A stretch of 64,000 nt of DNA from a bacterium (GTDB taxonomy: Bacteria; RBG-13-61-14; DATKZS01): contig CAXXFL010000003.1 in NCBI GenBank assembly GCA_963674965.2, positions 416,001 through 480,000 on the forward strand, given 5' to 3'. How positions within the stretch are numbered: position 1 is the stretch's first letter; every line of letters begins with the position of its first letter. Shown here piece after piece: positions 1 to 64,000 of this stretch. Position numbers and translations under genes: made by a program. The notes under the pieces are model-generated. The model worked only from the letters and a program-made list of their open reading frames with translations. It searched no databases and was not told where the DNA came from.

Positions 1-128
1 AATTGACGGTCGGATACTCGACGCGTCCGGCTTCAAGGCGAGCGGATACCGCGTCCATAAATTCCGGCCAAGTCGCGAGCGGGTCGCGCTTCACGTCCAG
101 CGTTCCCCTCATGACTGCTTGCTCGCCT

Positions 129-300
129 TTACCATGGCCACAATCCCGGCCTTGATAGCCTCGGGGAGGTCGTTCCATTTCCCGAATACACTATATCCGC
201 TGATATCTGCCCCCATGGATCATAATCAATGCGTTCATATATGTCGCCGTCTGAGTCTGTTACTATGCGAGTCGAGCCAAGATGGTCTGTATGATACCTG
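129..300 (-). pseudogene. Rhs/YD-repeat associated core fragment (remnant)
   Basis: Translation contains YHTDHLGSTRIVTDSDGDIYERIDYDPWG, the Rhs core motif. There is no upstream YD-repeat body, and similarity is lost just after YDPWG. Confidence 0.7.
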
Positions 301-350
301 CTGGCCTCTGCCACGGCTCCGCTCCAAGCGGCATTAGCTTCAGGAGGACC

Positions 351-875
351 GTGCTTGAACATACTTTCAGTTATAGAATAAATAAAATTCCAAATATAGA
401 CGGCTTATTTCTCGTATTTTACGATCAAAGTCTCTGGCATTATTCAAATCTAAAAAAGAAAACAACCCTTAGCGACAGAGAAACTATAACCAACTTCAGA
501 ATAGTTCAGTTTTTATCGGATAAAAATACCTACCAGATCATTTCAAGATTTGAAGATACTAATTTTATTGACAAAATCAACAATATCGGTAAGTATTTAG
601 ATGGGGCGAGGAAACCGATACCATTCTATATCTGGTCCGGTGGACTCGATGCTGGTTCCTTGAAGTCAATGGATACCAAGGTCATTTCATTTTCCACGAA
701 AGGTTTTATCCCCCCGACCGTGACGAGGCCGAGTTTTTATAAAATCGATTGGATATTCAATCCAAGAACCAGTAAGTTAACGGCAACTACCCTGCACTGG
801 AACATTCACGAGGAGCCTTTGCCAGACGGGAGTGACACGAAAGAAGTTGAGACCATAGTAGATTTGACGAAATGA
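351..875 (+). CDS. hypothetical protein, AT-rich (174 aa)
   Basis: AGGAGG at 342-347 precedes an in-frame GTG at 351. The frame is open to TGA 875 and is visibly more AT-rich than neighbouring genes. Confidence 0.6.
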   Translation: MLEHTFSYRINKIPNIDGLFLVFYDQSLWHYSNLKKKTTLSDRETITNFRIVQFLSDKNTYQIISRFEDTNFIDKINNIGKYLDGARKPIPFYIWSGGLDAGSLKSMDTKVISFSTKGFIPPTVTRPSFYKIDWIFNPRTSKLTATTLHWNIHEEPLPDGSDTKEVETIVDLTK

Positions 876-980
876 TCGAGTAACGAATTACCCAAGATTG
901 CGAAGAGCAAATTCGATGTTCCTACTTTCTCCTCCGGTATATACACGCCTGACATTTAGTGCTATAAAAACGCGGTGAGG

Positions 981-995
981 AAATAACGAGCGATA
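981..995. promoter_or_regulatory. imperfect copy of the AAATAACGAGCGTTATTT palindrome
   Basis: AAATAACGAGCGATA lies about 40-55 nt upstream of the acyl-CoA dehydrogenase ATG. Its first 12 nt are identical to the palindrome at 39523. Confidence 0.45.
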
Positions 996-1034
996 CGCGG
1001 CGGCCGGCCGCGAAACGACAAGGGAGGGAGCGTT

Positions 1035-2303
1035 ATGTTCGAGCTTGGCGAGCCTCATCGGATGGTGGAGAAGATGGTCAGGTCCTTTTGCGAGAAGGAG
1101 GTCGCGCCCAAGGTGGCGGCCATGGAGGACGGCGAGGTCTTGGTCTTCGAAATAATGCGGAGCATGGCCAGGGCCTTCGGTCTTCCGTCCATGATCAAAA
1201 GCCTGGAGAAGGGCCTTGACGGCAAGAAGGATAAAGGCGGCGGCCCGGGGGAGGACGCGCCCTCCCAGGTGGGCATGATGGGCATGGAGGCCGACCCCCT
1301 CGTCAGCGTGGTAATCGGCAAGGAAATCGCCCGCGTTTGCCCGTCCCTGGCCATGGCCATCACCGGCAGCGTGGGCCTGACGGGGGCGACCATCATGGCC
1401 AAGGGCACGGTGGCCCAGAAGAAGAAATACGGCCTTCCCATCCTGGCCATGGAGAAGATAGGGGCCTGGGGCATGACCGAGCCCGACTCGGGGTCGGACG
1501 CCTTTGCCCTGCGGACCATCGCCAGGCCGGTGGAGGGGGGCTACGCGCTCAACGGCCAGAAGATATTCATCACCAACGCGCCCTACGCGGACATATTCGT
1601 CATCTACGCCAAGATCGACCGGGGCCAGGCGGACAAGCGGGACAAGCGGTTCGTGTTCCCCTTTATCGTGGAGAAGGGGACCAGGGGCCTGGACGTTTCC
1701 AAGTCGGCCAAGAAGATGGGCATGAGGGGCTCGCCCAACGGCGAGGTTTTCCTGGACGACGTGTTCGTGCCGGCGGACGGGCTGCTGGGGGAGACGGAGG
1801 AAAAATCGAGCCGGGACCAGGCCAAGGAGGTTTTCGCCAGCGAGCGCTCGGGCGCGGCGGTAATGTGCTGGGGCATCATCGAGCGGTGCCTGGAGGACTC
1901 GATCAAGTACGCCATCGAGCGCGAGCAGTGGGGCCGTCCCCTGGCGGATTTCCAGCTCATCCAGGAAAAGATAGCCCGCATGTACATCCACCTCGAGAAT
2001 ACCAGGAACATCGCCTTCAAGCAGGCCTGGGCCCAGCGGGAGGGGAAGGCGACGGTCGAGGACGGCTGCGTCTCGAAATACTATTGCGCCAACGCGGCGG
2101 TGGAGGTCGCCCTTGACGCCATCCAGCTCATGGGCGGCTACGGCTACATGCGGGAGTACCACGTGGAGATGCTCATGCGGGACGCCAAGCTCATGTCCAT
2201 CGCCGGCGGCACGGACGAAATCCAGCTCCTGACCATCGCCAAGGAACTGTTCAGGAAAAGCGGCTACGACCTCACCATCTCGGGGGTGAAAAGGGACGGC
2301 TGA
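1035..2303 (+). CDS. acyl-CoA dehydrogenase
   Basis: Motifs WGMTEPDSGSD, LNGQKIFITN, KMGMRGS, REQWGRPLADFQLIQ, QLMGGYGY and GGTDEIQ; GGAGGGAG SD. Confidence 0.95.
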   Translation: MFELGEPHRMVEKMVRSFCEKEVAPKVAAMEDGEVLVFEIMRSMARAFGLPSMIKSLEKGLDGKKDKGGGPGEDAPSQVGMMGMEADPLVSVVIGKEIARVCPSLAMAITGSVGLTGATIMAKGTVAQKKKYGLPILAMEKIGAWGMTEPDSGSDAFALRTIARPVEGGYALNGQKIFITNAPYADIFVIYAKIDRGQADKRDKRFVFPFIVEKGTRGLDVSKSAKKMGMRGSPNGEVFLDDVFVPADGLLGETEEKSSRDQAKEVFASERSGAAVMCWGIIERCLEDSIKYAIEREQWGRPLADFQLIQEKIARMYIHLENTRNIAFKQAWAQREGKATVEDGCVSKYYCANAAVEVALDAIQLMGGYGYMREYHVEMLMRDAKLMSIAGGTDEIQLLTIAKELFRKSGYDLTISGVKRDG

Positions 2304-2437
2304 AAACCTCCATCATCCTGGGGCCGGACGCTCTCTCTCCCCCGTCTTGTCTTCATGGCGCTGACAACCTCGCGCCTTGACTGCTATACTATGCCTTTGT
2401 AACCAATTCGCGTTATCCATATAAACGGGAGGTACCC

Positions 2438-4027
2438 ATGAAGAAAATCAAAACCGCCGCCGTCCTTTGGCTGTTAATCCTATCCGTCCATTTCGGACTT
2501 GGCTTTGGATGCCCCTCGCCCGAGAGGGAAGGAGCGAAAACCAAAGAGACGGAAAGCCAAAAGCGGGAGGCGCGCGAGCCGGCCCGGGCTTCGGTGCTTT
2601 TCTTTAACGACGTTCATGGGCACTTAAGTCCCTTCACCATCAGCCGGGACGGCGAGACGGTCGAGGTGGGCGGCATAGCCCGCATGGCGGCCGAGATCAA
2701 GCGGATAAGGGCGGAGAATAAAAGGCGGGGCGTTCCCACCTTCCTCCTGGTCGCGGGGGACGCCCTGCAGGGAACGCCCATGTCCACCGTGTTCCAGGGC
2801 AAGCCCGATTTCGAGTGCATGAACGCCATGAAGGTGGACGCCATGACCATCGGCAACCACGAGTTCGACTTCGGCCTGGATAATTTCCTTGGCCTGCAAA
2901 AGCTGGCCGCCTTTCCCTTTTTAAGCGCCAACGTGGTCTGGAAGGACACGGGGGAGCCCATCGCCTCCCGCTCGGTTTCCCTCGAGTTGGAAAAGGGACT
3001 TTACCTGACCGTGATCGGCGTGACCACCTCCCATCTCCTGGAGACCACCAAGCCCTCGAACGTGGAAAAGCTCGCGGTCATCGAGCCTATCGCGTCCATG
3101 CGCGAGGCATACGAGGAGGCGGTGAAAAAAGGGCCGGTCATACTCCTTTCCCACTCGAGGGCCAGGACCGACGAGGCCATCGCCCGGGCGTTCCCGGACC
3201 TGGCCGCCATCATCGGCGGACACGACCAGATACTGATCAATCCCTCGAAAAAGGTGGGCGAGGTCCCGGTCTTCCAGGCCTTCGAGAAGGGCAAGTACCT
3301 GGGACGGCTGGAACTGGAGATAGACCGGGACTCGGGCCGGGCGGCGGTCGCGAGTTACGAGTACGTTCCCATCACCTCCGCCATCGAGCCCGATCCTCAG
3401 ATCGAGGGGATCGTGGAGAGCTACCGGTCCCGCCTGGACGACGAGTTCAAGGAGGTCATAGGCGAGGCCCTCGTCTTCATGGACGGCGAGCGCGAGCGGA
3501 TACGCTACGAGGAGACCAACCTGGGCGACTTCGCGACGGACGTCATGCGCGAATACACCGGCGCCGACCTTGCCCTTTTAAACGCGGGCAGCCTTCGCTC
3601 GAGCCTGGCGGCGGGGCCGATCACCGTGGAGGACGTTTTCAAGACCATGCCTTACGCCAACGAGGTCGTGATCGCCGAGCTGACGGGAGACGAGATCATG
3701 ACGGCCCTGACCCGGGCGGTCATGGGAACGCGGGAGGATGAGGACGGCGGTTTCCTGCACGTCTCGGGGATCAGTTTCGTCATCGAGGGCAAGAAGCCGA
3801 CTGAGGTCAAGTTTGGCGCATACCTGAAGCCGCTCGAGGCGGAGAAAAAGTACGCGGTGGCCATTACCGACTTCATGGCCGACGGCGGCGATGGTTACAA
3901 GGTCTTCATGGGCAAGACCTCCTACAAGACGGGCTCGCCCCTGCGGGAGTTGCTGGTTGACCGGATCAAGGCCCAGGGCAAGATCGAGGCGAAGACCGAG
4001 GGAAGGATTACTAGGGCCGAGCCTTAA
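2438..4027 (+). CDS. 5'-nucleotidase / bifunctional metallophosphatase, exported (probable lipoprotein)
   Basis: NDVHG, AGD, GNHEFD and GGHD metallophosphoesterase motifs, then a 5'-NT C-terminal domain (ETNLGD, NAGSLR, GGDGY). Signal peptide ends in GFGC. Confidence 0.9.
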   Translation: MKKIKTAAVLWLLILSVHFGLGFGCPSPEREGAKTKETESQKREAREPARASVLFFNDVHGHLSPFTISRDGETVEVGGIARMAAEIKRIRAENKRRGVPTFLLVAGDALQGTPMSTVFQGKPDFECMNAMKVDAMTIGNHEFDFGLDNFLGLQKLAAFPFLSANVVWKDTGEPIASRSVSLELEKGLYLTVIGVTTSHLLETTKPSNVEKLAVIEPIASMREAYEEAVKKGPVILLSHSRARTDEAIARAFPDLAAIIGGHDQILINPSKKVGEVPVFQAFEKGKYLGRLELEIDRDSGRAAVASYEYVPITSAIEPDPQIEGIVESYRSRLDDEFKEVIGEALVFMDGERERIRYEETNLGDFATDVMREYTGADLALLNAGSLRSSLAAGPITVEDVFKTMPYANEVVIAELTGDEIMTALTRAVMGTREDEDGGFLHVSGISFVIEGKKPTEVKFGAYLKPLEAEKKYAVAITDFMADGGDGYKVFMGKTSYKTGSPLRELLVDRIKAQGKIEAKTEGRITRAEP

Positions 4028-4028
4028 G

Positions 4029-4037
4029 TGATATAAT
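4029..4037 (+). promoter_or_regulatory. putative extended -10 promoter element
   Basis: TGATATAAT (TGn-TATAAT) about 70 nt upstream of the CoA-transferase. Confidence 0.4.
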
Positions 4038-4105
4038 TTTCTTGAACGCCTGGAGGCATTCTCCCGACGAGCCGTATAAATTCAGGCGCCGAGAAAGGAA
4101 GTTAA

Positions 4106-5815
4106 ATGGAGTTGAGTATAATCGAGAAGGCGAAGGTCCTGGCCCACATGCTCAAGTGGCGTCTCACCTGGGAGCGCCGCGACCTCGAGTACGTTCATCC
4201 CGGCGTTGACAATCCGAAATTCATGAACGCCAGGGACGCGGTCCGGCTGATCGAGGACGGCGACGTGGTGCTTTCCTGCGGCATGGCGGCCAACGCCCGC
4301 TGCTCGATATTCTACTGGGGCCTTAAGGACTACTTTTTATCCGAGGGCCATCCGCTGGGGCTGACCTGGATAGGGGTTGGGGCCATGGGCAGCCGGGGCA
4401 AGGCGCCCGGCTCTCTGGAGGAACTTAATTTTCCCGGCCCTCTCGCTCGTTACATCGGGGGTCACCTGGAGACGATCAAGGCCCAGCTTAAGCTGGCGAG
4501 CGAGGGTCATCTCGAGCTTCAGACCATGCCTCAGGGGGTGATGGCTTTTCTCTTCGAGGCCCAGGCCAGGGGGGAGGACTCGATACTCACGGACGTTGGG
4601 GTTGGAACTTTCCTCGATCCCCGCCTGGGTCCCGGGACCCAGGTGGTGCCCGGCAAGGGCGAGAACCTGGTGATCGTGGAGGGGGACCTTCTTCGGTACC
4701 GGCTGCCCAAAATAAACGTCACCATGTTCGTGGCCCCCTACGCGGACCACGAGGGAAACATTTACTTCCATAACGCGGCGACCCACACGGAGAACGTTCC
4801 CGGCGCCCGGGCGGCCAGGGCCAACGGGGGCAAGGTCCTGGTCTCGGTCTGCGACGTTATTAAAAAGGACGAGTCCAGGATCAGCCTGGCGGCGGACATG
4901 GTGGACGCCGTGGTGGTCAATCCATACAGCGAACAGACGGGCTCGGTGCCCCAGCGAAAATACTGGCCCTTGTTCACGGTCGGGGCCAACGAGGACGTCG
5001 AGAAGGAGGTGGCCAGGTTAAAGTTCGCCAACGAGGCGCTGAAGATAACTCCCGTCCGCCGCGCTCCCGAGCTGGCCATGTCCCGCGTGGCGGCTCGAGT
5101 CTTCACCCGGCTGGCGCGGCCCGGGGCGGAGGTGAATATAGGCGTGGGCCTTCCCGAGGAGGTAAGCCGCGTGATCCGGGAGGGGGGCCTCACGGACGAC
5201 GTGAACTTCGCCACCGAGACCGGCGTGTGGGGAGGGCTGCCGACGCCGGGAGTGTTCTTCGGCGCGGCCGTCAATCCCAAAAAGATGATGAGCTCGGCCC
5301 AGATATTCGAGTTCTGGAAAGACAACCTGGACGTCACCATCCTGGGCCTTCTCGAGGCCGACTCCGAGGGGAACGTGAACGTGTCCCGCCGCGGGACCGA
5401 CCCGGTGGATTTCGTGGGACCCGGCGGTTTCCCCAACCTGGTCCGCTACGCCAAGTCGATCCTTTTCGTCGGCGCCTGGATGGCCGGCGGCAAAATCGAG
5501 CTGGCCGGCGGCAAGGTGAAAATAGTCTCTCCCGGCGAGTACAAGTTCAAGGAGAGGGTCTCGGAGATAACCTTCAGCGGCAAGGTCGCCCTCGCCCAGG
5601 GCAAGACGGTGTATTACGTCACCAACGTGGGGGTTTTCCATTTGACGGAAAGGGGCATGGAACTGATCGAGATCATGCCGGGCCTGGACCCGGAAAAGGA
5701 CGTCATCGAGCCCTGCCCCATGCGGATAGTCAGACCCGAGAGCGGCGAGATCGAGGTCATCGGCGAGAACGTGGTCACGGGAAAAGGTTTCGAGCTGAAT
5801 TGGTCCGGGGACTGA
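4106..5815 (+). CDS. family I CoA-transferase, fused alpha/beta (YdiF/propionate CoA-transferase-like)
   Basis: PQG, VGVGTFLDPR, NIGVGLPE, catalytic-type ETG, GNVNVS, GPGGF, ITFSG and YVT motifs. Confidence 0.9.
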   Translation: MELSIIEKAKVLAHMLKWRLTWERRDLEYVHPGVDNPKFMNARDAVRLIEDGDVVLSCGMAANARCSIFYWGLKDYFLSEGHPLGLTWIGVGAMGSRGKAPGSLEELNFPGPLARYIGGHLETIKAQLKLASEGHLELQTMPQGVMAFLFEAQARGEDSILTDVGVGTFLDPRLGPGTQVVPGKGENLVIVEGDLLRYRLPKINVTMFVAPYADHEGNIYFHNAATHTENVPGARAARANGGKVLVSVCDVIKKDESRISLAADMVDAVVVNPYSEQTGSVPQRKYWPLFTVGANEDVEKEVARLKFANEALKITPVRRAPELAMSRVAARVFTRLARPGAEVNIGVGLPEEVSRVIREGGLTDDVNFATETGVWGGLPTPGVFFGAAVNPKKMMSSAQIFEFWKDNLDVTILGLLEADSEGNVNVSRRGTDPVDFVGPGGFPNLVRYAKSILFVGAWMAGGKIELAGGKVKIVSPGEYKFKERVSEITFSGKVALAQGKTVYYVTNVGVFHLTERGMELIEIMPGLDPEKDVIEPCPMRIVRPESGEIEVIGENVVTGKGFELNWSGD

Positions 5816-5839
5816 GCCCGGGCCTTATCTCTCGTTTTT

Positions 5840-7327
5840 TCACTCGCGCAGCAGGGGCACGAACTCGCCCAGTTTCTTTCGGACCGGGAAGTACTTGGTC
5901 TCGAGGGCGGTAAGAGAGTTCAGGACCGACCTCATTCCCCAGTAAAGGCCGCGGAAAAACCAGCGGTTCTTGGGAAAGCGCCAGACGATCTTGGCGATGA
6001 TGGAGGGCCGGAGGAAAAAGGCGCGATAGGCGTCCCTTTGAATTTTAAACAGGTCCACGCCCGTGACGTGAGTGTAAAAGGTCGTCTCGGCCCAGTAGCG
6101 CAGGTTGAAGAAATCGTATCCCGAGAAGTCGAAGTCGGGGTATGCCTCCTTGGCCATCTCGAAGAGCCCGGTCCTCGGGTATACCACCACGGTGAAGAAC
6201 CAAGCCCTGGTCAGCCTCGAGTTTACGGCGTAGTCGATGGACGCCTGCATTTCCTCGCGGGTCTCGCCGGGAAATCCGAGCATGAAGAACCCCTGGGTGA
6301 TGATGCCCTCCGCGTCGGTCCAGGCGATGACCTCCCTTAGCTTTTCCAGGTCGTTGTTTTTCCGGATTCTTTTTTGCAGGCGAGGCGACGCGGTCTCGAC
6401 GGCGTAGGTAATCGAGTAGGCCCCCGCTTTCTTCAGTTTCCGTATCAACTCGCGGTCCATCCTGTCGCCCCGCAGGCCGTTGGGGAAGGCGATCTTGATC
6501 TTGATCCCGCGTTTTACTATCTCGTCGCAGATGGCCTTGGCCCGGGGGAGGTCCAGGTTGAAGATGTCGTCGACAATGTGGATTTCCTTGACGCCGTGCT
6601 CTTTCGTCAGGTACTCGAGCTCGGCCATCACGTTCCCGATGCTTCTTTTCCTTACCTTCTTGCCGAAGATACTGTGGCAGTAAACGCACTGGAAAGGACA
6701 GGCCCGGGTGGTAAAGAGCAGTGCCCAGGGCATGGAATGCACGAAGCCGTTCATGGATATCTGGAGGCCGTATTTCCTGAAGTCGATCATGTCCCACGCG
6801 AGCATGGGCAGGGAGTCCAGGTCCTCGATGGGCTCGCGCTCGCCGGTCCTAAAAACCTCGCCGTCCTTGATAATGGCCAGGCCCGCCACGTTATCGAGCG
6901 TTCTTCCCTCCAGCCAGGCGGCTACCATTTCCTCGAAGGTTTTTTCGCCCTCCCCGATGCAGGCCGCGTCCACGTTTCCCGTCTCGAGTTCCCAGTCGTA
7001 GAAGATCGAGGCGTGAGGACCCCCTATCCAGACGGGGACGTCAGGAAATGTTTTCTTCGAGACGGCGCAAAGCTCGCGGAGTTCGTTTCCCTCGACCGAC
7101 ATGCAGGACATGCAGACCAGGTCGGGTTTGAAGGCCCGGATTCTGTCGGCCACGTCGTCGGCCGAAAGGTCGTAAAGGGCCTGCTCGACCAGTTCCACCT
7201 CGAACTGGTCGGGGAATTTTTCCCTTAAAATCGATATCAGGCTGAGAAACCCCAGGGGCTGGGCGAAACCCATCCTGACGAACCTCTTGCCGGGCCGAAT
7301 CATTATGATTCGTTTTTTTTCACTCAT
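5840..7327 (-). CDS. cobalamin-binding radical SAM enzyme
   Basis: N-terminal B12-binding domain (PLG, GGPHAS, GEGE) plus CPFQCVYC, DDIF and FMLGFPGET. Confidence 0.9.
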   Translation of the reverse strand: MSEKKRIIMIRPGKRFVRMGFAQPLGFLSLISILREKFPDQFEVELVEQALYDLSADDVADRIRAFKPDLVCMSCMSVEGNELRELCAVSKKTFPDVPVWIGGPHASIFYDWELETGNVDAACIGEGEKTFEEMVAAWLEGRTLDNVAGLAIIKDGEVFRTGEREPIEDLDSLPMLAWDMIDFRKYGLQISMNGFVHSMPWALLFTTRACPFQCVYCHSIFGKKVRKRSIGNVMAELEYLTKEHGVKEIHIVDDIFNLDLPRAKAICDEIVKRGIKIKIAFPNGLRGDRMDRELIRKLKKAGAYSITYAVETASPRLQKRIRKNNDLEKLREVIAWTDAEGIITQGFFMLGFPGETREEMQASIDYAVNSRLTRAWFFTVVVYPRTGLFEMAKEAYPDFDFSGYDFFNLRYWAETTFYTHVTGVDLFKIQRDAYRAFFLRPSIIAKIVWRFPKNRWFFRGLYWGMRSVLNSLTALETKYFPVRKKLGEFVPLLRE

Positions 7328-7472
7328 TGGAAATCATACCTCGCGGGTCGGCCTTGCCGGGCGCCGAGCGTCTGGAAGCAATAAAGGAGGCCTCGTATTC
7401 CCGGAGTTGGATTATATCACCGCGGTTGGAACGGTCAAAATTTATGCCAAAGAAAGCGGATGAAAAAAGGGC

Positions 7473-8282
7473 TTATTCGTTCCGCGTCTCGCGGCGGGCC
7501 TTGGCCGCCCTTCTTCTGGCCAGGATAAGGTTGACCGCCTGGTCCTTGACCACGGGATGCAAAAGCATGTTGTCGGCCACGTCCTCCAGGTCCTGCTCGA
7601 GAAGGAAATGCAGAAGGGAAACGGATATCTCCGTGGGCGTATAAGGATTGTTGACCAGGGCTTTTTTCACCACGTAATGATTGGACCATTTCAGGTCCTT
7701 ATAGACGGTCCTCAGTATCTCGGCGCTGGTGGGACGCTTGGAGGCGATCTTGACGACCTCCTTTATCGTGACCGCGGGGTTTTTTAAAAGGTGCTCGATA
7801 ATGACCGGGTCCTGCTCGTGGCAGAGACGGTTGATAAGGTCGCGGTCCCGCATTCTTGCCTTTTGCCTTTTTCCGCCCAGGGTCATGTCCCTGAGCATGG
7901 GATCTTCCTCGAGCTGTTCGTCCTCACCCAGCCGCCTTGCCGGAGGAACCGCCCGCATGAACCTTACCACGTCGTCGTGGCCGCGGGAACGGGCCAGGCT
8001 GTAGACCTCGCTCATGAGACCGAAGCCCAGATGCTTGGATATATGCCTGACGTTGGAGATGGTCCTGAACCCGTCCTCGTAGCGGTCGACCTTGAGTTGG
8101 GCCCGGGCCGTTATAAGCCGGAAAACCTCGAGGATGGTCTCGGCGTCGAGTCGCTTCAGCTTCGAGCCCAGGGCGTAGGAACGCTGGCGCGGATCGACTA
8201 TGCCGGAAATCCTTTGCAGGAGTCGCTCGGTGATCTCGATTATCTCGGGCGAAAAGTCGTTTTCATCTTCCCCGGAAGACAT
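7473..8282 (-). CDS. conserved hypothetical helical-repeat protein
   Basis: Repeated LLKNP/LVNNPYTP motifs typical of LRV/HEAT-like repeats; co-oriented with flanking genes. Confidence 0.75.
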   Translation of the reverse strand: MSSGEDENDFSPEIIEITERLLQRISGIVDPRQRSYALGSKLKRLDAETILEVFRLITARAQLKVDRYEDGFRTISNVRHISKHLGFGLMSEVYSLARSRGHDDVVRFMRAVPPARRLGEDEQLEEDPMLRDMTLGGKRQKARMRDRDLINRLCHEQDPVIIEHLLKNPAVTIKEVVKIASKRPTSAEILRTVYKDLKWSNHYVVKKALVNNPYTPTEISVSLLHFLLEQDLEDVADNMLLHPVVKDQAVNLILARRRAAKARRETRNE

Positions 8283-8312
8283 GGCGCGAGAGTTTAGGGA
8301 AACGGCGCGGGG

Positions 8313-9830
8313 CTATTCCCCGACGTTGTTGGCCCCGACCACCGAGGGAGCCGTAAACTTCAGCTTGCCCGCCGGATAATCGAAAAACACGACGGTGAAG
8401 GCCCGGGACTCGCGCGGGCCAACCTCGATGCATCCCATGTTGCGCCCGCCCGAGGTGTCCATGGCCCCCAGGATAAAGTCCTTGCTCATGGTCTGAAGAT
8501 CGTCCAGGGCAAAGGAAACGTCGCAATAACTACGGCCCGTCACCACCCGCTGCTCGGTCTCGTCCTTCAGCGTGACCTCCACCAGGATGTTGCTCTTGAC
8601 CTTGTTGGTCCCGTTGGTCACCTGGCCCGTCACAACCACGATGACCGATCCGTCCTCCCTCGTGACCGTGTCGACCTTGTAGCCCTTCTCGACCATAATC
8701 TCGCCGGTCTCGGGCTCGGGTATCCAGCCCTTTTCGATCATGAACTTTTGCACGGCGGGCATTTGTTTGATCTTCTCGATATTAAGACCCGCCGCCACGC
8801 CGGCCGCGACAAGAAGCGCGAGAAAGACCAGCCCCACGTATTTTCCCGCGGAACTCTTCTGGGCGGGCCGGGATATGACCGGCTTCGGGGGAGGCGGAGG
8901 CGCGGCGGAACTTTCTTCAATCTCCGTCCTGCCGCGAGAAGACTCTCCGTCAAAATCGGCGTCTCCTATGCTGGCCTCGAGGTCGTCACCCGCGGGCTTT
9001 TTCGAACTGGGCGACCTGATGAAGTCGTCCACGTCCATGGGCATGTCGAGGTCGTCGCCGCCCCGGTCGGGAAGACTGTCGTCGGCGTCGAATTGGAAGT
9101 CTCCAAAGCCCCCGTCGTCGTCTCCGTCCCCGGCTCCGGCTCCAGCTCCAAACCCCTCGTCTTCGCCGAAGCTGACGTTTCCCCACTCCTCGTCGGAGGG
9201 CGGGGAAGCGGCGGGCTTGGGCTCGGGAGCGGGGGGCGGCGCGCCGGGAGGGGCCGCTTCCTTGCCCGAGTCGGCGAAGCTGTCGTCGTCGAACTTGAAG
9301 TCGCCGAAGTCGTCGTCGGCCCCGGCCTTGGGAGAAGCCGCCTTGGGAGAAGCCGCCTTGGGCGGAGCGGGCTTGGGCGGAGCGGGCTTGGGAGGAGGGG
9401 CCGGGGCCTCTTCCTCGCCGTCGGAAAGGGAGAAGTCCTCGTCGGCGAAATCGAAATCGTCGCCGCCCGAGACGGGGGCCGCCGGCGAGTCCTCGAGAAA
9501 GCCGGGGTCCATTCCCGGAGCGGGAGGAGGAGGGCTGGGAGCGGAGGGAGCGGGAGCGGATTCGTCCGGGGAAATTTCCCCGTCGCTTTCCTCGCCGAAA
9601 TCCATGTCATCGGAAAAATTGAAGTCGGAGAACGGGTCGTCTCCCGCCGGTCCCGAGCCGCCGGCCGCGGGAGGCGGGGCCGGCGCGGCGGAGGCCGCCT
9701 CCTGGCCGTCGCCCTTTTTGACCGTAAACACGCTCTTACACTTGGAACAGCGGACCTTGACGCCCTTGGGCCCGACCTTTTCGTCGGCAAGCTGGAACTT
9801 GGCTCCACATTTATCACAGTTAACAATCAT
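8313..9830 (-). CDS. zinc-ribbon (MJ0042-type) membrane protein with acidic/Pro-rich linker and DUF3426-like C-terminus
   Basis: CDKC...KVRCSKC zinc finger, long D/F/P-rich linker, one TM helix, and a periplasmic beta domain (VVTGQVTN). Confidence 0.85.
   Translation of the reverse strand: MIVNCDKCGAKFQLADEKVGPKGVKVRCSKCKSVFTVKKGDGQEAASAAPAPPPAAGGSGPAGDDPFSDFNFSDDMDFGEESDGEISPDESAPAPSAPSPPPPAPGMDPGFLEDSPAAPVSGGDDFDFADEDFSLSDGEEEAPAPPPKPAPPKPAPPKAASPKAASPKAGADDDFGDFKFDDDSFADSGKEAAPPGAPPPAPEPKPAASPPSDEEWGNVSFGEDEGFGAGAGAGDGDDDGGFGDFQFDADDSLPDRGGDDLDMPMDVDDFIRSPSSKKPAGDDLEASIGDADFDGESSRGRTEIEESSAAPPPPPKPVISRPAQKSSAGKYVGLVFLALLVAAGVAAGLNIEKIKQMPAVQKFMIEKGWIPEPETGEIMVEKGYKVDTVTREDGSVIVVVTGQVTNGTNKVKSNILVEVTLKDETEQRVVTGRSYCDVSFALDDLQTMSKDFILGAMDTSGGRNMGCIEVGPRESRAFTVVFFDYPAGKLKFTAPSVVGANNVGE
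9325..9399. repeat. 5 x 15-bp imperfect tandem repeat encoding PPKPA/SPKAA
   Basis: Units gccttgggagaagcc (x2), gccttgggcggagcg, ggcttgggcggagcg and ggcttgggaggaggg. Confidence 0.85.
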
Positions 9831-10000
9831 TTAATAACCCATCTCCGGCTTGTGTCGATTTGGCGGAAACATTAATCCCGTAATTTAATCATACCTTAAC
9901 AAAGCGGGGGGTGGAAATCAAGCCCGCTCGCTCTTTCCGGCCAAACCGCCTCGGACCTCCGGCGCGAAACGCCTCCAAGGGGGGGCATTTTTGGGCATGG

Positions 10001-11785
10001 TCAATAATAATACCAGATGGTGGAGTAGTCGGCCGGGTCCTCTCCCATGGATTCCAGCCGCTTGAGGTATTCCAGGATGGGAACGTCGTAACCAACGTAG
10101 GTATCGAGGCCGTCCTTTAAATTTCTCTCCCAGGGGAAGAACTCGTACACCCTGGAGCCATTGGGCTTTATGGCCAGCAGGTCCCGCGAGGACTGGGCCC
10201 TCAAATAATTCTTTCCCAGGCCGGGCACGTTGAAAACGGCCTCGTCGGTCCTGCTCAGTCCCGGCAGCAGCCGGGCCTCCTCCGCCTGTTCCTGCAGGAG
10301 GCGGGCGATGGGAACGCGGTAATCCGAGGTTTCCTCCTTGCCCTTCACGTTGAAGGTGTAATAGGGGTCGGCGCCGGCAAGCCTCATGTAATGCCTGACC
10401 GCGACCGCCTCGAACCTCCTCGAGACGTGGAAGGTGTAAACCATCTGGTTGTACACCGAAACCCCGCGCGACTTGAGCCGGTTGACCGCCTCGACCACCT
10501 CGGGCGTGATCTCGTAGGCGTGCTGGGCGTGGGTGACCAGGGACACCCTGAGCTTGCCGGGCTCGCGCAGCGATCCCAAAAGGTCCGCGAGCTCGTTCGT
10601 TATCCGCATGGGCGCCGTAATCAGGGCCCTTGTCCCTATCCTTATGAACTCGACGGTGGGGATACGCGAAAGGCGCGTGAGGATTTCCTCGAGCCTCTTG
10701 ACGCCGAGTCCGAAAGGGTCGCCGCCGGTGACGAGCACCTCACGCAGGGACTCGCGCTCGGAAATCCATTGCAGGGCGGAATCGATTTTGTCATGGGAGG
10801 CCAGGGCCTTTTTTCCCATGGGCTCTTCGATCTCCCAGTTCCTCTGGCAATAAACGCAAATTTGGGGGCAGGCGTTAAAGGGCTTGAATATGGCGATGGA
10901 GGGATACCGCCTGGTGACGAGGTCTATGGGCGAGGTCTCGCCCTCCAGCATGTAGTCGAGGGAGCACCCGCCCTCGTCCTTGATCCTGGAGACGCGCTCG
11001 ACGTATCCCATGGGAGGAAAGACCTGAGCCCGGATGGCCCGGTCCCTGCCCGACGGCTCGTCGTCCATCAGCGAAAGGTAATAGGGGGTGACGCCGAAGG
11101 GAAGGCCCTTTTGAATGGCCGCCGCCGCGGCTTCCTCCTCCTCCCGGCCGAGGCGGACCAGCTTTTTCAGGTCCTCGACCCGGCGGACGACGTGCCTGAA
11201 CTGCCACTTGTAATCCCACCAGTCCCCGTCCGAACCCGAGAGGACCTTCAATATCTTCTCGCGCCGCGCGGCCCGCCGGGCGACGGCGGCCTCGGACAAG
11301 CCGCTCTCGAAGCGTTTAATGCCGGGGCCCAGGCGCTTCTCCCAAATTTCGTCAAGGCCGGCGCTTCGGGCGACGGCCGCCTCCCGTCCGGCAAGCTCCC
11401 CGCCGCCGGCCTGGGCGCTCAAGAAGGAGTCGTCTCCCATGACGCCGGTAAGAACGTGGATAAGGTCGGCCCAAAAGGCCTCGGCCAAATCGGGACGGGC
11501 CTTGCCTCGGGCCTCGTCGTAAATGGCCTGGGTCACCGAAAAGCCCGCCAGTTCCTCGGACCGCGTCTTCAACATGGTCCGGAGCGCCCGGGCCGAGTCG
11601 CGCTCCCGCATGATCCGGTTAAAATCGACCTCGCGGGAGCGGGAAAAATTTTTATACTCGACTCGAAGCGCGTGCTCGGAAAGCCTGGCCCTGGCGTCGT
11701 CCACCGAGTCGGCGGCGCGGGCGATCCGGAAAAAATCCGGCGCCGCGATCTTTGCCTCCTCGGCGTTGTATTTTCTTTCCTTCAC
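10001..11785 (-). CDS. KamA family radical SAM aminomutase (lysine 2,3-aminomutase-like), long form
   Basis: WWDYKWQ, TPYYLSL, RRYP, CPQICVYCQR, TGGDP, RIGTR and NQ motifs; PGLGK candidate PLP lysine; GTG start. Confidence 0.88.
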   Translation of the reverse strand: MKERKYNAEEAKIAAPDFFRIARAADSVDDARARLSEHALRVEYKNFSRSREVDFNRIMRERDSARALRTMLKTRSEELAGFSVTQAIYDEARGKARPDLAEAFWADLIHVLTGVMGDDSFLSAQAGGGELAGREAAVARSAGLDEIWEKRLGPGIKRFESGLSEAAVARRAARREKILKVLSGSDGDWWDYKWQFRHVVRRVEDLKKLVRLGREEEEAAAAAIQKGLPFGVTPYYLSLMDDEPSGRDRAIRAQVFPPMGYVERVSRIKDEGGCSLDYMLEGETSPIDLVTRRYPSIAIFKPFNACPQICVYCQRNWEIEEPMGKKALASHDKIDSALQWISERESLREVLVTGGDPFGLGVKRLEEILTRLSRIPTVEFIRIGTRALITAPMRITNELADLLGSLREPGKLRVSLVTHAQHAYEITPEVVEAVNRLKSRGVSVYNQMVYTFHVSRRFEAVAVRHYMRLAGADPYYTFNVKGKEETSDYRVPIARLLQEQAEEARLLPGLSRTDEAVFNVPGLGKNYLRAQSSRDLLAIKPNGSRVYEFFPWERNLKDGLDTYVGYDVPILEYLKRLESMGEDPADYSTIWYYY

Positions 11786-12091
11786 GTCGTCTTGCCTGAT
11801 GAAAGTCCTCGGGAGACCCCGCCCGGGGGCGGTTCGCCTATACCAGAGACTCTCCCGTCCAGTTGAATCGGACCAACAAGTTAATCGAGAATGACAAAAG
11901 CAAAAATGGAGCGAAGATAAAGGGCATAAGCCAAAATATGCCCTACTAAATTATAATAGCCAAGGCTCGTTTCACAGTCAAATTGTCGGGGTAATTTTTT
12001 TATGTGTAAAAATAAGTTAACCTTTTGATAATCAAGGGAAGACATGATCGGTCAACTCGACCGCGAAAGGTAACAATCGGGAGGTGAAAAA

Positions 12092-12490
12092 ATGATCGTA
12101 AAAGACCTTTCTTCCTGCGTGGTCACGAACAAAATCGATGAGACCAGGGAATTCTACGTGAGGCATTTCGGCGGCAAGGTGATCTTCGACTGCGGCTGGT
12201 ACGTGAACGTCCGGTTCGAGCCGGACGGCCGTGCCATGCAGTTCATGGCGCCTCAAGGCGGGGACCAGCCTTTATTTGGGGGGACGGGACTGACCTTTAA
12301 CTTCTCGGTGAGCGACGTGGACTCGGAGTACGCTCGGCTGAGGTCCGAGGGTCTATCGCCTCTTTCCTCCCCCGAGGACCACCCCTGGGGAGACCGGGGA
12401 TTCGCCCTGGCCGACCCCAACGGCGTGATGCTTTACCTCTACCAGGAAATCGAGCCCTCGCCCGAGTTCAAGAAATATTTTCTCGAGTAG
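12092..12490 (+). CDS. VOC/glyoxalase family protein
   Basis: FY...FG, VSDVD and PWGDRGF..DPNG motifs; GGAGGTG SD. Confidence 0.88.
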   Translation: MIVKDLSSCVVTNKIDETREFYVRHFGGKVIFDCGWYVNVRFEPDGRAMQFMAPQGGDQPLFGGTGLTFNFSVSDVDSEYARLRSEGLSPLSSPEDHPWGDRGFALADPNGVMLYLYQEIEPSPEFKKYFLE

Positions 12491-12495
12491 CCGCT

Positions 12496-13317
12496 TTACA
12501 AATACAAGCGGGACTTCTTTTGGGCCAGGCTTTCCCTGGTTTCACCGCGCTGGGCGAGGATCGACTTCCAGAACGCGCTCATATCGGCGAACTTAAGCGC
12601 GTTCTCGGGGCAGACCGCGAGACAGCGAAGGCACAGGATGCACTTGTCCCTGGCGGCCTCTCCCTTTTGGGCGTCCATGGCCGAGGTGGGGCAAAGGTCC
12701 TGGCAATCCATGCACATGCCGCAATCGGCTCCCATCCGGGAGGGGAGTTGGGGCACGGACGCCCTCATGCCCTTTTCGATCTGGTCGAGAGTTTTATCGT
12801 CGCTCTTTCCCTCGGGGAACTCCCCCGGCCTTCCCCGGTCCTCGCCCTTGAAGCGGGCGAGAGTTTTGGCCGCGTATTCCCGGGCGACCTCGAGGTCGGA
12901 CTCGTCGGGCCTTCCCACCATGGCCTCCCAACCGGCGCGGTTATAGGTGTGCTCGCCCAGGAACTCGGCCGAGGAAACAAGGTCGAATCCTTTGCCCTCC
13001 AGTATGGCCCGGGTGGACCGGTGAGCGGGATGGGAGTTGACTCCTCCGTAGGTAAAAAAGGTCGAGCATTTCCTGCCCCCGCCCTCGAGCGTCCCCAGCC
13101 ATTCCCTCATGATGGCGGGCGCGCGGTTCACGAATATGGGAAAGCCGAAAACCACGGCGTCATGCCCGGAAAGATCGAGGTTTTCCTCCCTGTCCTTGAA
13201 CGAGGTCACGTCCCGGGCCGTGACCTTGGCGCCAAGGTCAGAAAAGGCCTCGCTCACGGCCTCGGCCATCTTCCGGGTGTTGCCGGTGGAAGAGAAATAA
13301 GCGATCAAAATATCCAT
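12496..13317 (-). CDS. EFR1-type flavodoxin-ferredoxin fusion
   Basis: YFSSTGNT flavodoxin loop plus CGMCMDCQDLCP and CILCLRCLAVCP. Confidence 0.88.
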   Translation of the reverse strand: MDILIAYFSSTGNTRKMAEAVSEAFSDLGAKVTARDVTSFKDREENLDLSGHDAVVFGFPIFVNRAPAIMREWLGTLEGGGRKCSTFFTYGGVNSHPAHRSTRAILEGKGFDLVSSAEFLGEHTYNRAGWEAMVGRPDESDLEVAREYAAKTLARFKGEDRGRPGEFPEGKSDDKTLDQIEKGMRASVPQLPSRMGADCGMCMDCQDLCPTSAMDAQKGEAARDKCILCLRCLAVCPENALKFADMSAFWKSILAQRGETRESLAQKKSRLYL

Positions 13318-13374
13318 GGGGCGCCTCCTTGCACGGGTAATAAATCCGAAAATACCGCGTCCATTAGGGGCCGT

Positions 13375-15084
13375 CTAGGTGGACGCGTCTATGAATTCGC
13401 GGGCCAGGGCCGCCGCCTTCTCGAGGTCGGCCAGGCGTGGCTTTTCCTCGGTCCGTCCCTTGATCTCGACTTTTCCCTGCTTTAAGTTCTTCGACCCTAT
13501 CACGATCCGGAGGGGAATCCCCAGGAGGTCCGCGTCCTTGAATTTCACGCCCGCCCTCTCGTCCCGGTCGTCCATGAGCACCTCGAGTCCCTTTTCCTCG
13601 AGTTCTTTTTCGAGCTTGTCGGCCGCGGCCATTGAATCCTCGTCGTTCACGTTGATGGGCATGAGGTAGACGTGGAAGGGCGCTATCTGGGGTTTCCAGA
13701 CGATGCCGTTCTCGTCGTTGTTCTGCTCGATGGCCGCCGCCGCGGTCCGGCCGGTTCCGATGCCGTAGCATCCCATGACCAGTGGTTTTTCCTTGCCTTC
13801 CTTGTCCAGGAAGAGGGCCCCCATGGCCTCGGAGTACTGGGTCCCCAGTTTGAAGATGTGGCCCACCTCGATGCCCTTGGTCACGCGCATCGCGGTGGCG
13901 CACCTCGGACACGGGTCGCCCTCCCCCACCAGTCTCAGGTCCGCCACCTGCTTGACCTGGAAGTCAACCCCAGGCGTGGCGTTTATATAATGATGGTCTC
14001 CCTCGTTGGCGCCCACCACCAGGTTCCTCGCCCCGTCCAACTCGGAGTCAAGATAGACGGGAAGGTTGATGCCCACGGGACCGGAAAAACCCATGGGTCC
14101 TCCCGTGTACTGCTCGATGCGCATGGGCTCGGCCAGATGGGCCCAAGCCACGTCGAGGCAGGCCGTGAGTTTTTCCTCGTTAAGTTCCCGGTCGCCCCGG
14201 ACCATGGCCGCCTTGGGGCCGTTGGGAGTGTCGAAGATTAAGGTCTTGGCCACCCTCTTGGGCGAAATTTTAAGGAAACTCGATACCTGCTCGACCGTGT
14301 GGGTCCCCGGCGTGTGGACCTTCTCGAGGGCCTTGTCATCCTCGTCGCCCCCGACGGGGTCCTCGGGCCGGGACTCGGCCAGCTCGACGTTGGCCGCGTA
14401 GCCGCACTTGTCGCAAACGGCTATGGTGTCCTCCCCCGTGTCGGCGATGACCATGAACTCGTGGCTGAAGGCCCCGCCGATCTGGCCGGTCTGGGCCTCG
14501 ACGGGCTGGAAGTTAAGTCCGCAGCGCTTGAAAATCCTTTTATAGGCCTCGTACATGTCATGGTAAGTGCGCTCGGCCGAGGGGTCGTCGGCGTCGAAGC
14601 TGTAGGCGTCCTTCATCTCGAACTCGCGGGCCCTCATGACCCCGAAGCGGGGCCTTATCTCGTCGCGGAATTTCATCTGTATCTGGTAAAGGCAAAGGGG
14701 AAGGTCGCGGTAGCTTTTAATCTCGCCCTTTACCAGGTCCGTTATGACCTCCTCGTGGGTGGGGCCCAGGCAGAATTCCCTGTCGCGGCGGTCCTTGAGG
14801 CGAAGCAGCTCGGGCCCGTACTTTTCCCACCTGCCCGACTCCTCCCAGAGCTCGGCCGGCTGGACCATGGGAAGGTGGACCTCCTGGGCCCCCGCGGCGT
14901 TCATCTCCTCCCGCACGATCCTTTCCACTTTCCGCAGGACCCGAAGCCCCAAGGGCAGCCAGGTGTATATGCCCGAGGCAACCTTGCGGATCATGCCGGC
15001 GCGGAGCATCAGCTTGTGACTTATTACCTCGGCCTCGGCCGGGACCTCCCGCAAAGTGGGAAGATATATCCTGGAAATACGCAT
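13375..15084 (-). CDS. proS: proline--tRNA ligase (bacterial type with editing domain)
   Basis: LGPTHEE, KFRDEIRPRFG, REFEMKDAYSF, IEVGHIFKLG, MGCYGIG and anticodon domain DDRDERAGVKF. Confidence 0.98.
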   Translation of the reverse strand: MRISRIYLPTLREVPAEAEVISHKLMLRAGMIRKVASGIYTWLPLGLRVLRKVERIVREEMNAAGAQEVHLPMVQPAELWEESGRWEKYGPELLRLKDRRDREFCLGPTHEEVITDLVKGEIKSYRDLPLCLYQIQMKFRDEIRPRFGVMRAREFEMKDAYSFDADDPSAERTYHDMYEAYKRIFKRCGLNFQPVEAQTGQIGGAFSHEFMVIADTGEDTIAVCDKCGYAANVELAESRPEDPVGGDEDDKALEKVHTPGTHTVEQVSSFLKISPKRVAKTLIFDTPNGPKAAMVRGDRELNEEKLTACLDVAWAHLAEPMRIEQYTGGPMGFSGPVGINLPVYLDSELDGARNLVVGANEGDHHYINATPGVDFQVKQVADLRLVGEGDPCPRCATAMRVTKGIEVGHIFKLGTQYSEAMGALFLDKEGKEKPLVMGCYGIGTGRTAAAAIEQNNDENGIVWKPQIAPFHVYLMPINVNDEDSMAAADKLEKELEEKGLEVLMDDRDERAGVKFKDADLLGIPLRIVIGSKNLKQGKVEIKGRTEEKPRLADLEKAAALAREFIDAST

Positions 15085-15450
15085 TGATTGATCTCCTGTT
15101 CTTTAAAACCTCGACATATTTTAGACGACGCCCCCCCTCCAGGCAAGCCCCCCGATAATATGTAAAAAGGGATTTGCCACCCCTTTGCCTTTATGCTATA
15201 TTCCTTGACGCGCGGTGGTTAATGCGCGGGCTCCAGGCTCCAATCTCTTTATGCGGACTCTCGCGACGCGGTTGCTCTTTTATCAAGCGGAAAAAATATC
15301 ACCGGAAGACCACGCTCCGGCTGGGAATGGATACGCGTTTCGGCCGCGGACGCGTGTTTGGCTTTCGAGCGTAATACGGCGACGACAAGGACGATACGCC
15401 ATTTTTGGCGTTTGTCTATACGGGAAGTGATCGATTTGGGAGGAGGGACC

Positions 15451-16062
15451 ATGAATAACGGGAGAGCGATGAATTACTTTTCGATAATCTTAGCCGCGTG
15501 CATATGCGCGCTGACTTTTGGATGCGAGAAGCCCATCGCCGAGATGAAGCGGGCGGAGGAAGCCATCGACAAGGCCAAGCGCTCGGAGTCGGCCCTTTGC
15601 TCGACGGCCGAGATAAGCGCGGCGGAGAAGGCTTATAAAGAAGGCCTAAACATGATGGACACTTTCCGCTACAACTCGGCCAAGCAAAGGTTCGAGGACG
15701 CCTACTCGAAGGCGACGATGGTGCAGAACGCCAGGTGCAAGCGCTACCCTGCCCCCTCTTTCGAGGGACCGGCGGCGAGAAGGGTCAGGGACCGGCACAC
15801 GGTGGTCAGCGGCGAGTGCCTTTGGTACATCTCCGAGTACTCCGACATTTACGGAGACCCCTTCCAGTGGCCCATCATCTATGACGCCAACCGCGGCGAG
15901 ATCGACTCGACGGCCCACTCCAAGGGCCATTACTACAAGGAGGAGGACCATATCTACCCGGGCCAGGTATTCGAGATACCCCGGGACTCGTCCATCGGTG
16001 AAATCAAGGACGCCCGCAAAAGGGCCGGAGCCCCAGCGCCCTACGCGCCGCCGGGCAGATAA
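15451..16062 (+). CDS. lipoprotein with DUF4398-like helical domain and LysM domain
   Basis: GGAGG SD before ATG 15451; lipobox-like TFGC; LysM motif HTVVSGECLWYIS...WPIIYDAN...IYPGQVFEIP. Confidence 0.85.
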   Translation: MNNGRAMNYFSIILAACICALTFGCEKPIAEMKRAEEAIDKAKRSESALCSTAEISAAEKAYKEGLNMMDTFRYNSAKQRFEDAYSKATMVQNARCKRYPAPSFEGPAARRVRDRHTVVSGECLWYISEYSDIYGDPFQWPIIYDANRGEIDSTAHSKGHYYKEEDHIYPGQVFEIPRDSSIGEIKDARKRAGAPAPYAPPGR

Positions 16063-16081
16063 CCTCGCTTTAAAAAACGGC

Positions 16082-16112
16082 AAAGCCCCGGAAACTCCTC
16101 CGGGGCTTTTTT
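16082..16112. terminator. intrinsic terminator, possibly bidirectional
   Basis: AAAGCCCCGGA-loop-TCCGGGGCTTTTTT between convergent genes. Confidence 0.85.
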
Positions 16113-16136
16113 ATGTCGGATTATCGGCTTGCCGGT

Positions 16137-16373
16137 TTATTTTATTTCCCGGCCTTTGCGCCCGTCTCCGGAATAAAGAGTGATCCGGATGCCGCTTTTT
16201 AGCTTTTTATTCCGGCTCGGGCAAGAAGGGCAAGGATTGTTAACGAGAAACTCCCGCGCCTCCTTCAGGCGGCTGGGCGGAAGAGGGGCCGAACCGCGAG
16301 CGTCTTTGTCCTCGAGGTCGCATCCGCCGATTACGAACCTGGCCACCGTCTTGCCGTCCTTTTCCTCGATCAT
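16137..16373 (-). CDS. small hypothetical protein (78 aa) with CPSC motif
   Basis: AGGAG SD 7 nt before ATG 16373; ends just before the terminator hairpin. Confidence 0.5.
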   Translation of the reverse strand: MIEEKDGKTVARFVIGGCDLEDKDARGSAPLPPSRLKEAREFLVNNPCPSCPSRNKKLKSGIRITLYSGDGRKGREIK

Positions 16374-16807
16374 GCCTCGTCTCCTCGAGCCGGACCCGAC
16401 GCCGGGCCCCGCCGATTGTGGCGCCAATTTCGAGAATCTCTTTGCACCCGCGCAAAAACAATAGCGCCCAAAAATAAGATACCCGTTAGATAAGGGCGAT
16501 CATTTCGCGAAAATGTATCTCCCCATCTTTTCTTCCTGGAAAATTACTCCGCATTATCCGTGCCTTATCAAACCTTCGCCCTTGTGCCCAAAATATTTGG
16601 GTCCTTTGGCCCCGGCTTTCGGGCCATCTTTTCCATTCCTTCGCGTTTCTTCGGTTCAATTTCCGGGCCAACCTTGCAGGGAGGCGGCGGTCCTTAAAAA
16701 CGCCGCGCCTTCTCCCCCTCGTTTTGCGCCGGGGGAGGATGCCGGTAAAATATGCTCACGGGGGCCCCATGGCCCCTTTCATTCGGGGCTAAAGGGAGGA
16801 CACGAAC

Positions 16808-17806
16808 ATGCTGGTAGTGATGAAACGGGGCGCGACCGACTCGGAGATAAAGGCGGTGGTCGATCTGATCGAGGGAATGAAGCTCCGGGCCGTGCCCATG
16901 CCCGGGTCGCAGCGCACGGCCGTTTGCGTTCTCGGGAACGAGGGCCCCCTCGAGGCGAGCCGGTTCCTGGTCATGCCGGGGGTCAAGGACGCCATCCCCG
17001 TAAGCAAGCCCTACAAGCTGGTCAGCCGCGAGAGCTGCCCCGAGCCCACCCGGATCGAGGTGGGCGGCGCCGTCATCGGCGGTCCCGAGCTCGAGATCAT
17101 GGCCGGGCCCTGCGCGGTCGAAAGTCTCGAGCAGTGCATGGCCATCGCCGAGTCCGTCAAGAAGGCCGGGGCCAGGATATTCCGGGGCGGCGCCTACAAG
17201 CCCCGCACCTCGCCCTACAGCTTCCAGGGGCTGGGGGAGGAGGGCCTGAAAATCCTCGCCGCCGTAAGGGAGGAGCACGGCCTGGCCGTTATAACCGAGG
17301 CCCTGGACCACGACGTCATATCCGCGGTGGCCAGGTACGCGGACATAGTACAGATAGGAACGCGCAACATGCAGAACTACAGCCTCCTGCGCGCCGCCGG
17401 ACGCTGCGGCAAGCCCGTCATGCTCAAGCGCGGAATGTCCGCCACCGTCGAGGAATGGCTCATGGCCGCCGAGTACATCATGAGCGAGGGAAACCGCGAG
17501 GTCATCCTCTGCGAAAGGGGCGTGAGGACCTTCGGAGACCACTCGAGAAACACCCTCGACCTCTCCGCCGTGCTCGCCGTCAAGCGACTGTCGCACCTGC
17601 CCGTCATCGTCGACCCCAGCCACGCCGCCGGAAGAAGGGACATGGTCGCCCCCCTCGCCAAGGCCGCCGCCGTCATCGGCGCCGACGGACTCATGATCGA
17701 GGTCCACAACCAACCCGAAAAAGCCCTCTCCGACGGGCCCCAGTCCCTCTACCCCGAGCAGTTCATAAAACTGAGCGAGGAGTTGAAAGAACTGGCCGGG
17801 AAATGA
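16808..17806 (+). CDS. aroF: 3-deoxy-7-phosphoheptulonate (DAHP) synthase, type I-beta with N-terminal regulatory domain
   Basis: AGPCAVES, GGAYKPRTSPYSFQG, QIGTRNMQN, LCERG, DPSH and SDGPQSL motifs. Confidence 0.96.
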   Translation: MLVVMKRGATDSEIKAVVDLIEGMKLRAVPMPGSQRTAVCVLGNEGPLEASRFLVMPGVKDAIPVSKPYKLVSRESCPEPTRIEVGGAVIGGPELEIMAGPCAVESLEQCMAIAESVKKAGARIFRGGAYKPRTSPYSFQGLGEEGLKILAAVREEHGLAVITEALDHDVISAVARYADIVQIGTRNMQNYSLLRAAGRCGKPVMLKRGMSATVEEWLMAAEYIMSEGNREVILCERGVRTFGDHSRNTLDLSAVLAVKRLSHLPVIVDPSHAAGRRDMVAPLAKAAAVIGADGLMIEVHNQPEKALSDGPQSLYPEQFIKLSEELKELAGK

Positions 17807-17981
17807 CTGAGCCATGACCGGGCCAATCGCTCAACTAATTTATCTTTCTTTTCTCGACGCGAGCGCAAAATTAGTAAATATCTATTATTTCTTTTAAATG
17901 GAATATGATTATACCATGGATAATATTGAATGGCCCCCGCTTTATAAGCGGATAAATTGAGTCAATTAACAAAAAATTATC

Positions 17982-18011
17982 TTGACAAGAATTTTGATTT
18001 GTTCTATTAAT
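17982..18011 (+). promoter_or_regulatory. putative sigma70 promoter for the secreted repeat protein
   Basis: TTGACA, 17-nt spacer, then TATTAAT, in an AT-rich intergenic region. Confidence 0.6.
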
Positions 18012-18436
18012 AGCCGCAACAGGGAGATAATTGTGGGGGTCAACCTGAAAAGGACCGAGTAGTTTCGGTGGAAGGAAAAAGATTATCTATATTTTTCCGT
18101 AATCGCATTATTACCGACCTTTTTTCAATTCATTAATATTTTTAGCTTACGGTTAAGCAGCCGCTTTTATTAGCGGCGCCGCTTGCCCTGATGGGACTTT
18201 CCCTATTCGTGGCTTGGCTGGAATTGTATCCAGCCAAGCGCTTACCCCCCTTTTGTCATTCAATATTTACCAAACAAACCGATCGATTTTTTATTGAGAG
18301 ATATTACGCGCTTTGTTCAATTCAATAAAGCGCCGTTAAGGAGGTGGCAAGCGTCAGGTATCAAGGTATCCATTAGAAAAAGGTAAAGGCGTCACGTAGT
18401 ACAACTTTCACTTATCCCGTATTAAAGGAGGAAAAA

Positions 18437-20284
18437 ATGAAAAAAGCATTCTTCATCTCTATGGCGTTTTTGTTCGTCGCGGCCGCGTTGGCTTCCTCTC
18501 CGGCCAGGGCCGATGTAAATTCCTGCGTCGGTATCGACCCCATTCCCATCCTCGAAACTCTAAGACAAGAGATAATAGACGCCCCGGTTCCCTCTTCATT
18601 GAATCCCCTGGCAAGATTTATCATGCGAATAAAAAGAAATTTTCTACTAGGCCTCGATCAGGCGGCTCAAAACGCCTTTGAAGCTGAAAATTGCGATCAG
18701 GCTTTCCAACTGGTCCAATTTATGCGCGGTCTGATCCCGATCGGACAGTGGCCCGAGCAGGCGGTCAAAGACGGGTGGATCGGATATCTTGACCTGCTTC
18801 TTGACGCTGACTGCCGAAATCTCCTGCCTCCCCTGCCAGGGTCCTTTTACCTGGGGTCCCCCACTGGAAGATACGTGCCCACGGAAACTGACCTGTACAT
18901 CGTCACCAGTTATATACTTGGCAATCCGATCGATTTCGGATGCGGCGTTGTGCCGAACGACCCTATGGTCCTCGACGTAAATGGAAACGGTATAGTCGAC
19001 CCTCCCGACCTTGCAGAAACACAGTACCTGAATCACTGCTCCATCAATCCCCACGGTTATTTCGGGAAAGTAGGGAACATCGCGCCGCTCCCCACCAATC
19101 CCGACAACGTCAACTCATCGGAGCAGGTCCCCATCGGCGTCTCGGTCGCGACCTTGGATTTCTTCGGTGATGGCGGATCGCCCAGAAGCGGCGTGGGCGT
19201 GGTATACACCATATTGGAGAGCACCCTCGCGGAAGGCTGCGTCTCGCTCTCGGGCCGTGACCCAAGCCCCGACGTGAACGGAGACGTCGTGCAGAACGTG
19301 GCCGGACTCGAGGCCATGGGAATAAGCGAGTTCGGCGTTTCCTCCGTGGACATGGACGTGGACGCCGCGTGCCTGGACGCCGGATGGGTGTTGATCAAGG
19401 CCTGCGTGGAAACGGACAATCCCATCTCGGAGTACTACAATGAGGATTACGATCAACCCGAGTACCTGGAGTCCTGTCCCCAGGCCCTCAGCAAGCAGCC
19501 TGAGGTAATCTGTACGGACATAGCGGTCAGCGTCAATGAGCCGGCCGTGGGACTGCCTCCCCCGCTTCCAGGCAACTTCTATCTCGGGAGTCCAACCGGC
19601 GGCTACACGCCAACCGCCGCGGATATAGACATAATAAGGAGCTATGTCCTGGCCACGCCCGTGCCCTTCGGCCAAGACAACCTCGTGCCCGATGACGACC
19701 CCAAGGTACTGGACGTGAACGGCAACGGTATTATCGATCCTCCCGACATAGCCTACGCTCAATATATGTCTTATTGCGCCAGCCGTCCCGTCGGCTATGA
19801 CGGGCAGGTGGGGTCCATTGACTGGCTCGCTTCCAACCCCGTCTCCCTGGCCTGGGGAGAAGTCGCGGCCATTGGCGCCGACCTCAGGTCCGACACCTAC
19901 CTGGCCAGCCCCAGGGGAGGGGCCACTCCCGTGTTCAGCATCGTAAGCGATGAGACCGGCTGCGCCCACCTGGTCGGACTCGATCCCGTCCCCGACCCGG
20001 CCGGGCCGCACGTCCAGCCGGCCGCCGGCGACAGGGTCATGGCCGTCAGTCAGTCGGATGGAATTGAGGGAGCGGCGGAGGTCACCCTGGTGATCGATCC
20101 CGCCTGCCAAAACACCGGCGACGTGGTCATAGGAGTCATGGTCCCCAACGATTACCCCGACGGGGGACACGACTGGTCGGAACTCTATAACGACGCGGTC
20201 TACCAAGATACCTGCCAAATGATCGACGGAAAGCAGGTCTTCGACGTTCCCATGATTACCCAGACAATACGCGTCACTGAATAA
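18437..20284 (+). CDS. secreted protein with two ~240-aa repeats, each with a dockerin/EF-hand-like loop
   Basis: Signal peptide ending ARA; AAGGAGG SD; repeats beginning PLPG(S/N)FYLGSPTG, each with LDVNGNGI(V/I)DPPD. Confidence 0.85.
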   Translation: MKKAFFISMAFLFVAAALASSPARADVNSCVGIDPIPILETLRQEIIDAPVPSSLNPLARFIMRIKRNFLLGLDQAAQNAFEAENCDQAFQLVQFMRGLIPIGQWPEQAVKDGWIGYLDLLLDADCRNLLPPLPGSFYLGSPTGRYVPTETDLYIVTSYILGNPIDFGCGVVPNDPMVLDVNGNGIVDPPDLAETQYLNHCSINPHGYFGKVGNIAPLPTNPDNVNSSEQVPIGVSVATLDFFGDGGSPRSGVGVVYTILESTLAEGCVSLSGRDPSPDVNGDVVQNVAGLEAMGISEFGVSSVDMDVDAACLDAGWVLIKACVETDNPISEYYNEDYDQPEYLESCPQALSKQPEVICTDIAVSVNEPAVGLPPPLPGNFYLGSPTGGYTPTAADIDIIRSYVLATPVPFGQDNLVPDDDPKVLDVNGNGIIDPPDIAYAQYMSYCASRPVGYDGQVGSIDWLASNPVSLAWGEVAAIGADLRSDTYLASPRGGATPVFSIVSDETGCAHLVGLDPVPDPAGPHVQPAAGDRVMAVSQSDGIEGAAEVTLVIDPACQNTGDVVIGVMVPNDYPDGGHDWSELYNDAVYQDTCQMIDGKQVFDVPMITQTIRVTE

Positions 20285-20315
20285 AACGCTAAAGCGTTGA
20301 ATCTTTAGCGCCGAC

Positions 20316-20359
20316 GGCGGGCCTCAAGCCATCGATATGGTGGGAGGCCCGCTTTCTTT
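20316..20359 (+). terminator. probable intrinsic terminator
   Basis: GCGGGCCTC...GAGGCCCGC stem followed by TTTCTTT, just after the stop at 20284. Confidence 0.6.
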
Positions 20360-20513
20360 ATGGCCATTATTGATTATGGGAGGACTTCATCCGTTTTATC
20401 CAGAGCTATTCTTTTTGGGGAAAGTAAGAGGCATCGGTAGGTTTTGGACTTTCCCGCGGGGGCGGGGCGTGTTAGTGTTGGAGGGACGGGCGGGTTGCCT
20501 TGTGGGGGTGTTT

Positions 20514-21461
20514 ATGAGTGAGGGTCCGATAAAGATCGCGATAGTTGGTCCGGGGGCGATGGGTTGTCTTTTCGCGTCGCTTTTGTCGGGCGATGGCCGT
20601 GAGGTCTGGATACTGGACCATCGTCCCGAGCGGGCGGCCCTTATAAACGAGCGTGGCGTCACGGTGGAGAGCGCGGGCAAGGAGAGGACCTCGAGGGTCC
20701 GGGCGTCCGGCGACGCCTCGGAGATAGGGCCGTGCCGTCTGGCGATCTTTTGCGTGAAGTCGGGCGACACGGAGTCGGCGGCGCGGTCGGCTTCGCCGCT
20801 TGTGGGTCCGGGCACGGACGCGCTGAGTCTCCAGAACGGCCTTGGCAACGTCGAGGTCCTGGAGGCGGCCTTCGGCGACGGGCGGACCCTGGGCGGAACG
20901 ACGGCGCAGGGGGCGAACCTCATCGGTCCCGGCCGGGCGCGTCACGCGGGGTTCGGCGAGACGGTGATAGGCCAGCCGGGGGGCGGCGTGGACAGGGCGG
21001 AGGCGGCGGCCCGGATTTTCCGCGAGTGCGGGATCGAGACGCGGGTGACGGACGACCTGGCGGGCCTTATCTGGAGCAAGCTAGCGATCAACGCGGCCAT
21101 CAACCCTCTTACCGCGCTTCTTAACGTGAACAACGGCTTTTTGGCCGAATGCCCCGAGACGCTCGAGCTCATGCGGCTGGCGGCGGGGGAGGTCAAGGCG
21201 GTATGCGACAAGGAGGGGATCAGGCTATTGTTCGACGACCCCTTCCAGAAGGCGGCGGCCGTGGCGCGGGCCACCTCGGCCAACGTCTCGAGCATGCTCC
21301 AGGACGTCCGGGCGGGGCGTCCCACTGAAATAGGCCGCATCAGCGGGGCGGCGGCCGAGCGGGCGAAGGCGGCTGGTCTCGATGCCCCCGTCAACCGCGC
21401 TCTATATCTTTTGGTCAAGGCGCTGGAGCGCTCGTATGGGGGCGGCGGAGGAAAACTTTAA
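20514..21461 (+). CDS. panE: 2-dehydropantoate 2-reductase
   Basis: IAIVGPGAMG, VKS, LQNGLG, WSKLAINAAINPLTA and SSMLQD..GRPTEI motifs; start moved to ATG 20514. Confidence 0.95.
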   Translation: MSEGPIKIAIVGPGAMGCLFASLLSGDGREVWILDHRPERAALINERGVTVESAGKERTSRVRASGDASEIGPCRLAIFCVKSGDTESAARSASPLVGPGTDALSLQNGLGNVEVLEAAFGDGRTLGGTTAQGANLIGPGRARHAGFGETVIGQPGGGVDRAEAAARIFRECGIETRVTDDLAGLIWSKLAINAAINPLTALLNVNNGFLAECPETLELMRLAAGEVKAVCDKEGIRLLFDDPFQKAAAVARATSANVSSMLQDVRAGRPTEIGRISGAAAERAKAAGLDAPVNRALYLLVKALERSYGGGGGKL

Positions 21462-21468
21462 ATCGCGT

Positions 21469-21497
21469 TTGTGATCTTGAGTCAATTTATCTACAAT
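21469..21497 (+). promoter_or_regulatory. putative sigma70 promoter for the NYN gene cluster
   Basis: TTGTGA, 17-nt spacer, TACAAT. Confidence 0.45.
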
Positions 21498-21598
21498 ATA
21501 GCCGACGTTATAAATAGCTTATTTAACAAGACGGAAAAAAGGACGGGGTCTCGAGGTCCCCGCCGTTTATAGCGACTAATAAATCGGGAGAGCAGGCA

Positions 21599-22165
21599 AT
21601 GTCAGCGTCATCGGGGAAGATCGTTCTCTACATTGACAACTCGAACATATTCAGGGGCTGCAAGAAATCCGGGTGGAGGCCCAGTTACAAGAAGGTAACG
21701 GATTATCTGGAGGACGCGGAGGGCCACATCTGGGACGTACATTTTTTCGCCTCCGAGCAGGACGTGCCCCGCGAGAAGCAGTCCCGTTTTTACAAGGCCC
21801 TCCAGCAGGACCTGGGTTTTCAGGTCCACACCTACAAGCTGGCCCACCGCAAGGTCATCTGTCCCAAGTGCGGGCAGGAGGAATGGGTCCCCACCGAAAA
21901 GGGCGTGGACGTGGGCCTGGTCACCCAGCTTATGAAGGACCTTAGAAACGACGCCTTCGACACGGCCCTGGTCATGAGCTCGGACCGCGACTACCTGGAC
22001 GCGGTGCTGGACGTTCGCGACGCGGGGCGGAAGGTGAAGATCATCGCCTGGCGCTGGACCCTTCCCCAGGAGGTGATCTCCCTTTGCCGGGACAGGAACG
22101 TGAATCTGATATTCCTGGAGGATTACCAGGAACAGTTCGAGAAACCCCAGGGCGACGTGCTCTAA
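21599..22165 (+). CDS. NYN domain (LabA/DUF88, PIN-like) nuclease
   Basis: YIDNSN, EKGVDV and SSDRDY acidic motifs; CPKC insert. Confidence 0.9.
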   Translation: MSASSGKIVLYIDNSNIFRGCKKSGWRPSYKKVTDYLEDAEGHIWDVHFFASEQDVPREKQSRFYKALQQDLGFQVHTYKLAHRKVICPKCGQEEWVPTEKGVDVGLVTQLMKDLRNDAFDTALVMSSDRDYLDAVLDVRDAGRKVKIIAWRWTLPQEVISLCRDRNVNLIFLEDYQEQFEKPQGDVL

Positions 22166-22226
22166 GGAAAGGCCGCCGCCGGCCGGGCGCGCCGCTCCTC
22201 CCGCCGGACGCCTCGAGAAATTCGCC

Positions 22227-24194
22227 ATGATAAAGCTTGTAGACGTTAACATCACTTATGGGGACCGCCCCGTGCTCGGCGGCGTAAGCTGGACCCTCGC
22301 TCCCACCGACCGGGTGGCCCTGGTGGGGGAGAACGGCTCGGGCAAGAGCACCCTCTTGAAAATACTGGCCGGCGTCCAGGAATACGACCGGGGCGCCCGT
22401 GAGATATCCAAGAACCTCCAGGTGGGCTACCTTCCTCAAGAGGGCGTGACCCACGCGGGCCGGACCCTCGAGAAGGAGGCCCGGCTGGCCCTCGAGCCCA
22501 TCCTTGATCTCGAGCGGGAGTCCAGGTCCATCCAGGCCAGGCTGGACGACCCTTCCCTCGGGGACGACCAAAGGCTGGACCTTATCCAGCGCATGAGCGA
22601 CCTGATGGACGAGTTCGGACTGCGCGGAGGCTACGAGGTCGACGCCGAGGTCTCGAGGGTGCTGGCGGGACTGGGCTTCGCCGAGGAGGAAAAGGACCGG
22701 CCGGTCGAGACCTTTTCCGGCGGCTGGCAGATGCGGATCGCCCTGGCCAAGATACTCCTTTCCAAGCCCGACGTGCTTTTGCTCGACGAGCCCACCAACC
22801 ACCTGGACCTCGAGGCCAGGAACTGGCTCGAGGAGTTCCTCCGCCAGCGGGACCACTCGTACCTGATCGTGTCCCACGACCGCTTCTTCATCGACCAGAC
22901 GGTGGACAAGATAGTCGAGGTGGACCAGGGACGACTGATCGATTACCGGGGCAACTACTCCCACTTCCAGGAGGAAAAGGAAAAACGTATCCAACTCGCC
23001 CAGGCCGCCTATGACAAGCAACAGCTCGAGATAAAAAGACTCAATACCTTCATCGCCAAAAACAAATGCGATAAAAAGAGAGCGGGCCAGGTGCACGCCC
23101 GCATGAAGATGCTCGAGCGGATCGATCCCCTCGATCCGCCCCGGCGAACGTCCACCGTGCGCTTTCGCTTTCCCCCCTCCCCGAGGGGGCCGGAGGAGGT
23201 CTTGAGGGCGGAGGGCCTGGCTAAGGGCTACGGCGACAAGGAGGTCCTCAAAGGGGTGGACCTCGCCCTCTTCCGCGGCGAGAAAGCGGCGGTGGTGGGC
23301 GTGAACGGGGCGGGCAAATCGACCCTGCTCGACTCGCTGGCGGGGGCCAAGAAGATCGACTCCGGCGAGATCAAGATCGGCGAGGGCGTGCAAATGGCCT
23401 ACTTCGGGCAGGGCGCGGGCGAGGACCTGCCGGGTGGGGACACGGTCCTCGAGGCCATCGAGCGGGGGGCGCCGGTGGACGTTTTTCCCCGGCTCCGTAA
23501 CCTTCTCGGCGCTTTCCTTTTCAGCGGGGAGGACGTGGACAAAAAGGTGTCCGTTTTATCGGGCGGCGAGAAGAGCCGGCTGGCCCTGGCCCGCCTGCTC
23601 TTAAAGCCGACCAATTTGATCCTGCTCGACGAGCCGACCAACCACCTTGACCTGCGGGCCAAGGAGGTCCTGATGGACGCCTTTCGGAACTACGAGGGCA
23701 CGCTCCTTTTCGTGGCTCACGACCGCTATTTCCTCGAGGACCTGCCGGACCGTATAATCGAGGTGAACGACGGCCGCCTCAGGAGTTACCCGGGCGACTA
23801 CACGGACTACCTTCTGGCCAAGGAGAGGGAGGAAGCCGCGATGATCGAGGCGCAAAAGGTCGGCAAAAAGGGCGGCAAGAAAAAGGCCGCTCCCCCCCCT
23901 CCCGCTCCCTCCCGCGAAAAAAAAGACAAGGAGACTGACAAGCGCGAGCGCATGAAAAGGCGGGATGAGGAGAAGAAGAGGCTCCGCGAGGAGCGGAAGC
24001 TGCAAAAGAGGATGGACGATCTCGAGCGCGAGATAACCGAGACGGAGACCGCCATCGAGGAGATCGAGGCGCGCATGGCCTCGCCCAAAGTGGCGAGCGA
24101 TTACGTCGAGCTTCTGGACCTGGAGAAGGAAAAGAAGCGGCTGACGAAAAAGGTCGAGACTCTTATAAAGGAATGGGAGGGACTCGGCCGATAA
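22227..24194 (+). CDS. ABC-F family ATPase
   Basis: Two ABC domains (GENGSGKST/FSGGW/LLLDEPTNHLD and GVNGAGKST/LSGGE), no TM segments, coiled-coil C-terminus. Confidence 0.95.
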   Translation: MIKLVDVNITYGDRPVLGGVSWTLAPTDRVALVGENGSGKSTLLKILAGVQEYDRGAREISKNLQVGYLPQEGVTHAGRTLEKEARLALEPILDLERESRSIQARLDDPSLGDDQRLDLIQRMSDLMDEFGLRGGYEVDAEVSRVLAGLGFAEEEKDRPVETFSGGWQMRIALAKILLSKPDVLLLDEPTNHLDLEARNWLEEFLRQRDHSYLIVSHDRFFIDQTVDKIVEVDQGRLIDYRGNYSHFQEEKEKRIQLAQAAYDKQQLEIKRLNTFIAKNKCDKKRAGQVHARMKMLERIDPLDPPRRTSTVRFRFPPSPRGPEEVLRAEGLAKGYGDKEVLKGVDLALFRGEKAAVVGVNGAGKSTLLDSLAGAKKIDSGEIKIGEGVQMAYFGQGAGEDLPGGDTVLEAIERGAPVDVFPRLRNLLGAFLFSGEDVDKKVSVLSGGEKSRLALARLLLKPTNLILLDEPTNHLDLRAKEVLMDAFRNYEGTLLFVAHDRYFLEDLPDRIIEVNDGRLRSYPGDYTDYLLAKEREEAAMIEAQKVGKKGGKKKAAPPPPAPSREKKDKETDKRERMKRRDEEKKRLREERKLQKRMDDLEREITETETAIEEIEARMASPKVASDYVELLDLEKEKKRLTKKVETLIKEWEGLGR

Positions 24195-24226
24195 ATGTTA
24201 ACGACGGCTGACAAAGGGGTGAGTAA

Positions 24227-25066
24227 ATGGGCTGGTTCGAGGGCAAGACGGCGCTGGTCACGGGGGCCGGCAAGGAAAACGGCATAGGCTTCGCCATCGC
24301 TAGGCGTCTGGCCTCGGAGGGGGCGGACGTTATCGTGACGGACCTTTGCAAGGACATGTCCCAGGAGTTTCCGGGCTATTGCCGCACGGGCACGAGCGAG
24401 GAGGTCGAGGCCATCGCCGGGAAGCTAAGGGGCCTTGGGGTCCGCGCCCTGGCCCTTCCCCTGGACGTGACCGACCCCGAGTCCGTGGCCGGTTGCGCCG
24501 GGGCGGTGGCGGAGGAGTTCGGCAAGCTGGACATTCTCTGCAACAACGCGGGCGGGTCTCCCGGGCCCAACACGGTGCAGAACGTGGAGGAAAGGGCCTG
24601 GCAAAAGACCATGGACATCAACATCACCGGCACCTTCCGGACGTGCAAGGCCATGATCCCCCTCCTTCTGAAGGGAGGCCCGGGGGGCTCGATCGTCAAT
24701 ACTTCCTCCCGGGCGGGCAAGGTACCCCAGGCCTTCATGGCCTCCTACTGCACGGCCAAGGCCGCCGTCATCATGTTCACCAAGTGCCTGGCCAAGGAGA
24801 TGGCTTCCTCTGGCGTCAGGGTCAACTGCATCTGCCCGGGCCAGATCAAGACCGACCTGGGCCAGTGGGGATGGAACCTTCGGGCCTTCGCCTACCAGCA
24901 GACGAGCGAGGAGTTCGAGAAGACCCTGCAAAAGGAGATACCCCTGGGCAGGTACGGTTACCCCGAGGACTGCGCCAACGTGGTGGCCTGGCTGTGCTCG
25001 GAGCAGGCGGGGTTCCTTACCGGGCAGGCATTAAACGTCACCGGCGGACAGTTGATGGAACTGTAA
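24227..25066 (+). CDS. SDR family oxidoreductase
   Basis: VTGAGKENGIG, NNAG, YCTAK, VNCICPG and TGQALNVTGG motifs. Confidence 0.93.
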   Translation: MGWFEGKTALVTGAGKENGIGFAIARRLASEGADVIVTDLCKDMSQEFPGYCRTGTSEEVEAIAGKLRGLGVRALALPLDVTDPESVAGCAGAVAEEFGKLDILCNNAGGSPGPNTVQNVEERAWQKTMDINITGTFRTCKAMIPLLLKGGPGGSIVNTSSRAGKVPQAFMASYCTAKAAVIMFTKCLAKEMASSGVRVNCICPGQIKTDLGQWGWNLRAFAYQQTSEEFEKTLQKEIPLGRYGYPEDCANVVAWLCSEQAGFLTGQALNVTGGQLMEL

Positions 25067-25127
25067 AGGCGTACTATCATCCATGAATGGGGCGGCGGAC
25101 CGCCATTCAAAATCAAGGAGCCTCGAA

Positions 25128-26363
25128 TTGACGGATATCTCCATGAACCCGCGACTCAGAGTCGTTCCCGTTCCCGTCGAGATGAACGGAAAAAACATGC
25201 TCTTGTTCCAGGACCCCGACCAGGTGGTCGAGGAAGCCATAGTCATGCCCATCGAGGCGGCCATGATAGTCCAATACTTCGACGGGGCCATGAGCGTCCG
25301 GGAAATCCAGGAAGACCTCATGCGCAAGTCGGGCCAGCTCATCGACTCGATGATAATCCAGGAACTGGTGGACGAGCTCGACCAGCGCCTGATGCTGGAC
25401 TCGCCCCGTTTCCAGGCCCATATGAGAAAGCTGGGCGAGGAGTGGAGGCGGGAGCCGACGCGTCCGGCGTTTCACGCGGGTTCGGGCTACCCGGACGAGG
25501 AAAGGGAGCTTATCGAGTTCCTCGAGGCCTGCTATAGCGACCCCGAGGGGCCGGGACCGCTTCCCGACGCTCCCGACTCGGACGACCTCAAGGCCATCGT
25601 GGCGCCCCACATGGACGTCCGGGCCTCGGGCGCCGTCGTCGCCCACGCCTTTCACGCCCTGGTCCGCCGCTCGGAGGCGAGCCTGTTCGTCATCCTGGGC
25701 ACGGGGCACCAGGAGCCGCAAAGGATGTTCGTGCCCACGGACAAGGACTTCGAGACGCCGCTGGGCGTGGTCAAGACCGACCGCGAGCTTCTCGATCGAG
25801 TAAGCCGGCTGCGAAGAGACCGGAACCCCATGGACGACTACCTCCACAAAAAGGAGCACTCCATCGAGTTCATGACCCTCTTCCTCCAGCACGCCCTGCG
25901 GGGAAAAAGAGAATTCAAGATACTGCCCGTCCTCGTCTCGGGCATGTCGCCGTCGGTCATCAGCCGGACCTCGCCGGCGCTGGACCCGGCCTACAAGGAC
26001 TTCGTGAACGCCCTTAAAACGGCCCTTGCCGAGCGCGGCGAGAAGACCGCCTTCATCGTGGGCGCCGACCTGGCCCACCTCGGTCCAAGATACGGGGACA
26101 AGCAAACCTACGCGCCCGTCAGGATGGCAAAGGAGGAGGAGACCGACCGGGCCATGCTCGAGCCGCTGCTCACGGGCGACAAGGAAGGGTTTTTCAATTT
26201 CGTGGCCAAGGACGCCGACGCCAGGAAGATATGCGGGCTTCCGCCCACCTACGCCATGATGGGAATGGCGGACGTGGAAAAAGGAGAAAACCTCAAGTGG
26301 TCCTATTGGCACGACGAGACCACCAACTCGGTGGTCACCTTTACGTCCATGGCCTTTTACTGA
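25128..26363 (+). CDS. AmmeMemoRadiSam system protein B (MEMO1-like) with N-terminal extension
   Basis: APH, LGTGH, FETPLG, EHSIE, ADLAHLG and ICG motifs. AAGGAG SD precedes TTG 25128; ATG 25083 is an alternative. Confidence 0.88.
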   Translation: MTDISMNPRLRVVPVPVEMNGKNMLLFQDPDQVVEEAIVMPIEAAMIVQYFDGAMSVREIQEDLMRKSGQLIDSMIIQELVDELDQRLMLDSPRFQAHMRKLGEEWRREPTRPAFHAGSGYPDEERELIEFLEACYSDPEGPGPLPDAPDSDDLKAIVAPHMDVRASGAVVAHAFHALVRRSEASLFVILGTGHQEPQRMFVPTDKDFETPLGVVKTDRELLDRVSRLRRDRNPMDDYLHKKEHSIEFMTLFLQHALRGKREFKILPVLVSGMSPSVISRTSPALDPAYKDFVNALKTALAERGEKTAFIVGADLAHLGPRYGDKQTYAPVRMAKEEETDRAMLEPLLTGDKEGFFNFVAKDADARKICGLPPTYAMMGMADVEKGENLKWSYWHDETTNSVVTFTSMAFY

Positions 26364-26464
26364 GGAATATGAGGCGAGATAAAAAGTGAAGCCGGGCCAG
26401 CGTCGTCCGGCTTCGGGCGCTTATGGGGAAACGAAAACCATCAGCGACCCATGGAGGCGGCGAA

Positions 26465-28258
26465 GTGGCCAAGGGTATTTATAAAAAGGACGAGCTCGAC
26501 GCGGTCGGGCAAAAGATCACCAGGCGCCTTATCAGGGAGAATCCCAACCTGGCGGGCGAGCTTTTGGACTCGGTCCCCAAAGAGGACCGCGCCCGTCTGG
26601 TCATGCGGTATCCGGCTCGGGACAGGATGGACCTGATAATGCTCTCGAGCGATCCGGAGGGTCTGATCGAGGCCATGGCCGCTCCCGACCTCTGGCTGTC
26701 CATCAAGGAGATCGGGGAAGAGGACGCCGTCGAGCTGGTGCGGCTGGCGGGGGCGGACAAGCTTCGCTACCTGTTCGACCTCGAGTGCTGGCACAAGGAC
26801 GTTCTCGATCCGCTGACCTTCGCCTTCTGGCTCAAGATACTGGCCGACGCCGGGCCGGAAAAGCTCATCGAGTGGTTCGAGGAATCGGACGAGGATTTCC
26901 TGGTGGCCTCCTTTTCCAAGTTCTTTAACGTCTACAAGAAGGACCCCGACGACGAGGGTTTCGAGCCCTGGCGCTCTTTCAAAAACCTCTGGACCCAGGA
27001 CGGGGTCTATTACCTCCACTTCAAGGACCCCTTTTTGGCGACGGTGGTGCAAAGCGCGCTCGAGGCCATACGATCGGCCCACGACTACAGATACTACGCG
27101 CTTTTAGACCACGTCGAGCTGGGCATGGGCGCCGAGGCTGAGGAGGCGGCCTATTCCTTCCGGGGCTCGCGCATGGCCGACCACGGCTTCCTCGAGCTGG
27201 AGGAGGCCATCTACGTTTACGCTCCCCTTTCCGACAAGGACCTTGCAAGGCTCGAGACCGAGGCGGCCAGTCCCCGCGAGAGTTGGTTCGAGGGTCCAGC
27301 GGGAGCGGCCGCGGCCTTTCCTCTCGCCCTGACCGACCCTCCGACCTTTTTCGGCCGGGCCCTTTCCCTGGTCGAGGACCCCGAGGTCATCGAGGACCTG
27401 GCCCTGGGCCTGGGGTCCCTGGTCAACCGCGTCATCGTGGCCGACGCCATGGACATGACCAAGGTCGAGAGCGTCCACGACGCCCTGGCCAAAAGCATGA
27501 CCTTCCTGGACCTGGGCCTTAAGCGATGGTCGGGAGGAGACCTGGAAAAGGCGGCCCACCTGCTTCGCGCCCAGCATCCCCTTTACCTTTTCCGGGCGGG
27601 CTACTCGAGGGTATTGGCCCTGGGCAGGCGGGCGGGGACCCTCAAGCGTTCCGGCTGGCCCTCGCGCTACGACTTCGGTCTCGAGCTTCTCGGCGAGGAC
27701 GGCCCGGTCATCGAGGGCCTTTCCAAACCCCGGCCTCTTTATTACGCGGGAGCGGGCGAGAACGGGGAGGCACTTTTCGTCGAGTTCCGCTCGGGGGAGG
27801 AGATCGAGAGGGCGGAGCGGGCGACGCGGCGCGCCGAGTTCATGGGCCTGGTCTTTTTCGAGGCCCTGGGAATCACCGACCGGGAATTGGCCAACCTGAA
27901 GCGGGCCTACCAGGGACTGGCCCTTAATTGGGAGACGGTATTTCTCACCGCGGCGGCCCGGGCCTTTTCCGGCTCGGGCTTCGGCTTCGAGCCCCTTTCG
28001 GCCCAGGACGCCGGAAGCGCCCTCGAGGCCATGCTCACGCCCGGCGCTCCTCGCGAGGTCCGCCCCGACGCGGCTCGCGAGCTTCGCTCGAGACTGACGG
28101 GCGCCGTGTCCCGCCTGGCCGCCGCCGGCGACGAGGAACTCGAGATGGCCTCGAGCCTGGCCGACTCTTGCCTCGAGCTTTTGGCTGAGGAAGCGCGCTC
28201 GATATGCCTGGAAGAGTTGGACCCGAGATACATCGAGTGGCTGGTAATCGAGGGGTGA
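26465..28258 (+). CDS. DUF6178-like conserved hypothetical protein
   Basis: IKEIG.EDA, DLECW..D, R.ADHGF..LEEA, NRVIVAD and LFRAG pattern, recalled as this family. GGAGG precedes GTG 26465; ATG 26423 is an alternative. Confidence 0.75.
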   Translation: MAKGIYKKDELDAVGQKITRRLIRENPNLAGELLDSVPKEDRARLVMRYPARDRMDLIMLSSDPEGLIEAMAAPDLWLSIKEIGEEDAVELVRLAGADKLRYLFDLECWHKDVLDPLTFAFWLKILADAGPEKLIEWFEESDEDFLVASFSKFFNVYKKDPDDEGFEPWRSFKNLWTQDGVYYLHFKDPFLATVVQSALEAIRSAHDYRYYALLDHVELGMGAEAEEAAYSFRGSRMADHGFLELEEAIYVYAPLSDKDLARLETEAASPRESWFEGPAGAAAAFPLALTDPPTFFGRALSLVEDPEVIEDLALGLGSLVNRVIVADAMDMTKVESVHDALAKSMTFLDLGLKRWSGGDLEKAAHLLRAQHPLYLFRAGYSRVLALGRRAGTLKRSGWPSRYDFGLELLGEDGPVIEGLSKPRPLYYAGAGENGEALFVEFRSGEEIERAERATRRAEFMGLVFFEALGITDRELANLKRAYQGLALNWETVFLTAAARAFSGSGFGFEPLSAQDAGSALEAMLTPGAPREVRPDAARELRSRLTGAVSRLAAAGDEELEMASSLADSCLELLAEEARSICLEELDPRYIEWLVIEG

Positions 28259-28321
28259 ACGCTGGTCGTTCCCCCTCAGCGGGACGTTAGCGGATTCACC
28301 TTCAGAGGGGCGGTAACGGAT

Positions 28322-29143
28322 TCACCCGCCGGCTCGAGGCCTTTCCCTGGCGCTCATTTCCTCGAGCGCCACGTCGCGGGCGCGCTCGGGGTTTTTGATT
28401 CGGTACAGCACGTAGATGCTGAGCTCGCGGGGAACGTTCTTGCCCTTGGCCCCCGCGGCGAAGAAGCCCGCGCCGGCCCCGCCCTTGCCGCCTCCCGCGG
28501 CCGCCCCGGCTATGGCCATGTCCTGGCCCATGCCCAGGCCCGTGCTGGTGATGGGTATTACGGTGCCGAAATTGAAAATCTTGCCCAGCATCCCCTTTTG
28601 TAGCATCAGGTCGTCAATCTTCGAGTAGAGGGTGCTGCGCTCGGTAATCTTGAGGGCGCCGAACCTGGCCACGATGCGGTGAGTGGTAAGGTAGTATCTG
28701 TGGCCCCTTCGAAATATCTCGACGCCCACCACGCCGACCAGGCCCACCGCCAGGAGCATAACGTTCTCGAGATGGGAATGGGCGTCCTCACTAAAGCCCA
28801 GGGCCTCGCGGACCTTCCACCAGATAAGAAAACGGCCCGCCAGCAAAAGAAGAAGCACGATAACGTAGCCGAAGTTGATCCGAAATATGGCCATGATCAA
28901 AAGGGGAAGAAGGATGGACACGGTCCAGATAACGCCGTAAGCGTGGTTGGCGATGAAGTCGAATTTGACCTTGTCCTTGATGGCCGCCGTAATCTCCGGA
29001 TAAAACAGGAAGAAAACGACGCCAAGGACCGCGATGTAAAGCCAGAAGGCCATAAGGCCGAGCATCGAGAACGGATGAGGACGGGCGTATAGTATCACTT
29101 CCTCGCCGTCAAGCAATGAAAAGGGCGGTCTCGCGGATGACAT
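28322..29143 (-). CDS. membrane protein with bacterial PH (bPH_2-like) domain
   Basis: Four TM segments, then YYLTTHRIV...KIDDL...GKIFNFGTV; GGAGG SD before ATG 29143. Confidence 0.8.
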   Translation of the reverse strand: MSSARPPFSLLDGEEVILYARPHPFSMLGLMAFWLYIAVLGVVFFLFYPEITAAIKDKVKFDFIANHAYGVIWTVSILLPLLIMAIFRINFGYVIVLLLLLAGRFLIWWKVREALGFSEDAHSHLENVMLLAVGLVGVVGVEIFRRGHRYYLTTHRIVARFGALKITERSTLYSKIDDLMLQKGMLGKIFNFGTVIPITSTGLGMGQDMAIAGAAAGGGKGGAGAGFFAAGAKGKNVPRELSIYVLYRIKNPERARDVALEEMSARERPRAGG

Positions 29144-29213
29144 GTTATTATCTTGCCTCCCCGGCGACCCGATCCATGACCCGGGCCGCCGCGTAATCGT
29201 ATCCAACGGTATA

Positions 29214-30266
29214 TCAGCCGGCTTTGATGGACGGTCCCCTCTTCATTTTGGAGGAGATGAAGTAGCCAAGGACAAGTCCCAAAACCAGGCCGACGATAAA
29301 AAGGACCGCGCCAAGAAAACCGCCGCCGCCCGACTTTGGCTTCGGGGCTTTTGGCGGCTCGATCTCCTCGATCTTAATCCTCGAGGGGGCCGGGCACTGA
29401 GGACAGGCGCTCATGTCGGGAATAACGGCCGTAAGGGCCGGCAATTTCTCTTCTTTGTCGGTCGCCGCGTTCCAAAGCGTCGCGGCCAGCTTGACCTTGA
29501 CCGGCCCCTTCACGCCGTCGGGGACCTTGACCGCCACGTCCCAGGAGCCGCCCTTGCCGCCCACGCTCTCGAAGTCGGACATGGGAACGATCACATCCAC
29601 CTCGGGAGGATCGACGTCCTCCACGTCCAGGAGCAGCCGATAGTCCCCGGATTTGCCCGTCTTGTCCTCCAGCCGGGTCACGTTATAGCGGGCCTTGATC
29701 GAGTAATCGGTCTTGCCCTTTTCTATGCCCGCCGGGGCCTCGAGCGAGAAAACGCCCACCATGGGGGAGGCGGGTTCGGCCTCGGGGCACTCGGCTTGGT
29801 CGCGGCCGTGATCCTCGCATGACCCCCTTACCCAGCGGGTGACGTACCTGAGCTCGCCGCAATCCTCGAGGTCCTTCTCGAGTCGGCCGATTTTCTTTCT
29901 GGCAAGGTCGTATTCGAGACAGCAGTCACGGTTTGATTCGCAAGGCGGCGGTGGCGGGCATTTTCCCCCCCGCGCCGAGGCAAGAAGCGCGGCGGCCTCG
30001 GCGTCGTCGGCCGCGGCGTTGTACTCGCAGGAGGCCAGGTTGTAGCGCCAGGTAAAGCTATCGAATTCCCCGGCCTCGAAACGATCCAGCGACTTTCGAT
30101 AGAGGTCCGGGGAACTTGCCTCGGCGCCGGCCGCCTGGGCCTCGCTTATTCGACTCTCCGCCTCAGCCCGAGCCTCCAGGCTTTTCAGTCTCCTGGCGCA
30201 CCCGGACGATACGGCCAAGGCGAGAATGGACAAAACACTAACGGCAACCGCGTCGAACTTCCGCAT
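29214..30266 (-). CDS. Cys-rich lipoprotein with DUF4398-like N-terminus and C-terminal TM anchor
   Basis: Lipobox SSGC, Ala-rich helical region, many Cys, and a C-terminal hydrophobic helix followed by basic residues; AGGAGG SD. Confidence 0.75.
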   Translation of the reverse strand: MRKFDAVAVSVLSILALAVSSGCARRLKSLEARAEAESRISEAQAAGAEASSPDLYRKSLDRFEAGEFDSFTWRYNLASCEYNAAADDAEAAALLASARGGKCPPPPPCESNRDCCLEYDLARKKIGRLEKDLEDCGELRYVTRWVRGSCEDHGRDQAECPEAEPASPMVGVFSLEAPAGIEKGKTDYSIKARYNVTRLEDKTGKSGDYRLLLDVEDVDPPEVDVIVPMSDFESVGGKGGSWDVAVKVPDGVKGPVKVKLAATLWNAATDKEEKLPALTAVIPDMSACPQCPAPSRIKIEEIEPPKAPKPKSGGGGFLGAVLFIVGLVLGLVLGYFISSKMKRGPSIKAG

Positions 30267-30570
30267 ATACAGCCTCCTCTTTATAACCGCCGCTTCACGC
30301 GACTAAAACCCTAATCGACGTTATTAACATAATATCATAAAGTGAATAGGTTTTTCAAGTAAAATCGAATGGATCGCCCATTGGCCCTCTTTTGGAGATG
30401 GGCGCGTTAAATTCCGGTCCCAAGAATGGAACTATTGATAATGAATAATAATTATCCCTCTTTGCCTTTTATCTTGCATATTCGGTTAAATTCCGGACCT
30501 TTAAAAGAATATCGGATTCGGGCAAACTTTTTCTTGCGACCCGGCAAGGTATACACTATCTTTAAAGCCC

Positions 30571-31797
30571 ATGGATATCTTCATTGCGCGGCAACCCATC
30601 TTTGACGTCAACCAGAAGGTATACGGCTACGAGCTCCTTTTCCGGTCGGGCCAGGCCAATTATTGCGACGCTCTTGACGGCGACAGCGCCAGCATGAACG
30701 TCATCACCAACAGCCTGGTGCTTATCGGCATAGACAAGCTAACGGGCGGCCGCAAGGCTTTTATCAATTTGACCCGCAGCCTCATCATCAGGATGAGCGA
30801 CTTGAACCTTCCCCGCGAGTACTACGTGATGGAAGTCCTCGAGGACGTGGAGCCGGACGAGGAAATAGTCGAGGCGGTCCAAAACCTCAAGAAGCTGGGC
30901 TACGACGTGGCCCTGGACGATTTCGTTTTCGACGAGCGTTTTACTCCCCTTCTCGATCTGGCCGATATCATCAAGATCGACTTCATGCAGACGCCTCCGG
31001 AGGAAAGGAAGGCCCTGATCGACAAATGGGGCGGTCCCGACCTCAAGTTCCTGGCGGAGAAGGTCGAGACGAGGGACGAGTTCGAGTTGGCCCTCGACAT
31101 GGGCTATTCCTACTTCCAGGGCTATTTCTTCGAGAAGCCCGCCGTCATCTCGAAAAAGGCCGTGCCCGGGTTCAAGATCAACTCCCTTCGCCTTTTGGGC
31201 GAGCTTTACAAATCGGACGTGGACCTGGAGGAATTGGAAAAGATCATCAAGCCCGACGTCTCGCTGACCTACAAGCTCTTAAGGCTCATCAACTCGGCGG
31301 CCTTCGGCATCTCCAAGGAGATCAAGTCCGTCAAGCACGCCCTTATCATGCTGGGCATGAAGGCCGTTCGCAACTGGGTGTCCCTTATTACCCTGGCGGA
31401 CATGGGCCAGGACAAGCCGGAGGAACTCCTGGTCCAGACCATCGTCCGGGCCCGTTTCCTCGAGCTTATGGCCCCCGTCATCGGCCTGGACCAAAGGGCG
31501 CCGGACTGCTTTTTAATGGGCATGTTCTCCACCCTCGACGCGGTCCTGGACGTCACGATCGAGGACGCCCTGGCCGACCTTCCCCTGGCCGAGGACGTTA
31601 AGTCGGCCATCATCGGGGGAGACGGCCAACTCGGGTCGCTCTTTACCGCCGCCACCGCCTACGAGAAGGCCGACTTCCAGGCCTTCGCCGACTACGCCGG
31701 GGGAAAATCCCTCCCCCTCGCCGCCGCGCCCGACCTATACTTCGAGGCCGTCGACTGGGCCAACCAGATTTATCAAAACGTGTCCAAAGCCGAATAA
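30571..31797 (+). CDS. EAL and modified HD-GYP (HDOD) domain protein, YuxH-like
   Basis: ARQPI, GYELLFR, ALDDF, IKID, LAEKVE, QGYFF and LLRLINSA motifs. Confidence 0.92.
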   Translation: MDIFIARQPIFDVNQKVYGYELLFRSGQANYCDALDGDSASMNVITNSLVLIGIDKLTGGRKAFINLTRSLIIRMSDLNLPREYYVMEVLEDVEPDEEIVEAVQNLKKLGYDVALDDFVFDERFTPLLDLADIIKIDFMQTPPEERKALIDKWGGPDLKFLAEKVETRDEFELALDMGYSYFQGYFFEKPAVISKKAVPGFKINSLRLLGELYKSDVDLEELEKIIKPDVSLTYKLLRLINSAAFGISKEIKSVKHALIMLGMKAVRNWVSLITLADMGQDKPEELLVQTIVRARFLELMAPVIGLDQRAPDCFLMGMFSTLDAVLDVTIEDALADLPLAEDVKSAIIGGDGQLGSLFTAATAYEKADFQAFADYAGGKSLPLAAAPDLYFEAVDWANQIYQNVSKAE

Positions 31798-31838
31798 TAA
31801 GCCCGCGCGGGCGTCCCTGAAAACAACCGGCGCCAAAA

Positions 31839-32675
31839 TCACCTTTCCTTCATGCCGTTTAAAATCCCGCTTATCGTTTTCATCACGAAATGATAGCCCG
31901 GAAAGAAGTGCTTCTTCATCCAGTATACCGCCCGGATGTCCCACGAGGTTATTACCAGAAATTTCTCCTTTTCGATCGCGTCGATTATCTGCCGCGCCAC
32001 CTCGTCGGGAGAAATGGCGTGACTCTCGAAGCGGGAGATGATCTTCCTTATCCTCTCGCTCTCCCTGTTCACCCCCAGGATTTCCACCGAATGCTTGATC
32101 GGGGTGTCCACCGCGCCGGGGCAGACGGCGGTCACGCCCACGTTGTGTTGCATGAGGTCGTAGCGGAGCACCTCGGACAGGCCAAGGAGTCCCCACTTGG
32201 TGGTCGAGTACGCCGCGTGCCAGGGCGCGCCGGTCAAGCCGGCGGTGGAGGAAATATTCACCAGGTGTCCCTTCCTCGCCCGGATCATCTCCGGCAGGAA
32301 ACACTCGATACCGTGTATCGGGCCCCACAGGTTGACGTTTATCACTTTCCTCCAATGCTCATGCGTCATGTCCTCGACCAGCGCGAAAAGGGCGATGCCC
32401 GCGTTGTTGACGAGGACGTCAAGGGGGCCAAGCTCCGCGTGGACCTTGTCGGCGAAGGACTTCACGTCATCATAGCTCGAGATATCGAAGGTCGCCCAGA
32501 GGCTGACCTCCCCGCCGCCTTGCTCGACGAGACGGACCGTTTCCTCGAGTCCCGGCGCGTTTATATCGGTAAGGATCAAACGCGCGCCCCTCTTTCCCAT
32601 GGCCAGGGCCGTCGACCTTCCAATGCCCCCGGCCGCGCCGGTGATAAAAACCTTGCTTCCCTTGGAAAGACGCAT
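31839..32675 (-). CDS. SDR family oxidoreductase
   Basis: ITGAAGGIG, NNAGI, YSTTK and VCPG motifs; AAGGAG SD before ATG 32675. Confidence 0.92.
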   Translation of the reverse strand: MRLSKGSKVFITGAAGGIGRSTALAMGKRGARLILTDINAPGLEETVRLVEQGGGEVSLWATFDISSYDDVKSFADKVHAELGPLDVLVNNAGIALFALVEDMTHEHWRKVINVNLWGPIHGIECFLPEMIRARKGHLVNISSTAGLTGAPWHAAYSTTKWGLLGLSEVLRYDLMQHNVGVTAVCPGAVDTPIKHSVEILGVNRESERIRKIISRFESHAISPDEVARQIIDAIEKEKFLVITSWDIRAVYWMKKHFFPGYHFVMKTISGILNGMKER

Positions 32676-32752
32676 GCTTATCTCCTTAAAGTCAAGTCCT
32701 GAAAGGTTTGTTGGACGCTTTAGAGTTTCCCATTGCCCGCAATAATTTTTCC

Positions 32753-32812
32753 TTGACATTGATTAAATATTTTTATAAAATTGATCTTATCAATTAAGGA
32801 TAAATATGTCAA
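32753..32812. promoter_or_regulatory. overlapping divergent sigma70 promoters with central palindromic operator
   Basis: Plus strand: TTGACA(32753)-17-TAAAAT. Minus strand: TTGACA(32812)-17-TAAGAT. Palindrome AATTGAT-CTT-ATCAATT at 32779-32795. Confidence 0.75.
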
Positions 32813-33060
32813 GAAAAAAGGGCCGTTTTAATGAACATCCGTAAAAGCCCCCCATTTGGAATGCGGCGGCTCGACGCCGCTTTTCTTCCGAGCGGCTTGA
32901 CGCGAGGCAAGCGGTTGTATTGCCAGGCCGTGTCAAGCCAAGGCCATCGAAAGCGGTATTAAACGACCGCGGTCCAAAGCGGCTTTGCCGCCAAGAAAAG
33001 GCCTTTTGCAAGAAGCTCGAAAAAAATGAACCATGGATAAGATTTAAAACGGAGAGATAT

Positions 33061-33825
33061 ATGAGCGGTCCCCAGCGACATGAGACGGTTGTTAACGCCC
33101 TGATAAAAAAGATTTTCCTCGGCCACCTCAGGCCCGACGCCAAGCTTCCCCCGGAAAAAAAGCTCTCCCAGGAGATGGAGATCGACCGGACCTCGCTTCG
33201 CCTCGGGCTCAAGCGGCTCGAGTCCATGAAGGTCCTTACCATCCGCCAGGGAGACGGCATTTACGTACGGGATTACTTGAAGAACGCGGGCCTGGATTTT
33301 CTCTCCGCCGCCTTTGAGTACTCCGAGGATGAAAGGGGCCGGATCGAGATCGACCCGTACCTTCTGGACGAGATCTGGGAGTTCTGGATCATGTTCTTTC
33401 CGCCCGTCATCCGGCTTGCCTTGAAGCGCGGCTCCACCCGCGATCTCAAGGACCTGGTCGACATCGTGGCCGGCCAGGAGGAGGCCGCGGCCGTCCTGGA
33501 CCGCAAAAGGGTCGCCGAGCTGGGTATCGAGCTTCAGGACCGGGTCGCTGGGGTAGTCAACAACACCCTCGTTATTTTGCTTTTCAATTCCTGCCGTCCC
33601 CTCAGGAGGAGGATCATGGAGATGCTCTTCGAGTCGATGGGCAAAGAGGATTTGCTGGAGGTGATAAACGGGCAGAAGGCCTTCCTCCAGGCGGCCATCG
33701 CCGGGGGGGAGGACGAGGTGGAAAAGGGACTTGAGGCGCTTACGGCCAAGTACGAGTCATATCGTAAAAGGACGCGGGAGGCAATGAGGGAGTCTCTGGG
33801 CGTCCTTTCGCCCAAGCCTGACTAA
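33061..33825 (+). CDS. GntR/FadR family transcriptional regulator
   Basis: wHTH KLPPEKKLSQEMEIDRTSLRLGLKRLE...RQGDG; GGAG SD before ATG 33061. Confidence 0.9.
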   Translation: MSGPQRHETVVNALIKKIFLGHLRPDAKLPPEKKLSQEMEIDRTSLRLGLKRLESMKVLTIRQGDGIYVRDYLKNAGLDFLSAAFEYSEDERGRIEIDPYLLDEIWEFWIMFFPPVIRLALKRGSTRDLKDLVDIVAGQEEAAAVLDRKRVAELGIELQDRVAGVVNNTLVILLFNSCRPLRRRIMEMLFESMGKEDLLEVINGQKAFLQAAIAGGEDEVEKGLEALTAKYESYRKRTREAMRESLGVLSPKPD

Positions 33826-33850
33826 GGGCCCCGGGTCTAAGGAGGACCGC

Positions 33851-34501
33851 ATGAAACATATCGGACTTATACTCTCGATATTGGCCGCCCTCGCCCTGGC
33901 GTGGGGGGCGGGCGCCGAAAATAACGAAAAGAAGACGGAAGCCTCGCCCCTTGGCCGGCTATCGCCCGAGCATCAAAAGCTCCTCCTCGCGGGGGAGAGG
34001 GTCTACCTGCCCAAGGTGGTGGAGGAAAAGGGCGAGAAGCGATTCAGCGCCGCGGCCATGATCATCGTGGACAAGCCCGTTGATGATTGCTTCAAACTGT
34101 TTTGCCAGTTCGAGAAGCAGTACATGTACTTTCCCAAGATCACGAAGAGCGAGGTCCTGTCCAAGTCGGAGGACCGCGTGGTGATCTACAAGGAGGCCGA
34201 TATCTCGATCACCACCATCAGCTACACCCATATTCTCGAGATCGACCAAAAGGACCACCGCGTGGATTTTTCCACCGACCCCTCGGGTAAGAACACCATC
34301 AATTTCTCGAGGGGCTTTTTCCAGTTCGAGAAAATAGACGACAAACGGTCCCTCTTCACTTACGAGCTGACCGAGATCGACCCGGGCGTGGACGTGCCCC
34401 AGTTCATCCAGAAATTCTTCACCTCGCGGGAGTTGCCCGCCATGGTGGTCAACCTCAAAAAATGGATCGAGTCCGACGGGACCTGGAAAAGGGAAGACTG
34501 A
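33851..34501 (+). CDS. exported SRPBCC/START-fold ligand-binding protein
   Basis: Signal peptide; pattern FEKQYMYFPKITKSEVL ... DPGVDVPQFI resembles START/cyclase folds; AAGGAGG SD. Confidence 0.75.
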   Translation: MKHIGLILSILAALALAWGAGAENNEKKTEASPLGRLSPEHQKLLLAGERVYLPKVVEEKGEKRFSAAAMIIVDKPVDDCFKLFCQFEKQYMYFPKITKSEVLSKSEDRVVIYKEADISITTISYTHILEIDQKDHRVDFSTDPSGKNTINFSRGFFQFEKIDDKRSLFTYELTEIDPGVDVPQFIQKFFTSRELPAMVVNLKKWIESDGTWKRED

Positions 34502-34517
34502 ACGCGGCCGCCTCGGC

Positions 34518-35633
34518 TTATCTTTTCAGCCTCACCTTGAGCCCCGACAAGGCGATGGAGGGCGCCAGCCTTACGCCCAGGGTGGCGAAGGACTTGGAGG
34601 GGGCCTGGTAGTCGGGGTTGTCCGCAAGCTCGATGGCCTTCTGCTTGCAAACGGGAACGCAGGCGCCGCAGCCGATGCATTTTTGCGGGTCGTACTCGTG
34701 TTTTTTATCCTTTATTTGATGGGCGTGGGTGTTGCACGCCTTGACGCACTTGCCGCAGAGGTTGCACTTCGTCTCGTCCACCTTGGCCAGGAAACGGGGA
34801 CGGGCCATGAGGGGCTTGCCGCCGTAATGGTTGACCGCCTCAAGGAAATGGCAACAGCAGTCGCAGCAGGTGCAGATGGCGTTGGGGCTGGAGGGCGACA
34901 CGTTGGCCGTCATAAACACGAGGCCCTTTTCCCATCTCTCGTCCGCGACGTCCTTCATCTTCTCTCGGTCCACCTGGACCCCGTTGCCCCGCTCGGCCGT
35001 GGACTCGGCGAAGCTTCCGAACACGAGACAGCCGTCCTCCGGCCTGGCCCGGCGGCACTCCTTTTCCGTGAACCGCGTGGACTGGCGGCACTGGCAGACG
35101 TTCAAGATGGCGAAACGGTCGTGGGCCTCGATCATCTCAGAGACCAGCTCCGAGTCGAGCACCTGGTTTTTGGTCTCGACCACGCTTTGCACCGGTATGT
35201 TCCTGATGGCGGGGGAGGAAGGGCCTATGTACTCCCGGGTGTAGCCGCTCGAGTAAACGTCGATCAGGAGCCTGGCGTATTCCCTGTACCATTCGTCGTC
35301 GTCACCCCGCATGAGCAGGTACTCGAACATGCCCGGGATGAGAGGCAAAAGGGAGTAGCCCTTTTCGCCGCCGTAAATGGTCCTTCTCGCGGCCATCGAG
35401 TCAAGGACTGGCCTTATCTCGTCGGGGTCCCTTTTCAGCTTGGCCGCAATCTTCAAAAGGGGCCTCGGGTAATAATAAGGAAGGGCCCTGGCCAGGACCG
35501 CCTCCTCGGGTGTGAAAAGGTGAGCCACCAGCCGGACCAGCTTGTCGTTCATGGGAGGACCAAGCAGCAAAACGGAACTGAAAATCCTGGCCAGTTCCAC
35601 CTGGGCCGGATGAAAAACTTTTTCCTCGCTCAT
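34518..35633 (-). CDS. 4Fe-4S binding protein with N-terminal wHTH-like region
   Basis: FTPEEA, CQCR, ICTCCDCCC, CNLCGKCVKAC and CIGCGACVPVC; AAGGAG SD before ATG 35633. Confidence 0.88.
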   Translation of the reverse strand: MSEEKVFHPAQVELARIFSSVLLLGPPMNDKLVRLVAHLFTPEEAVLARALPYYYPRPLLKIAAKLKRDPDEIRPVLDSMAARRTIYGGEKGYSLLPLIPGMFEYLLMRGDDDEWYREYARLLIDVYSSGYTREYIGPSSPAIRNIPVQSVVETKNQVLDSELVSEMIEAHDRFAILNVCQCRQSTRFTEKECRRARPEDGCLVFGSFAESTAERGNGVQVDREKMKDVADERWEKGLVFMTANVSPSSPNAICTCCDCCCHFLEAVNHYGGKPLMARPRFLAKVDETKCNLCGKCVKACNTHAHQIKDKKHEYDPQKCIGCGACVPVCKQKAIELADNPDYQAPSKSFATLGVRLAPSIALSGLKVRLKR

Positions 35634-35774
35634 GCCGTCTCCTTCTTTTTGCGCCGCTTCCCTCCAGCCCCTCCGCCCGGGCCGGACCCCTATATCTTTT
35701 TGCGCCCATTGTTTTTTTCCATTTGCATTGAGGAAAAAACGCGGAGCGGTTAAAATGTTATTACATGGAGAGGA

Positions 35775-37133
35775 ATGAATCCAGCCAGGCTGCATAAGAT
35801 TCAAGAAGGCGTCCCAGGCAACGGCCCGGTCGTTTACTGGATGAGCCGGGACCAGCGCGTGGGAGACAACTGGGCGCTCATCCACGCCCAGGAGACGGCC
35901 CTCCAAATGGAACGGCCCCTGGTCGCCATCTTTTGTCTCTCGACCTCCTTTCTCGGCGCCGCGGCCCGTCAGTACCTTTTCATGCTCGAGGGCCTGGCCG
36001 AGGTCGAGAAGGGCCTGGGCCGTCTCGACGTGGACTTCATCCTCCTTTTCGGCCGACCCGGCGACCGGATACCCCGGTACCTCGAGAACGTTGACGCGTC
36101 CCTTTTAGTGACGGACTTCGATCCCCTCAAGGTTAAGGCCAGGTGGCGCCTCGAGGTGGCCCGGACCGTCCGCGTTCCCTTCCACGAGGTGGACGCCCAT
36201 AACGTGGTTCCCTGCCGCCGCGTCTCGGACAAGGCCGAGTACGGCGCCTATACCATACGGCCCAAGATCGAGCGTCTGCTCGATGAGTTTCTCGATCCCT
36301 TTCCCCGCCTGAAAAAGCACCCTTACCCTTTCATCGGGTCCAGGCGGTCGGTCGACTGGAGCGCGGCGGCCGAGGGTCTCGAGGTTGACTCCTTTCCCGG
36401 CAAGGTGGACTGGATAAAGCCCGGCGAAGTCGAGGCGAAAAAAGCCCTGAGGAAGTTCATCAAGACGGGCCTCGCCTCTTACGGCGAGAGCCGAAACGAT
36501 CCGAACTTGAACGGCCAGTCCAACTTGTCGCCTTATTTCCATTTCGGCCATCTCTCGGCCCAGCGGGCGGCCATGGAGGTCCTGGCCTCCAAGGCCCCGG
36601 ACCAGGCCAGGCGTGACTTCATCGAGGAGTTGGTGATAAGGCGGGAGTTGGCGGACAACTTCTGCCTTTACAACCGCCATTACGACTCGGTGGAGGGCTT
36701 TCCCAACTGGGCGCGTCAAACCCTGGCCGACCACCATGAGGATCCCCGCGAATACTTCTACGAGATGGATTTGCTCGATCGAGGCAAGACCCACGACGAG
36801 CTTTGGAACGCGGCCCAACTGCAGATGGTCAAAACCGGCAAGATGCACGGCTACGCTCGCATGTACTGGGCCAAGAAAATCCTCGAGTGGTCGCCCAACC
36901 CGGAGAGCGCCCTCGCCGCCGCCATTCACCTCAACGACCGCTATTCTCTCGACGGCCGCGACCCAAACGGTTACGCCGGCGTGGCCTGGAGCATCGGCGG
37001 CCTACACGACCGGCCCTGGAAGGAAAGGCCCGTCTTCGGCAAGATACGGTACATGAACCTCAAGGGCGCGAAAAGAAAGTTCGACGTCGAGCGTTACGTG
37101 AAGACCTGGGCCGGCGAGGCAAAAGAGGACTAA
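35775..37133 (+). CDS. phrB: class II CPD photolyase
   Basis: YWMSRDQR..DNWAL, EVDAHNVVP, LSPYFHFG, MHGY.RMYWAKKILEW, DGRDPNGY, HDRPW and KIRYMN motifs. Confidence 0.95.
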   Translation: MNPARLHKIQEGVPGNGPVVYWMSRDQRVGDNWALIHAQETALQMERPLVAIFCLSTSFLGAAARQYLFMLEGLAEVEKGLGRLDVDFILLFGRPGDRIPRYLENVDASLLVTDFDPLKVKARWRLEVARTVRVPFHEVDAHNVVPCRRVSDKAEYGAYTIRPKIERLLDEFLDPFPRLKKHPYPFIGSRRSVDWSAAAEGLEVDSFPGKVDWIKPGEVEAKKALRKFIKTGLASYGESRNDPNLNGQSNLSPYFHFGHLSAQRAAMEVLASKAPDQARRDFIEELVIRRELADNFCLYNRHYDSVEGFPNWARQTLADHHEDPREYFYEMDLLDRGKTHDELWNAAQLQMVKTGKMHGYARMYWAKKILEWSPNPESALAAAIHLNDRYSLDGRDPNGYAGVAWSIGGLHDRPWKERPVFGKIRYMNLKGAKRKFDVERYVKTWAGEAKED

Positions 37134-39328
37134 TCCCGGCGCGGGGCCAGGGCCTTTCTCATCGAGACGGCAATAAGACAAACGATGGTGGACAGGGAGG
37201 ACCAAAGGCCCAGGCGAAACGCTTGGGGCCGATAGGTCATGACCACGCGGCCCTCGCCCGCCTCGAGATTGACCGCCCTGAAGACGTCGTCCCAGGGATG
37301 AATGGCCCGCTCCTCGCCTCCCACCTCGGCCTCCCAACCCGGGAAATACAGATCGGAAAGGACCAGCTCGGCCGGCCCGACCCCTTCCAGCTCGACCCGG
37401 TCGTGGCCGTAGGAGGATATCCTCGCCTCTCCCGTCTCCTCGCCTCGGATAGTCCACGCCCGCGGGTGGGGCGAGACGGCGGCGTAAAGGTTGTAGTCGC
37501 CCTCCTTGATCGGCTTGAAACCCGTGGCCAAAATCGGGCCGTAGGACGCGACGTACTTGACGCCCATCCGGCCAAGAAGCGGATGAGCAAGGTTCTCGGG
37601 CGAGACGTCGAAGCTCCATCCATGGCTGAAGAAGTTCTCCACCGCCCGGTCCATGCCGAAGCCCTCGATCCGGCCCATGGCCTTCACGTAACGATACGGG
37701 TAAAGGCCGTCAAAGGCGCGGAGGTCGTTGACCCCGCTCAAAATGTTCATGCTCTGATGCATCGCGCCGGCTATGCCCGTGAAGCGGGGATGAGTCTCGT
37801 CCAGGGCCGCGGGCCGGAGGACCTCGGGAACGAGAGGATCGCGAAAAGAGAGCATGGCGGGGACCATGGCCGAATTTCGGACCCAGCCAAGAGATAAAAG
37901 CGACAGCTCGAGGACCAGGATGAAGGCCAGGACCGGGGCCAGCCGTCCGGCCGAGCGGGACGTCCCGCTACGCCTGGCCCGAGCGTGGCGAACGATAAAG
38001 GCGCCCGCCAGGCAAAGGCTCAAGAAGGGAGTCATGAACCCGCCCGGCTCCATGCCCCCCAGCCGGGACCTCGCGAAAAGGGCGCCGCCGAACAAGAGCA
38101 ACCCGACGGCGGCCATGGCGACGGAAACGGCCTTCCGGTTCGCCGCCCCCCTCGAGACCCGGTCCACCCCCGCGCCCGCCAGCGTGGCCAGGCAAAGACT
38201 GAAGCAGAACATGGCGAACTTGGCGTTGCCGCTGCGGTTGAAAGGCGGGACCTCGGCGAGGAGCCCGAGCGGCCGCAGGCCGTACACCAGGGAAAGGGAC
38301 AGCGCGCCGAAGCCGATAAAGAAGAGCGACCACCGGGACTGGCCAAAGGGACGCGCCGCGGCGGTCAGGGCCAGCATGAGAGCGGCCGCCCCCGCGTAAG
38401 TGGCGCTGGTGACCCGGGCCGGACTCGCCCCGGAGGGACCGGACAGCCAGGGGGCCGCCAGGCTCCAGACGTATTTTACGTCAAAGGGCGCCAGCTTATG
38501 CAGGTTGGGATCGTGGATATGGAAGCCCTGGCCCAGGTACTCGATGAAGGGAAGGCCCTGGACCAGACAGAGAAGGCCGCCCAGGATGAAGGGCGCGAAA
38601 AAAGCGGGCGCCAGCCAGGAGAGGCCCTCGCCGGCGAGGGAGAAGAAATCGCCCGGGCCGGACGGCCTTTGGTATTTCCGGAAACTCGCGTGGAACAAGG
38701 CGAAGACAAAGACCATGAACGCCGCGTAAAAGACGGCCTCGGGGTTGCCCCCCCCAAAGACCAGACACCAGGCCGCGCCCGAGAAGATGAAGGAAAAAAG
38801 CGTAAACCCCCGGCGCCGTCCCTCCACGATCAGATAAAGAAGGAAGGGGACCCAGACCTCGGAGTTGACGTTCACCATGTTCACGTGCTTCATCATGTAG
38901 CCGGAAAGGGCGATGGCCGCTCCCGAGGCCGCCGCTCCCGCTCGGGAAAGACCAAGCGACCTCGCGAGCAGGAAAGTGAAGGTCCCCAAAAGACCGAGGC
39001 GAAAAAGGACCATAAGGTCCAGCGCCCGGGGATCGGGCCAGATGAAGTAGGGCCATTTGAGGGGTTGGAACACCGAACTCTGAAGGTTGGCCAGGTGCGG
39101 CATGCCCAGGCCCGAGAGGTCGTTCCACAAGGGAAAGCGGCCGGACCTCAAGATACGCGCCGATAAAAGGTCCCAGGGAAAAAAGCTGTAACGCGCCGCC
39201 GGGTCCTCGATGATGGCCGTGTAAAGGTAGTGGCCCGAGGAAAGGGCCTCCCGATGGATAAGCGCGAGCGCCGCCAAAAGGGCGAGAAAAAAAAGACCGG
39301 CCTCGTGGCGACGCTTCATCGGGTCCAT
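37130..39328 (-). CDS. YfhO-like multi-pass membrane protein (GT-C-type)
   Basis: PLWND..GLGMP.LAN, many TM helices, and C-terminal LVLSDLYFPGWEAEVGG...YRP. Start uncertain. Confidence 0.85.
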   Translation of the reverse strand: MDPMKRRHEAGLFFLALLAALALIHREALSSGHYLYTAIIEDPAARYSFFPWDLLSARILRSGRFPLWNDLSGLGMPHLANLQSSVFQPLKWPYFIWPDPRALDLMVLFRLGLLGTFTFLLARSLGLSRAGAAASGAAIALSGYMMKHVNMVNVNSEVWVPFLLYLIVEGRRRGFTLFSFIFSGAAWCLVFGGGNPEAVFYAAFMVFVFALFHASFRKYQRPSGPGDFFSLAGEGLSWLAPAFFAPFILGGLLCLVQGLPFIEYLGQGFHIHDPNLHKLAPFDVKYVWSLAAPWLSGPSGASPARVTSATYAGAAALMLALTAAARPFGQSRWSLFFIGFGALSLSLVYGLRPLGLLAEVPPFNRSGNAKFAMFCFSLCLATLAGAGVDRVSRGAANRKAVSVAMAAVGLLLFGGALFARSRLGGMEPGGFMTPFLSLCLAGAFIVRHARARRSGTSRSAGRLAPVLAFILVLELSLLSLGWVRNSAMVPAMLSFRDPLVPEVLRPAALDETHPRFTGIAGAMHQSMNILSGVNDLRAFDGLYPYRYVKAMGRIEGFGMDRAVENFFSHGWSFDVSPENLAHPLLGRMGVKYVASYGPILATGFKPIKEGDYNLYAAVSPHPRAWTIRGEETGEARISSYGHDRVELEGVGPAELVLSDLYFPGWEAEVGGEERAIHPWDDVFRAVNLEAGEGRVVMTYRPQAFRLGLWSSLSTIVCLIAVSMRKALAPRRD

Positions 39329-39522
39329 TAAAGCCCATACCCGCCCGGCCTGCAAACGGGAACGCCCGCAGCCGCCGGGGCGTTGGCGCTCGATTCGAAA
39401 AAGTCGCGCTGGAAATGGACCTTTCCTTTCTCTTTTGTTTTCCAATGAAGATGAGGTTGAGGGGCGCTGGAGAGTTTATCTTAATATTTCGTCCTTTTGT
39501 AAAAAATTGAAGTTGCCCCTTG

Positions 39523-39540
39523 AAATAACGAGCGTTATTT
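39523..39540. promoter_or_regulatory. perfect 18-bp palindromic operator candidate
   Basis: AAATAACG-AG-CGTTATTT, overlapping a TTGAAA -35-like hexamer (39520) and its spacer. Confidence 0.65.
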
Positions 39541-39721
39541 AGTATGTAATTACTCTACGGTCGAAAAACGATCGTTATCCGGGGAGAAGGAAAACTACTT
39601 TTTCATCAGTAAGGGCGGGGGCAAGGTCCTCCCAGCGGCCGGCGGGCCGGGGCGGTAAAGGGATGGACTCGCGAGAAGTGGACAATAGCCGCGAAAGCGG
39701 AAAAACAAAAGGAACATAACC

Positions 39722-41062
39722 ATGCCGAGAAAAAATCATTCGTCGAAAAAGGCGCCGGCCTTTATCCTGGCGCTGGGGGCCGCGCTGCTTTTCGCCGGAA
39801 GCCCGGCGAGGACGGACGAGACCGGGGCGAAAATGACCATAGGCCGGATCATGGACCAGGTCGTCATACAAGGGTCCAGACTCGAGGCGACCGATGGGAC
39901 CGAGATCGGTTCCCTTCGGCTCATGGCCTTCAAGGACGGCGCGGCCCAATGCGTGCCCTTTCAAATCGACGAGAAGACCAAGGCCGGCGACTACGTGATG
40001 GAGCGGCCAAACGGCAAAAAGGACAAGGACGACGGCAAGCTCGACGCCAACGACGAGTTGGTCTTCATGGCCCACGACGCGGGGGACAAGGGCGACCCCG
40101 CCTCCTCCCTGGAAAACGTCTCGGCCGTTAGCGAGGTTTGCCTCAAGGACCCGAGGAACGGGGCCTCGGGCTGGGCCTACCTGGTGGCCTTCTCGGCCGA
40201 CCCTCCTCCCCTCTCCTCCGTGAGCTACATGAAGTACGAGGAAAAGAAAAACTACGACGAGCTGACCACTCCCTACTACGTCCTCCATTTTCCCAAGAAC
40301 AACGTGTTCATCTCGGACATCATAATCACGCCCGAGGCGGGAGGCAACGGCAAGGACATCATGGACAGGATCAAGATGCGCTCGGGCCTGTCCGCTTTGG
40401 GCGGGGTGGTGGAGATCGAGCGGAACGAGGACGACTTCGTCCATGAAATCCTGGGCGTGTCGCGCGGCCCGGTCAGGATCATCCGCCAGACCTCGACCCG
40501 GATCGTGCTCCTTCTCAGCCTCAAGTCGCCCTCCGTGATCGTCAACGGCAGCTTCTATCCTTGTTCCTTCGAGTTTCCCAGCATGCTCAGCCTGCCCTTC
40601 CGGATGGACATGGTGGCGAGCGACGCCTTTATCCGGCAGGGCTGGGACCTGACCCTCAACGCCAAGGGCCTCAAGTTCTACACCAGCATCAACCCGGACA
40701 AGCCGGTGATCATGGACGGCAAGATGTCGCCCGAGGAGGAGGAACTGGCCAAAAGCCGCGATACCCTTCAATGGGCCCTGGGCACGGGCGAGACGGGAAC
40801 CTTTTTATTCAAGGGCGTCTGGGACGAGTCTTCTCCCATCTCGGCGCTTCTTTACTATGAGGACGACCTGGAGCGCCTCGAGCCTCCCGAGGAAGTACCG
40901 GGGGTCATGGGCTTCGCCTACCGCCTGGAGGACCTCCTGAAAATGGGGGGCGAGGAATACCCCTTTAACATCGTCAACTACGTGGTGCCCAATTTTAACG
41001 GCGACATCGACGACGCCCTGGCCGTGTTCGACCATCCGCTCGAGGTCAAGGTGAAGAACTGA
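39722..41062 (+). CDS. exported hypothetical protein
   Basis: Signal peptide, PFQIDE motif, EF-hand-like DKDDGKLDANDE, GPVRIIR; normal codon usage. Confidence 0.8.
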   Translation: MPRKNHSSKKAPAFILALGAALLFAGSPARTDETGAKMTIGRIMDQVVIQGSRLEATDGTEIGSLRLMAFKDGAAQCVPFQIDEKTKAGDYVMERPNGKKDKDDGKLDANDELVFMAHDAGDKGDPASSLENVSAVSEVCLKDPRNGASGWAYLVAFSADPPPLSSVSYMKYEEKKNYDELTTPYYVLHFPKNNVFISDIIITPEAGGNGKDIMDRIKMRSGLSALGGVVEIERNEDDFVHEILGVSRGPVRIIRQTSTRIVLLLSLKSPSVIVNGSFYPCSFEFPSMLSLPFRMDMVASDAFIRQGWDLTLNAKGLKFYTSINPDKPVIMDGKMSPEEEELAKSRDTLQWALGTGETGTFLFKGVWDESSPISALLYYEDDLERLEPPEEVPGVMGFAYRLEDLLKMGGEEYPFNIVNYVVPNFNGDIDDALAVFDHPLEVKVKN

Positions 41063-41115
41063 ATGGAGGCGACCCCGCCTCCCGCTCCGGCCCGGCCGGA
41101 GGACGAAGGAAAGAC

Positions 41116-42423
41116 ATGGAACTGGAAAGACTCGCGAAACTGAAAACGGACATGGAGAAGTGCTTTCGGTGCTCTCTATGTAAAATGGTGCTCCTCCCGG
41201 TGGCCAACGATCCGGAGTTCACCGACGCCTGCCCGGCGGCGCGGCATTTCAACTTTCACGGCTACTCGGGATCGGGCAAGCAGATCATGGCCCTCTCCCT
41301 GCTCGATAAAAGGATCGAGCTTGACGAGCCCCTGGCCCGGATCACCTACGCCTGCACCGCCTGCGGCTACTGCGACGCGGCCTGCAAGTTCATCATGGAC
41401 GCCGAGCGCCACCAGGTGAACATGGCCCTTCGCGAGGCCCTGGCCAACGCCGGGCTTGCACCCCAGCCGGTCAAGGAGATGATGGAATCCCTCGAGAAAA
41501 GGGGCCACGCCCGCCCGGGGGACGCGCCGCCCATCGACTGGGCCCAGGGACTGGCCCTGAAAAAAATGCCCGCCCAGAAGGCCGACGTTCTCCTCCTGGC
41601 CGGCTCGGCCCGACGCGACCCGGCCGCGGCCGAAAGGGCCAGGAAGATGGCCCAGATCATGATCAAGGCCGGCGTGAACGCGGGAGTACTCGAGGACGAC
41701 GAGCCGCCCCTCGGGCTCGAGGCCTACTGGGCCGGATACATGGACGCCTTTACCAAAATGGCCAGGAAGACGGCCGATCTGTTCGACGGACTGGGCGCGT
41801 CCACCATCGTGGTCATCTCGGGATCGGACCTTGGCGTCATCAGGTCCAAGTACCCCGAGTACGGCGTAAAGACAAACGCCGAGGTCCTCCACGCCTCCGA
41901 GTACCTGGCCCGGCTCAAGGACCAGGGTAGGCTGAGACTCGAGAAATACGTAAGCGTCGCGGCCGCCTATCACGACCCCTGCTACCTGGGCCGGCAGAGC
42001 GAGAAGTACCAGCCATGGGACGGGGTCGAGAAAACCACCCTCGGCGTCATGACCTACCACGACCCGCCCAAGAAGGTGAACCGGGGGACCAAGGGGGTTT
42101 TCGAGGCCCCACGCCGGATAATCGCGGCCGTGGCCGGGGTCCGCTTCCGCGAACTGAAGAGAATCAAAGAGTACTCCTATTGCTGCGGCGGAGGAGGGTG
42201 CGCCCCCCTTTCCAACCCGGAGATGTCCATGGCCGCGGCCCTGCACCGGCTCGAGGAAACGGCCGCGGTCAAGGCCGAGGTCCTGGTCACCTGCTGCTCC
42301 CAGTGCGAGGCCCAGTTCGAGGCGGCCCTGAAAACTGAGGACGCCAGGAAAATGGGCGTGGACAATATCAAGATCATGGACCTTATCGACCTCGCGCACG
42401 AGGCGGAAGGATTGGGGGAATAA
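41116..42423 (+). CDS. (Fe-S)-binding CCG-domain protein, GlcF/HdrD-like
   Basis: CFRCSLC...CP and CTACGYCDAAC clusters; YHDPC, CCGGGG and TCCSQC. Confidence 0.9.
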   Translation: MELERLAKLKTDMEKCFRCSLCKMVLLPVANDPEFTDACPAARHFNFHGYSGSGKQIMALSLLDKRIELDEPLARITYACTACGYCDAACKFIMDAERHQVNMALREALANAGLAPQPVKEMMESLEKRGHARPGDAPPIDWAQGLALKKMPAQKADVLLLAGSARRDPAAAERARKMAQIMIKAGVNAGVLEDDEPPLGLEAYWAGYMDAFTKMARKTADLFDGLGASTIVVISGSDLGVIRSKYPEYGVKTNAEVLHASEYLARLKDQGRLRLEKYVSVAAAYHDPCYLGRQSEKYQPWDGVEKTTLGVMTYHDPPKKVNRGTKGVFEAPRRIIAAVAGVRFRELKRIKEYSYCCGGGGCAPLSNPEMSMAAALHRLEETAAVKAEVLVTCCSQCEAQFEAALKTEDARKMGVDNIKIMDLIDLAHEAEGLGE

Positions 42424-42424
42424 A

Positions 42425-43903
42425 ATGCCGTCATCTATCAAAGACGCGATAGAAAAGCTGGCCGGGAACGCGGGCGTCGAGACGGCCGCGGACCCCTCGG
42501 CCCTCGCGGCCTACGGCCTGGACAACCCACTCATTAAAAACGGGCCCGGCCCCGCGGCCGCCATAATACCCAAGGACGCGGACCAGGTGGCGCGGATCAT
42601 CAAGCTCGCCAATGAGGAAGGGTTCAAGCTGGTCCCCTTTTCCTCGAGCGGCCCTCACGTCAAGGGCGGCGCGTCCTGCAAGGAGGAACACGCGGCGCTC
42701 GACCTTTCATCTTGGAAGGAAATCCCCTGGATCAACAAAAGGAACAGGGTGTGCCTCATCCAGCCGGGCGTCACCTACGGCGAGCTTCTTCAAGCCCTCG
42801 AGCCTCATGGCCTGACCGTCTCCATGCCCCTGGCGCCCAGGAGCGGCAAGAGCGTCCTGGCCGCGGTCATGGACCGGGAGCCCTCGACCTGGCCCAACAA
42901 GCAGTGGGACACGGCTGACCCCGCGGCCAGCACCGAGTTCGTCTTCGGAACGGGCGACGTCTTCCGGACGGGGGCCGCCGCCGCGGCCGGGTCGCTCGAG
43001 AAGCAACGCGAGGCCGGCGGCGCCCAGAAGAGCCCCATGGGCCCCTCCCAGACGGACTTCCACCGGGTGGTGCAGGGAAGCCAGGGCTCGATGGGGGTCG
43101 TCACCTGGATCACGATGAGGACCGAGCAAAAACCCTCGGTCCAGGAGCCCAGGGTACTGGGGGCGGACAAGCTCGAGAAGCTTATCCCCTTCATTTACCG
43201 CGTGCAGCGCTCCTATTTGGGCGAGCACTCCTTCGTCCTCGATCGGAACGCCCTGGCCATGCTCCTGACCATGGACGAGCCGGGGACCTTCGGCGACAGA
43301 AGAAACGCCCTGCCCGAGTACGTCTGTCTCCAGAACCTGGCCGGCTTCAACCGCATGGCCCACGAGCGCGTCGAGTACCAGCTGAAGGATATCGGGGAAC
43401 TGGCGGACAAGAACGGACTCGAGTTGGCCCCGGCCCTCGAGGGCGTGGGCGCGAGGGAACTCCTCGAGGCGGCCACCGCTCCATGCGGCGAAAAGGACTG
43501 GAGACGGTCGCTCAAGGGCCACTGCCTCTCGATCTTTTTTCTCACCACCCTGGACAGGGTCCCCGAGTTCATCGCCAAGGCCGGGGAGGCGGCGAAAGGG
43601 TCCGGCCTGGACCCCGCGTCGCTGGGGACATACGTCCAGCCGGTGGTGCAGAACCACTCGTGCCACCTCGAGTTCATGCTTCCCTATGACCCGGGCGACT
43701 CCTCGGAGGTCGGGCGGGCGGCCGGCTTCGAGGAGAGGGCGGTCAAGTCCCTGATGGAGGGGGGGGCCTTTTTCTCGCGGCCCTACGGCTCGGCGGCCGC
43801 GTCGGTTTTCGAGGCCAACCCTCTTAACCTCGACCTGTTGCGCCGGATCAAGGCCATATTCGATCCCAACCGCTCGCTCAATCCCGGCAAGTTCGGGCTA
43901 TAA
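42425..43903 (+). CDS. FAD-binding oxidoreductase (PCMH/GlcD-GlcE-like)
   Basis: P....QVARIIKLAN, IQPGVTY, GSQGSMGVVT and IKAIFDPNRSLNPGK motifs. Confidence 0.88.
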   Translation: MPSSIKDAIEKLAGNAGVETAADPSALAAYGLDNPLIKNGPGPAAAIIPKDADQVARIIKLANEEGFKLVPFSSSGPHVKGGASCKEEHAALDLSSWKEIPWINKRNRVCLIQPGVTYGELLQALEPHGLTVSMPLAPRSGKSVLAAVMDREPSTWPNKQWDTADPAASTEFVFGTGDVFRTGAAAAAGSLEKQREAGGAQKSPMGPSQTDFHRVVQGSQGSMGVVTWITMRTEQKPSVQEPRVLGADKLEKLIPFIYRVQRSYLGEHSFVLDRNALAMLLTMDEPGTFGDRRNALPEYVCLQNLAGFNRMAHERVEYQLKDIGELADKNGLELAPALEGVGARELLEAATAPCGEKDWRRSLKGHCLSIFFLTTLDRVPEFIAKAGEAAKGSGLDPASLGTYVQPVVQNHSCHLEFMLPYDPGDSSEVGRAAGFEERAVKSLMEGGAFFSRPYGSAAASVFEANPLNLDLLRRIKAIFDPNRSLNPGKFGL

Positions 43904-43916
43904 AAAGGACTGGCAA

Positions 43917-45608
43917 ATGCTTACATCCGATGAAATCAAGGCCCTCGAGGACGTGGTGGGCAAGGAATGGGTGAACGCGGACCCCTGCATGATGGACACC
44001 TACTCGTACTACATGAACCCCGAGATACTCAACCAGGACGGCAGCCTCTGGCTTCCGCGTCCCTCGGCGGTGGCCATGCCCTCCACCACCGAGGAGGTGG
44101 CGGCAATCGTCAGGCTCTGCAACGAGAAGGACATGATGGTCAAGCCCATCTCGACGGGCTGGAGCGCCACGGCGGCGGCCTCCCGCGACAAGGTGGTGGT
44201 GCTCGACCTCAAGCGCATGAACCGGATCGTCGAGATCGACTACGACAACCAGGTGGCGGTGGTCGAGCCCTACGTCAAGGCCATCAACCTCCAGTCCATC
44301 ATCTGGAGGAAGGGACTCAACCTGCACGTGGTGTCCTGCGGCGGCAACCATTCCCCCCTCGCCTCGGTGACCTCGGCCTGGGGAACGGGTCTGGACGGTC
44401 CCTCCATGAGCTACAGCGGCAGGAACCTGCTCGGGGTCGAGTGGGTCCTGCCCACGGGCGACGTCATCGAGCTGGGAAGCAAGGGACACGGCGCGGGATG
44501 GTTCACGGCCGACGGTCCCGGCCCCTCCCTGCGCGGGATCATGCGCGGCTACATGGGCGCCTTCGGCGGCCTGGGCGTTTTCACCAAGGCGGCCGTCAAG
44601 CTCTACAGGTGGGACGGGCCGGCCGAGCTCGAGGTGTCCGGCTGCTCCCCCCATTACGCCATCGAGAACCTGCCCGGAAACGTGGGCCTTTACATGATCA
44701 ACTTTCCCGACTCGAAGTCCCTGGCCGACGCGGGCTACCTGATGGGCGAGGCCGAACTGGCCTACGCCGACTTCCGGTTGCCCGCCTTCATGAGCGCCCT
44801 GGGCGCCACGGAGGACAACCTCGAGCTCAAACAGGTCTGGGACTCGGGGCTGATGCAGAAGGTGGCCCAGTACAACCTCATCGTCTCCATAATCGGCTAC
44901 AGCGCCGGGGAGTTCGAGTGGAAGACGAAGGCCCTGAGGCAAATACTCAATGAAACCGGCGGCGTCAACATGCCCGTTTACGCCGAGACCGACGTGAACA
45001 TGCTAAAGCTCGCGAAGCCGGTCCTGAAGCTCATGAGCGACCCTCTTTTTCTCCTGCGCAAAATGCCCTGGCTCCAGGAGTTCATCCGTAACCTTCCCAT
45101 CAAGGAGGAAAGGAAAAAGTACGCCTTGTCCGATATATTCTGGGTCATGCTCCGCCACGCCATTAACGTACAGGGCAACTTCCGGCCCAGCCAGGCCATG
45201 TTCACCAGCCTGGGGACCTTCGACACCTGGGACCTTGGCCTCAAGCAGGGAGATTGGATAGCCAACCAGAAAAAGAAATACATCGAGCAGGGTCTGTTCC
45301 TGGACGACGGCGGGGACCTGGGATGCGGCGGCACCTTCGAGTACGCCCACATGGGCTACCTGGAGGGGATCGGCCTTTATTCCTCCAAGGACCCCAAGTC
45401 GGTCATGGCCGCGGGCCAGGTCATCGAGGAGGCGGTCCAGGCCTGCGTGGACGAGTCCTTTGGCATTCCCATCGCCGGATTCGGGTCCCACATGAACGCC
45501 AAGCTCGGGCCCCACTCGGGCAACTACCAGGAGTGGATGAAAAAGATCAAGAAGGCCCTCGATCCCAACGTGGCCTCGGACCCCTTCTTCTACTCCGAGC
45601 CGGAATAA
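43917..45608 (+). CDS. FAD-binding oxidoreductase (VAO/PCMH-like)
   Basis: PSTTEEV, LDLKRMNRI, VEPYV, LGVEWVLPTGD, GLGVFTK and IKKALDPN motifs. Confidence 0.88.
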   Translation: MLTSDEIKALEDVVGKEWVNADPCMMDTYSYYMNPEILNQDGSLWLPRPSAVAMPSTTEEVAAIVRLCNEKDMMVKPISTGWSATAAASRDKVVVLDLKRMNRIVEIDYDNQVAVVEPYVKAINLQSIIWRKGLNLHVVSCGGNHSPLASVTSAWGTGLDGPSMSYSGRNLLGVEWVLPTGDVIELGSKGHGAGWFTADGPGPSLRGIMRGYMGAFGGLGVFTKAAVKLYRWDGPAELEVSGCSPHYAIENLPGNVGLYMINFPDSKSLADAGYLMGEAELAYADFRLPAFMSALGATEDNLELKQVWDSGLMQKVAQYNLIVSIIGYSAGEFEWKTKALRQILNETGGVNMPVYAETDVNMLKLAKPVLKLMSDPLFLLRKMPWLQEFIRNLPIKEERKKYALSDIFWVMLRHAINVQGNFRPSQAMFTSLGTFDTWDLGLKQGDWIANQKKKYIEQGLFLDDGGDLGCGGTFEYAHMGYLEGIGLYSSKDPKSVMAAGQVIEEAVQACVDESFGIPIAGFGSHMNAKLGPHSGNYQEWMKKIKKALDPNVASDPFFYSEPE

Positions 45609-45641
45609 ACGCGGCAAAGCATAGAGAGGACCGGATACAAT

Positions 45642-46763
45642 ATGAACTCAAAGCAAAGAATCGAGGCGGCCATCAACCTCGAGGCGGCCGACCGGGCCCC
45701 GGTGGGCCCCCTTCTGGACCACTTCGCGGCCACTTACACCGGCATTACCAAGACCGAGTTTATGCAAAACCCCGACAGCCGCATCAAGGCCATCCTCAAG
45801 ACCATGGCCGACATGGGGCCGTGGGACATTACCTTCATGGCCGAGACCGTCATACCCGAGCTCCTTTACGGCGCGCCCGCCCGCGTCAAGTGGCCGGGCA
45901 AGGACCTGCCCGACCATGAGATACACCAGTTCGAGGAGTTCGAGTTGCTCTCGCCCGAGGACTACGACCTCCTGGTCGATATCGGCCTGACCAAGTTCCT
46001 CCAGAACGTCACCGTCCGCCTCTACCCGGAGCTTGACGGACTCCTGCCCGGATTGAAGATGGGACTGGGCTATACCTGGAACATCATTAAGCACGCCCGC
46101 AAGGTCCGGGCCGCCGGAGCCGAGCCCGCCGTGGGCTTCATGCTGCCCGGGCCCATGTTCGAGTATTTCTCCATCGGACGGAGCATGGGGCCCATGAGCA
46201 TGGACCTTTACGACCACCCCGAGAAGATCAAGAGGGCCGGCAAGGTATGGGCCGAGGCCATGACGAAACTCTCCATAAAGTTCTCCAAGCTGGTGGGCAT
46301 TCCCCGCGTCTTCATCGGGCTCTCGCGCAGCTCCCCCTCCATGATCTCGCCCCGGCACTTCGAGGAGTTCGTGCTGCCCGAGCTGGATATCATGGTGAAC
46401 GGCATCATCGACGCGGGCCTATACCCGCTCTTCCACTGCGACACCAACTGGACCCGGAACTTCGAGTACTTCAAGAGGTTCCCGAAAAAGAAAATCATCC
46501 TCGAGCTGGACGGGGCCTCGGACATATTCAAGGCCAAGGAGGAGCTGGGGAATAACATGTGCATCATGGGGGACGTGCCCGCTTATCTTCTGGCCTTCGG
46601 GAAAAAAGAGGAGGTGCTCGATTACTGCAAGCGGCTCCTCGAGGAGGTGGGAAAAGGAGGAGGCTTTATCCTCTCCTCGGGCTGCTCCGTTCCCTCCAAC
46701 GCCAAGCCCGAAAACGTGCGCGCCATCTTCGAGGCGGCCGAGAAATGGGGCAGATATCAATAG
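45642..46763 (+). CDS. uroporphyrinogen decarboxylase / methylcobamide methyltransferase (UroD/MtaA) superfamily protein
   Basis: DRAPV, ISPRHFEEFVLP, FHCD, CIMGDVP, GGGFILSSGC and AKPENV motifs. Confidence 0.88.
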   Translation: MNSKQRIEAAINLEAADRAPVGPLLDHFAATYTGITKTEFMQNPDSRIKAILKTMADMGPWDITFMAETVIPELLYGAPARVKWPGKDLPDHEIHQFEEFELLSPEDYDLLVDIGLTKFLQNVTVRLYPELDGLLPGLKMGLGYTWNIIKHARKVRAAGAEPAVGFMLPGPMFEYFSIGRSMGPMSMDLYDHPEKIKRAGKVWAEAMTKLSIKFSKLVGIPRVFIGLSRSSPSMISPRHFEEFVLPELDIMVNGIIDAGLYPLFHCDTNWTRNFEYFKRFPKKKIILELDGASDIFKAKEELGNNMCIMGDVPAYLLAFGKKEEVLDYCKRLLEEVGKGGGFILSSGCSVPSNAKPENVRAIFEAAEKWGRYQ

Positions 46764-46842
46764 GGAAAACCGGCCGCCGGCGCGAGGACGGACGGTCGTA
46801 TAATATAATCGAAACCTAGCGGTTAAGGAGGACGGGTAAATC

Positions 46843-47352
46843 ATGAATCTTCGGTCTATCGTTATCTTGCTCTTGCTTATCGTCGGGCCGGCCCTGGCGG
46901 CGGCCGTGAGCGGCCGGGGCCAGGCCGCGTCCAGCTCCCCGGCGGCCATCGGGCTGGCCTCGGGCATCGTGCACGGCGACACCTCGGTCCCCGACGAGAA
47001 GCTAATCGAGCAATACGGCGACAAAATGCCCGACGTCGTCTTTCTGAAGAGGCTGTGCAAAAAGATGGAGCCCGTCGAGTTCCATCACAAGGCCCACGTT
47101 GAGAGGAAGGTCGCCCGCTGCGGCAATTGTCATCACAAAAACCCGACGGACATTAAGCCCTGCGGCGAGTGCCACGTCGAGGCGCCCGAGGACCCGAAGG
47201 CGCCCAAGTACCAGAAGGCGCACCACGACCTGTGCCATCCGTGCCACAAGGAGCACAAGACCGGCGACGGCGGGCCGCCCATCAAGTGCGTCGAGTGTCA
47301 TAAAAAAGGCAACGGCGAGAAGGCGGGGGTAGAGTGCCCGGCGCCCAAGTAA
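46843..47352 (+). CDS. tetraheme cytochrome c3 (class III)
   Basis: Signal peptide; FHHKAH; CGNCHH, CGECH, CHPCH and CVECH; AAGGAGG SD. Confidence 0.92.
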   Translation: MNLRSIVILLLLIVGPALAAAVSGRGQAASSSPAAIGLASGIVHGDTSVPDEKLIEQYGDKMPDVVFLKRLCKKMEPVEFHHKAHVERKVARCGNCHHKNPTDIKPCGECHVEAPEDPKAPKYQKAHHDLCHPCHKEHKTGDGGPPIKCVECHKKGNGEKAGVECPAPK

Positions 47353-47373
47353 GGAAAAGAGAAAACGCCGAGA

Positions 47374-47404
47374 CGGCCGGGTTTATGTCCCGGCCGCTTT
47401 TTTC
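47374..47404 (+). terminator. intrinsic terminator
   Basis: CGGCCGGG-loop-CCCGGCCG followed by CTTTTTT. Confidence 0.8.
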
Positions 47405-47421
47405 TTCCATGGCAAAGCCGG

Positions 47422-47913
47422 CTATTCCTCGAAGCGGTTGCCGATGGTGACCTTGATGACCACCTCGTCGGTGTAGGGGTCCTGTACGGTCACTATCTGG
47501 GTCTGGCCCTGGCTGGCCTTGTGCAGGGTGCTCGAGCCGAGGGGAAGGTTCATCTTGGTCACTTCCGTGTAATCCGTCGATTTCAGCACCTCTACCTTGG
47601 CGTAGACCTTGGACTTGCTGTTGTATATCTGGACCTTGTTCTCGGAGGGAACGTTGAGAAGGGCCTCGGCCGGAAGATGGAAAACCGACTTGGTTTCCTC
47701 CGTCTCCGGGTCCTTGAACCTGCCGTGGGTCACCTCAAGGACCGTGCCGCTGGGACCGTCCAGGACCACCAGCATGTTGCCGGGCCGGACTATGCCCTTG
47801 GCCGTCGAGTAAGCCGACGACGCCCCCTGCTTTACCTTCTGGCACCCCAGCGAAACCGAGGCAAAGGCGATCGCCGCCGCGGCCATGACCATGAGATATC
47901 TTTTGGCGTCCAT
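47422..47913 (-). CDS. hypothetical lipoprotein
   Basis: Lipobox SLGC; AGGAGG SD. Confidence 0.75.
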   Translation of the reverse strand: MDAKRYLMVMAAAAIAFASVSLGCQKVKQGASSAYSTAKGIVRPGNMLVVLDGPSGTVLEVTHGRFKDPETEETKSVFHLPAEALLNVPSENKVQIYNSKSKVYAKVEVLKSTDYTEVTKMNLPLGSSTLHKASQGQTQIVTVQDPYTDEVVIKVTIGNRFEE

Positions 47914-47990
47914 GTTTTCCTCCTGATTTGTTCAATAGAACGTTTCGGATTTCGGGTCTTGCCATAGGCTAGCACCATTTCGGGCGCTTG

Positions 47991-48815
47991 TTAACCCTCG
48001 AGGCCCCCGAAGAGCTTTTTCGCGTTGTCTCGCAAAATCCCGTTTTTGACCTCCTCCGAGATGGAAAGCCTGGTTATCGCGTCCACCGCCTCCCGGTAGG
48101 GGTAGGGAATATTGGGGTAATCGGAGCCGAAGAGTATCCTGTCCGACCACTTCTCGATAAGCTCGAGGGGGACCTTGGGCTGGGCATCGAACAGGTCCGT
48201 CCTTACCCATATCATGGCCGTGTCCAGGTAAAGCCCCGGGTATTTCTCCAGCATGGCCAGGGCGCGCTCCGTCTCGAACGCCCCCATGTGGGCCAGCACC
48301 ACCCGGAGACCGGGCCGCCGGGCAAGAACGCGCTCGAGCCTGTCAAGGCCTACCCATTTGTTGGCGTAGGGCGCCGTGCCCCCATGCAGCACCAGGGTCT
48401 TGTCCAGGGCCTCGAGACGATCGAGCGTGGTCTCCAGCCTCGGGTCGTCGACGCCGAACTCGCACACCAGGGGCTGGAGCTTTATGCCATGGAAGACGCC
48501 GTCCTCCAGGTAGGGAGCCACCGTTCCCCACGGGTCGGGGTCGCCGGCGTGGACCGTGCCGAAGCCGATGGCCTCGGGACGGCCCGAGACGAACCCGGCG
48601 GTCCATTCGTTGAGCCTGGCCGCCTGGCCCGGCCGCCTGACGTAATTAAGGGTGGCGTAGCGCTCGACGCCCTCGGCCCCGAGGCTTTCGGCCAGCTCCG
48701 AGGAGGAGCGCTTGTGGGCGATGCCCCATCCCCCGCTCTCGAAGAACCTCCAGATGGCCTCGAACATGGGCCGGGGAAAAAAATGGGCGTGCATGTCTAT
48801 TATGGGTCCCGTCAA
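47991..48815 (-). CDS. amidohydrolase family protein (Amidohydro_2-like)
   Basis: IIDMHAH, GIKLQP, LAHMG, YLDT, FGSDYP and NAKKL motifs. Probable TTG start at 48815 after GAGGA. Confidence 0.88.
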   Translation of the reverse strand: MTGPIIDMHAHFFPRPMFEAIWRFFESGGWGIAHKRSSSELAESLGAEGVERYATLNYVRRPGQAARLNEWTAGFVSGRPEAIGFGTVHAGDPDPWGTVAPYLEDGVFHGIKLQPLVCEFGVDDPRLETTLDRLEALDKTLVLHGGTAPYANKWVGLDRLERVLARRPGLRVVLAHMGAFETERALAMLEKYPGLYLDTAMIWVRTDLFDAQPKVPLELIEKWSDRILFGSDYPNIPYPYREAVDAITRLSISEEVKNGILRDNAKKLFGGLEG

Positions 48816-48841
48816 GATTCGATCCTCGCTTATCTTGCTCT

Positions 48842-50332
48842 TCAGATCGCGAACTTGTCCTTTAACGCCTCGTAGAGGGCGGCGAACCTCTCGTGGCCCG
48901 CCTCGTAGGCGTTCACCCAGTCCGGATCGGGCTCGATCTCGTCGCGGATGGACAAGGTCGCCTCGGCGGCCTCGGCCGCGCTCGAGAAGGCGCCCGTTCC
49001 CACCAGCGCCAAAATAGCCGCCCCGAACGCGGGCCCCTCGTCCACCGAGAGCCGCTTGATGGGAAGGCCCAAAACGCTCGAGATCACGGCCGACCACAAG
49101 GCGCTTTTCGCGCCGCCCCCCGAGAGGTATACCTCGTCCATCCTGAGCCCGCTCTCGGCCATGAGGTTGACCGAGTCCTTCAGGCCGTAGGCCACGCCCT
49201 CCATCACCGCCCGGGTCAGATGCCCGACGCCCGAGCCGAGGGAGAGGCCCGAGAAGACGCCCCTCGCCTCGGGGTCGAAGTGCGGGGTCCTCTCTCCCGT
49301 CAGGTAGGGAAGGAAGGTGAGCCCCTCGCACCGGGGGGGGACCTCCTCGGCGGCCGCGCCCATGTCGGGATAATCGATATCTGACCCGGCTTGGCGAAAG
49401 AGGTCCCGCAGCCAGCGCGTCGAGCCCCCGGCCGAGAGCATCACTCCCATGGCGTGCCAGAGCCCGGGCGAGGCGTGGCAAAAGGAATGTATCCGCGCCA
49501 GCGGGTCCATAACCGGCTTCTCCGAGGCCGCGAAGACCACTCCCGAGGTTCCCACCGTAATAAGTACCGGTCCCTCCCTCACCACGCCGTTGCCGATCGC
49601 GCCCGCCGCCTGGTCGCCCGCGCCGGCGACCACGGGGGTCCCGGGCTCGAGTCCCGCGGCCAGGGCCGCCTCTTTCGAGACCCGGCCGCATATCTGGGAA
49701 GACTCGTAAACCCGGGCCAGGATCGACGCGTCGATCTCGAGCAGGTCCAGCGTCTCGCGGGACCATTCCCGGCCCGCCACGTCGAAAAGGAGCATGCCCG
49801 AGGCGTCGGACACGTCGGTGGCCTTCTCGCCGGTCAGCTTGAACCTTATGTAGTCCTTGGCGAGGAGGAGACTTTTAAGCCGTCCGTAATTTTGCGGCTC
49901 CGAGTTTTTCAGCCAGAGCACCTTGGGCGCCGTGAATCCGGTCAGGGCCCGGTTGTTGGTCAGGGTCACGAGCCGGTCGAACCCTATCTTTTCGGTAATG
50001 TACTCGACCTCGCCGCTCACGCGCTGGTCGCACCAGAGGAGGGCCGGCCTGATCACGCCGTCGTTCCCGTCCAGGAAAACCGAGCTGTGCATCTGGCCGG
50101 TCAGTCCCACTCCGACCACCTCGGCGCCCCTCGCGCCCGAGTCGGCCAGGAGCCGTTTTATCACTTCGGCCGAGGCCTTCCACCAGTCGTCCGGGTCCTG
50201 CTCGGCCCATCCCGGCCGGGGGGTGGACACGCCGTACTCGACCGTCGCCGTCCGGGCGACCCGGCCACTCTCGGACACCAAAAGGCCCTTGGTCCCCGAG
50301 GTGCCGACGTCGATACCAATCACGTAACTCAA
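48842..50332 (-). CDS. xylB: xylulokinase (FGGY family)
   Basis: GIDVGTSGTK, GLTGQMH, LWCDQR, SDASG, GAGDQAA, GTSG, PYLTGERTP and GGGAKS motifs. Confidence 0.92.
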   Translation of the reverse strand: MSYVIGIDVGTSGTKGLLVSESGRVARTATVEYGVSTPRPGWAEQDPDDWWKASAEVIKRLLADSGARGAEVVGVGLTGQMHSSVFLDGNDGVIRPALLWCDQRVSGEVEYITEKIGFDRLVTLTNNRALTGFTAPKVLWLKNSEPQNYGRLKSLLLAKDYIRFKLTGEKATDVSDASGMLLFDVAGREWSRETLDLLEIDASILARVYESSQICGRVSKEAALAAGLEPGTPVVAGAGDQAAGAIGNGVVREGPVLITVGTSGVVFAASEKPVMDPLARIHSFCHASPGLWHAMGVMLSAGGSTRWLRDLFRQAGSDIDYPDMGAAAEEVPPRCEGLTFLPYLTGERTPHFDPEARGVFSGLSLGSGVGHLTRAVMEGVAYGLKDSVNLMAESGLRMDEVYLSGGGAKSALWSAVISSVLGLPIKRLSVDEGPAFGAAILALVGTGAFSSAAEAAEATLSIRDEIEPDPDWVNAYEAGHERFAALYEALKDKFAI

Positions 50333-50525
50333 AGCCTTCCTCCTTGGCCGCGCGAAAAGCGCGTTATCAGGCTAAGGTAATCCATCAGGCCCGCCATGTA
50401 AAACCCGTCCCGAACCACGCGGTCCTCCTTGACTGGCGTTACAAGCGAGCCTACCATGGTTAGGTAGACCGCCGCCGGCCGCGGAAGAAGAAGTCGGCGG
50501 CAACAATGGGGCGAGGTCCAAGCGC

Positions 50526-51242
50526 ATGGAAGAGTCGAAGAAAAAAAGGACCGGCCACGCGGCGCCCGAGGGCTATGACGCGGGCAATTACGAAAAACCC
50601 TCGGTGGCCTGCGACGTGGTCATACTTACCTTTCGGGACGGCGACCTGGAGATCGTTTTGATCCGGAGGTCGAGGGACCCGTACGAGGGCTACTGGGCCC
50701 TTCCCGGCGGCTTCGTGGACATTGACGAGTCGCTCGAGGCGGCGGCGGCGAGGGAGGTCCGGGAGGAAACGGGCGTTACCGGCCTTGGCCTCATCGGGCT
50801 CGGGGCCTTCGGCGACCCGGACCGGGACCCGAGGACCCGCGTCATCTCCTCCGCCTACATGGCGCTGGTGAGGCCCGGAGATATCAAGCCCCGGGCGGGA
50901 GACGACGCCGCCGAGGCCGAATGGCACGGGCTGGGCAACTTGCCCGATCTGGCCTTCGACCACGAGGATATCATCGCCAAGGCCATGGAAAGGCTCCGGG
51001 AGATGGCCGTTTTATCGCCCCGTCTTTTCGAGCTTCTTCCCGAGAGGTTCGGCCTGGCCCAATACAAGGCCCTCTGCGAGAGAGTCATGGCCAGGCGATA
51101 CGAGGACGACGGTTTTTACGGTTCCATCCGCCGCAACCCGCATTTTATAAGGACCGGCGCCGGGGATGACGGCGAGGAATTGTTCGGCTTTGACGCCTCG
51201 GCATATCGCGACGGCGAGTTCATGTTCCTGCTCCTGGGCTAA
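50526..51242 (+). CDS. NUDIX hydrolase with NrtR-like architecture
   Basis: WALPGGFV.IDESLEAAAAREVREETG Nudix box, RDPR and LAFDH, then a degenerate wHTH (ELLPERF). Confidence 0.85.
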   Translation: MEESKKKRTGHAAPEGYDAGNYEKPSVACDVVILTFRDGDLEIVLIRRSRDPYEGYWALPGGFVDIDESLEAAAAREVREETGVTGLGLIGLGAFGDPDRDPRTRVISSAYMALVRPGDIKPRAGDDAAEAEWHGLGNLPDLAFDHEDIIAKAMERLREMAVLSPRLFELLPERFGLAQYKALCERVMARRYEDDGFYGSIRRNPHFIRTGAGDDGEELFGFDASAYRDGEFMFLLLG

Positions 51243-51253
51243 GGAGGAAGGTT

Positions 51254-52495
51254 ATGACGCGAGCTCTTTTCATCATGGCCGCCATCATGTTGGGCGTCTC
51301 CTTTCCGTACGGGCGCGAGGAAAAGGCCGGCTGGAAAGTCACCCAGATAACGTCCTGCAACGGCGGCGCGAGCGGCCTGCCCCAACTGAGTCAGGACGGC
51401 AAGAGGGTCTACTTCGTTTCCAACTGCAACCTTGCCGGAGACAACCGCGACCTGGGCAAGGAGATATTCAAATGGGAGGACGGGAAAATCACTCAACTGA
51501 CCCATACATCGTACTGCCAGATCGGCAACTTCTCCTTGTCCCCCGTCTCGGAGGAATTGGCCTTTATTACCACCTGCGACATAAACCGTGAAAATTCCAC
51601 GGGCCGCGAGGAACTGGCCCTGCTCAAAAAGGACGGCTCGGCGATCATGTTGACCAGGGAAAGCCAGGGCGGAAACGATTTCCCCAATTGGTCGAGCGAC
51701 GGCAGGTACGTGGTTTTCGAGTCGAGCGCCGATCCTCTGGGCCGGAACGCGGACCACTCGAGGGAGGTCTTCACGGCTGACGTCACGGTCGACCCGCCCC
51801 TCCTCCAACAAATATCCCGGACGGCCAAGGACCGAAAGTGCGAGAACTCCTCGATGGCCGCCGGCGGGGTGGTGGCCAGGTGCGACGACGACTTTCCCGG
51901 CACGGCCCCCGACACGGGCGCGCTGGGCATGTCCGTAACCATCGAGGGCAGGACCGTTGGCTCCAACCCGGACCGCAACCTCGAGCTTTTCCGGTTCGAC
52001 TTAAATGGGCGCGCCGTTCAGCTCACGGACACTAAAGGCTGCGAGAACAAGCTTCCTCTTATCCAGCCCGAGGGAGGGGAGTTGGCTTACGTGACCGACT
52101 GCGGTCCCTCCAGCTCGGGGCTGCCGGTAAAGGAATGGAAGCTGAACCTCCTGGCCGGGACGGAAAAAAGACTGTGCCCCGACCTTTCCTTTTCGGTTTT
52201 CTCCATGGCCTGGAGCGGGGACGGCAAGCGGCTGGCCCTTAGCTCGAACATGCAATACCGAGACGTGAACCGCGAGCGCAACGCGGAAATCTTCATCATC
52301 GACCTGGACTCTCCTCGAGAGAAGCCGGCGGCGGTGACGGATTTCCCCTACGGCTGGAGCGAATATCCATCCCTCAGCCGGGACGGGAAGGTGGTGGCCT
52401 TTCAGTCCAATTACACCAATGAAAGGGAAAACTCGGACGGGAACCTCGAGGTTTTCATGGCCATGGAGACCCAGCCCGAAACGGAAGACGAATAA
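51254..52495 (+). CDS. exported TolB-like/PD40 beta-propeller protein
   Basis: Signal peptide; repeated S.DG..V.F.S and N.D.N.EVF...QLT units. Confidence 0.85.
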   Translation: MTRALFIMAAIMLGVSFPYGREEKAGWKVTQITSCNGGASGLPQLSQDGKRVYFVSNCNLAGDNRDLGKEIFKWEDGKITQLTHTSYCQIGNFSLSPVSEELAFITTCDINRENSTGREELALLKKDGSAIMLTRESQGGNDFPNWSSDGRYVVFESSADPLGRNADHSREVFTADVTVDPPLLQQISRTAKDRKCENSSMAAGGVVARCDDDFPGTAPDTGALGMSVTIEGRTVGSNPDRNLELFRFDLNGRAVQLTDTKGCENKLPLIQPEGGELAYVTDCGPSSSGLPVKEWKLNLLAGTEKRLCPDLSFSVFSMAWSGDGKRLALSSNMQYRDVNRERNAEIFIIDLDSPREKPAAVTDFPYGWSEYPSLSRDGKVVAFQSNYTNERENSDGNLEVFMAMETQPETEDE

Positions 52496-52548
52496 GCCGC
52501 GGGAGGGAACGGCGTCCGCGACCCGGTCCCGCCCCCTGGAGGTAAATA

Positions 52549-53184
52549 ATGGCGACCATCTATCTTTTGCGTCACGGCCAGACTTCATGGAACAAGGACC
52601 CCCGTTTCCGGGGCAGGAAGGACGTGCCCCTCAGCGAGGAGGGCAAGCGGGAGGCCGAGGCGGCGGCCGACTTCCTCGAGACCGCGGGCGTCACTCGCCT
52701 TTACTCGAGTCCCTTAAGCCGAGCGGCGGGCACTCTGGCCCCGCTGGCCGGGCGTCTGGGCCTCGAGGTCACGCCCTTCCAGGACGTGATCGACATGGAC
52801 TTCGGCGAGTGGGAGGGCCTTTCCATCGGCGACGCCGAAAAGAGGTATCCGGACCTTTTCGAGCTTTGGAAGAACCAGCCGGAAAAGATCACCTTTCCGG
52901 GCGGCGAGAGCCTTGACGTCGTGCAGGCCCGGGCCATGCGGGGCGTCAGCCGGCTGGCCGTCGAGTTCCCGGAGGAAACCATCGCCTTGTGCTCCCACCG
53001 GGTGCTCTGCAAGCTCATCGTCCTCGGACTCTTCGGGGCCAAGCCCGACAAGTTCTGGCTGGTCAGGCAGGACACCGCCTGTATCAACCACTTCACCTAC
53101 GCCCCGCCCAGGGCCGTGGTCTACTCGATCAACCAGACCTGTCACCTGGACAAGCTGGAGAACAGGCTCCCGGCGGACTTCTGA
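52549..53184 (+). CDS. histidine phosphatase family protein
   Basis: LRHGQT.WN, SSPLSRA, DFGEWEG, PGGES and SH motifs. Confidence 0.92.
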   Translation: MATIYLLRHGQTSWNKDPRFRGRKDVPLSEEGKREAEAAADFLETAGVTRLYSSPLSRAAGTLAPLAGRLGLEVTPFQDVIDMDFGEWEGLSIGDAEKRYPDLFELWKNQPEKITFPGGESLDVVQARAMRGVSRLAVEFPEETIALCSHRVLCKLIVLGLFGAKPDKFWLVRQDTACINHFTYAPPRAVVYSINQTCHLDKLENRLPADF

Positions 53185-53240
53185 TGGCTGGACTCGCGGC
53201 GCGGCCCTCGATCATCGGCCCGAAGAGGGGGCAAGGCTGA

Positions 53241-54410
53241 ATGGAAACGGGCGACTTCGGCCGGCCGGCCTTTCGGGTGGCCTCGGCCCTTTGCTTTCCC
53301 CGCCTGGCCGGCTCGCCCGGGGAGAGGGCCGCCAGGGACAAGGTGGCCCGGGCCTTCCGGGACGCGGGGCTCGAGACGGACCTCGAGTTCTTCTACTGCT
53401 CCGACTACGCCATCACCGTCGCCGCCAGGTGGGCCATGGTCCCCACCGGATTCATCCTCGTTGCCGCGGCCCTGGCCGGACGCCTGGGATTTTGGGCCCC
53501 GGCCATGATACTCGCCCTCCTCTCCCTCTTGCCCGCGGCGTACGTTTTAAAAAGGGTGGGCGAGGGCTTCAATGACCCCGACCGTCCCCGGCAATACCGC
53601 TCGGCCAACGTGGTGGGCCGGATGGCCGGAAAGGACGGGGCCGGTACCGTGGTGCTCATGGCCCATTACGACTCCAAGAGCCAGGTCTTTCCCATCTGGC
53701 TGAGGATATCGATCTTCCTCCTGTCCGCCGCCGGAAGCGCGGCCCTGATCCTGGCCGTCGCGGTCTGCTCGCTCCTCGAGGCCCTGAAGACGCCGTGCCT
53801 TTTGACTCCCATCATCTTGCCCTCGGCCCTTATCCTGCTCATGGCCGACCTCTCCCTTCTTTTCAACGCCGTGGGCAACAAGTCGGAGGGGGCCCTGGAC
53901 AACGCGACCGGGGTGGGGATCATCACCGAGATCGCGACCCGCCTGGCCAAGGAGAAGCCCGAGGAACTGAACGTCGTGGCCGCGGCCACCGCGGCCGAGG
54001 AAATCGGGCTGTGCGGCGCCAACGCCTTTATCGAGGCCCACGCCCATGAACTCGACCCTTCCTCGACCCTGTTCCTCAACTTTGACGGATGCGGCGGAGA
54101 CCGCGTTCTCAGGGTCCTGAAAAGCCATGGGGCGCCCGCCAGGAAAATCCCCCCCGACCTGGCCCGGGCCATTAAAGAGATAGCGGACCGGGAGGGCATC
54201 CAGGTCAAGTGGACGACCATCCCCGCGGGCATGGCCACCGACCTCTTCCCCGTAAAAAAAGCCGGATACAAGGGCGTCGACTTCATAGGCATGGCCGCCG
54301 GAAGCCATACCCGGGGCGACAGGATCGAGCTGGTCAAGGAAAGTTCCCTGGCCGAGTACGTCAAGGTCGGAATGGAGCTGGCCGTCAAAGCGGGAACGAG
54401 ACGGACATGA
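53241..54410 (+). CDS. M28 family metallopeptidase with membrane helices
   Basis: AHYDS, GALDNATG, AEEIGLCG, NFD and SHT..D motifs; four hydrophobic segments. Confidence 0.85.
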   Translation: METGDFGRPAFRVASALCFPRLAGSPGERAARDKVARAFRDAGLETDLEFFYCSDYAITVAARWAMVPTGFILVAAALAGRLGFWAPAMILALLSLLPAAYVLKRVGEGFNDPDRPRQYRSANVVGRMAGKDGAGTVVLMAHYDSKSQVFPIWLRISIFLLSAAGSAALILAVAVCSLLEALKTPCLLTPIILPSALILLMADLSLLFNAVGNKSEGALDNATGVGIITEIATRLAKEKPEELNVVAAATAAEEIGLCGANAFIEAHAHELDPSSTLFLNFDGCGGDRVLRVLKSHGAPARKIPPDLARAIKEIADREGIQVKWTTIPAGMATDLFPVKKAGYKGVDFIGMAAGSHTRGDRIELVKESSLAEYVKVGMELAVKAGTRRT

Positions 54411-55300
54411 GCGAGGACCGAATCATCCTCAGCGTCTCGCGCCGGACGGACGTTCCCGCCTTTTACTCGGAGTGGTTCATGAACCGGCTCGAGGAGGGAC
54501 GTCTCGAGTACCGCCACCCTTACACGGGCAAGGTCCACGAGGTCATCATCTCGCCGGAGGGGACGGCGGCCATCGTCTTCTGGACCAAGAACTTCGCTCC
54601 CATGCTCGAGCGCCTGGACGAGATGGAAGCTCTCGGCTACGGCCGCTACCTGGTCCATTACACCATCACCGGCCTGGGACGGGGCCTCGAGCCCCTCGCT
54701 CCCCCCGCCGAGGAGTCGATCCGGACCCTCGAGAAGCTGTCCGGACGAGTGGGCCCCGAGCGCCTGATATGGCGGTTCGATCCCATCGTGCTTTCAAAAA
54801 GGACCGGCGTCGCCTCGACCCTCGAGAGGTTCGCCGGGCTGGCCGCTAAAATCTCGGGCAAGGTCCGTGACTGCTTTACGAGCGTGATGGAGCCTTACGC
54901 CAAGACGAGGGGAAGACTGGCGGCCTACGAGGCGAAAAGCGGCGACGAGATCGTCGCGGCCGAGGGCGACGATCTCATGCGCCTTTCCATGGGCCTGGGG
55001 GAAGCGGGAAGAAAGGCGGGCATATCCGTTCGCGCCTGCTGCTCTCCCGGGCTGCTGGGGTTTGGGGTCCAGCCGGCCAGGTGCATTGACGGCGATCGTA
55101 TTTTGTCCTTGTGGCCCGGGTGCGGCCTTATACCGGCGGCGTCCCCCACCAGGAAGTCCTGCGGGTGCGACCGGGCCGTGGACGTGGGGGCCTACGACTC
55201 CTGTCCCCACCGATGCGTCTACTGCTACGCCAACGCCGCGGATAATACCATCGCCAGGGTCCATGCAAACCACGACCCCCGCTCGGCCGGACTGGCGTAG
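54407..55300 (+). CDS. DUF1848 family protein
   Basis: ILSVSRRTDVPAFYSEWF, VFWTKN, WRFDPI and DVGAYDSCPHRCVYCYAN; ATGA overlap with the upstream stop. Confidence 0.92.
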   Translation: MSEDRIILSVSRRTDVPAFYSEWFMNRLEEGRLEYRHPYTGKVHEVIISPEGTAAIVFWTKNFAPMLERLDEMEALGYGRYLVHYTITGLGRGLEPLAPPAEESIRTLEKLSGRVGPERLIWRFDPIVLSKRTGVASTLERFAGLAAKISGKVRDCFTSVMEPYAKTRGRLAAYEAKSGDEIVAAEGDDLMRLSMGLGEAGRKAGISVRACCSPGLLGFGVQPARCIDGDRILSLWPGCGLIPAASPTRKSCGCDRAVDVGAYDSCPHRCVYCYANAADNTIARVHANHDPRSAGLA

Positions 55301-55303
55301 GCC

Positions 55304-55984
55304 TTACTTCACCGGGACCCAGAAGTCGGCGTCCATCACCACGCATGAGGCCCCCGTCTGAGAGCAGGGCTTACCCTGGATATAGTCGTCAATGGCCACC
55401 ACCTGGGGAACGAATATCATGTTCCAGAACTCCATCATCTTGCCCTTGTGGTCCATCACCGCCAGGGCGTCCTCGAGGCTCACGCCCTGGTACTTCATCT
55501 GGTAATAAGCCGCCAGACGTCCAGTCCGGTGGCTGCCCGTCTTGCACCGGAATAAAAGCCCGGCCTTGTCATTTTTCGCCGACTCGACCTCCTTGTCGAA
55601 CCACTCGAGGAAACCATCGCTCACCGGGGTCAGTCCCTGGTTGACGTTATAGACGACCTGGATATCCTCGCATACTCCCTCCCTCTGGAACTTAAGCTCG
55701 CGAGTGGAGGCCGTTCCGTCCATTACGATCACGCGCTCGATTCCATACTCGGAGCACCATTTGGAAAAGGTCTCGCGACTGGGGGCCGCGCTTCGATAGA
55801 GCCGGAAGGACCTTTGCCCGCCGGGGTCGGGCTTTGGCCCGTCGATCCGGTGAAGGTTGTTATTCTCGCTTGTGTAACCCGCGCCCAAAAGCTCGTCCTT
55901 GTCCGAGGCGCCTCCGTTGAAAATCGCCGCGAGCATGATTGCCGCCGCGGTGAAAACCATGAAGACCGCGCTTTTAACTTTCAT
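55304..55984 (-). CDS. exported protein-tyrosine/dual-specificity phosphatase-like protein
   Basis: Signal-like N-terminus, LYRSAAP, and CX5R loop FRCKTGSHRTG; GGAGG SD. Confidence 0.82.
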   Translation of the reverse strand: MKVKSAVFMVFTAAAIMLAAIFNGGASDKDELLGAGYTSENNNLHRIDGPKPDPGGQRSFRLYRSAAPSRETFSKWCSEYGIERVIVMDGTASTRELKFQREGVCEDIQVVYNVNQGLTPVSDGFLEWFDKEVESAKNDKAGLLFRCKTGSHRTGRLAAYYQMKYQGVSLEDALAVMDHKGKMMEFWNMIFVPQVVAIDDYIQGKPCSQTGASCVVMDADFWVPVK

Positions 55985-56217
55985 TTTTTCCTCCCATGTT
56001 TCTCGCTTATCTTGGACTGCCCTTTATTTTCGAAAAGTCTAAAGGGCAATATCGGCGCCAAGGGAGGAAAGGCGGAAGACGGCCTCGGCGTAATACCCCG
56101 AGAGATATGCCGTTTCAAGGACCGCTCGGGCCCGCCGACCGATGGCCGGGAGGTTTTCGGTGAAATGATTTGTTTCGGAAAGGCGCCTTTGGCGAAAGAA
56201 AATCTCGCGGCCCGCGG

Positions 56218-57093
56218 CTATTCCTTTTGCCCGCCGGGCGCCTTGGGAAGGATGATATGGAAGCTCGATCCGTGTCCCGGTCCGGGGCTTTCGGCCCAGA
56301 CCTTTCCTTTATGCGCCTTGATCGAGCTTTTGACGATGTACAGTCCCAATCCCGTTCCGCCCTGCTTGCCCGAGGCCCGGTGGAACTCGGTGAAGATTTT
56401 CTTGAGTTGTTTTTTTTCTATGCCGTCCCCATCGTCGCTCAAGGTCAGGTGGATTTTTTTTTCTTCCCCTCGAAGGGAGATGGAAATCGAGGGCTTGCCG
56501 CTCGAGTATCTTATGGAGTTCTCGATCAGGTTCTTAAGGACCGCGTCAAAGGCGTTGGGATCGATCATGGCCAAACACCCGGGAGCAAGATCGAGCCTTA
56601 GCTTTATCTTCTCGACCATCTGGGGGCGTGAGGCGAGGAACACCTCGATAAGGTCGGCCATGTCGTTTTCCTCCGGGTGGTAGACGGCCTTGCCCCGGTC
56701 GATCCTGGAGGCGGCCAGGACGCCGGCTATCGAGTCGCCCAGGCGCTGGGAGTCCTCGAGCATGAGCCGCAAAAAGGCCTCGCGCTTTTCCTCGTCCAAC
56801 TCCCGCATCATCATGGTCTCGATGTAAAGGCGAAGGGAGGCCAGGGGGGTGAGAAGCTCGTGGCTGACGCTGGAGATGAAGTTGACCCTCTCCAGGTCCA
56901 GGATTCTCACCTTGTTCCAGAAAACGAAAATGATGGTCGAGGCCCCTATCACGGGAATCATGAGGAATATGCCCTGCAGCAGGCTCCAGACCTGCGGACG
57001 CGAGGTCGCGTGCCACACTATCCAAAGCACAAGCACCGCCACCGAGGCCACCTGTCCCAGAACGAAGAATATTATGGGGACCCGCTTTTTCAT
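56218..57093 (-). CDS. sensor histidine kinase (two TM helices, minimal sensor)
   Basis: SHELLTPL H-box, NLIENSIRY, DDGDGI, GTGLGL and GSSF motifs. Confidence 0.93.
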   Translation of the reverse strand: MKKRVPIIFFVLGQVASVAVLVLWIVWHATSRPQVWSLLQGIFLMIPVIGASTIIFVFWNKVRILDLERVNFISSVSHELLTPLASLRLYIETMMMRELDEEKREAFLRLMLEDSQRLGDSIAGVLAASRIDRGKAVYHPEENDMADLIEVFLASRPQMVEKIKLRLDLAPGCLAMIDPNAFDAVLKNLIENSIRYSSGKPSISISLRGEEKKIHLTLSDDGDGIEKKQLKKIFTEFHRASGKQGGTGLGLYIVKSSIKAHKGKVWAESPGPGHGSSFHIILPKAPGGQKE

Positions 57094-57400
57094 GAGCGTT
57101 CTTCATCGTAGTGCCCCGGCCTGGTAAAATCAATCTTGCAAGCAAGGAAAAACCGGATATTTGACGCCCTTGGCGCCGAATAAAGCCAAGAAATTTCCCC
57201 GGGTTTGATTTTACCCTCCTTCTTTGATAGCGTTATTTGGCGCGTTTTTCGCCGTGTATGGCCCCTTTGGGGGATTAAGGACCTTTTTTATTGGCGAAAA
57301 AAGGCGCGAGTCCTCGGCCATTTGCCCCGCCGTTTTGCCCAAGCGGCCGGTAAAGCCCGACAAGGACTGAAACATTCAAACGATCGGGAGAAATTTCTAC

Positions 57401-59056
57401 ATGGTAAAAGATCATTCGTCTGAAGTCGAGTATTCGGTAAGTCCGGACGGACGCAAGTTTCCCCTTCCCACGGAGGCGGATTACAAGGAGGAGAGAAAGA
57501 GGCTCGACCGTCTCGTGCTCGAGAAAAGACGGGAAGGCTACGAGATAGTCGTGGTCGTGGGCCTTGGCTTCGTGGGCGCGGTCATGGCGGCGGTGGTGGC
57601 CGACAGCGTGGACAAGAACACGGGCATGCCGGGCAAGTTCGTGATCGGCATGCAGCGCCCCAGCCCCCGGTCGTACTGGAAGACTCCCCTCATCAACGAG
57701 GGGGAGTGCCCCATCAAGGCCGAGGACCCGGAGGTGGAAATCCTCATTACGCGCTGCGTCCAGGAAAAGAAAACCATGATCGCGACCTATTCCAACGACG
57801 CCCTCAAGTTCGCAGACGTGATCGTGGTTGACGTGCAGTGCGATTATCTAAAGGAGGACCTTGGCGACCTTCTTACCGGCTCGGTGGCCATGAAGGCCCT
57901 CGAGGAGTCATTAAAGACCATCGGCGAGAACATGCGTCCCGAGGCCCTGGTCCTTATCGAGACCACCGTGGCTCCGGGCACCACGGAGAAGGTGGCCTAC
58001 CCCATCATCGAGGCGGAGTTCAAGAAAAGGGGCATCGACTCCCCTCCCCTGCTGTCCCATTCCTACGAGCGGGTCATGCCCGGCCGGGACTACGTGGCCA
58101 GCATTCGCGATTTCTGGCGTGTCTGCTCGGGGGTGGACGAGGTCAGCCGGAAAAGAGTCAAGAAGTTCCTCTCCGAGGTACTCAACGTGGACGACTATCC
58201 GCTGACCGTTCTCGATAAGCCCATCGAGAGCGAGACGGCCAAGATCGTCGAGAACAGCTATCGCGCCACCATCCTGGCCTTCATGGACGAGTGGACCAGG
58301 TTCGCTGAGAAGCACGGGGTGGACCTGCAAAAGGTCATCCAGGCGATAAAGGTCAGGCCCACTCACTCGAACATGCTCTTCCCCGGTCCCGGCATCGGCG
58401 GATACTGCCTGCCCAAGGACGGGGGCCTGGGCATCTGGGCCCACCGCAACATCCTCAAGGACAATGAGAACATCTTCAAGATGACCCAGCTCGCCATCAA
58501 TATCAACGACACGCGGGGCCTTCACGCGGCCGAGGTCGTGGCCCGGACCCTTAAAGAGGCGGGCAAGGACGTCAAGGGGGCCAAGGTGCTGGTGTGCGGC
58601 GCCAGCTACAGGGAGGACGTGGGAGACACCCGCTACTCGGGATCGGAGCTGGTGGTGAGAAAGCTGGCCCACATGGGGGCCAAGGTCTACGCCCACGACC
58701 CCTACGTCGGCCACTGGTACGAGTTCGAGAAGCAGGAGTCCTACCCATATCCCAAGCACTCCCTGGCCCGGTTCTTCGAGAACCAGGAGCCGCTCAAGAA
58801 CCTTAAGGTCCAAAAAGACCTTGGCCATGCCCTGAAGAACATGGACGCCGTTTTCTTCGCCGTGAGGCACGAGGAATATCTTGGCCTCGAGCCCGCCAAG
58901 GTGGTCGATTGGGCCGAGGGTCCCATCGCCATAGTGGACGGGTTCGCCCTCTTGCCCGACGAGAAAATTATCGAGTACCTCGAACTGGGCTGCGCGGTAA
59001 GGGCCCTGGGCCGGGGACACGTGGACCGGCTTAAGGAAAAGCTGGCCAAGGCCTGA
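57401..59056 (+). CDS. nucleotide-sugar dehydrogenase (UDP-glucose/GDP-mannose/UDP-HexNAc family)
   Basis: GLGFVG, ETTVAPGTT, ERVMPG, KIVENSYR, GIGGYCLPKD and DTRYS motifs. Confidence 0.93.
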   Translation: MVKDHSSEVEYSVSPDGRKFPLPTEADYKEERKRLDRLVLEKRREGYEIVVVVGLGFVGAVMAAVVADSVDKNTGMPGKFVIGMQRPSPRSYWKTPLINEGECPIKAEDPEVEILITRCVQEKKTMIATYSNDALKFADVIVVDVQCDYLKEDLGDLLTGSVAMKALEESLKTIGENMRPEALVLIETTVAPGTTEKVAYPIIEAEFKKRGIDSPPLLSHSYERVMPGRDYVASIRDFWRVCSGVDEVSRKRVKKFLSEVLNVDDYPLTVLDKPIESETAKIVENSYRATILAFMDEWTRFAEKHGVDLQKVIQAIKVRPTHSNMLFPGPGIGGYCLPKDGGLGIWAHRNILKDNENIFKMTQLAININDTRGLHAAEVVARTLKEAGKDVKGAKVLVCGASYREDVGDTRYSGSELVVRKLAHMGAKVYAHDPYVGHWYEFEKQESYPYPKHSLARFFENQEPLKNLKVQKDLGHALKNMDAVFFAVRHEEYLGLEPAKVVDWAEGPIAIVDGFALLPDEKIIEYLELGCAVRALGRGHVDRLKEKLAKA

Positions 59057-59117
59057 TCGAAGCAAGTTAAAGGCGGCCGACGCGTCGCGAGCAAGGGCCG
59101 CGAATGGAGGGATGTAA

Positions 59118-60107
59118 ATGAAAAGACTTATTCTCGCGTGCGTTCTCACGGTCCTGGCGTCCACCGTCTGCCTGGCGGGCATGAACAGGGAGGACTACTG
59201 GGACGTTCTTTCAACCAAGGCCGAGGCCGAGCGTATGGAGACCCTGGGCGTGGTTTTCACGGAGCCGGGAGACGCCTCGGACGACTATATGCCCTATCTG
59301 AAGAACGAGGCCCCCATTACTCAAAAGGACTGGTTTTCCGATATAAGATATTCCATGATCGAGGAGCCGGAAGCGGGCGACAAGGAAAAACTTTCGTCCG
59401 CCCTCAAGGAAGCCGCCGAGGACCTTAATATCATGGTCAAGGCAAGCCGCAAGAAAGAATGCAACGTTTACGGAAAACATATTAAACCCAACGTCGAGAA
59501 GACCTTTTACGCCGACGACATATTGAACTATATCAGCGTCATGCGACTTTGCGTGCTCCTTAGTGCCCGGGCCGAGGAACTGGCGGACCAGGGCAAGTTC
59601 GACGAGGCCAAGGAACAGGGGCTCGCCGTTATGAGGATCGGTAGCCACATGGAAAACGATCCCATCTTCATCGGCTACGTACTGGCGGCGGCTATCAAGA
59701 AAAACGGCGCCAAGTCCATGGTTACCGTCTGTGAAAAAAGCCAAAGTCCCGGGGAAGTAAAAGCCTGGAAGATGTACCTGGACGTGCTTAAGGGCAGGGA
59801 ACTGGTCAGGAACTCCCTTTTCATGGAGTTCCAGTTCTCCTTCGGGGAAGAGGACATGAGGAAACTTGTGGCCAAGGAGGATTTCCCCCGCGCCATGAAG
59901 CTCGAGCTCATCAGCGGCAAGTATTACTGCATCGAGTCCAAGTCCATGTTCCTGCGGTGCGCGGCCCTGGGTCCTCCCGATTACGTCATCGAGGTCATGG
60001 ACCAGTTCGCCAAGGAAAGCGAGATAAACAAGCTCTTTATGGACCAGCTTAAAGCCCACGAACTGGGCCTTAAAGACATCAGTTTTATCGAAACCATCGG
60101 CCCGTGA
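59118..60107 (+). CDS. exported hypothetical helical protein
   Basis: Signal peptide, GGAGG SD, helical composition, followed by a terminator. Confidence 0.75.
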   Translation: MKRLILACVLTVLASTVCLAGMNREDYWDVLSTKAEAERMETLGVVFTEPGDASDDYMPYLKNEAPITQKDWFSDIRYSMIEEPEAGDKEKLSSALKEAAEDLNIMVKASRKKECNVYGKHIKPNVEKTFYADDILNYISVMRLCVLLSARAEELADQGKFDEAKEQGLAVMRIGSHMENDPIFIGYVLAAAIKKNGAKSMVTVCEKSQSPGEVKAWKMYLDVLKGRELVRNSLFMEFQFSFGEEDMRKLVAKEDFPRAMKLELISGKYYCIESKSMFLRCAALGPPDYVIEVMDQFAKESEINKLFMDQLKAHELGLKDISFIETIGP

Positions 60108-60123
60108 AATTTTTCGGCTTTTT

Positions 60124-60154
60124 AAAAGGGCCCCTTTGCCGGGGCCTTTTTTTT
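60124..60154. terminator. bidirectional intrinsic terminator
   Basis: AAAAGGGCCCC-loop-GGGGCCTTTTTTTT between convergent genes. Confidence 0.8.
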
Positions 60155-60202
60155 GGCGTCTTGATTATTTTTCGGCCAAGGATGGCTCTCGAAAAGGCCA
60201 GG

Positions 60203-61777
60203 TCATCGCCTCTTTTGGATAAGCTCGGTAAGGCTGATTTCCCTCGCGGATATCGCTTTGTCCCACTTGGGACCGCGCTTCAAGAAAAGGGCGGTAACGG
60301 AGTCCAGATGCACCAGTGCCCAATCGTCTTGCTTGGCGAGCTCGAGGGCGAAGTTCCTTTGCCCGGACCCGACGTGCCTGATCAGGACCGCCTCGGCCGC
60401 GTATTGGTCGGATAATCGGCGGAATACGACGGGATCGGTAAAGGCGGCGTTATAAAGCTTCAGGGCCTTCTCCCCTCCGACCTCCATGCGGGAGTCGGCG
60501 AACACCTTCCAGTCGGGCCAGCCCCTCCAGATGAGGTACCCACCAAGGCCCGAGTCGTTGATAATGTTTCCCTTATAGCCGATGGATAAAAGAAGATCGG
60601 CCGCCTGGGCGGGATAGGTTATTCGGGACAGGCCGAAACCCGGCTCGCGCCCGGTCGAGTCCCAGGTCCTTACGGGCGCGGCCAGGGAAAGGACCGAAAG
60701 AAAAATGGCAAGGACAAGAGCCAAGATACCCGCCGCGGGCTCGAGCCTCCTCGCCAAGGCGGGCCATTTCCCGACCGGGTCCGCCGCCTCCAGGTGGACG
60801 GCGGCAAGGTGCATGAGGGCGACGCTCGCTATGCCGGTATTCCTTCTCGCCATGATGGCCATTGCCACGAGAATGAGGTTGAAGATTAAGAGGACGGGCC
60901 TTATGGCTCTTCCCGATAAGGCCGCCGCGGCCAGGCAGCACGCGGCGAACAAGGAGAAGGGGACCGCCTGCTTAAGGTAGAGGGGACTGGCGAAAAGGGG
61001 CTGGAATTCCCTTATTACCTGTTTGTGGTAAGTGGTTTCGAGGGCGACTTCCCTCAGGAGAGTCAAGGGAAAGAGGAAGCCCTTCACTCCGTAAGGTTGG
61101 CAAAGCCCGGCCGCGGCGAGGGCGACCACCACCAGGGCAAAGGCGTAAAGGGGAGGGGAAAACCCCCGTTCATTTGCCTTGCGCGCCTTGTCCAGCGCCA
61201 GCTCTCCCAGGTAAACGCAGGCTATCCCGAAGCCGATCGGCCAGAGTCCCTCCAGGTTGGCCCATAGGATTTGAACGAGGGGGGCCAGGAAAAGAAGCGC
61301 CGGCCGGCCCCGCCGGGCTCGCTCCAGAATTACGAAGAGAAGTGCCATGCAAAAAAAGGTCGGCGCCTCGGGTCTCCAGGTGAGACGAGGATTGAGGGCG
61401 ACCAGGAAGAGGACCATTATAAAAGCCAAGAGTCCCATGGGATAGCGGCGGGGGAGAAGGAGGAAACAAGCCATGATCGCGGCCGCGGCGGCCATATTCA
61501 GCGCCGTTATGGAAAAGGCCCCGAGGCGGTCGTAAAAAAACCAGGTTATGACCTGGAAAAGCCACTGGGCGTCAATCCATTCCGCGCCTTGACGGACAAA
61601 GGAGTACTCGTCCACGCGGGGAACGGCCATCCTTTTCAGGATCAACTCGCCCGTCTTCAGGTGCCAGGGAAGGTCCGCTCCCCTGGGCTTGGTGGCCGCC
61701 AGGGAAAGGGCCAGGATAATACTCGAACCCGAGGCAAGAAGACCGATATATTCGCGCCTTTTCTCCAGAACGATCAC
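60203..61777 (-). CDS. multi-pass membrane protein, probable GT-C-like glycosyltransferase
   Basis: DLPWHLKTG, QWLFQ, RPE, LWANL, REFQP, GGYLIW and FADSR pattern with about 10 TM helices. Confidence 0.75.
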   Translation of the reverse strand: MIVLEKRREYIGLLASGSSIILALSLAATKPRGADLPWHLKTGELILKRMAVPRVDEYSFVRQGAEWIDAQWLFQVITWFFYDRLGAFSITALNMAAAAAIMACFLLLPRRYPMGLLAFIMVLFLVALNPRLTWRPEAPTFFCMALLFVILERARRGRPALLFLAPLVQILWANLEGLWPIGFGIACVYLGELALDKARKANERGFSPPLYAFALVVVALAAAGLCQPYGVKGFLFPLTLLREVALETTYHKQVIREFQPLFASPLYLKQAVPFSLFAACCLAAAALSGRAIRPVLLIFNLILVAMAIMARRNTGIASVALMHLAAVHLEAADPVGKWPALARRLEPAAGILALVLAIFLSVLSLAAPVRTWDSTGREPGFGLSRITYPAQAADLLLSIGYKGNIINDSGLGGYLIWRGWPDWKVFADSRMEVGGEKALKLYNAAFTDPVVFRRLSDQYAAEAVLIRHVGSGQRNFALELAKQDDWALVHLDSVTALFLKRGPKWDKAISAREISLTELIQKRR

Positions 61778-61843
61778 GGGCCGATTATAGCAGACGATGC
61801 CCCTTATTGACAGGGGCGGGCATGGACGCGATTTGGATGGAAA

Positions 61844-62578
61844 TCAGCGCAACCAGACGGGCTCGCTCACGAGTTTTTCGTTGATAAAGGCGGCTATCCG
61901 TTCCTGCACCGACGGGTCGATATGGATGAATTTCACTCCCATGCCGGGGAGGGATGATTTTTTACAGTAGGTTTCGTACTCGTTGTTCCACACCACCAGG
62001 CCGGTGGCCTTCACGGGCAGGTCGAGTTCCGGTATCTTGAACTGGATTTCGACGATTTCCTCGCTGGGGGCGGGGTCTATGGTGCGGATGAAAGTGCCGC
62101 CGGCCGAGAAATTGGAGGTATAGTTGGCGTATTGTTCGCCGTTGATTTTATAGGTGACCGGCAGGGACTTGAGCAGGCGGGGGTGGTTCCTCGAGTTGCT
62201 CTGACCCATGTGGAACACCTGGTTGACGCGAAACAGCACCTCGTCCACCAGGGCCGTCTTGGTGATGTAGCCGGTCGCTCCCAGTTCCTTCAAGCGGTCG
62301 ATTTCCTTGTCGCTCTTGAAAATGCCCGTAACCACAAGGACCCTTTGGTCCAGTTGGTTTTCCTGAATGTTTTCCAAAACCTCGAAACCGGTCATACGGG
62401 GCATTAAAAGATCGAGGATGACCAGGTCGATCCCGTCGCTCTCTTCGTCCAGTATGTGCCAGGCTTCCTCGCCGTCGCAGGCGGTCAAAACCTGGTATCC
62501 GGCCTCGGTCAAGACGTCCTGGAGCATTACCCTCATGGGCAGGGTATCGTCGGCGACCAGTATTTTTTTCGTTCCTAT
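61844..62578 (-). CDS. response regulator with C-terminal PilZ domain; non-canonical start probable
   Basis: REC domain (KKILVADD, LDLLMP, ITK) plus PilZ (RNHPR, NFSAGG, GMGVKF). The frame is open upstream of ATG 62536 to an AAGGAG SD, but that stretch has no ATG, GTG or TTG. Confidence 0.85.
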   Translation of the reverse strand: MGTKKILVADDTLPMRVMLQDVLTEAGYQVLTACDGEEAWHILDEESDGIDLVILDLLMPRMTGFEVLENIQENQLDQRVLVVTGIFKSDKEIDRLKELGATGYITKTALVDEVLFRVNQVFHMGQSNSRNHPRLLKSLPVTYKINGEQYANYTSNFSAGGTFIRTIDPAPSEEIVEIQFKIPELDLPVKATGLVVWNNEYETYCKKSSLPGMGVKFIHIDPSVQERIAAFINEKLVSEPVWLR

Positions 62579-62941
62579 AATCGCAATACTCCTTGATTAA
62601 TTTAAATTAATCTAATAATAAAATCAAGGATTATTTTACGCCGGCTCGATCGAGATGGCCCTTACGTTTCAAATCTCTAATTTAAAAAGAAAAAATTCCA
62701 AGAATAAGAAAAAGGTGCAGTAATTTGAAAAAATGATGCCATATGCTTCGATGATATTAACACCAAAGACGTACTATTGCAAGAACAATTTTCCCGTTCG
62801 GTAACAATTTCCTTTATTACTAAATATTATCTTTTTTTTCAGAAGTTAACTCCGTTGTTAATTGACTTTTTTTGACTATAAATCCGGGGCGGTTAAAAAC
62901 CTCGCTTGCCCGGAGGGAGAAGGGGGAGTAAACTCTCCTTT

Positions 62942-63940
62942 GTGAAAGCGAAACCCAAAATAGGCATTACTTCCACCGTGCCCATCGAGATTATTCTGGC
63001 GGCCGGACTCGAGCCGGTGGACCTGAATAACGTCTTTATCGGCTCCGACTCCCCCCTGGCCATGGTCGCCCTGGCCGAGGACCGCGGATTTCCCGGCAAC
63101 TCCTGCGCCTGGATCAAGGGCATGTACGGAGCGGCCAATGTCCATGGCGTGAAAAGGGTCCTGGGCGTGACCCGGGGCGACTGCACCAACTCGGAAAAAC
63201 TCCTGGAAATATGGAGACATGATGGACTTAAGACGGACCGCTTCGCCTTTCCCGACGAGCCGGACGAGGCCGCCCTCGCCTCCGAGCTCGAGAGACTGGC
63301 CCGAGCGCTGGGTCCCAGCCTCGCCGAGGCCGAAAAAAAACGGCTCGAGCTTTTGCCCCTCCGGCGGTCCCTCGAGGAACTCGACCGCATGACCTGGCAG
63401 GACGGCCTGGTATCGGGCGCGGAAAACCACCTGTGGCTGGTCGGCTCGAGCGACTTCGGCGGAAATCCCGAGCGCTTTCACCGGCGGCTGATCGAGTTCA
63501 TGGAAGAGGCCAAAACTCGGACTCCCCGGCGCCCGGCGCCCAGGCTGGGCTACCTGGGCGTTCCTCCCATCGCGCCCGACCTGTACGAATTTATCGAGGG
63601 ACTCGGGGCCGGAGTGGTTTTTAACGAGGTCCAGCGCCAGTTTTCCATGCCCGGCGACCGGGGAGGGCTGGCCGCGCAATACGCCGCCTATACCTACCCC
63701 TACGACACCGCGGGCCGGGTCCGGGATATAAAGCGCGAGATCGAGAAGAGGAACTTGGCCGGCCTCGTCCATTACGCCCAGACCTTCTGCCCCCGCCGGC
63801 TGGAGTCGATCCTGCTGGAGGAGATCCTGCCCGCGCCGGTCATTACCATCGAGGCCGACAAGCCCGGCCCCCTCGAGGCCCGTACCAAGACCCGTCTTGA
63901 GGCCTTTATCGAGGGCCTAAAAGCCCGCCATCGTTCATGA
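62942..63940 (+). CDS. 2-hydroxyacyl-CoA dehydratase (HgdA/B, BcrB/C-like) subunit
   Basis: IGITSTVPIE, PVDLNNVFI, CAWIKG, GDCTN, HYAQTFC and TRLEAFIE motifs; start uncertain. Confidence 0.85.
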   Translation: MKAKPKIGITSTVPIEIILAAGLEPVDLNNVFIGSDSPLAMVALAEDRGFPGNSCAWIKGMYGAANVHGVKRVLGVTRGDCTNSEKLLEIWRHDGLKTDRFAFPDEPDEAALASELERLARALGPSLAEAEKKRLELLPLRRSLEELDRMTWQDGLVSGAENHLWLVGSSDFGGNPERFHRRLIEFMEEAKTRTPRRPAPRLGYLGVPPIAPDLYEFIEGLGAGVVFNEVQRQFSMPGDRGGLAAQYAAYTYPYDTAGRVRDIKREIEKRNLAGLVHYAQTFCPRRLESILLEEILPAPVITIEADKPGPLEARTKTRLEAFIEGLKARHRS

Positions 63941-64000
63941 TTCATTATTTATACATATTGTTTCACAAGGATTGACGGGCCCAGTTCTTGCGATTATCGA

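Follow-up and report, generated by a model that had tools for sequence, protein, structure and literature searches.

CTCGAG as the commonest hexamer of a 64 kb bacterial DNA stretch, and a lineage-specific neighbour bias as its probable source

In the 64,000-base stretch of bacterial DNA analysed here (the window, positions 1..64000), the palindrome CTCGAG occurs 152 times, about once every 421 bases, and ranks first by count among all hexamers. The count separates observably into four layers: base and dinucleotide composition would yield about 21–29 sites, codon usage would lift the expectation to about 42, the true amino-acid order with its 184 Leu-Glu dipeptides would lift it to about 55, and neighbour-dependent synonymous choice would carry it to the 148 sites inside genes. 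As to the cause of the fourth layer, we infer, with a modest preference over the alternatives, that CTCGAG marks the summit of a genome-wide neighbour bias, specific to the lineage and acting at freely variable positions, which is multiplied by codon usage and the proteome. Codon usage and proteome would already make CTC-GAG a cheap spelling of Leu-Glu, and the fourth layer would stem from mutation or repair that is biased by sequence context at the DNA level and is peculiar to the lineage (a 'genome signature').

Abundance and distribution in the window

CTCGAG was initially annotated as an iterated word, and its abundance bears this out: 100 dinucleotide shuffles gave a mean of 28.69 sites (sd 5.81, maximum 47), and none reached 152. 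Base composition alone predicts 20.9 sites, or one per 3069 bases, in line with an earlier estimate of about one per 3 kb. The 50 called genes, which make up 90.4% of the window and served for all frame counts, contain 148 of the 152 sites. The other four lie at 16311, 16384, 21550 and 22212, the last two having been correctly placed between genes beforehand. Density is 2.56 per kb in coding and 0.65 per kb in noncoding DNA, and the four noncoding sites compare with 1.1–1.5 expected (P 0.026–0.066).

The sites are randomly spaced (CV 0.97, with a histogram that fits an exponential). Their number per gene tracks the number of Leu-Glu dipeptides (r 0.85), and the test for heterogeneity between genes is borderline (chi2 62.6, 46 df, P ~0.05). 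Two dense stretches had been singled out, and both were accurately described: all ten coordinates listed within 27059–28177 are CTCGAG, and six copies are present in 22467–22832. These stretches fall within the two genes richest in Leu-Glu dipeptides, and there is no clustering beyond Leu-Glu-rich genes. The features concerned are:

13375..15084, minus strand: prolyl-tRNA synthetase gene, used as orthologue control; 5 Leu-Glu (4 CTCGAG, 1 CTCGAA)
16311..16389, no strand: CTCGAG pair at 16311 and 16384, in a 745-base gap upstream of a DAHP synthase gene
21550..21555, no strand: noncoding CTCGAG just downstream of a ketopantoate reductase gene
22212..22217, no strand: noncoding CTCGAG 10 bases upstream of the ABC-F start codon
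22227..24194, plus strand: ABC-F ATPase gene; 11 CTCGAG, 10 in frame, 11 Leu-Glu; contains 22467–22832
26423..28258, plus strand: DUF6178 gene (PF19676, E 5.7e-123); 12 CTCGAG, 8 in-frame CTC-GAG, 11 Leu-Glu

The DUF6178 gene contains the densest stretch (27059–28177) and in its product Leu makes up 13% and Glu 10.5% of residues; homologues of the ABC-F protein are likewise rich in Leu-Glu (mean 8.8). No convincing ORF covers the 16311/16384 pair in the 745-base gap. The site at 21550 sits between short G+C-rich inverted arms, a context judged by eye.

Codon usage, reading frames and codon neighbours

GC content, codon usage and Leu-Glu frequency might alone account for the count. These factors do lift the expectation from about 21–29 to 55, and the per-gene correlation with Leu-Glu fits such an account. 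However, 300 synonymous shuffles, which preserve the protein sequences and the codon counts of every gene, gave 55.0±6.4 sites with a maximum of 74, against 148 observed in genes (observed-to-expected ratio, O/E, 2.7; z 14.6), and codon-order shuffles gave 41.5±5.7. The claimed excess thus survives control for codon usage and Leu-Glu frequency, and a pure composition artefact, refuted by these shuffles, is extremely improbable. From the 184 Leu-Glu dipeptides the synonymous shuffles predict 45.1 CTC-GAG where 119 occur; 65% of these dipeptides are spelled this way, against 24.5% expected.

The initial annotation had also reported copies in frames other than Leu-Glu, and the excess is indeed present in all three: 119 sites (78%) read CTC/GAG, 3 read xCT CGA Gxx (0.4 expected) and 26 read xxC TCG AGx (6.9 expected), with O/E against synonymous shuffles of 2.54, 8.2 and 3.74 in the three frames. 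Neighbouring codons show matching preferences. TCG accounts for 67% of Ser codons ahead of AGN but 31% ahead of other codons starting with A, and a C-ending codon precedes TCG in 66% of cases and TCC in 38%. Relative to their use before codons not starting with G, C-ending codons are favoured before GAG for 14 of 15 amino acids, the exception being Thr (0.57 before GAG vs 0.69). Glu is written GAG in 92% of cases after a C-ending codon, compared with 62–63% after one ending in A, G or T.

Such figures could also reflect translational selection on codon pairs, with the ribosome or tRNA pool favouring CTC-GAG, and generally NNC before GAG, so that the palindrome is incidental. The predominance of in-frame CTC-GAG and the preferences around GAG speak for this explanation, as does a partial specificity for the coding strand: in frame 0, xxC/GAG has an O/E of 1.46 and CTC/Gxx 1.04. 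Together with the low correlation between coding-strand words and their reverse complements (only 0.12–0.43), this asymmetry means that the fourth layer is not wholly a symmetric DNA-level effect. We nevertheless hold codon-pair selection to be distinctly improbable. Enrichment out of frame is at least as strong as in frame, the same pentamers are enriched across other codon positions (TCG/AG, C/TCG A), and genes with higher GC3, taken as a rough stand-in for codon bias, have no higher O/E (2.75, 3.02 and 2.25 across GC3 terciles). Leu is predominantly CTC ahead of GAG and GAT (73–74%) but not ahead of GAC or GAA (25–32%), which is the pattern of a DNA word and not of an amino acid, and other lineages have no general CTC-GAG preference (pooled O/E ~1.0).

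It is very unlikely that the excess is a by-product of avoiding competitor words, for instance Shine-Dalgarno-like GGAG within genes, which would disfavour CTG-GAG, or restriction sites. GGAG is mildly low in all frames (0.77–0.85), and several palindromes are extremely strongly avoided; yet GGAGG (0.98) and AGGAGG (1.03) are undepleted, and AGAG (0.57) and TGAG (0.60) are rarer than GGAG (0.79). TCGAG reaches 1.93, much higher than ACGAG, CCGAG and GCGAG (1.13–1.26). Depletion of rival words is confined to the frame in which they are alternatives to CTC-GAG: the O/E of CTGGAG is 0.66 in frame 0 and 2.05 in frame 2, and that of CTTGAG 0.14 and 2.15. The frame-2 enrichment and the comparison of NGAG and NCGAG words largely refute competitor-word avoidance.

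Short words, flanks and other lineages

Under Markov models of orders 1–4 the O/E of CTCGAG is 5.41, 3.68, 1.25 and 0.94. A ratio near one after control for TCGA tetramer bias had been named in advance as speaking against a HIP1-like signature, and at orders 3 and 4 the ratio does fall to about 1. An order-4 ratio of about 1 is, however, expected even for a true unit that is itself the source of many of its sub-words; CTCGAG accounts for 45–52% of its own pentamers and 24% of TCGA sites. The excess is first visible in tetramers (CTCG/CGAG 1.42, TCGA 1.45). With D for not C and H for not G, and with class totals summed by hand, O/E against synonymous shuffles is 2.73 for C-TCGA-G, 1.60 for D-TCGA-G, 1.14 for C-TCGA-H and 0.78 for D-TCGA-H. 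The interaction ratio is 1.17 (z ~0.9); C before TCGA and G after it act about independently, which is compatible with a symmetric dimeric reader, whose half-sites would add up. No longer motif surrounds CTCGAG (CCTCGAGG 56 vs 55.6 expected), and no flanking position carries more than 0.12 bit of information.

No other hexamer expected 30 times or more is as strong an outlier as CTCGAG; among hexamers with an expectation of at least 10, five others match or exceed its O/E (e.g. AGGAAA 3.23, CCTTTT 3.07). It is the only palindromic hexamer with a large positive deviation, most others being below 1 (GTCGAC 0.44, TTCGAA 0.34). Several palindromes are very strongly avoided in this DNA.

The bias is even along the window (O/E 2.69–2.74 in each third) and between gene strands (2.64 plus, 2.78 minus). 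Since the preferences hold whatever the frame, gene strand or GC3 class and, for the flanks, probably extend to noncoding DNA as well, we read the fourth layer as a bias that probably acts at the DNA level. We infer that it is not the footprint of a system recognising CTCGAG as a unit. A generic context bias, on the other hand, gives no reason for a palindromic summit.

Among 80 loci of other lineages just one shares the excess, which is thus lineage-specific. In 25 such loci (GC at least 0.5, length at least 9 kb) O/E spans 0 to 1.97; pooled by hand they give 154/138.1 = 1.12, or 124/122.9 = 1.01 without the exception, a Holophagae MAG (L056) in which CTCGAG is the top hexamer, with 31 copies in 9.8 kb. 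The top hexamer outliers of 42 other loci have O/E of 2–6, beside which the size of the CTCGAG excess is ordinary; a palindrome is among the top three words in 1 of the 42.

Proteins may be affected too. The O/E of Leu-Glu is 1.30 here, 1.69 in L056 and 0.99 in 63 pooled loci, and that of Glu-Leu is 0.90 here and 0.99 in L056. Prolyl-tRNA synthetase has 5 Leu-Glu here and 5 in L056, compared with 2.1±1.3 on average in 80 orthologues, of which 4, L056 included, have at least 5; the positions concerned hold Leu-Glu in 0–11 of the 80. The ABC-F protein (11 vs a homologue mean of 8.8), an FGGY kinase (2 vs 1.5) and a sugar dehydrogenase (4 vs 3.2) are all within one sd. Summed by hand over the four families, Leu-Glu numbers 22 vs 15.6 (z ~1.65), a marginal orthologue-controlled excess. 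The enrichment over other genomes is a hint of a pressure that reaches as far as the protein sequences.

These protein data bear on a further explanation, which we consider unlikely though the least so of the alternatives: CTCGAG or half-extended forms of it might be made or kept at the DNA level by a site-specific system, for instance a palindrome-binding protein or an orphan methyltransferase for CTCGAG/TCGA that works together with mismatch repair. Such a process would be aiming at the observed density of one site per ~420 bases. Excess in three frames and possibly in noncoding DNA, lineage specificity with L056 as a second independent case, and Leu-Glu raised in both genomes where Glu-Leu is not, including at positions of prolyl-tRNA synthetase rarely so occupied, all fit such a system. 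So do an orphan CTCGAG methyltransferase known in Nocardia (PMC4752239) and the cognate methyltransferases that accompany alternate HIPs (PMC4390886). Against it stand the excess of 5.4x or 2.7x, the incomplete share of CTCGAG in its pentamers and in TCGA, the lack of significant flank cooperativity, the random spacing, the lower noncoding density and the marginal orthologue-controlled Leu-Glu excess. With CTCAAG at 1.29 and a shortage of CTTGAG in frame 0 only, there is no footprint of the very-short-patch type. A search for methyltransferase, Vsr and restriction domains, of which the first two had been proposed as a check, found none in the 54 Pfam-scanned and 18 NCBIfam-scanned ORFs of the window. 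Of the initial proposal, a HIP1-like signature driven by methylation, repair or binding, the excess, its presence in three frames and its lineage specificity stand; size, discreteness, spacing, repair footprint and methyltransferase/Vsr domains lend it no support.

Comparison with known systems

HIP1 (GCGATCGC) of cyanobacteria is reported to be 15–300-fold over-represented, and enriched and conserved in noncoding DNA too (PMC5861425); its 7-mers are nearly as frequent as the 8-mer (PMC4390886). Like HIP1 and alternate HIPs, CTCGAG is palindromic, short and rich in G+C, outnumbers all other words of equal length, is enriched in three frames and differs between lineages. Unlike HIP1, it has a small excess, only about half of its own pentamers, independent flanks, random spacing and no methyltransferase among the scanned window ORFs.

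In E. coli, Dcm/Vsr very-short-patch repair raises CCWGG and lowers its T-containing variants. A repair bias tied to a methylated palindrome can likewise raise a site and its sub-words, but the CTCAAG and CTTGAG ratios differ from that pattern, and neither a Vsr nor an m5C methyltransferase domain is found in the window. The Nocardia methyltransferase shares the recognition word and illustrates that CTCGAG methylation without restriction exists. In Nocardia the sites form local clusters at the origin of replication, in the noncoding DNA that separates dnaA from the polymerase gene (PMC4752239), whereas the excess here is diffuse and mostly coding. As in codon-pair (codon-context) bias, most sites are one codon pair, 2.5x above the codon-usage prediction; unlike it, CTCGAG words are also enriched out of frame, and the excess is independent of GC3 class.

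The bias resembles genome signatures in being uniform within the stretch, variable by lineage and visible at the tetramer level. In a survey of 200 genomes, TCGA varied more between genomes than any other of the 16 four-letter palindromes (PMC3077040, Table 1), and most short palindromes were under-represented. Unlike typical short palindromes, in that survey and in this window, CTCGAG is strongly over-represented, and because it also coincides with a codon pair that is frequent anyway, it ranks first among hexamers.

Abundance and placement of CTCGAG in the window

CTCGAG is the most frequent hexamer of the window, with 152 sites in 64,000 bases, and every copy that the initial annotation had placed was found. 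That annotation's estimate of one site per ~3 kb from base composition was equally accurate: we computed 20.9 expected sites, or one per 3069 bases. Dinucleotide-preserving shuffles (n = 100) contained 28.69 ± 5.81 copies and at most 47; none of the 100 reached 152, an excess of 5.3-fold.

The window is ~60% G + C and 90% coding, with a GC3 of ~0.8. Our gene set comprised 50 genes called with a self-trained codon model, most of them checked with Pfam and NCBIfam. The gene content is ordinary for an anaerobe: prolyl-tRNA synthetase (ProRS), an ABC-F ATPase, DAHP synthase, radical-SAM enzymes, class III cytochrome c, HdrD-like and FAD oxidases. Most sites (119, or 78%) are in-frame CTC-GAG encoding Leu-Glu, while 26 read xxC TCG AGx and 3 read xCT CGA Gxx; the remaining 4 are extragenic.

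The two stretches that had first looked dense correspond to the two genes richest in Leu-Glu dipeptides, with 11 each, and across genes the number of CTCGAG sites follows the number of Leu-Glu dipeptides (r = 0.85). Distances between sites in the window are exponentially distributed (CV 0.97), which rules out periodicity or clustering; CTCGAG thus lacks the quasi-periodic spacing of a HIP1-type element. We also rejected the idea that the sites belong to a longer motif or to a repeat family: the flanks carry at most 0.12 bit per position, and CCTCGAGG occurs at its expected count. The most similar pair of 26-base site contexts agrees at 20 of 26 positions, and the surrounding sequence shows no conservation other than codon periodicity. 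When the window was split into thirds, the ratio of observed to expected sites (O/E) was 2.69–2.74 in every third, and CTCGAG ranked first or second.

Noncoding DNA holds 0.65 sites per kb against 2.56 in coding DNA. Its four sites, in the small total of 6173 bases, compare with 1.1 expected from the composition of noncoding DNA at Markov order 1 (P = 0.026) and 1.5 at order 2 (P = 0.066). RNA genes were ruled out as their source, since the window contains no tRNA or Rfam family. Individual features referred to here and below are as follows.

Features of the window
13375-15084 (-): ProRS gene
16063-16807: gap of 745 bases, one of two unusually long gaps flanking the DAHP synthase gene; no convincing ORF, Rfam family or tRNA
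17807-18436: gap of 630 bases, the other of the two; no convincing ORF, Rfam family or tRNA
21530-21575: short G + C-rich inverted arms (CGGGG ... CCCCG) directly after the ketopantoate reductase gene, enclosing the noncoding CTCGAG at 21550; judged by eye, they look like a terminator

Codon context, reading frame and short words

We compared the sites inside genes with two codon-aware nulls. The synonymous shuffles permuted codons within each gene (n = 300), keeping the protein and each gene's codon counts; their largest count was 74.

CTCGAG sites inside genes
Observed inside genes: 148
Expected, codon order shuffled: 41.5 ± 5.7
Expected, synonymous codons shuffled within gene: 55.0 ± 6.4

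The proposed excess therefore persists beyond codon usage and Leu-Glu frequency (O/E 2.69, z = 14.6). CTC-GAG spells 119 of the 184 Leu-Glu dipeptides, against 45 expected, and the top hexamer, pentamer and tetramer relative to the synonymous shuffles are CTCGAG, TCGAG and CGAG. Independence of frame, also proposed at the outset, was borne out: O/E was 2.54 in the Leu-Glu frame (119 vs 46.9), 8.2 for xCT CGA Gxx (3 vs 0.4) and 3.74 for xxC TCG AGx (26 vs 6.9), giving 29 out-of-frame sites against 7.3 expected. An analytic dicodon expectation was 21.6 for the 26 sites and 1.0 for the 3. Outside the Leu-Glu frame the same words return, spanning different codon positions: TCG makes up 67% of Ser codons before AGN but 31% before other A-starting codons, and 66% of the codons before TCG end in C, compared to 38% before TCC.

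Avoidance of rival words could also leave CTC-GAG in excess, and CTGGAG and CTTGAG are indeed depleted in the Leu-Glu frame (O/E 0.66 and 0.14). In the xxC TCG AGx frame, though, they reach 2.05 and 2.15. Because their depletion is limited to the frame in which they are rivals of CTC-GAG, the preference is positive, and we regard avoidance, which fits worse, as highly improbable. Shine-Dalgarno avoidance was rejected as a driver as well, with GGAGG at 0.98, AGGAGG at 1.03, and AGAG and TGAG more depleted than GGAG.

Translational selection on codon pairs would be expected to confine the excess to the reading frame and to make it rise with codon bias; neither was found. From the lowest to the highest GC3 tercile O/E was 2.75, 3.02 and 2.25, GC3 being a crude proxy for codon bias in a window without ribosomal-protein genes, and on the two gene strands it was 2.64 and 2.78. 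These flat ratios, together with the out-of-frame sites, argue against translational selection. The effect in the Leu-Glu frame is partly specific to the coding strand (xxC-GAG 1.46 vs CTC-Gxx 1.04), and on the coding strand words correlate only modestly with their reverse complements (r = 0.43 for trimers, falling to 0.12 for hexamers). Overall, codon-pair selection fits worse and seems very unlikely.

Under control for shorter words such as TCGA, the excess stood only in part. It held against Markov models of order 1 (O/E 5.41) and order 2 (3.68), and it fell away at order 3 (1.25) and order 4 (0.94). The excess is first visible in tetramers (CTCG/CGAG 1.42, TCGA 1.45), with 1.15 for the pentamers and 0.94 for the hexamer, so that lower-order word biases account for CTCGAG, as in a genome signature. 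Relative to the synonymous shuffles, TCGA with both preferred flanks stood at 2.73, with only the 3' G at 1.60, with only the 5' C at 1.14 and with neither at 0.78; the interaction ratio of 1.17, calculated by hand, is not significant (z ~ 0.9). Among 625 TCGA sites, 340 TCGAG and 295 CTCGA, the 152 CTCGAG make up 24% of the tetramer and 45–52% of the pentamers. The one-off words ATCGAG (91) and CCCGAG (66) reach 40–60% of the CTCGAG count. The full word thus does not dominate its sub-words and variants as a HIP1-type unit would. A symmetric reader whose half-sites add up would, strictly, still be compatible with order-4 ratios near 1 and with flanks that act independently.

The count is made up of layers: composition supplies ~21–29 sites, codon usage raises this to 42 and the real dipeptides to 55, and neighbour-dependent synonymous choice brings it to 148. 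Pure composition fits worse and deserves hardly any credence. The final layer, which is also the largest, is real; it is uniform and specific to the lineage. On balance, and by a modest preference, we attribute it to a context bias in mutation or repair that acts at the DNA level, a genome signature. This reading fits the large between-genome variance of TCGA, which Table 1 of PMC3077040 ranks highest among four-letter palindromes.

Codon context is unusually strong overall in the called genes. T-ending codons are avoided before G-starting codons (Tyr is TAC in 97% of cases before G codons other than GA, compared to 70% where the next codon does not start with G). Leu is written mainly as CTT if a T-starting codon follows (44%) and mainly as CTG if GCN, GGN or GTN follows (56–68%). 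Of 1234 Arg codons, 334 are AGG and only 56 are CGA. Words joining A/T runs to G/C runs (AGGAAA/TTTCCT, CCTTTT/AAAAGG, GGAAAA, GGTTTT), several of them reverse-complement pairs, are ~3-fold over synonymous shuffles in several frames, which suggests that synonymous sites are under a general, neighbour-dependent bias favouring homopolymer steps.

Other lineages and Leu-Glu in proteins

Under the same null, the most deviant hexamers of 42 loci (18 kb or longer) from other lineages had O/E values of 2–6 (Poisson z 3.3–6.7). Five other hexamers of the window with an expectation of at least 10 match or exceed the ratio of CTCGAG, for example AGGAAA (3.23) and CCTTTT (3.07). The excess is therefore ordinary in magnitude. 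It is less so in identity: CTCGAG is the strongest outlier in the window among hexamers with an expectation of at least 30 and the only palindromic hexamer with a large positive deviation (GTCGAC 0.44, TTCGAA 0.34, most others below 1), and a palindrome was among the top three words in only 1 of the 42 other loci.

CTCGAG density was 2.38 per kb in the window and 0–0.81 in 79 of 80 loci surrounding the proS genes of other bacteria. The exception, at 3.16, was L056, a contig (1-9795, 67.7% G + C) of a Holophagae metagenome-assembled genome (MAG). Codon-aware O/E in 25 loci with G + C of at least 0.5 ranged from 0 to 1.97; by hand sums the pooled value was 1.12, or 1.01 without L056. Since pooled O/E is near 1 elsewhere, CTC-GAG is not generally preferred. 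The bias differs between lineages and, over the 64 kb, is uniform, as expected of a genome signature. The trait thus recurs in L056, from an unrelated genome: CTCGAG leads its hexamers (31 in 9.8 kb), CTC-GAG spells 28 of its 41 Leu-Glu dipeptides, and its codon-aware O/E is the maximum of 1.97.

Leu-Glu itself is frequent in the encoded proteins, with an O/E of 1.30 in the window, 1.69 in L056 and 0.99 in 63 pooled loci; Glu-Leu stands at 0.90 in the window and 0.99 in L056. Relative to the pooled loci, Leu-Glu enrichment ranks third of 291 dipeptides. ProRS has five Leu-Glu in the window and five in L056, against 2.1 ± 1.3 in 80 orthologues, of which only 4, including L056, have at least five; at the ProRS Leu-Glu positions, 0–11 of the 80 share the dipeptide. 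The other families gave 11 vs 8.8 ± 3.2 for ABC-F, a count biased upward because this gene was picked for density, 2 vs 1.5 ± 1.1 for the FGGY kinase and 4 vs 3.2 ± 1.4 for the nucleotide-sugar dehydrogenase. All four exceed their orthologue means, ProRS alone clearly, and summed by hand they give 22 vs 15.6 (z ~ 1.65). An excess of Leu-Glu over orthologues is thus suggestive, not established. It hints that neighbour-dependent pressure at the DNA level may extend to protein sequence.

At ProRS residues 491-492 the window encodes Leu-Glu (CTCGAA), whereas in 64 of 80 orthologues Leu, Ile, Val or Phe is followed here by Tyr. The exchange is non-conservative and specific to the lineage, and it affects a Tyr that is otherwise conserved.

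The host lineage seems sparsely sampled. Among GTDB species representatives, the best ProRS hit shares 59% identity and is placed with 'Deltaproteobacteria' MAGs; for ABC-F, a comparison with 5.8 billion proteins gave 60% at best. Proteins of the window itself are recorded on a contig of 556,836 bases. Elsewhere the nearest homologues reach 71% (FGGY/xylulokinase-like) and 80% (nucleotide-sugar dehydrogenase). Among the GTDB species representatives and the protein-only matches we found no close relative for comparing site conservation (ProRS at most 59%, best protein matches 60–80%). Contigs of this poorly sampled lineage could be binned by the bias, whose strength and uniformity suffice for such a signature.

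Methylation, avoided words and comparison with HIP1

A weak HIP-like process linked to methylation is unlikely in our assessment. In its favour, orphan methyltransferases of CTCGAG specificity are known, one of them from Nocardia (PMC4752239). Scans of the window's ORFs, 54 with Pfam and 18 with NCBIfam, revealed no methyltransferase, Vsr or restriction domain. A deamination footprint of VSP repair (Dcm/Vsr-type) was rejected: CTCAAG stands at 1.29 overall, and CTTGAG is down only in the Leu-Glu frame (0.14 vs 2.15).

Several other words are scarce. RGATCY is nearly missing, with one GGATCC, one AGATCT and two AGATCC/GGATCT, four sites against ~99 from dinucleotides (hand sum); CGATCG is mildly depleted (0.49) and TGATCA is not (1.14). 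CTAG occurs at 7 sites against ~135, and CAGCTG at 1 against ~10. These deviations are far larger than the CTCGAG excess and look like a strong footprint of restriction avoidance, for example of a BstYI/XhoII-type specificity.

Somewhat less likely still than the methylation-linked process is a more far-reaching scenario. CTCGAG would be a weak hexameric HIP analogue that arose independently in two lineages, the deep-branching, deltaproteobacteria-like one of the window and one within Holophagae. A site-specific process acting on DNA, for instance an orphan CTCGAG/TCGA methyltransferase coupled to repair or a palindrome-binding protein, would maintain it at ~1 site per 400 bases and would be strong enough to pull proteins toward Leu-Glu. 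If the genome carries a matching methyltransferase, it would offer a small, tractable model for the origin of HIP-type words.

We found no description in the literature searched of a CTCGAG excess of this kind. The case is a worked example of how genuine iterated elements can be distinguished from peaks of composition: a palindromic word may top all hexamers and lie 2.7-fold over codon-aware nulls in every frame, and yet split into independent short-word preferences.

The initial annotation had likened CTCGAG to HIP1, the frame-independent iterated palindrome of cyanobacteria. As a HIP1-type unit it falls short: its excess of 5.3-fold over dinucleotide shuffles, 5.41-fold over an order-1 Markov model and 2.7-fold over the codon-aware null stays below an order of magnitude, whereas HIP1, according to PMC5861425, is over-represented 15–300-fold and is enriched and conserved in noncoding DNA. 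The 8-mer of HIP1 is only slightly rarer than its 7-mers (PMC4390886), whereas CTCGAG holds only about half of its pentamers. The evidence thus says that CTCGAG is not a HIP1-like unit, or is one at most weakly; what it does share with HIP1 is enrichment in all three reading frames.
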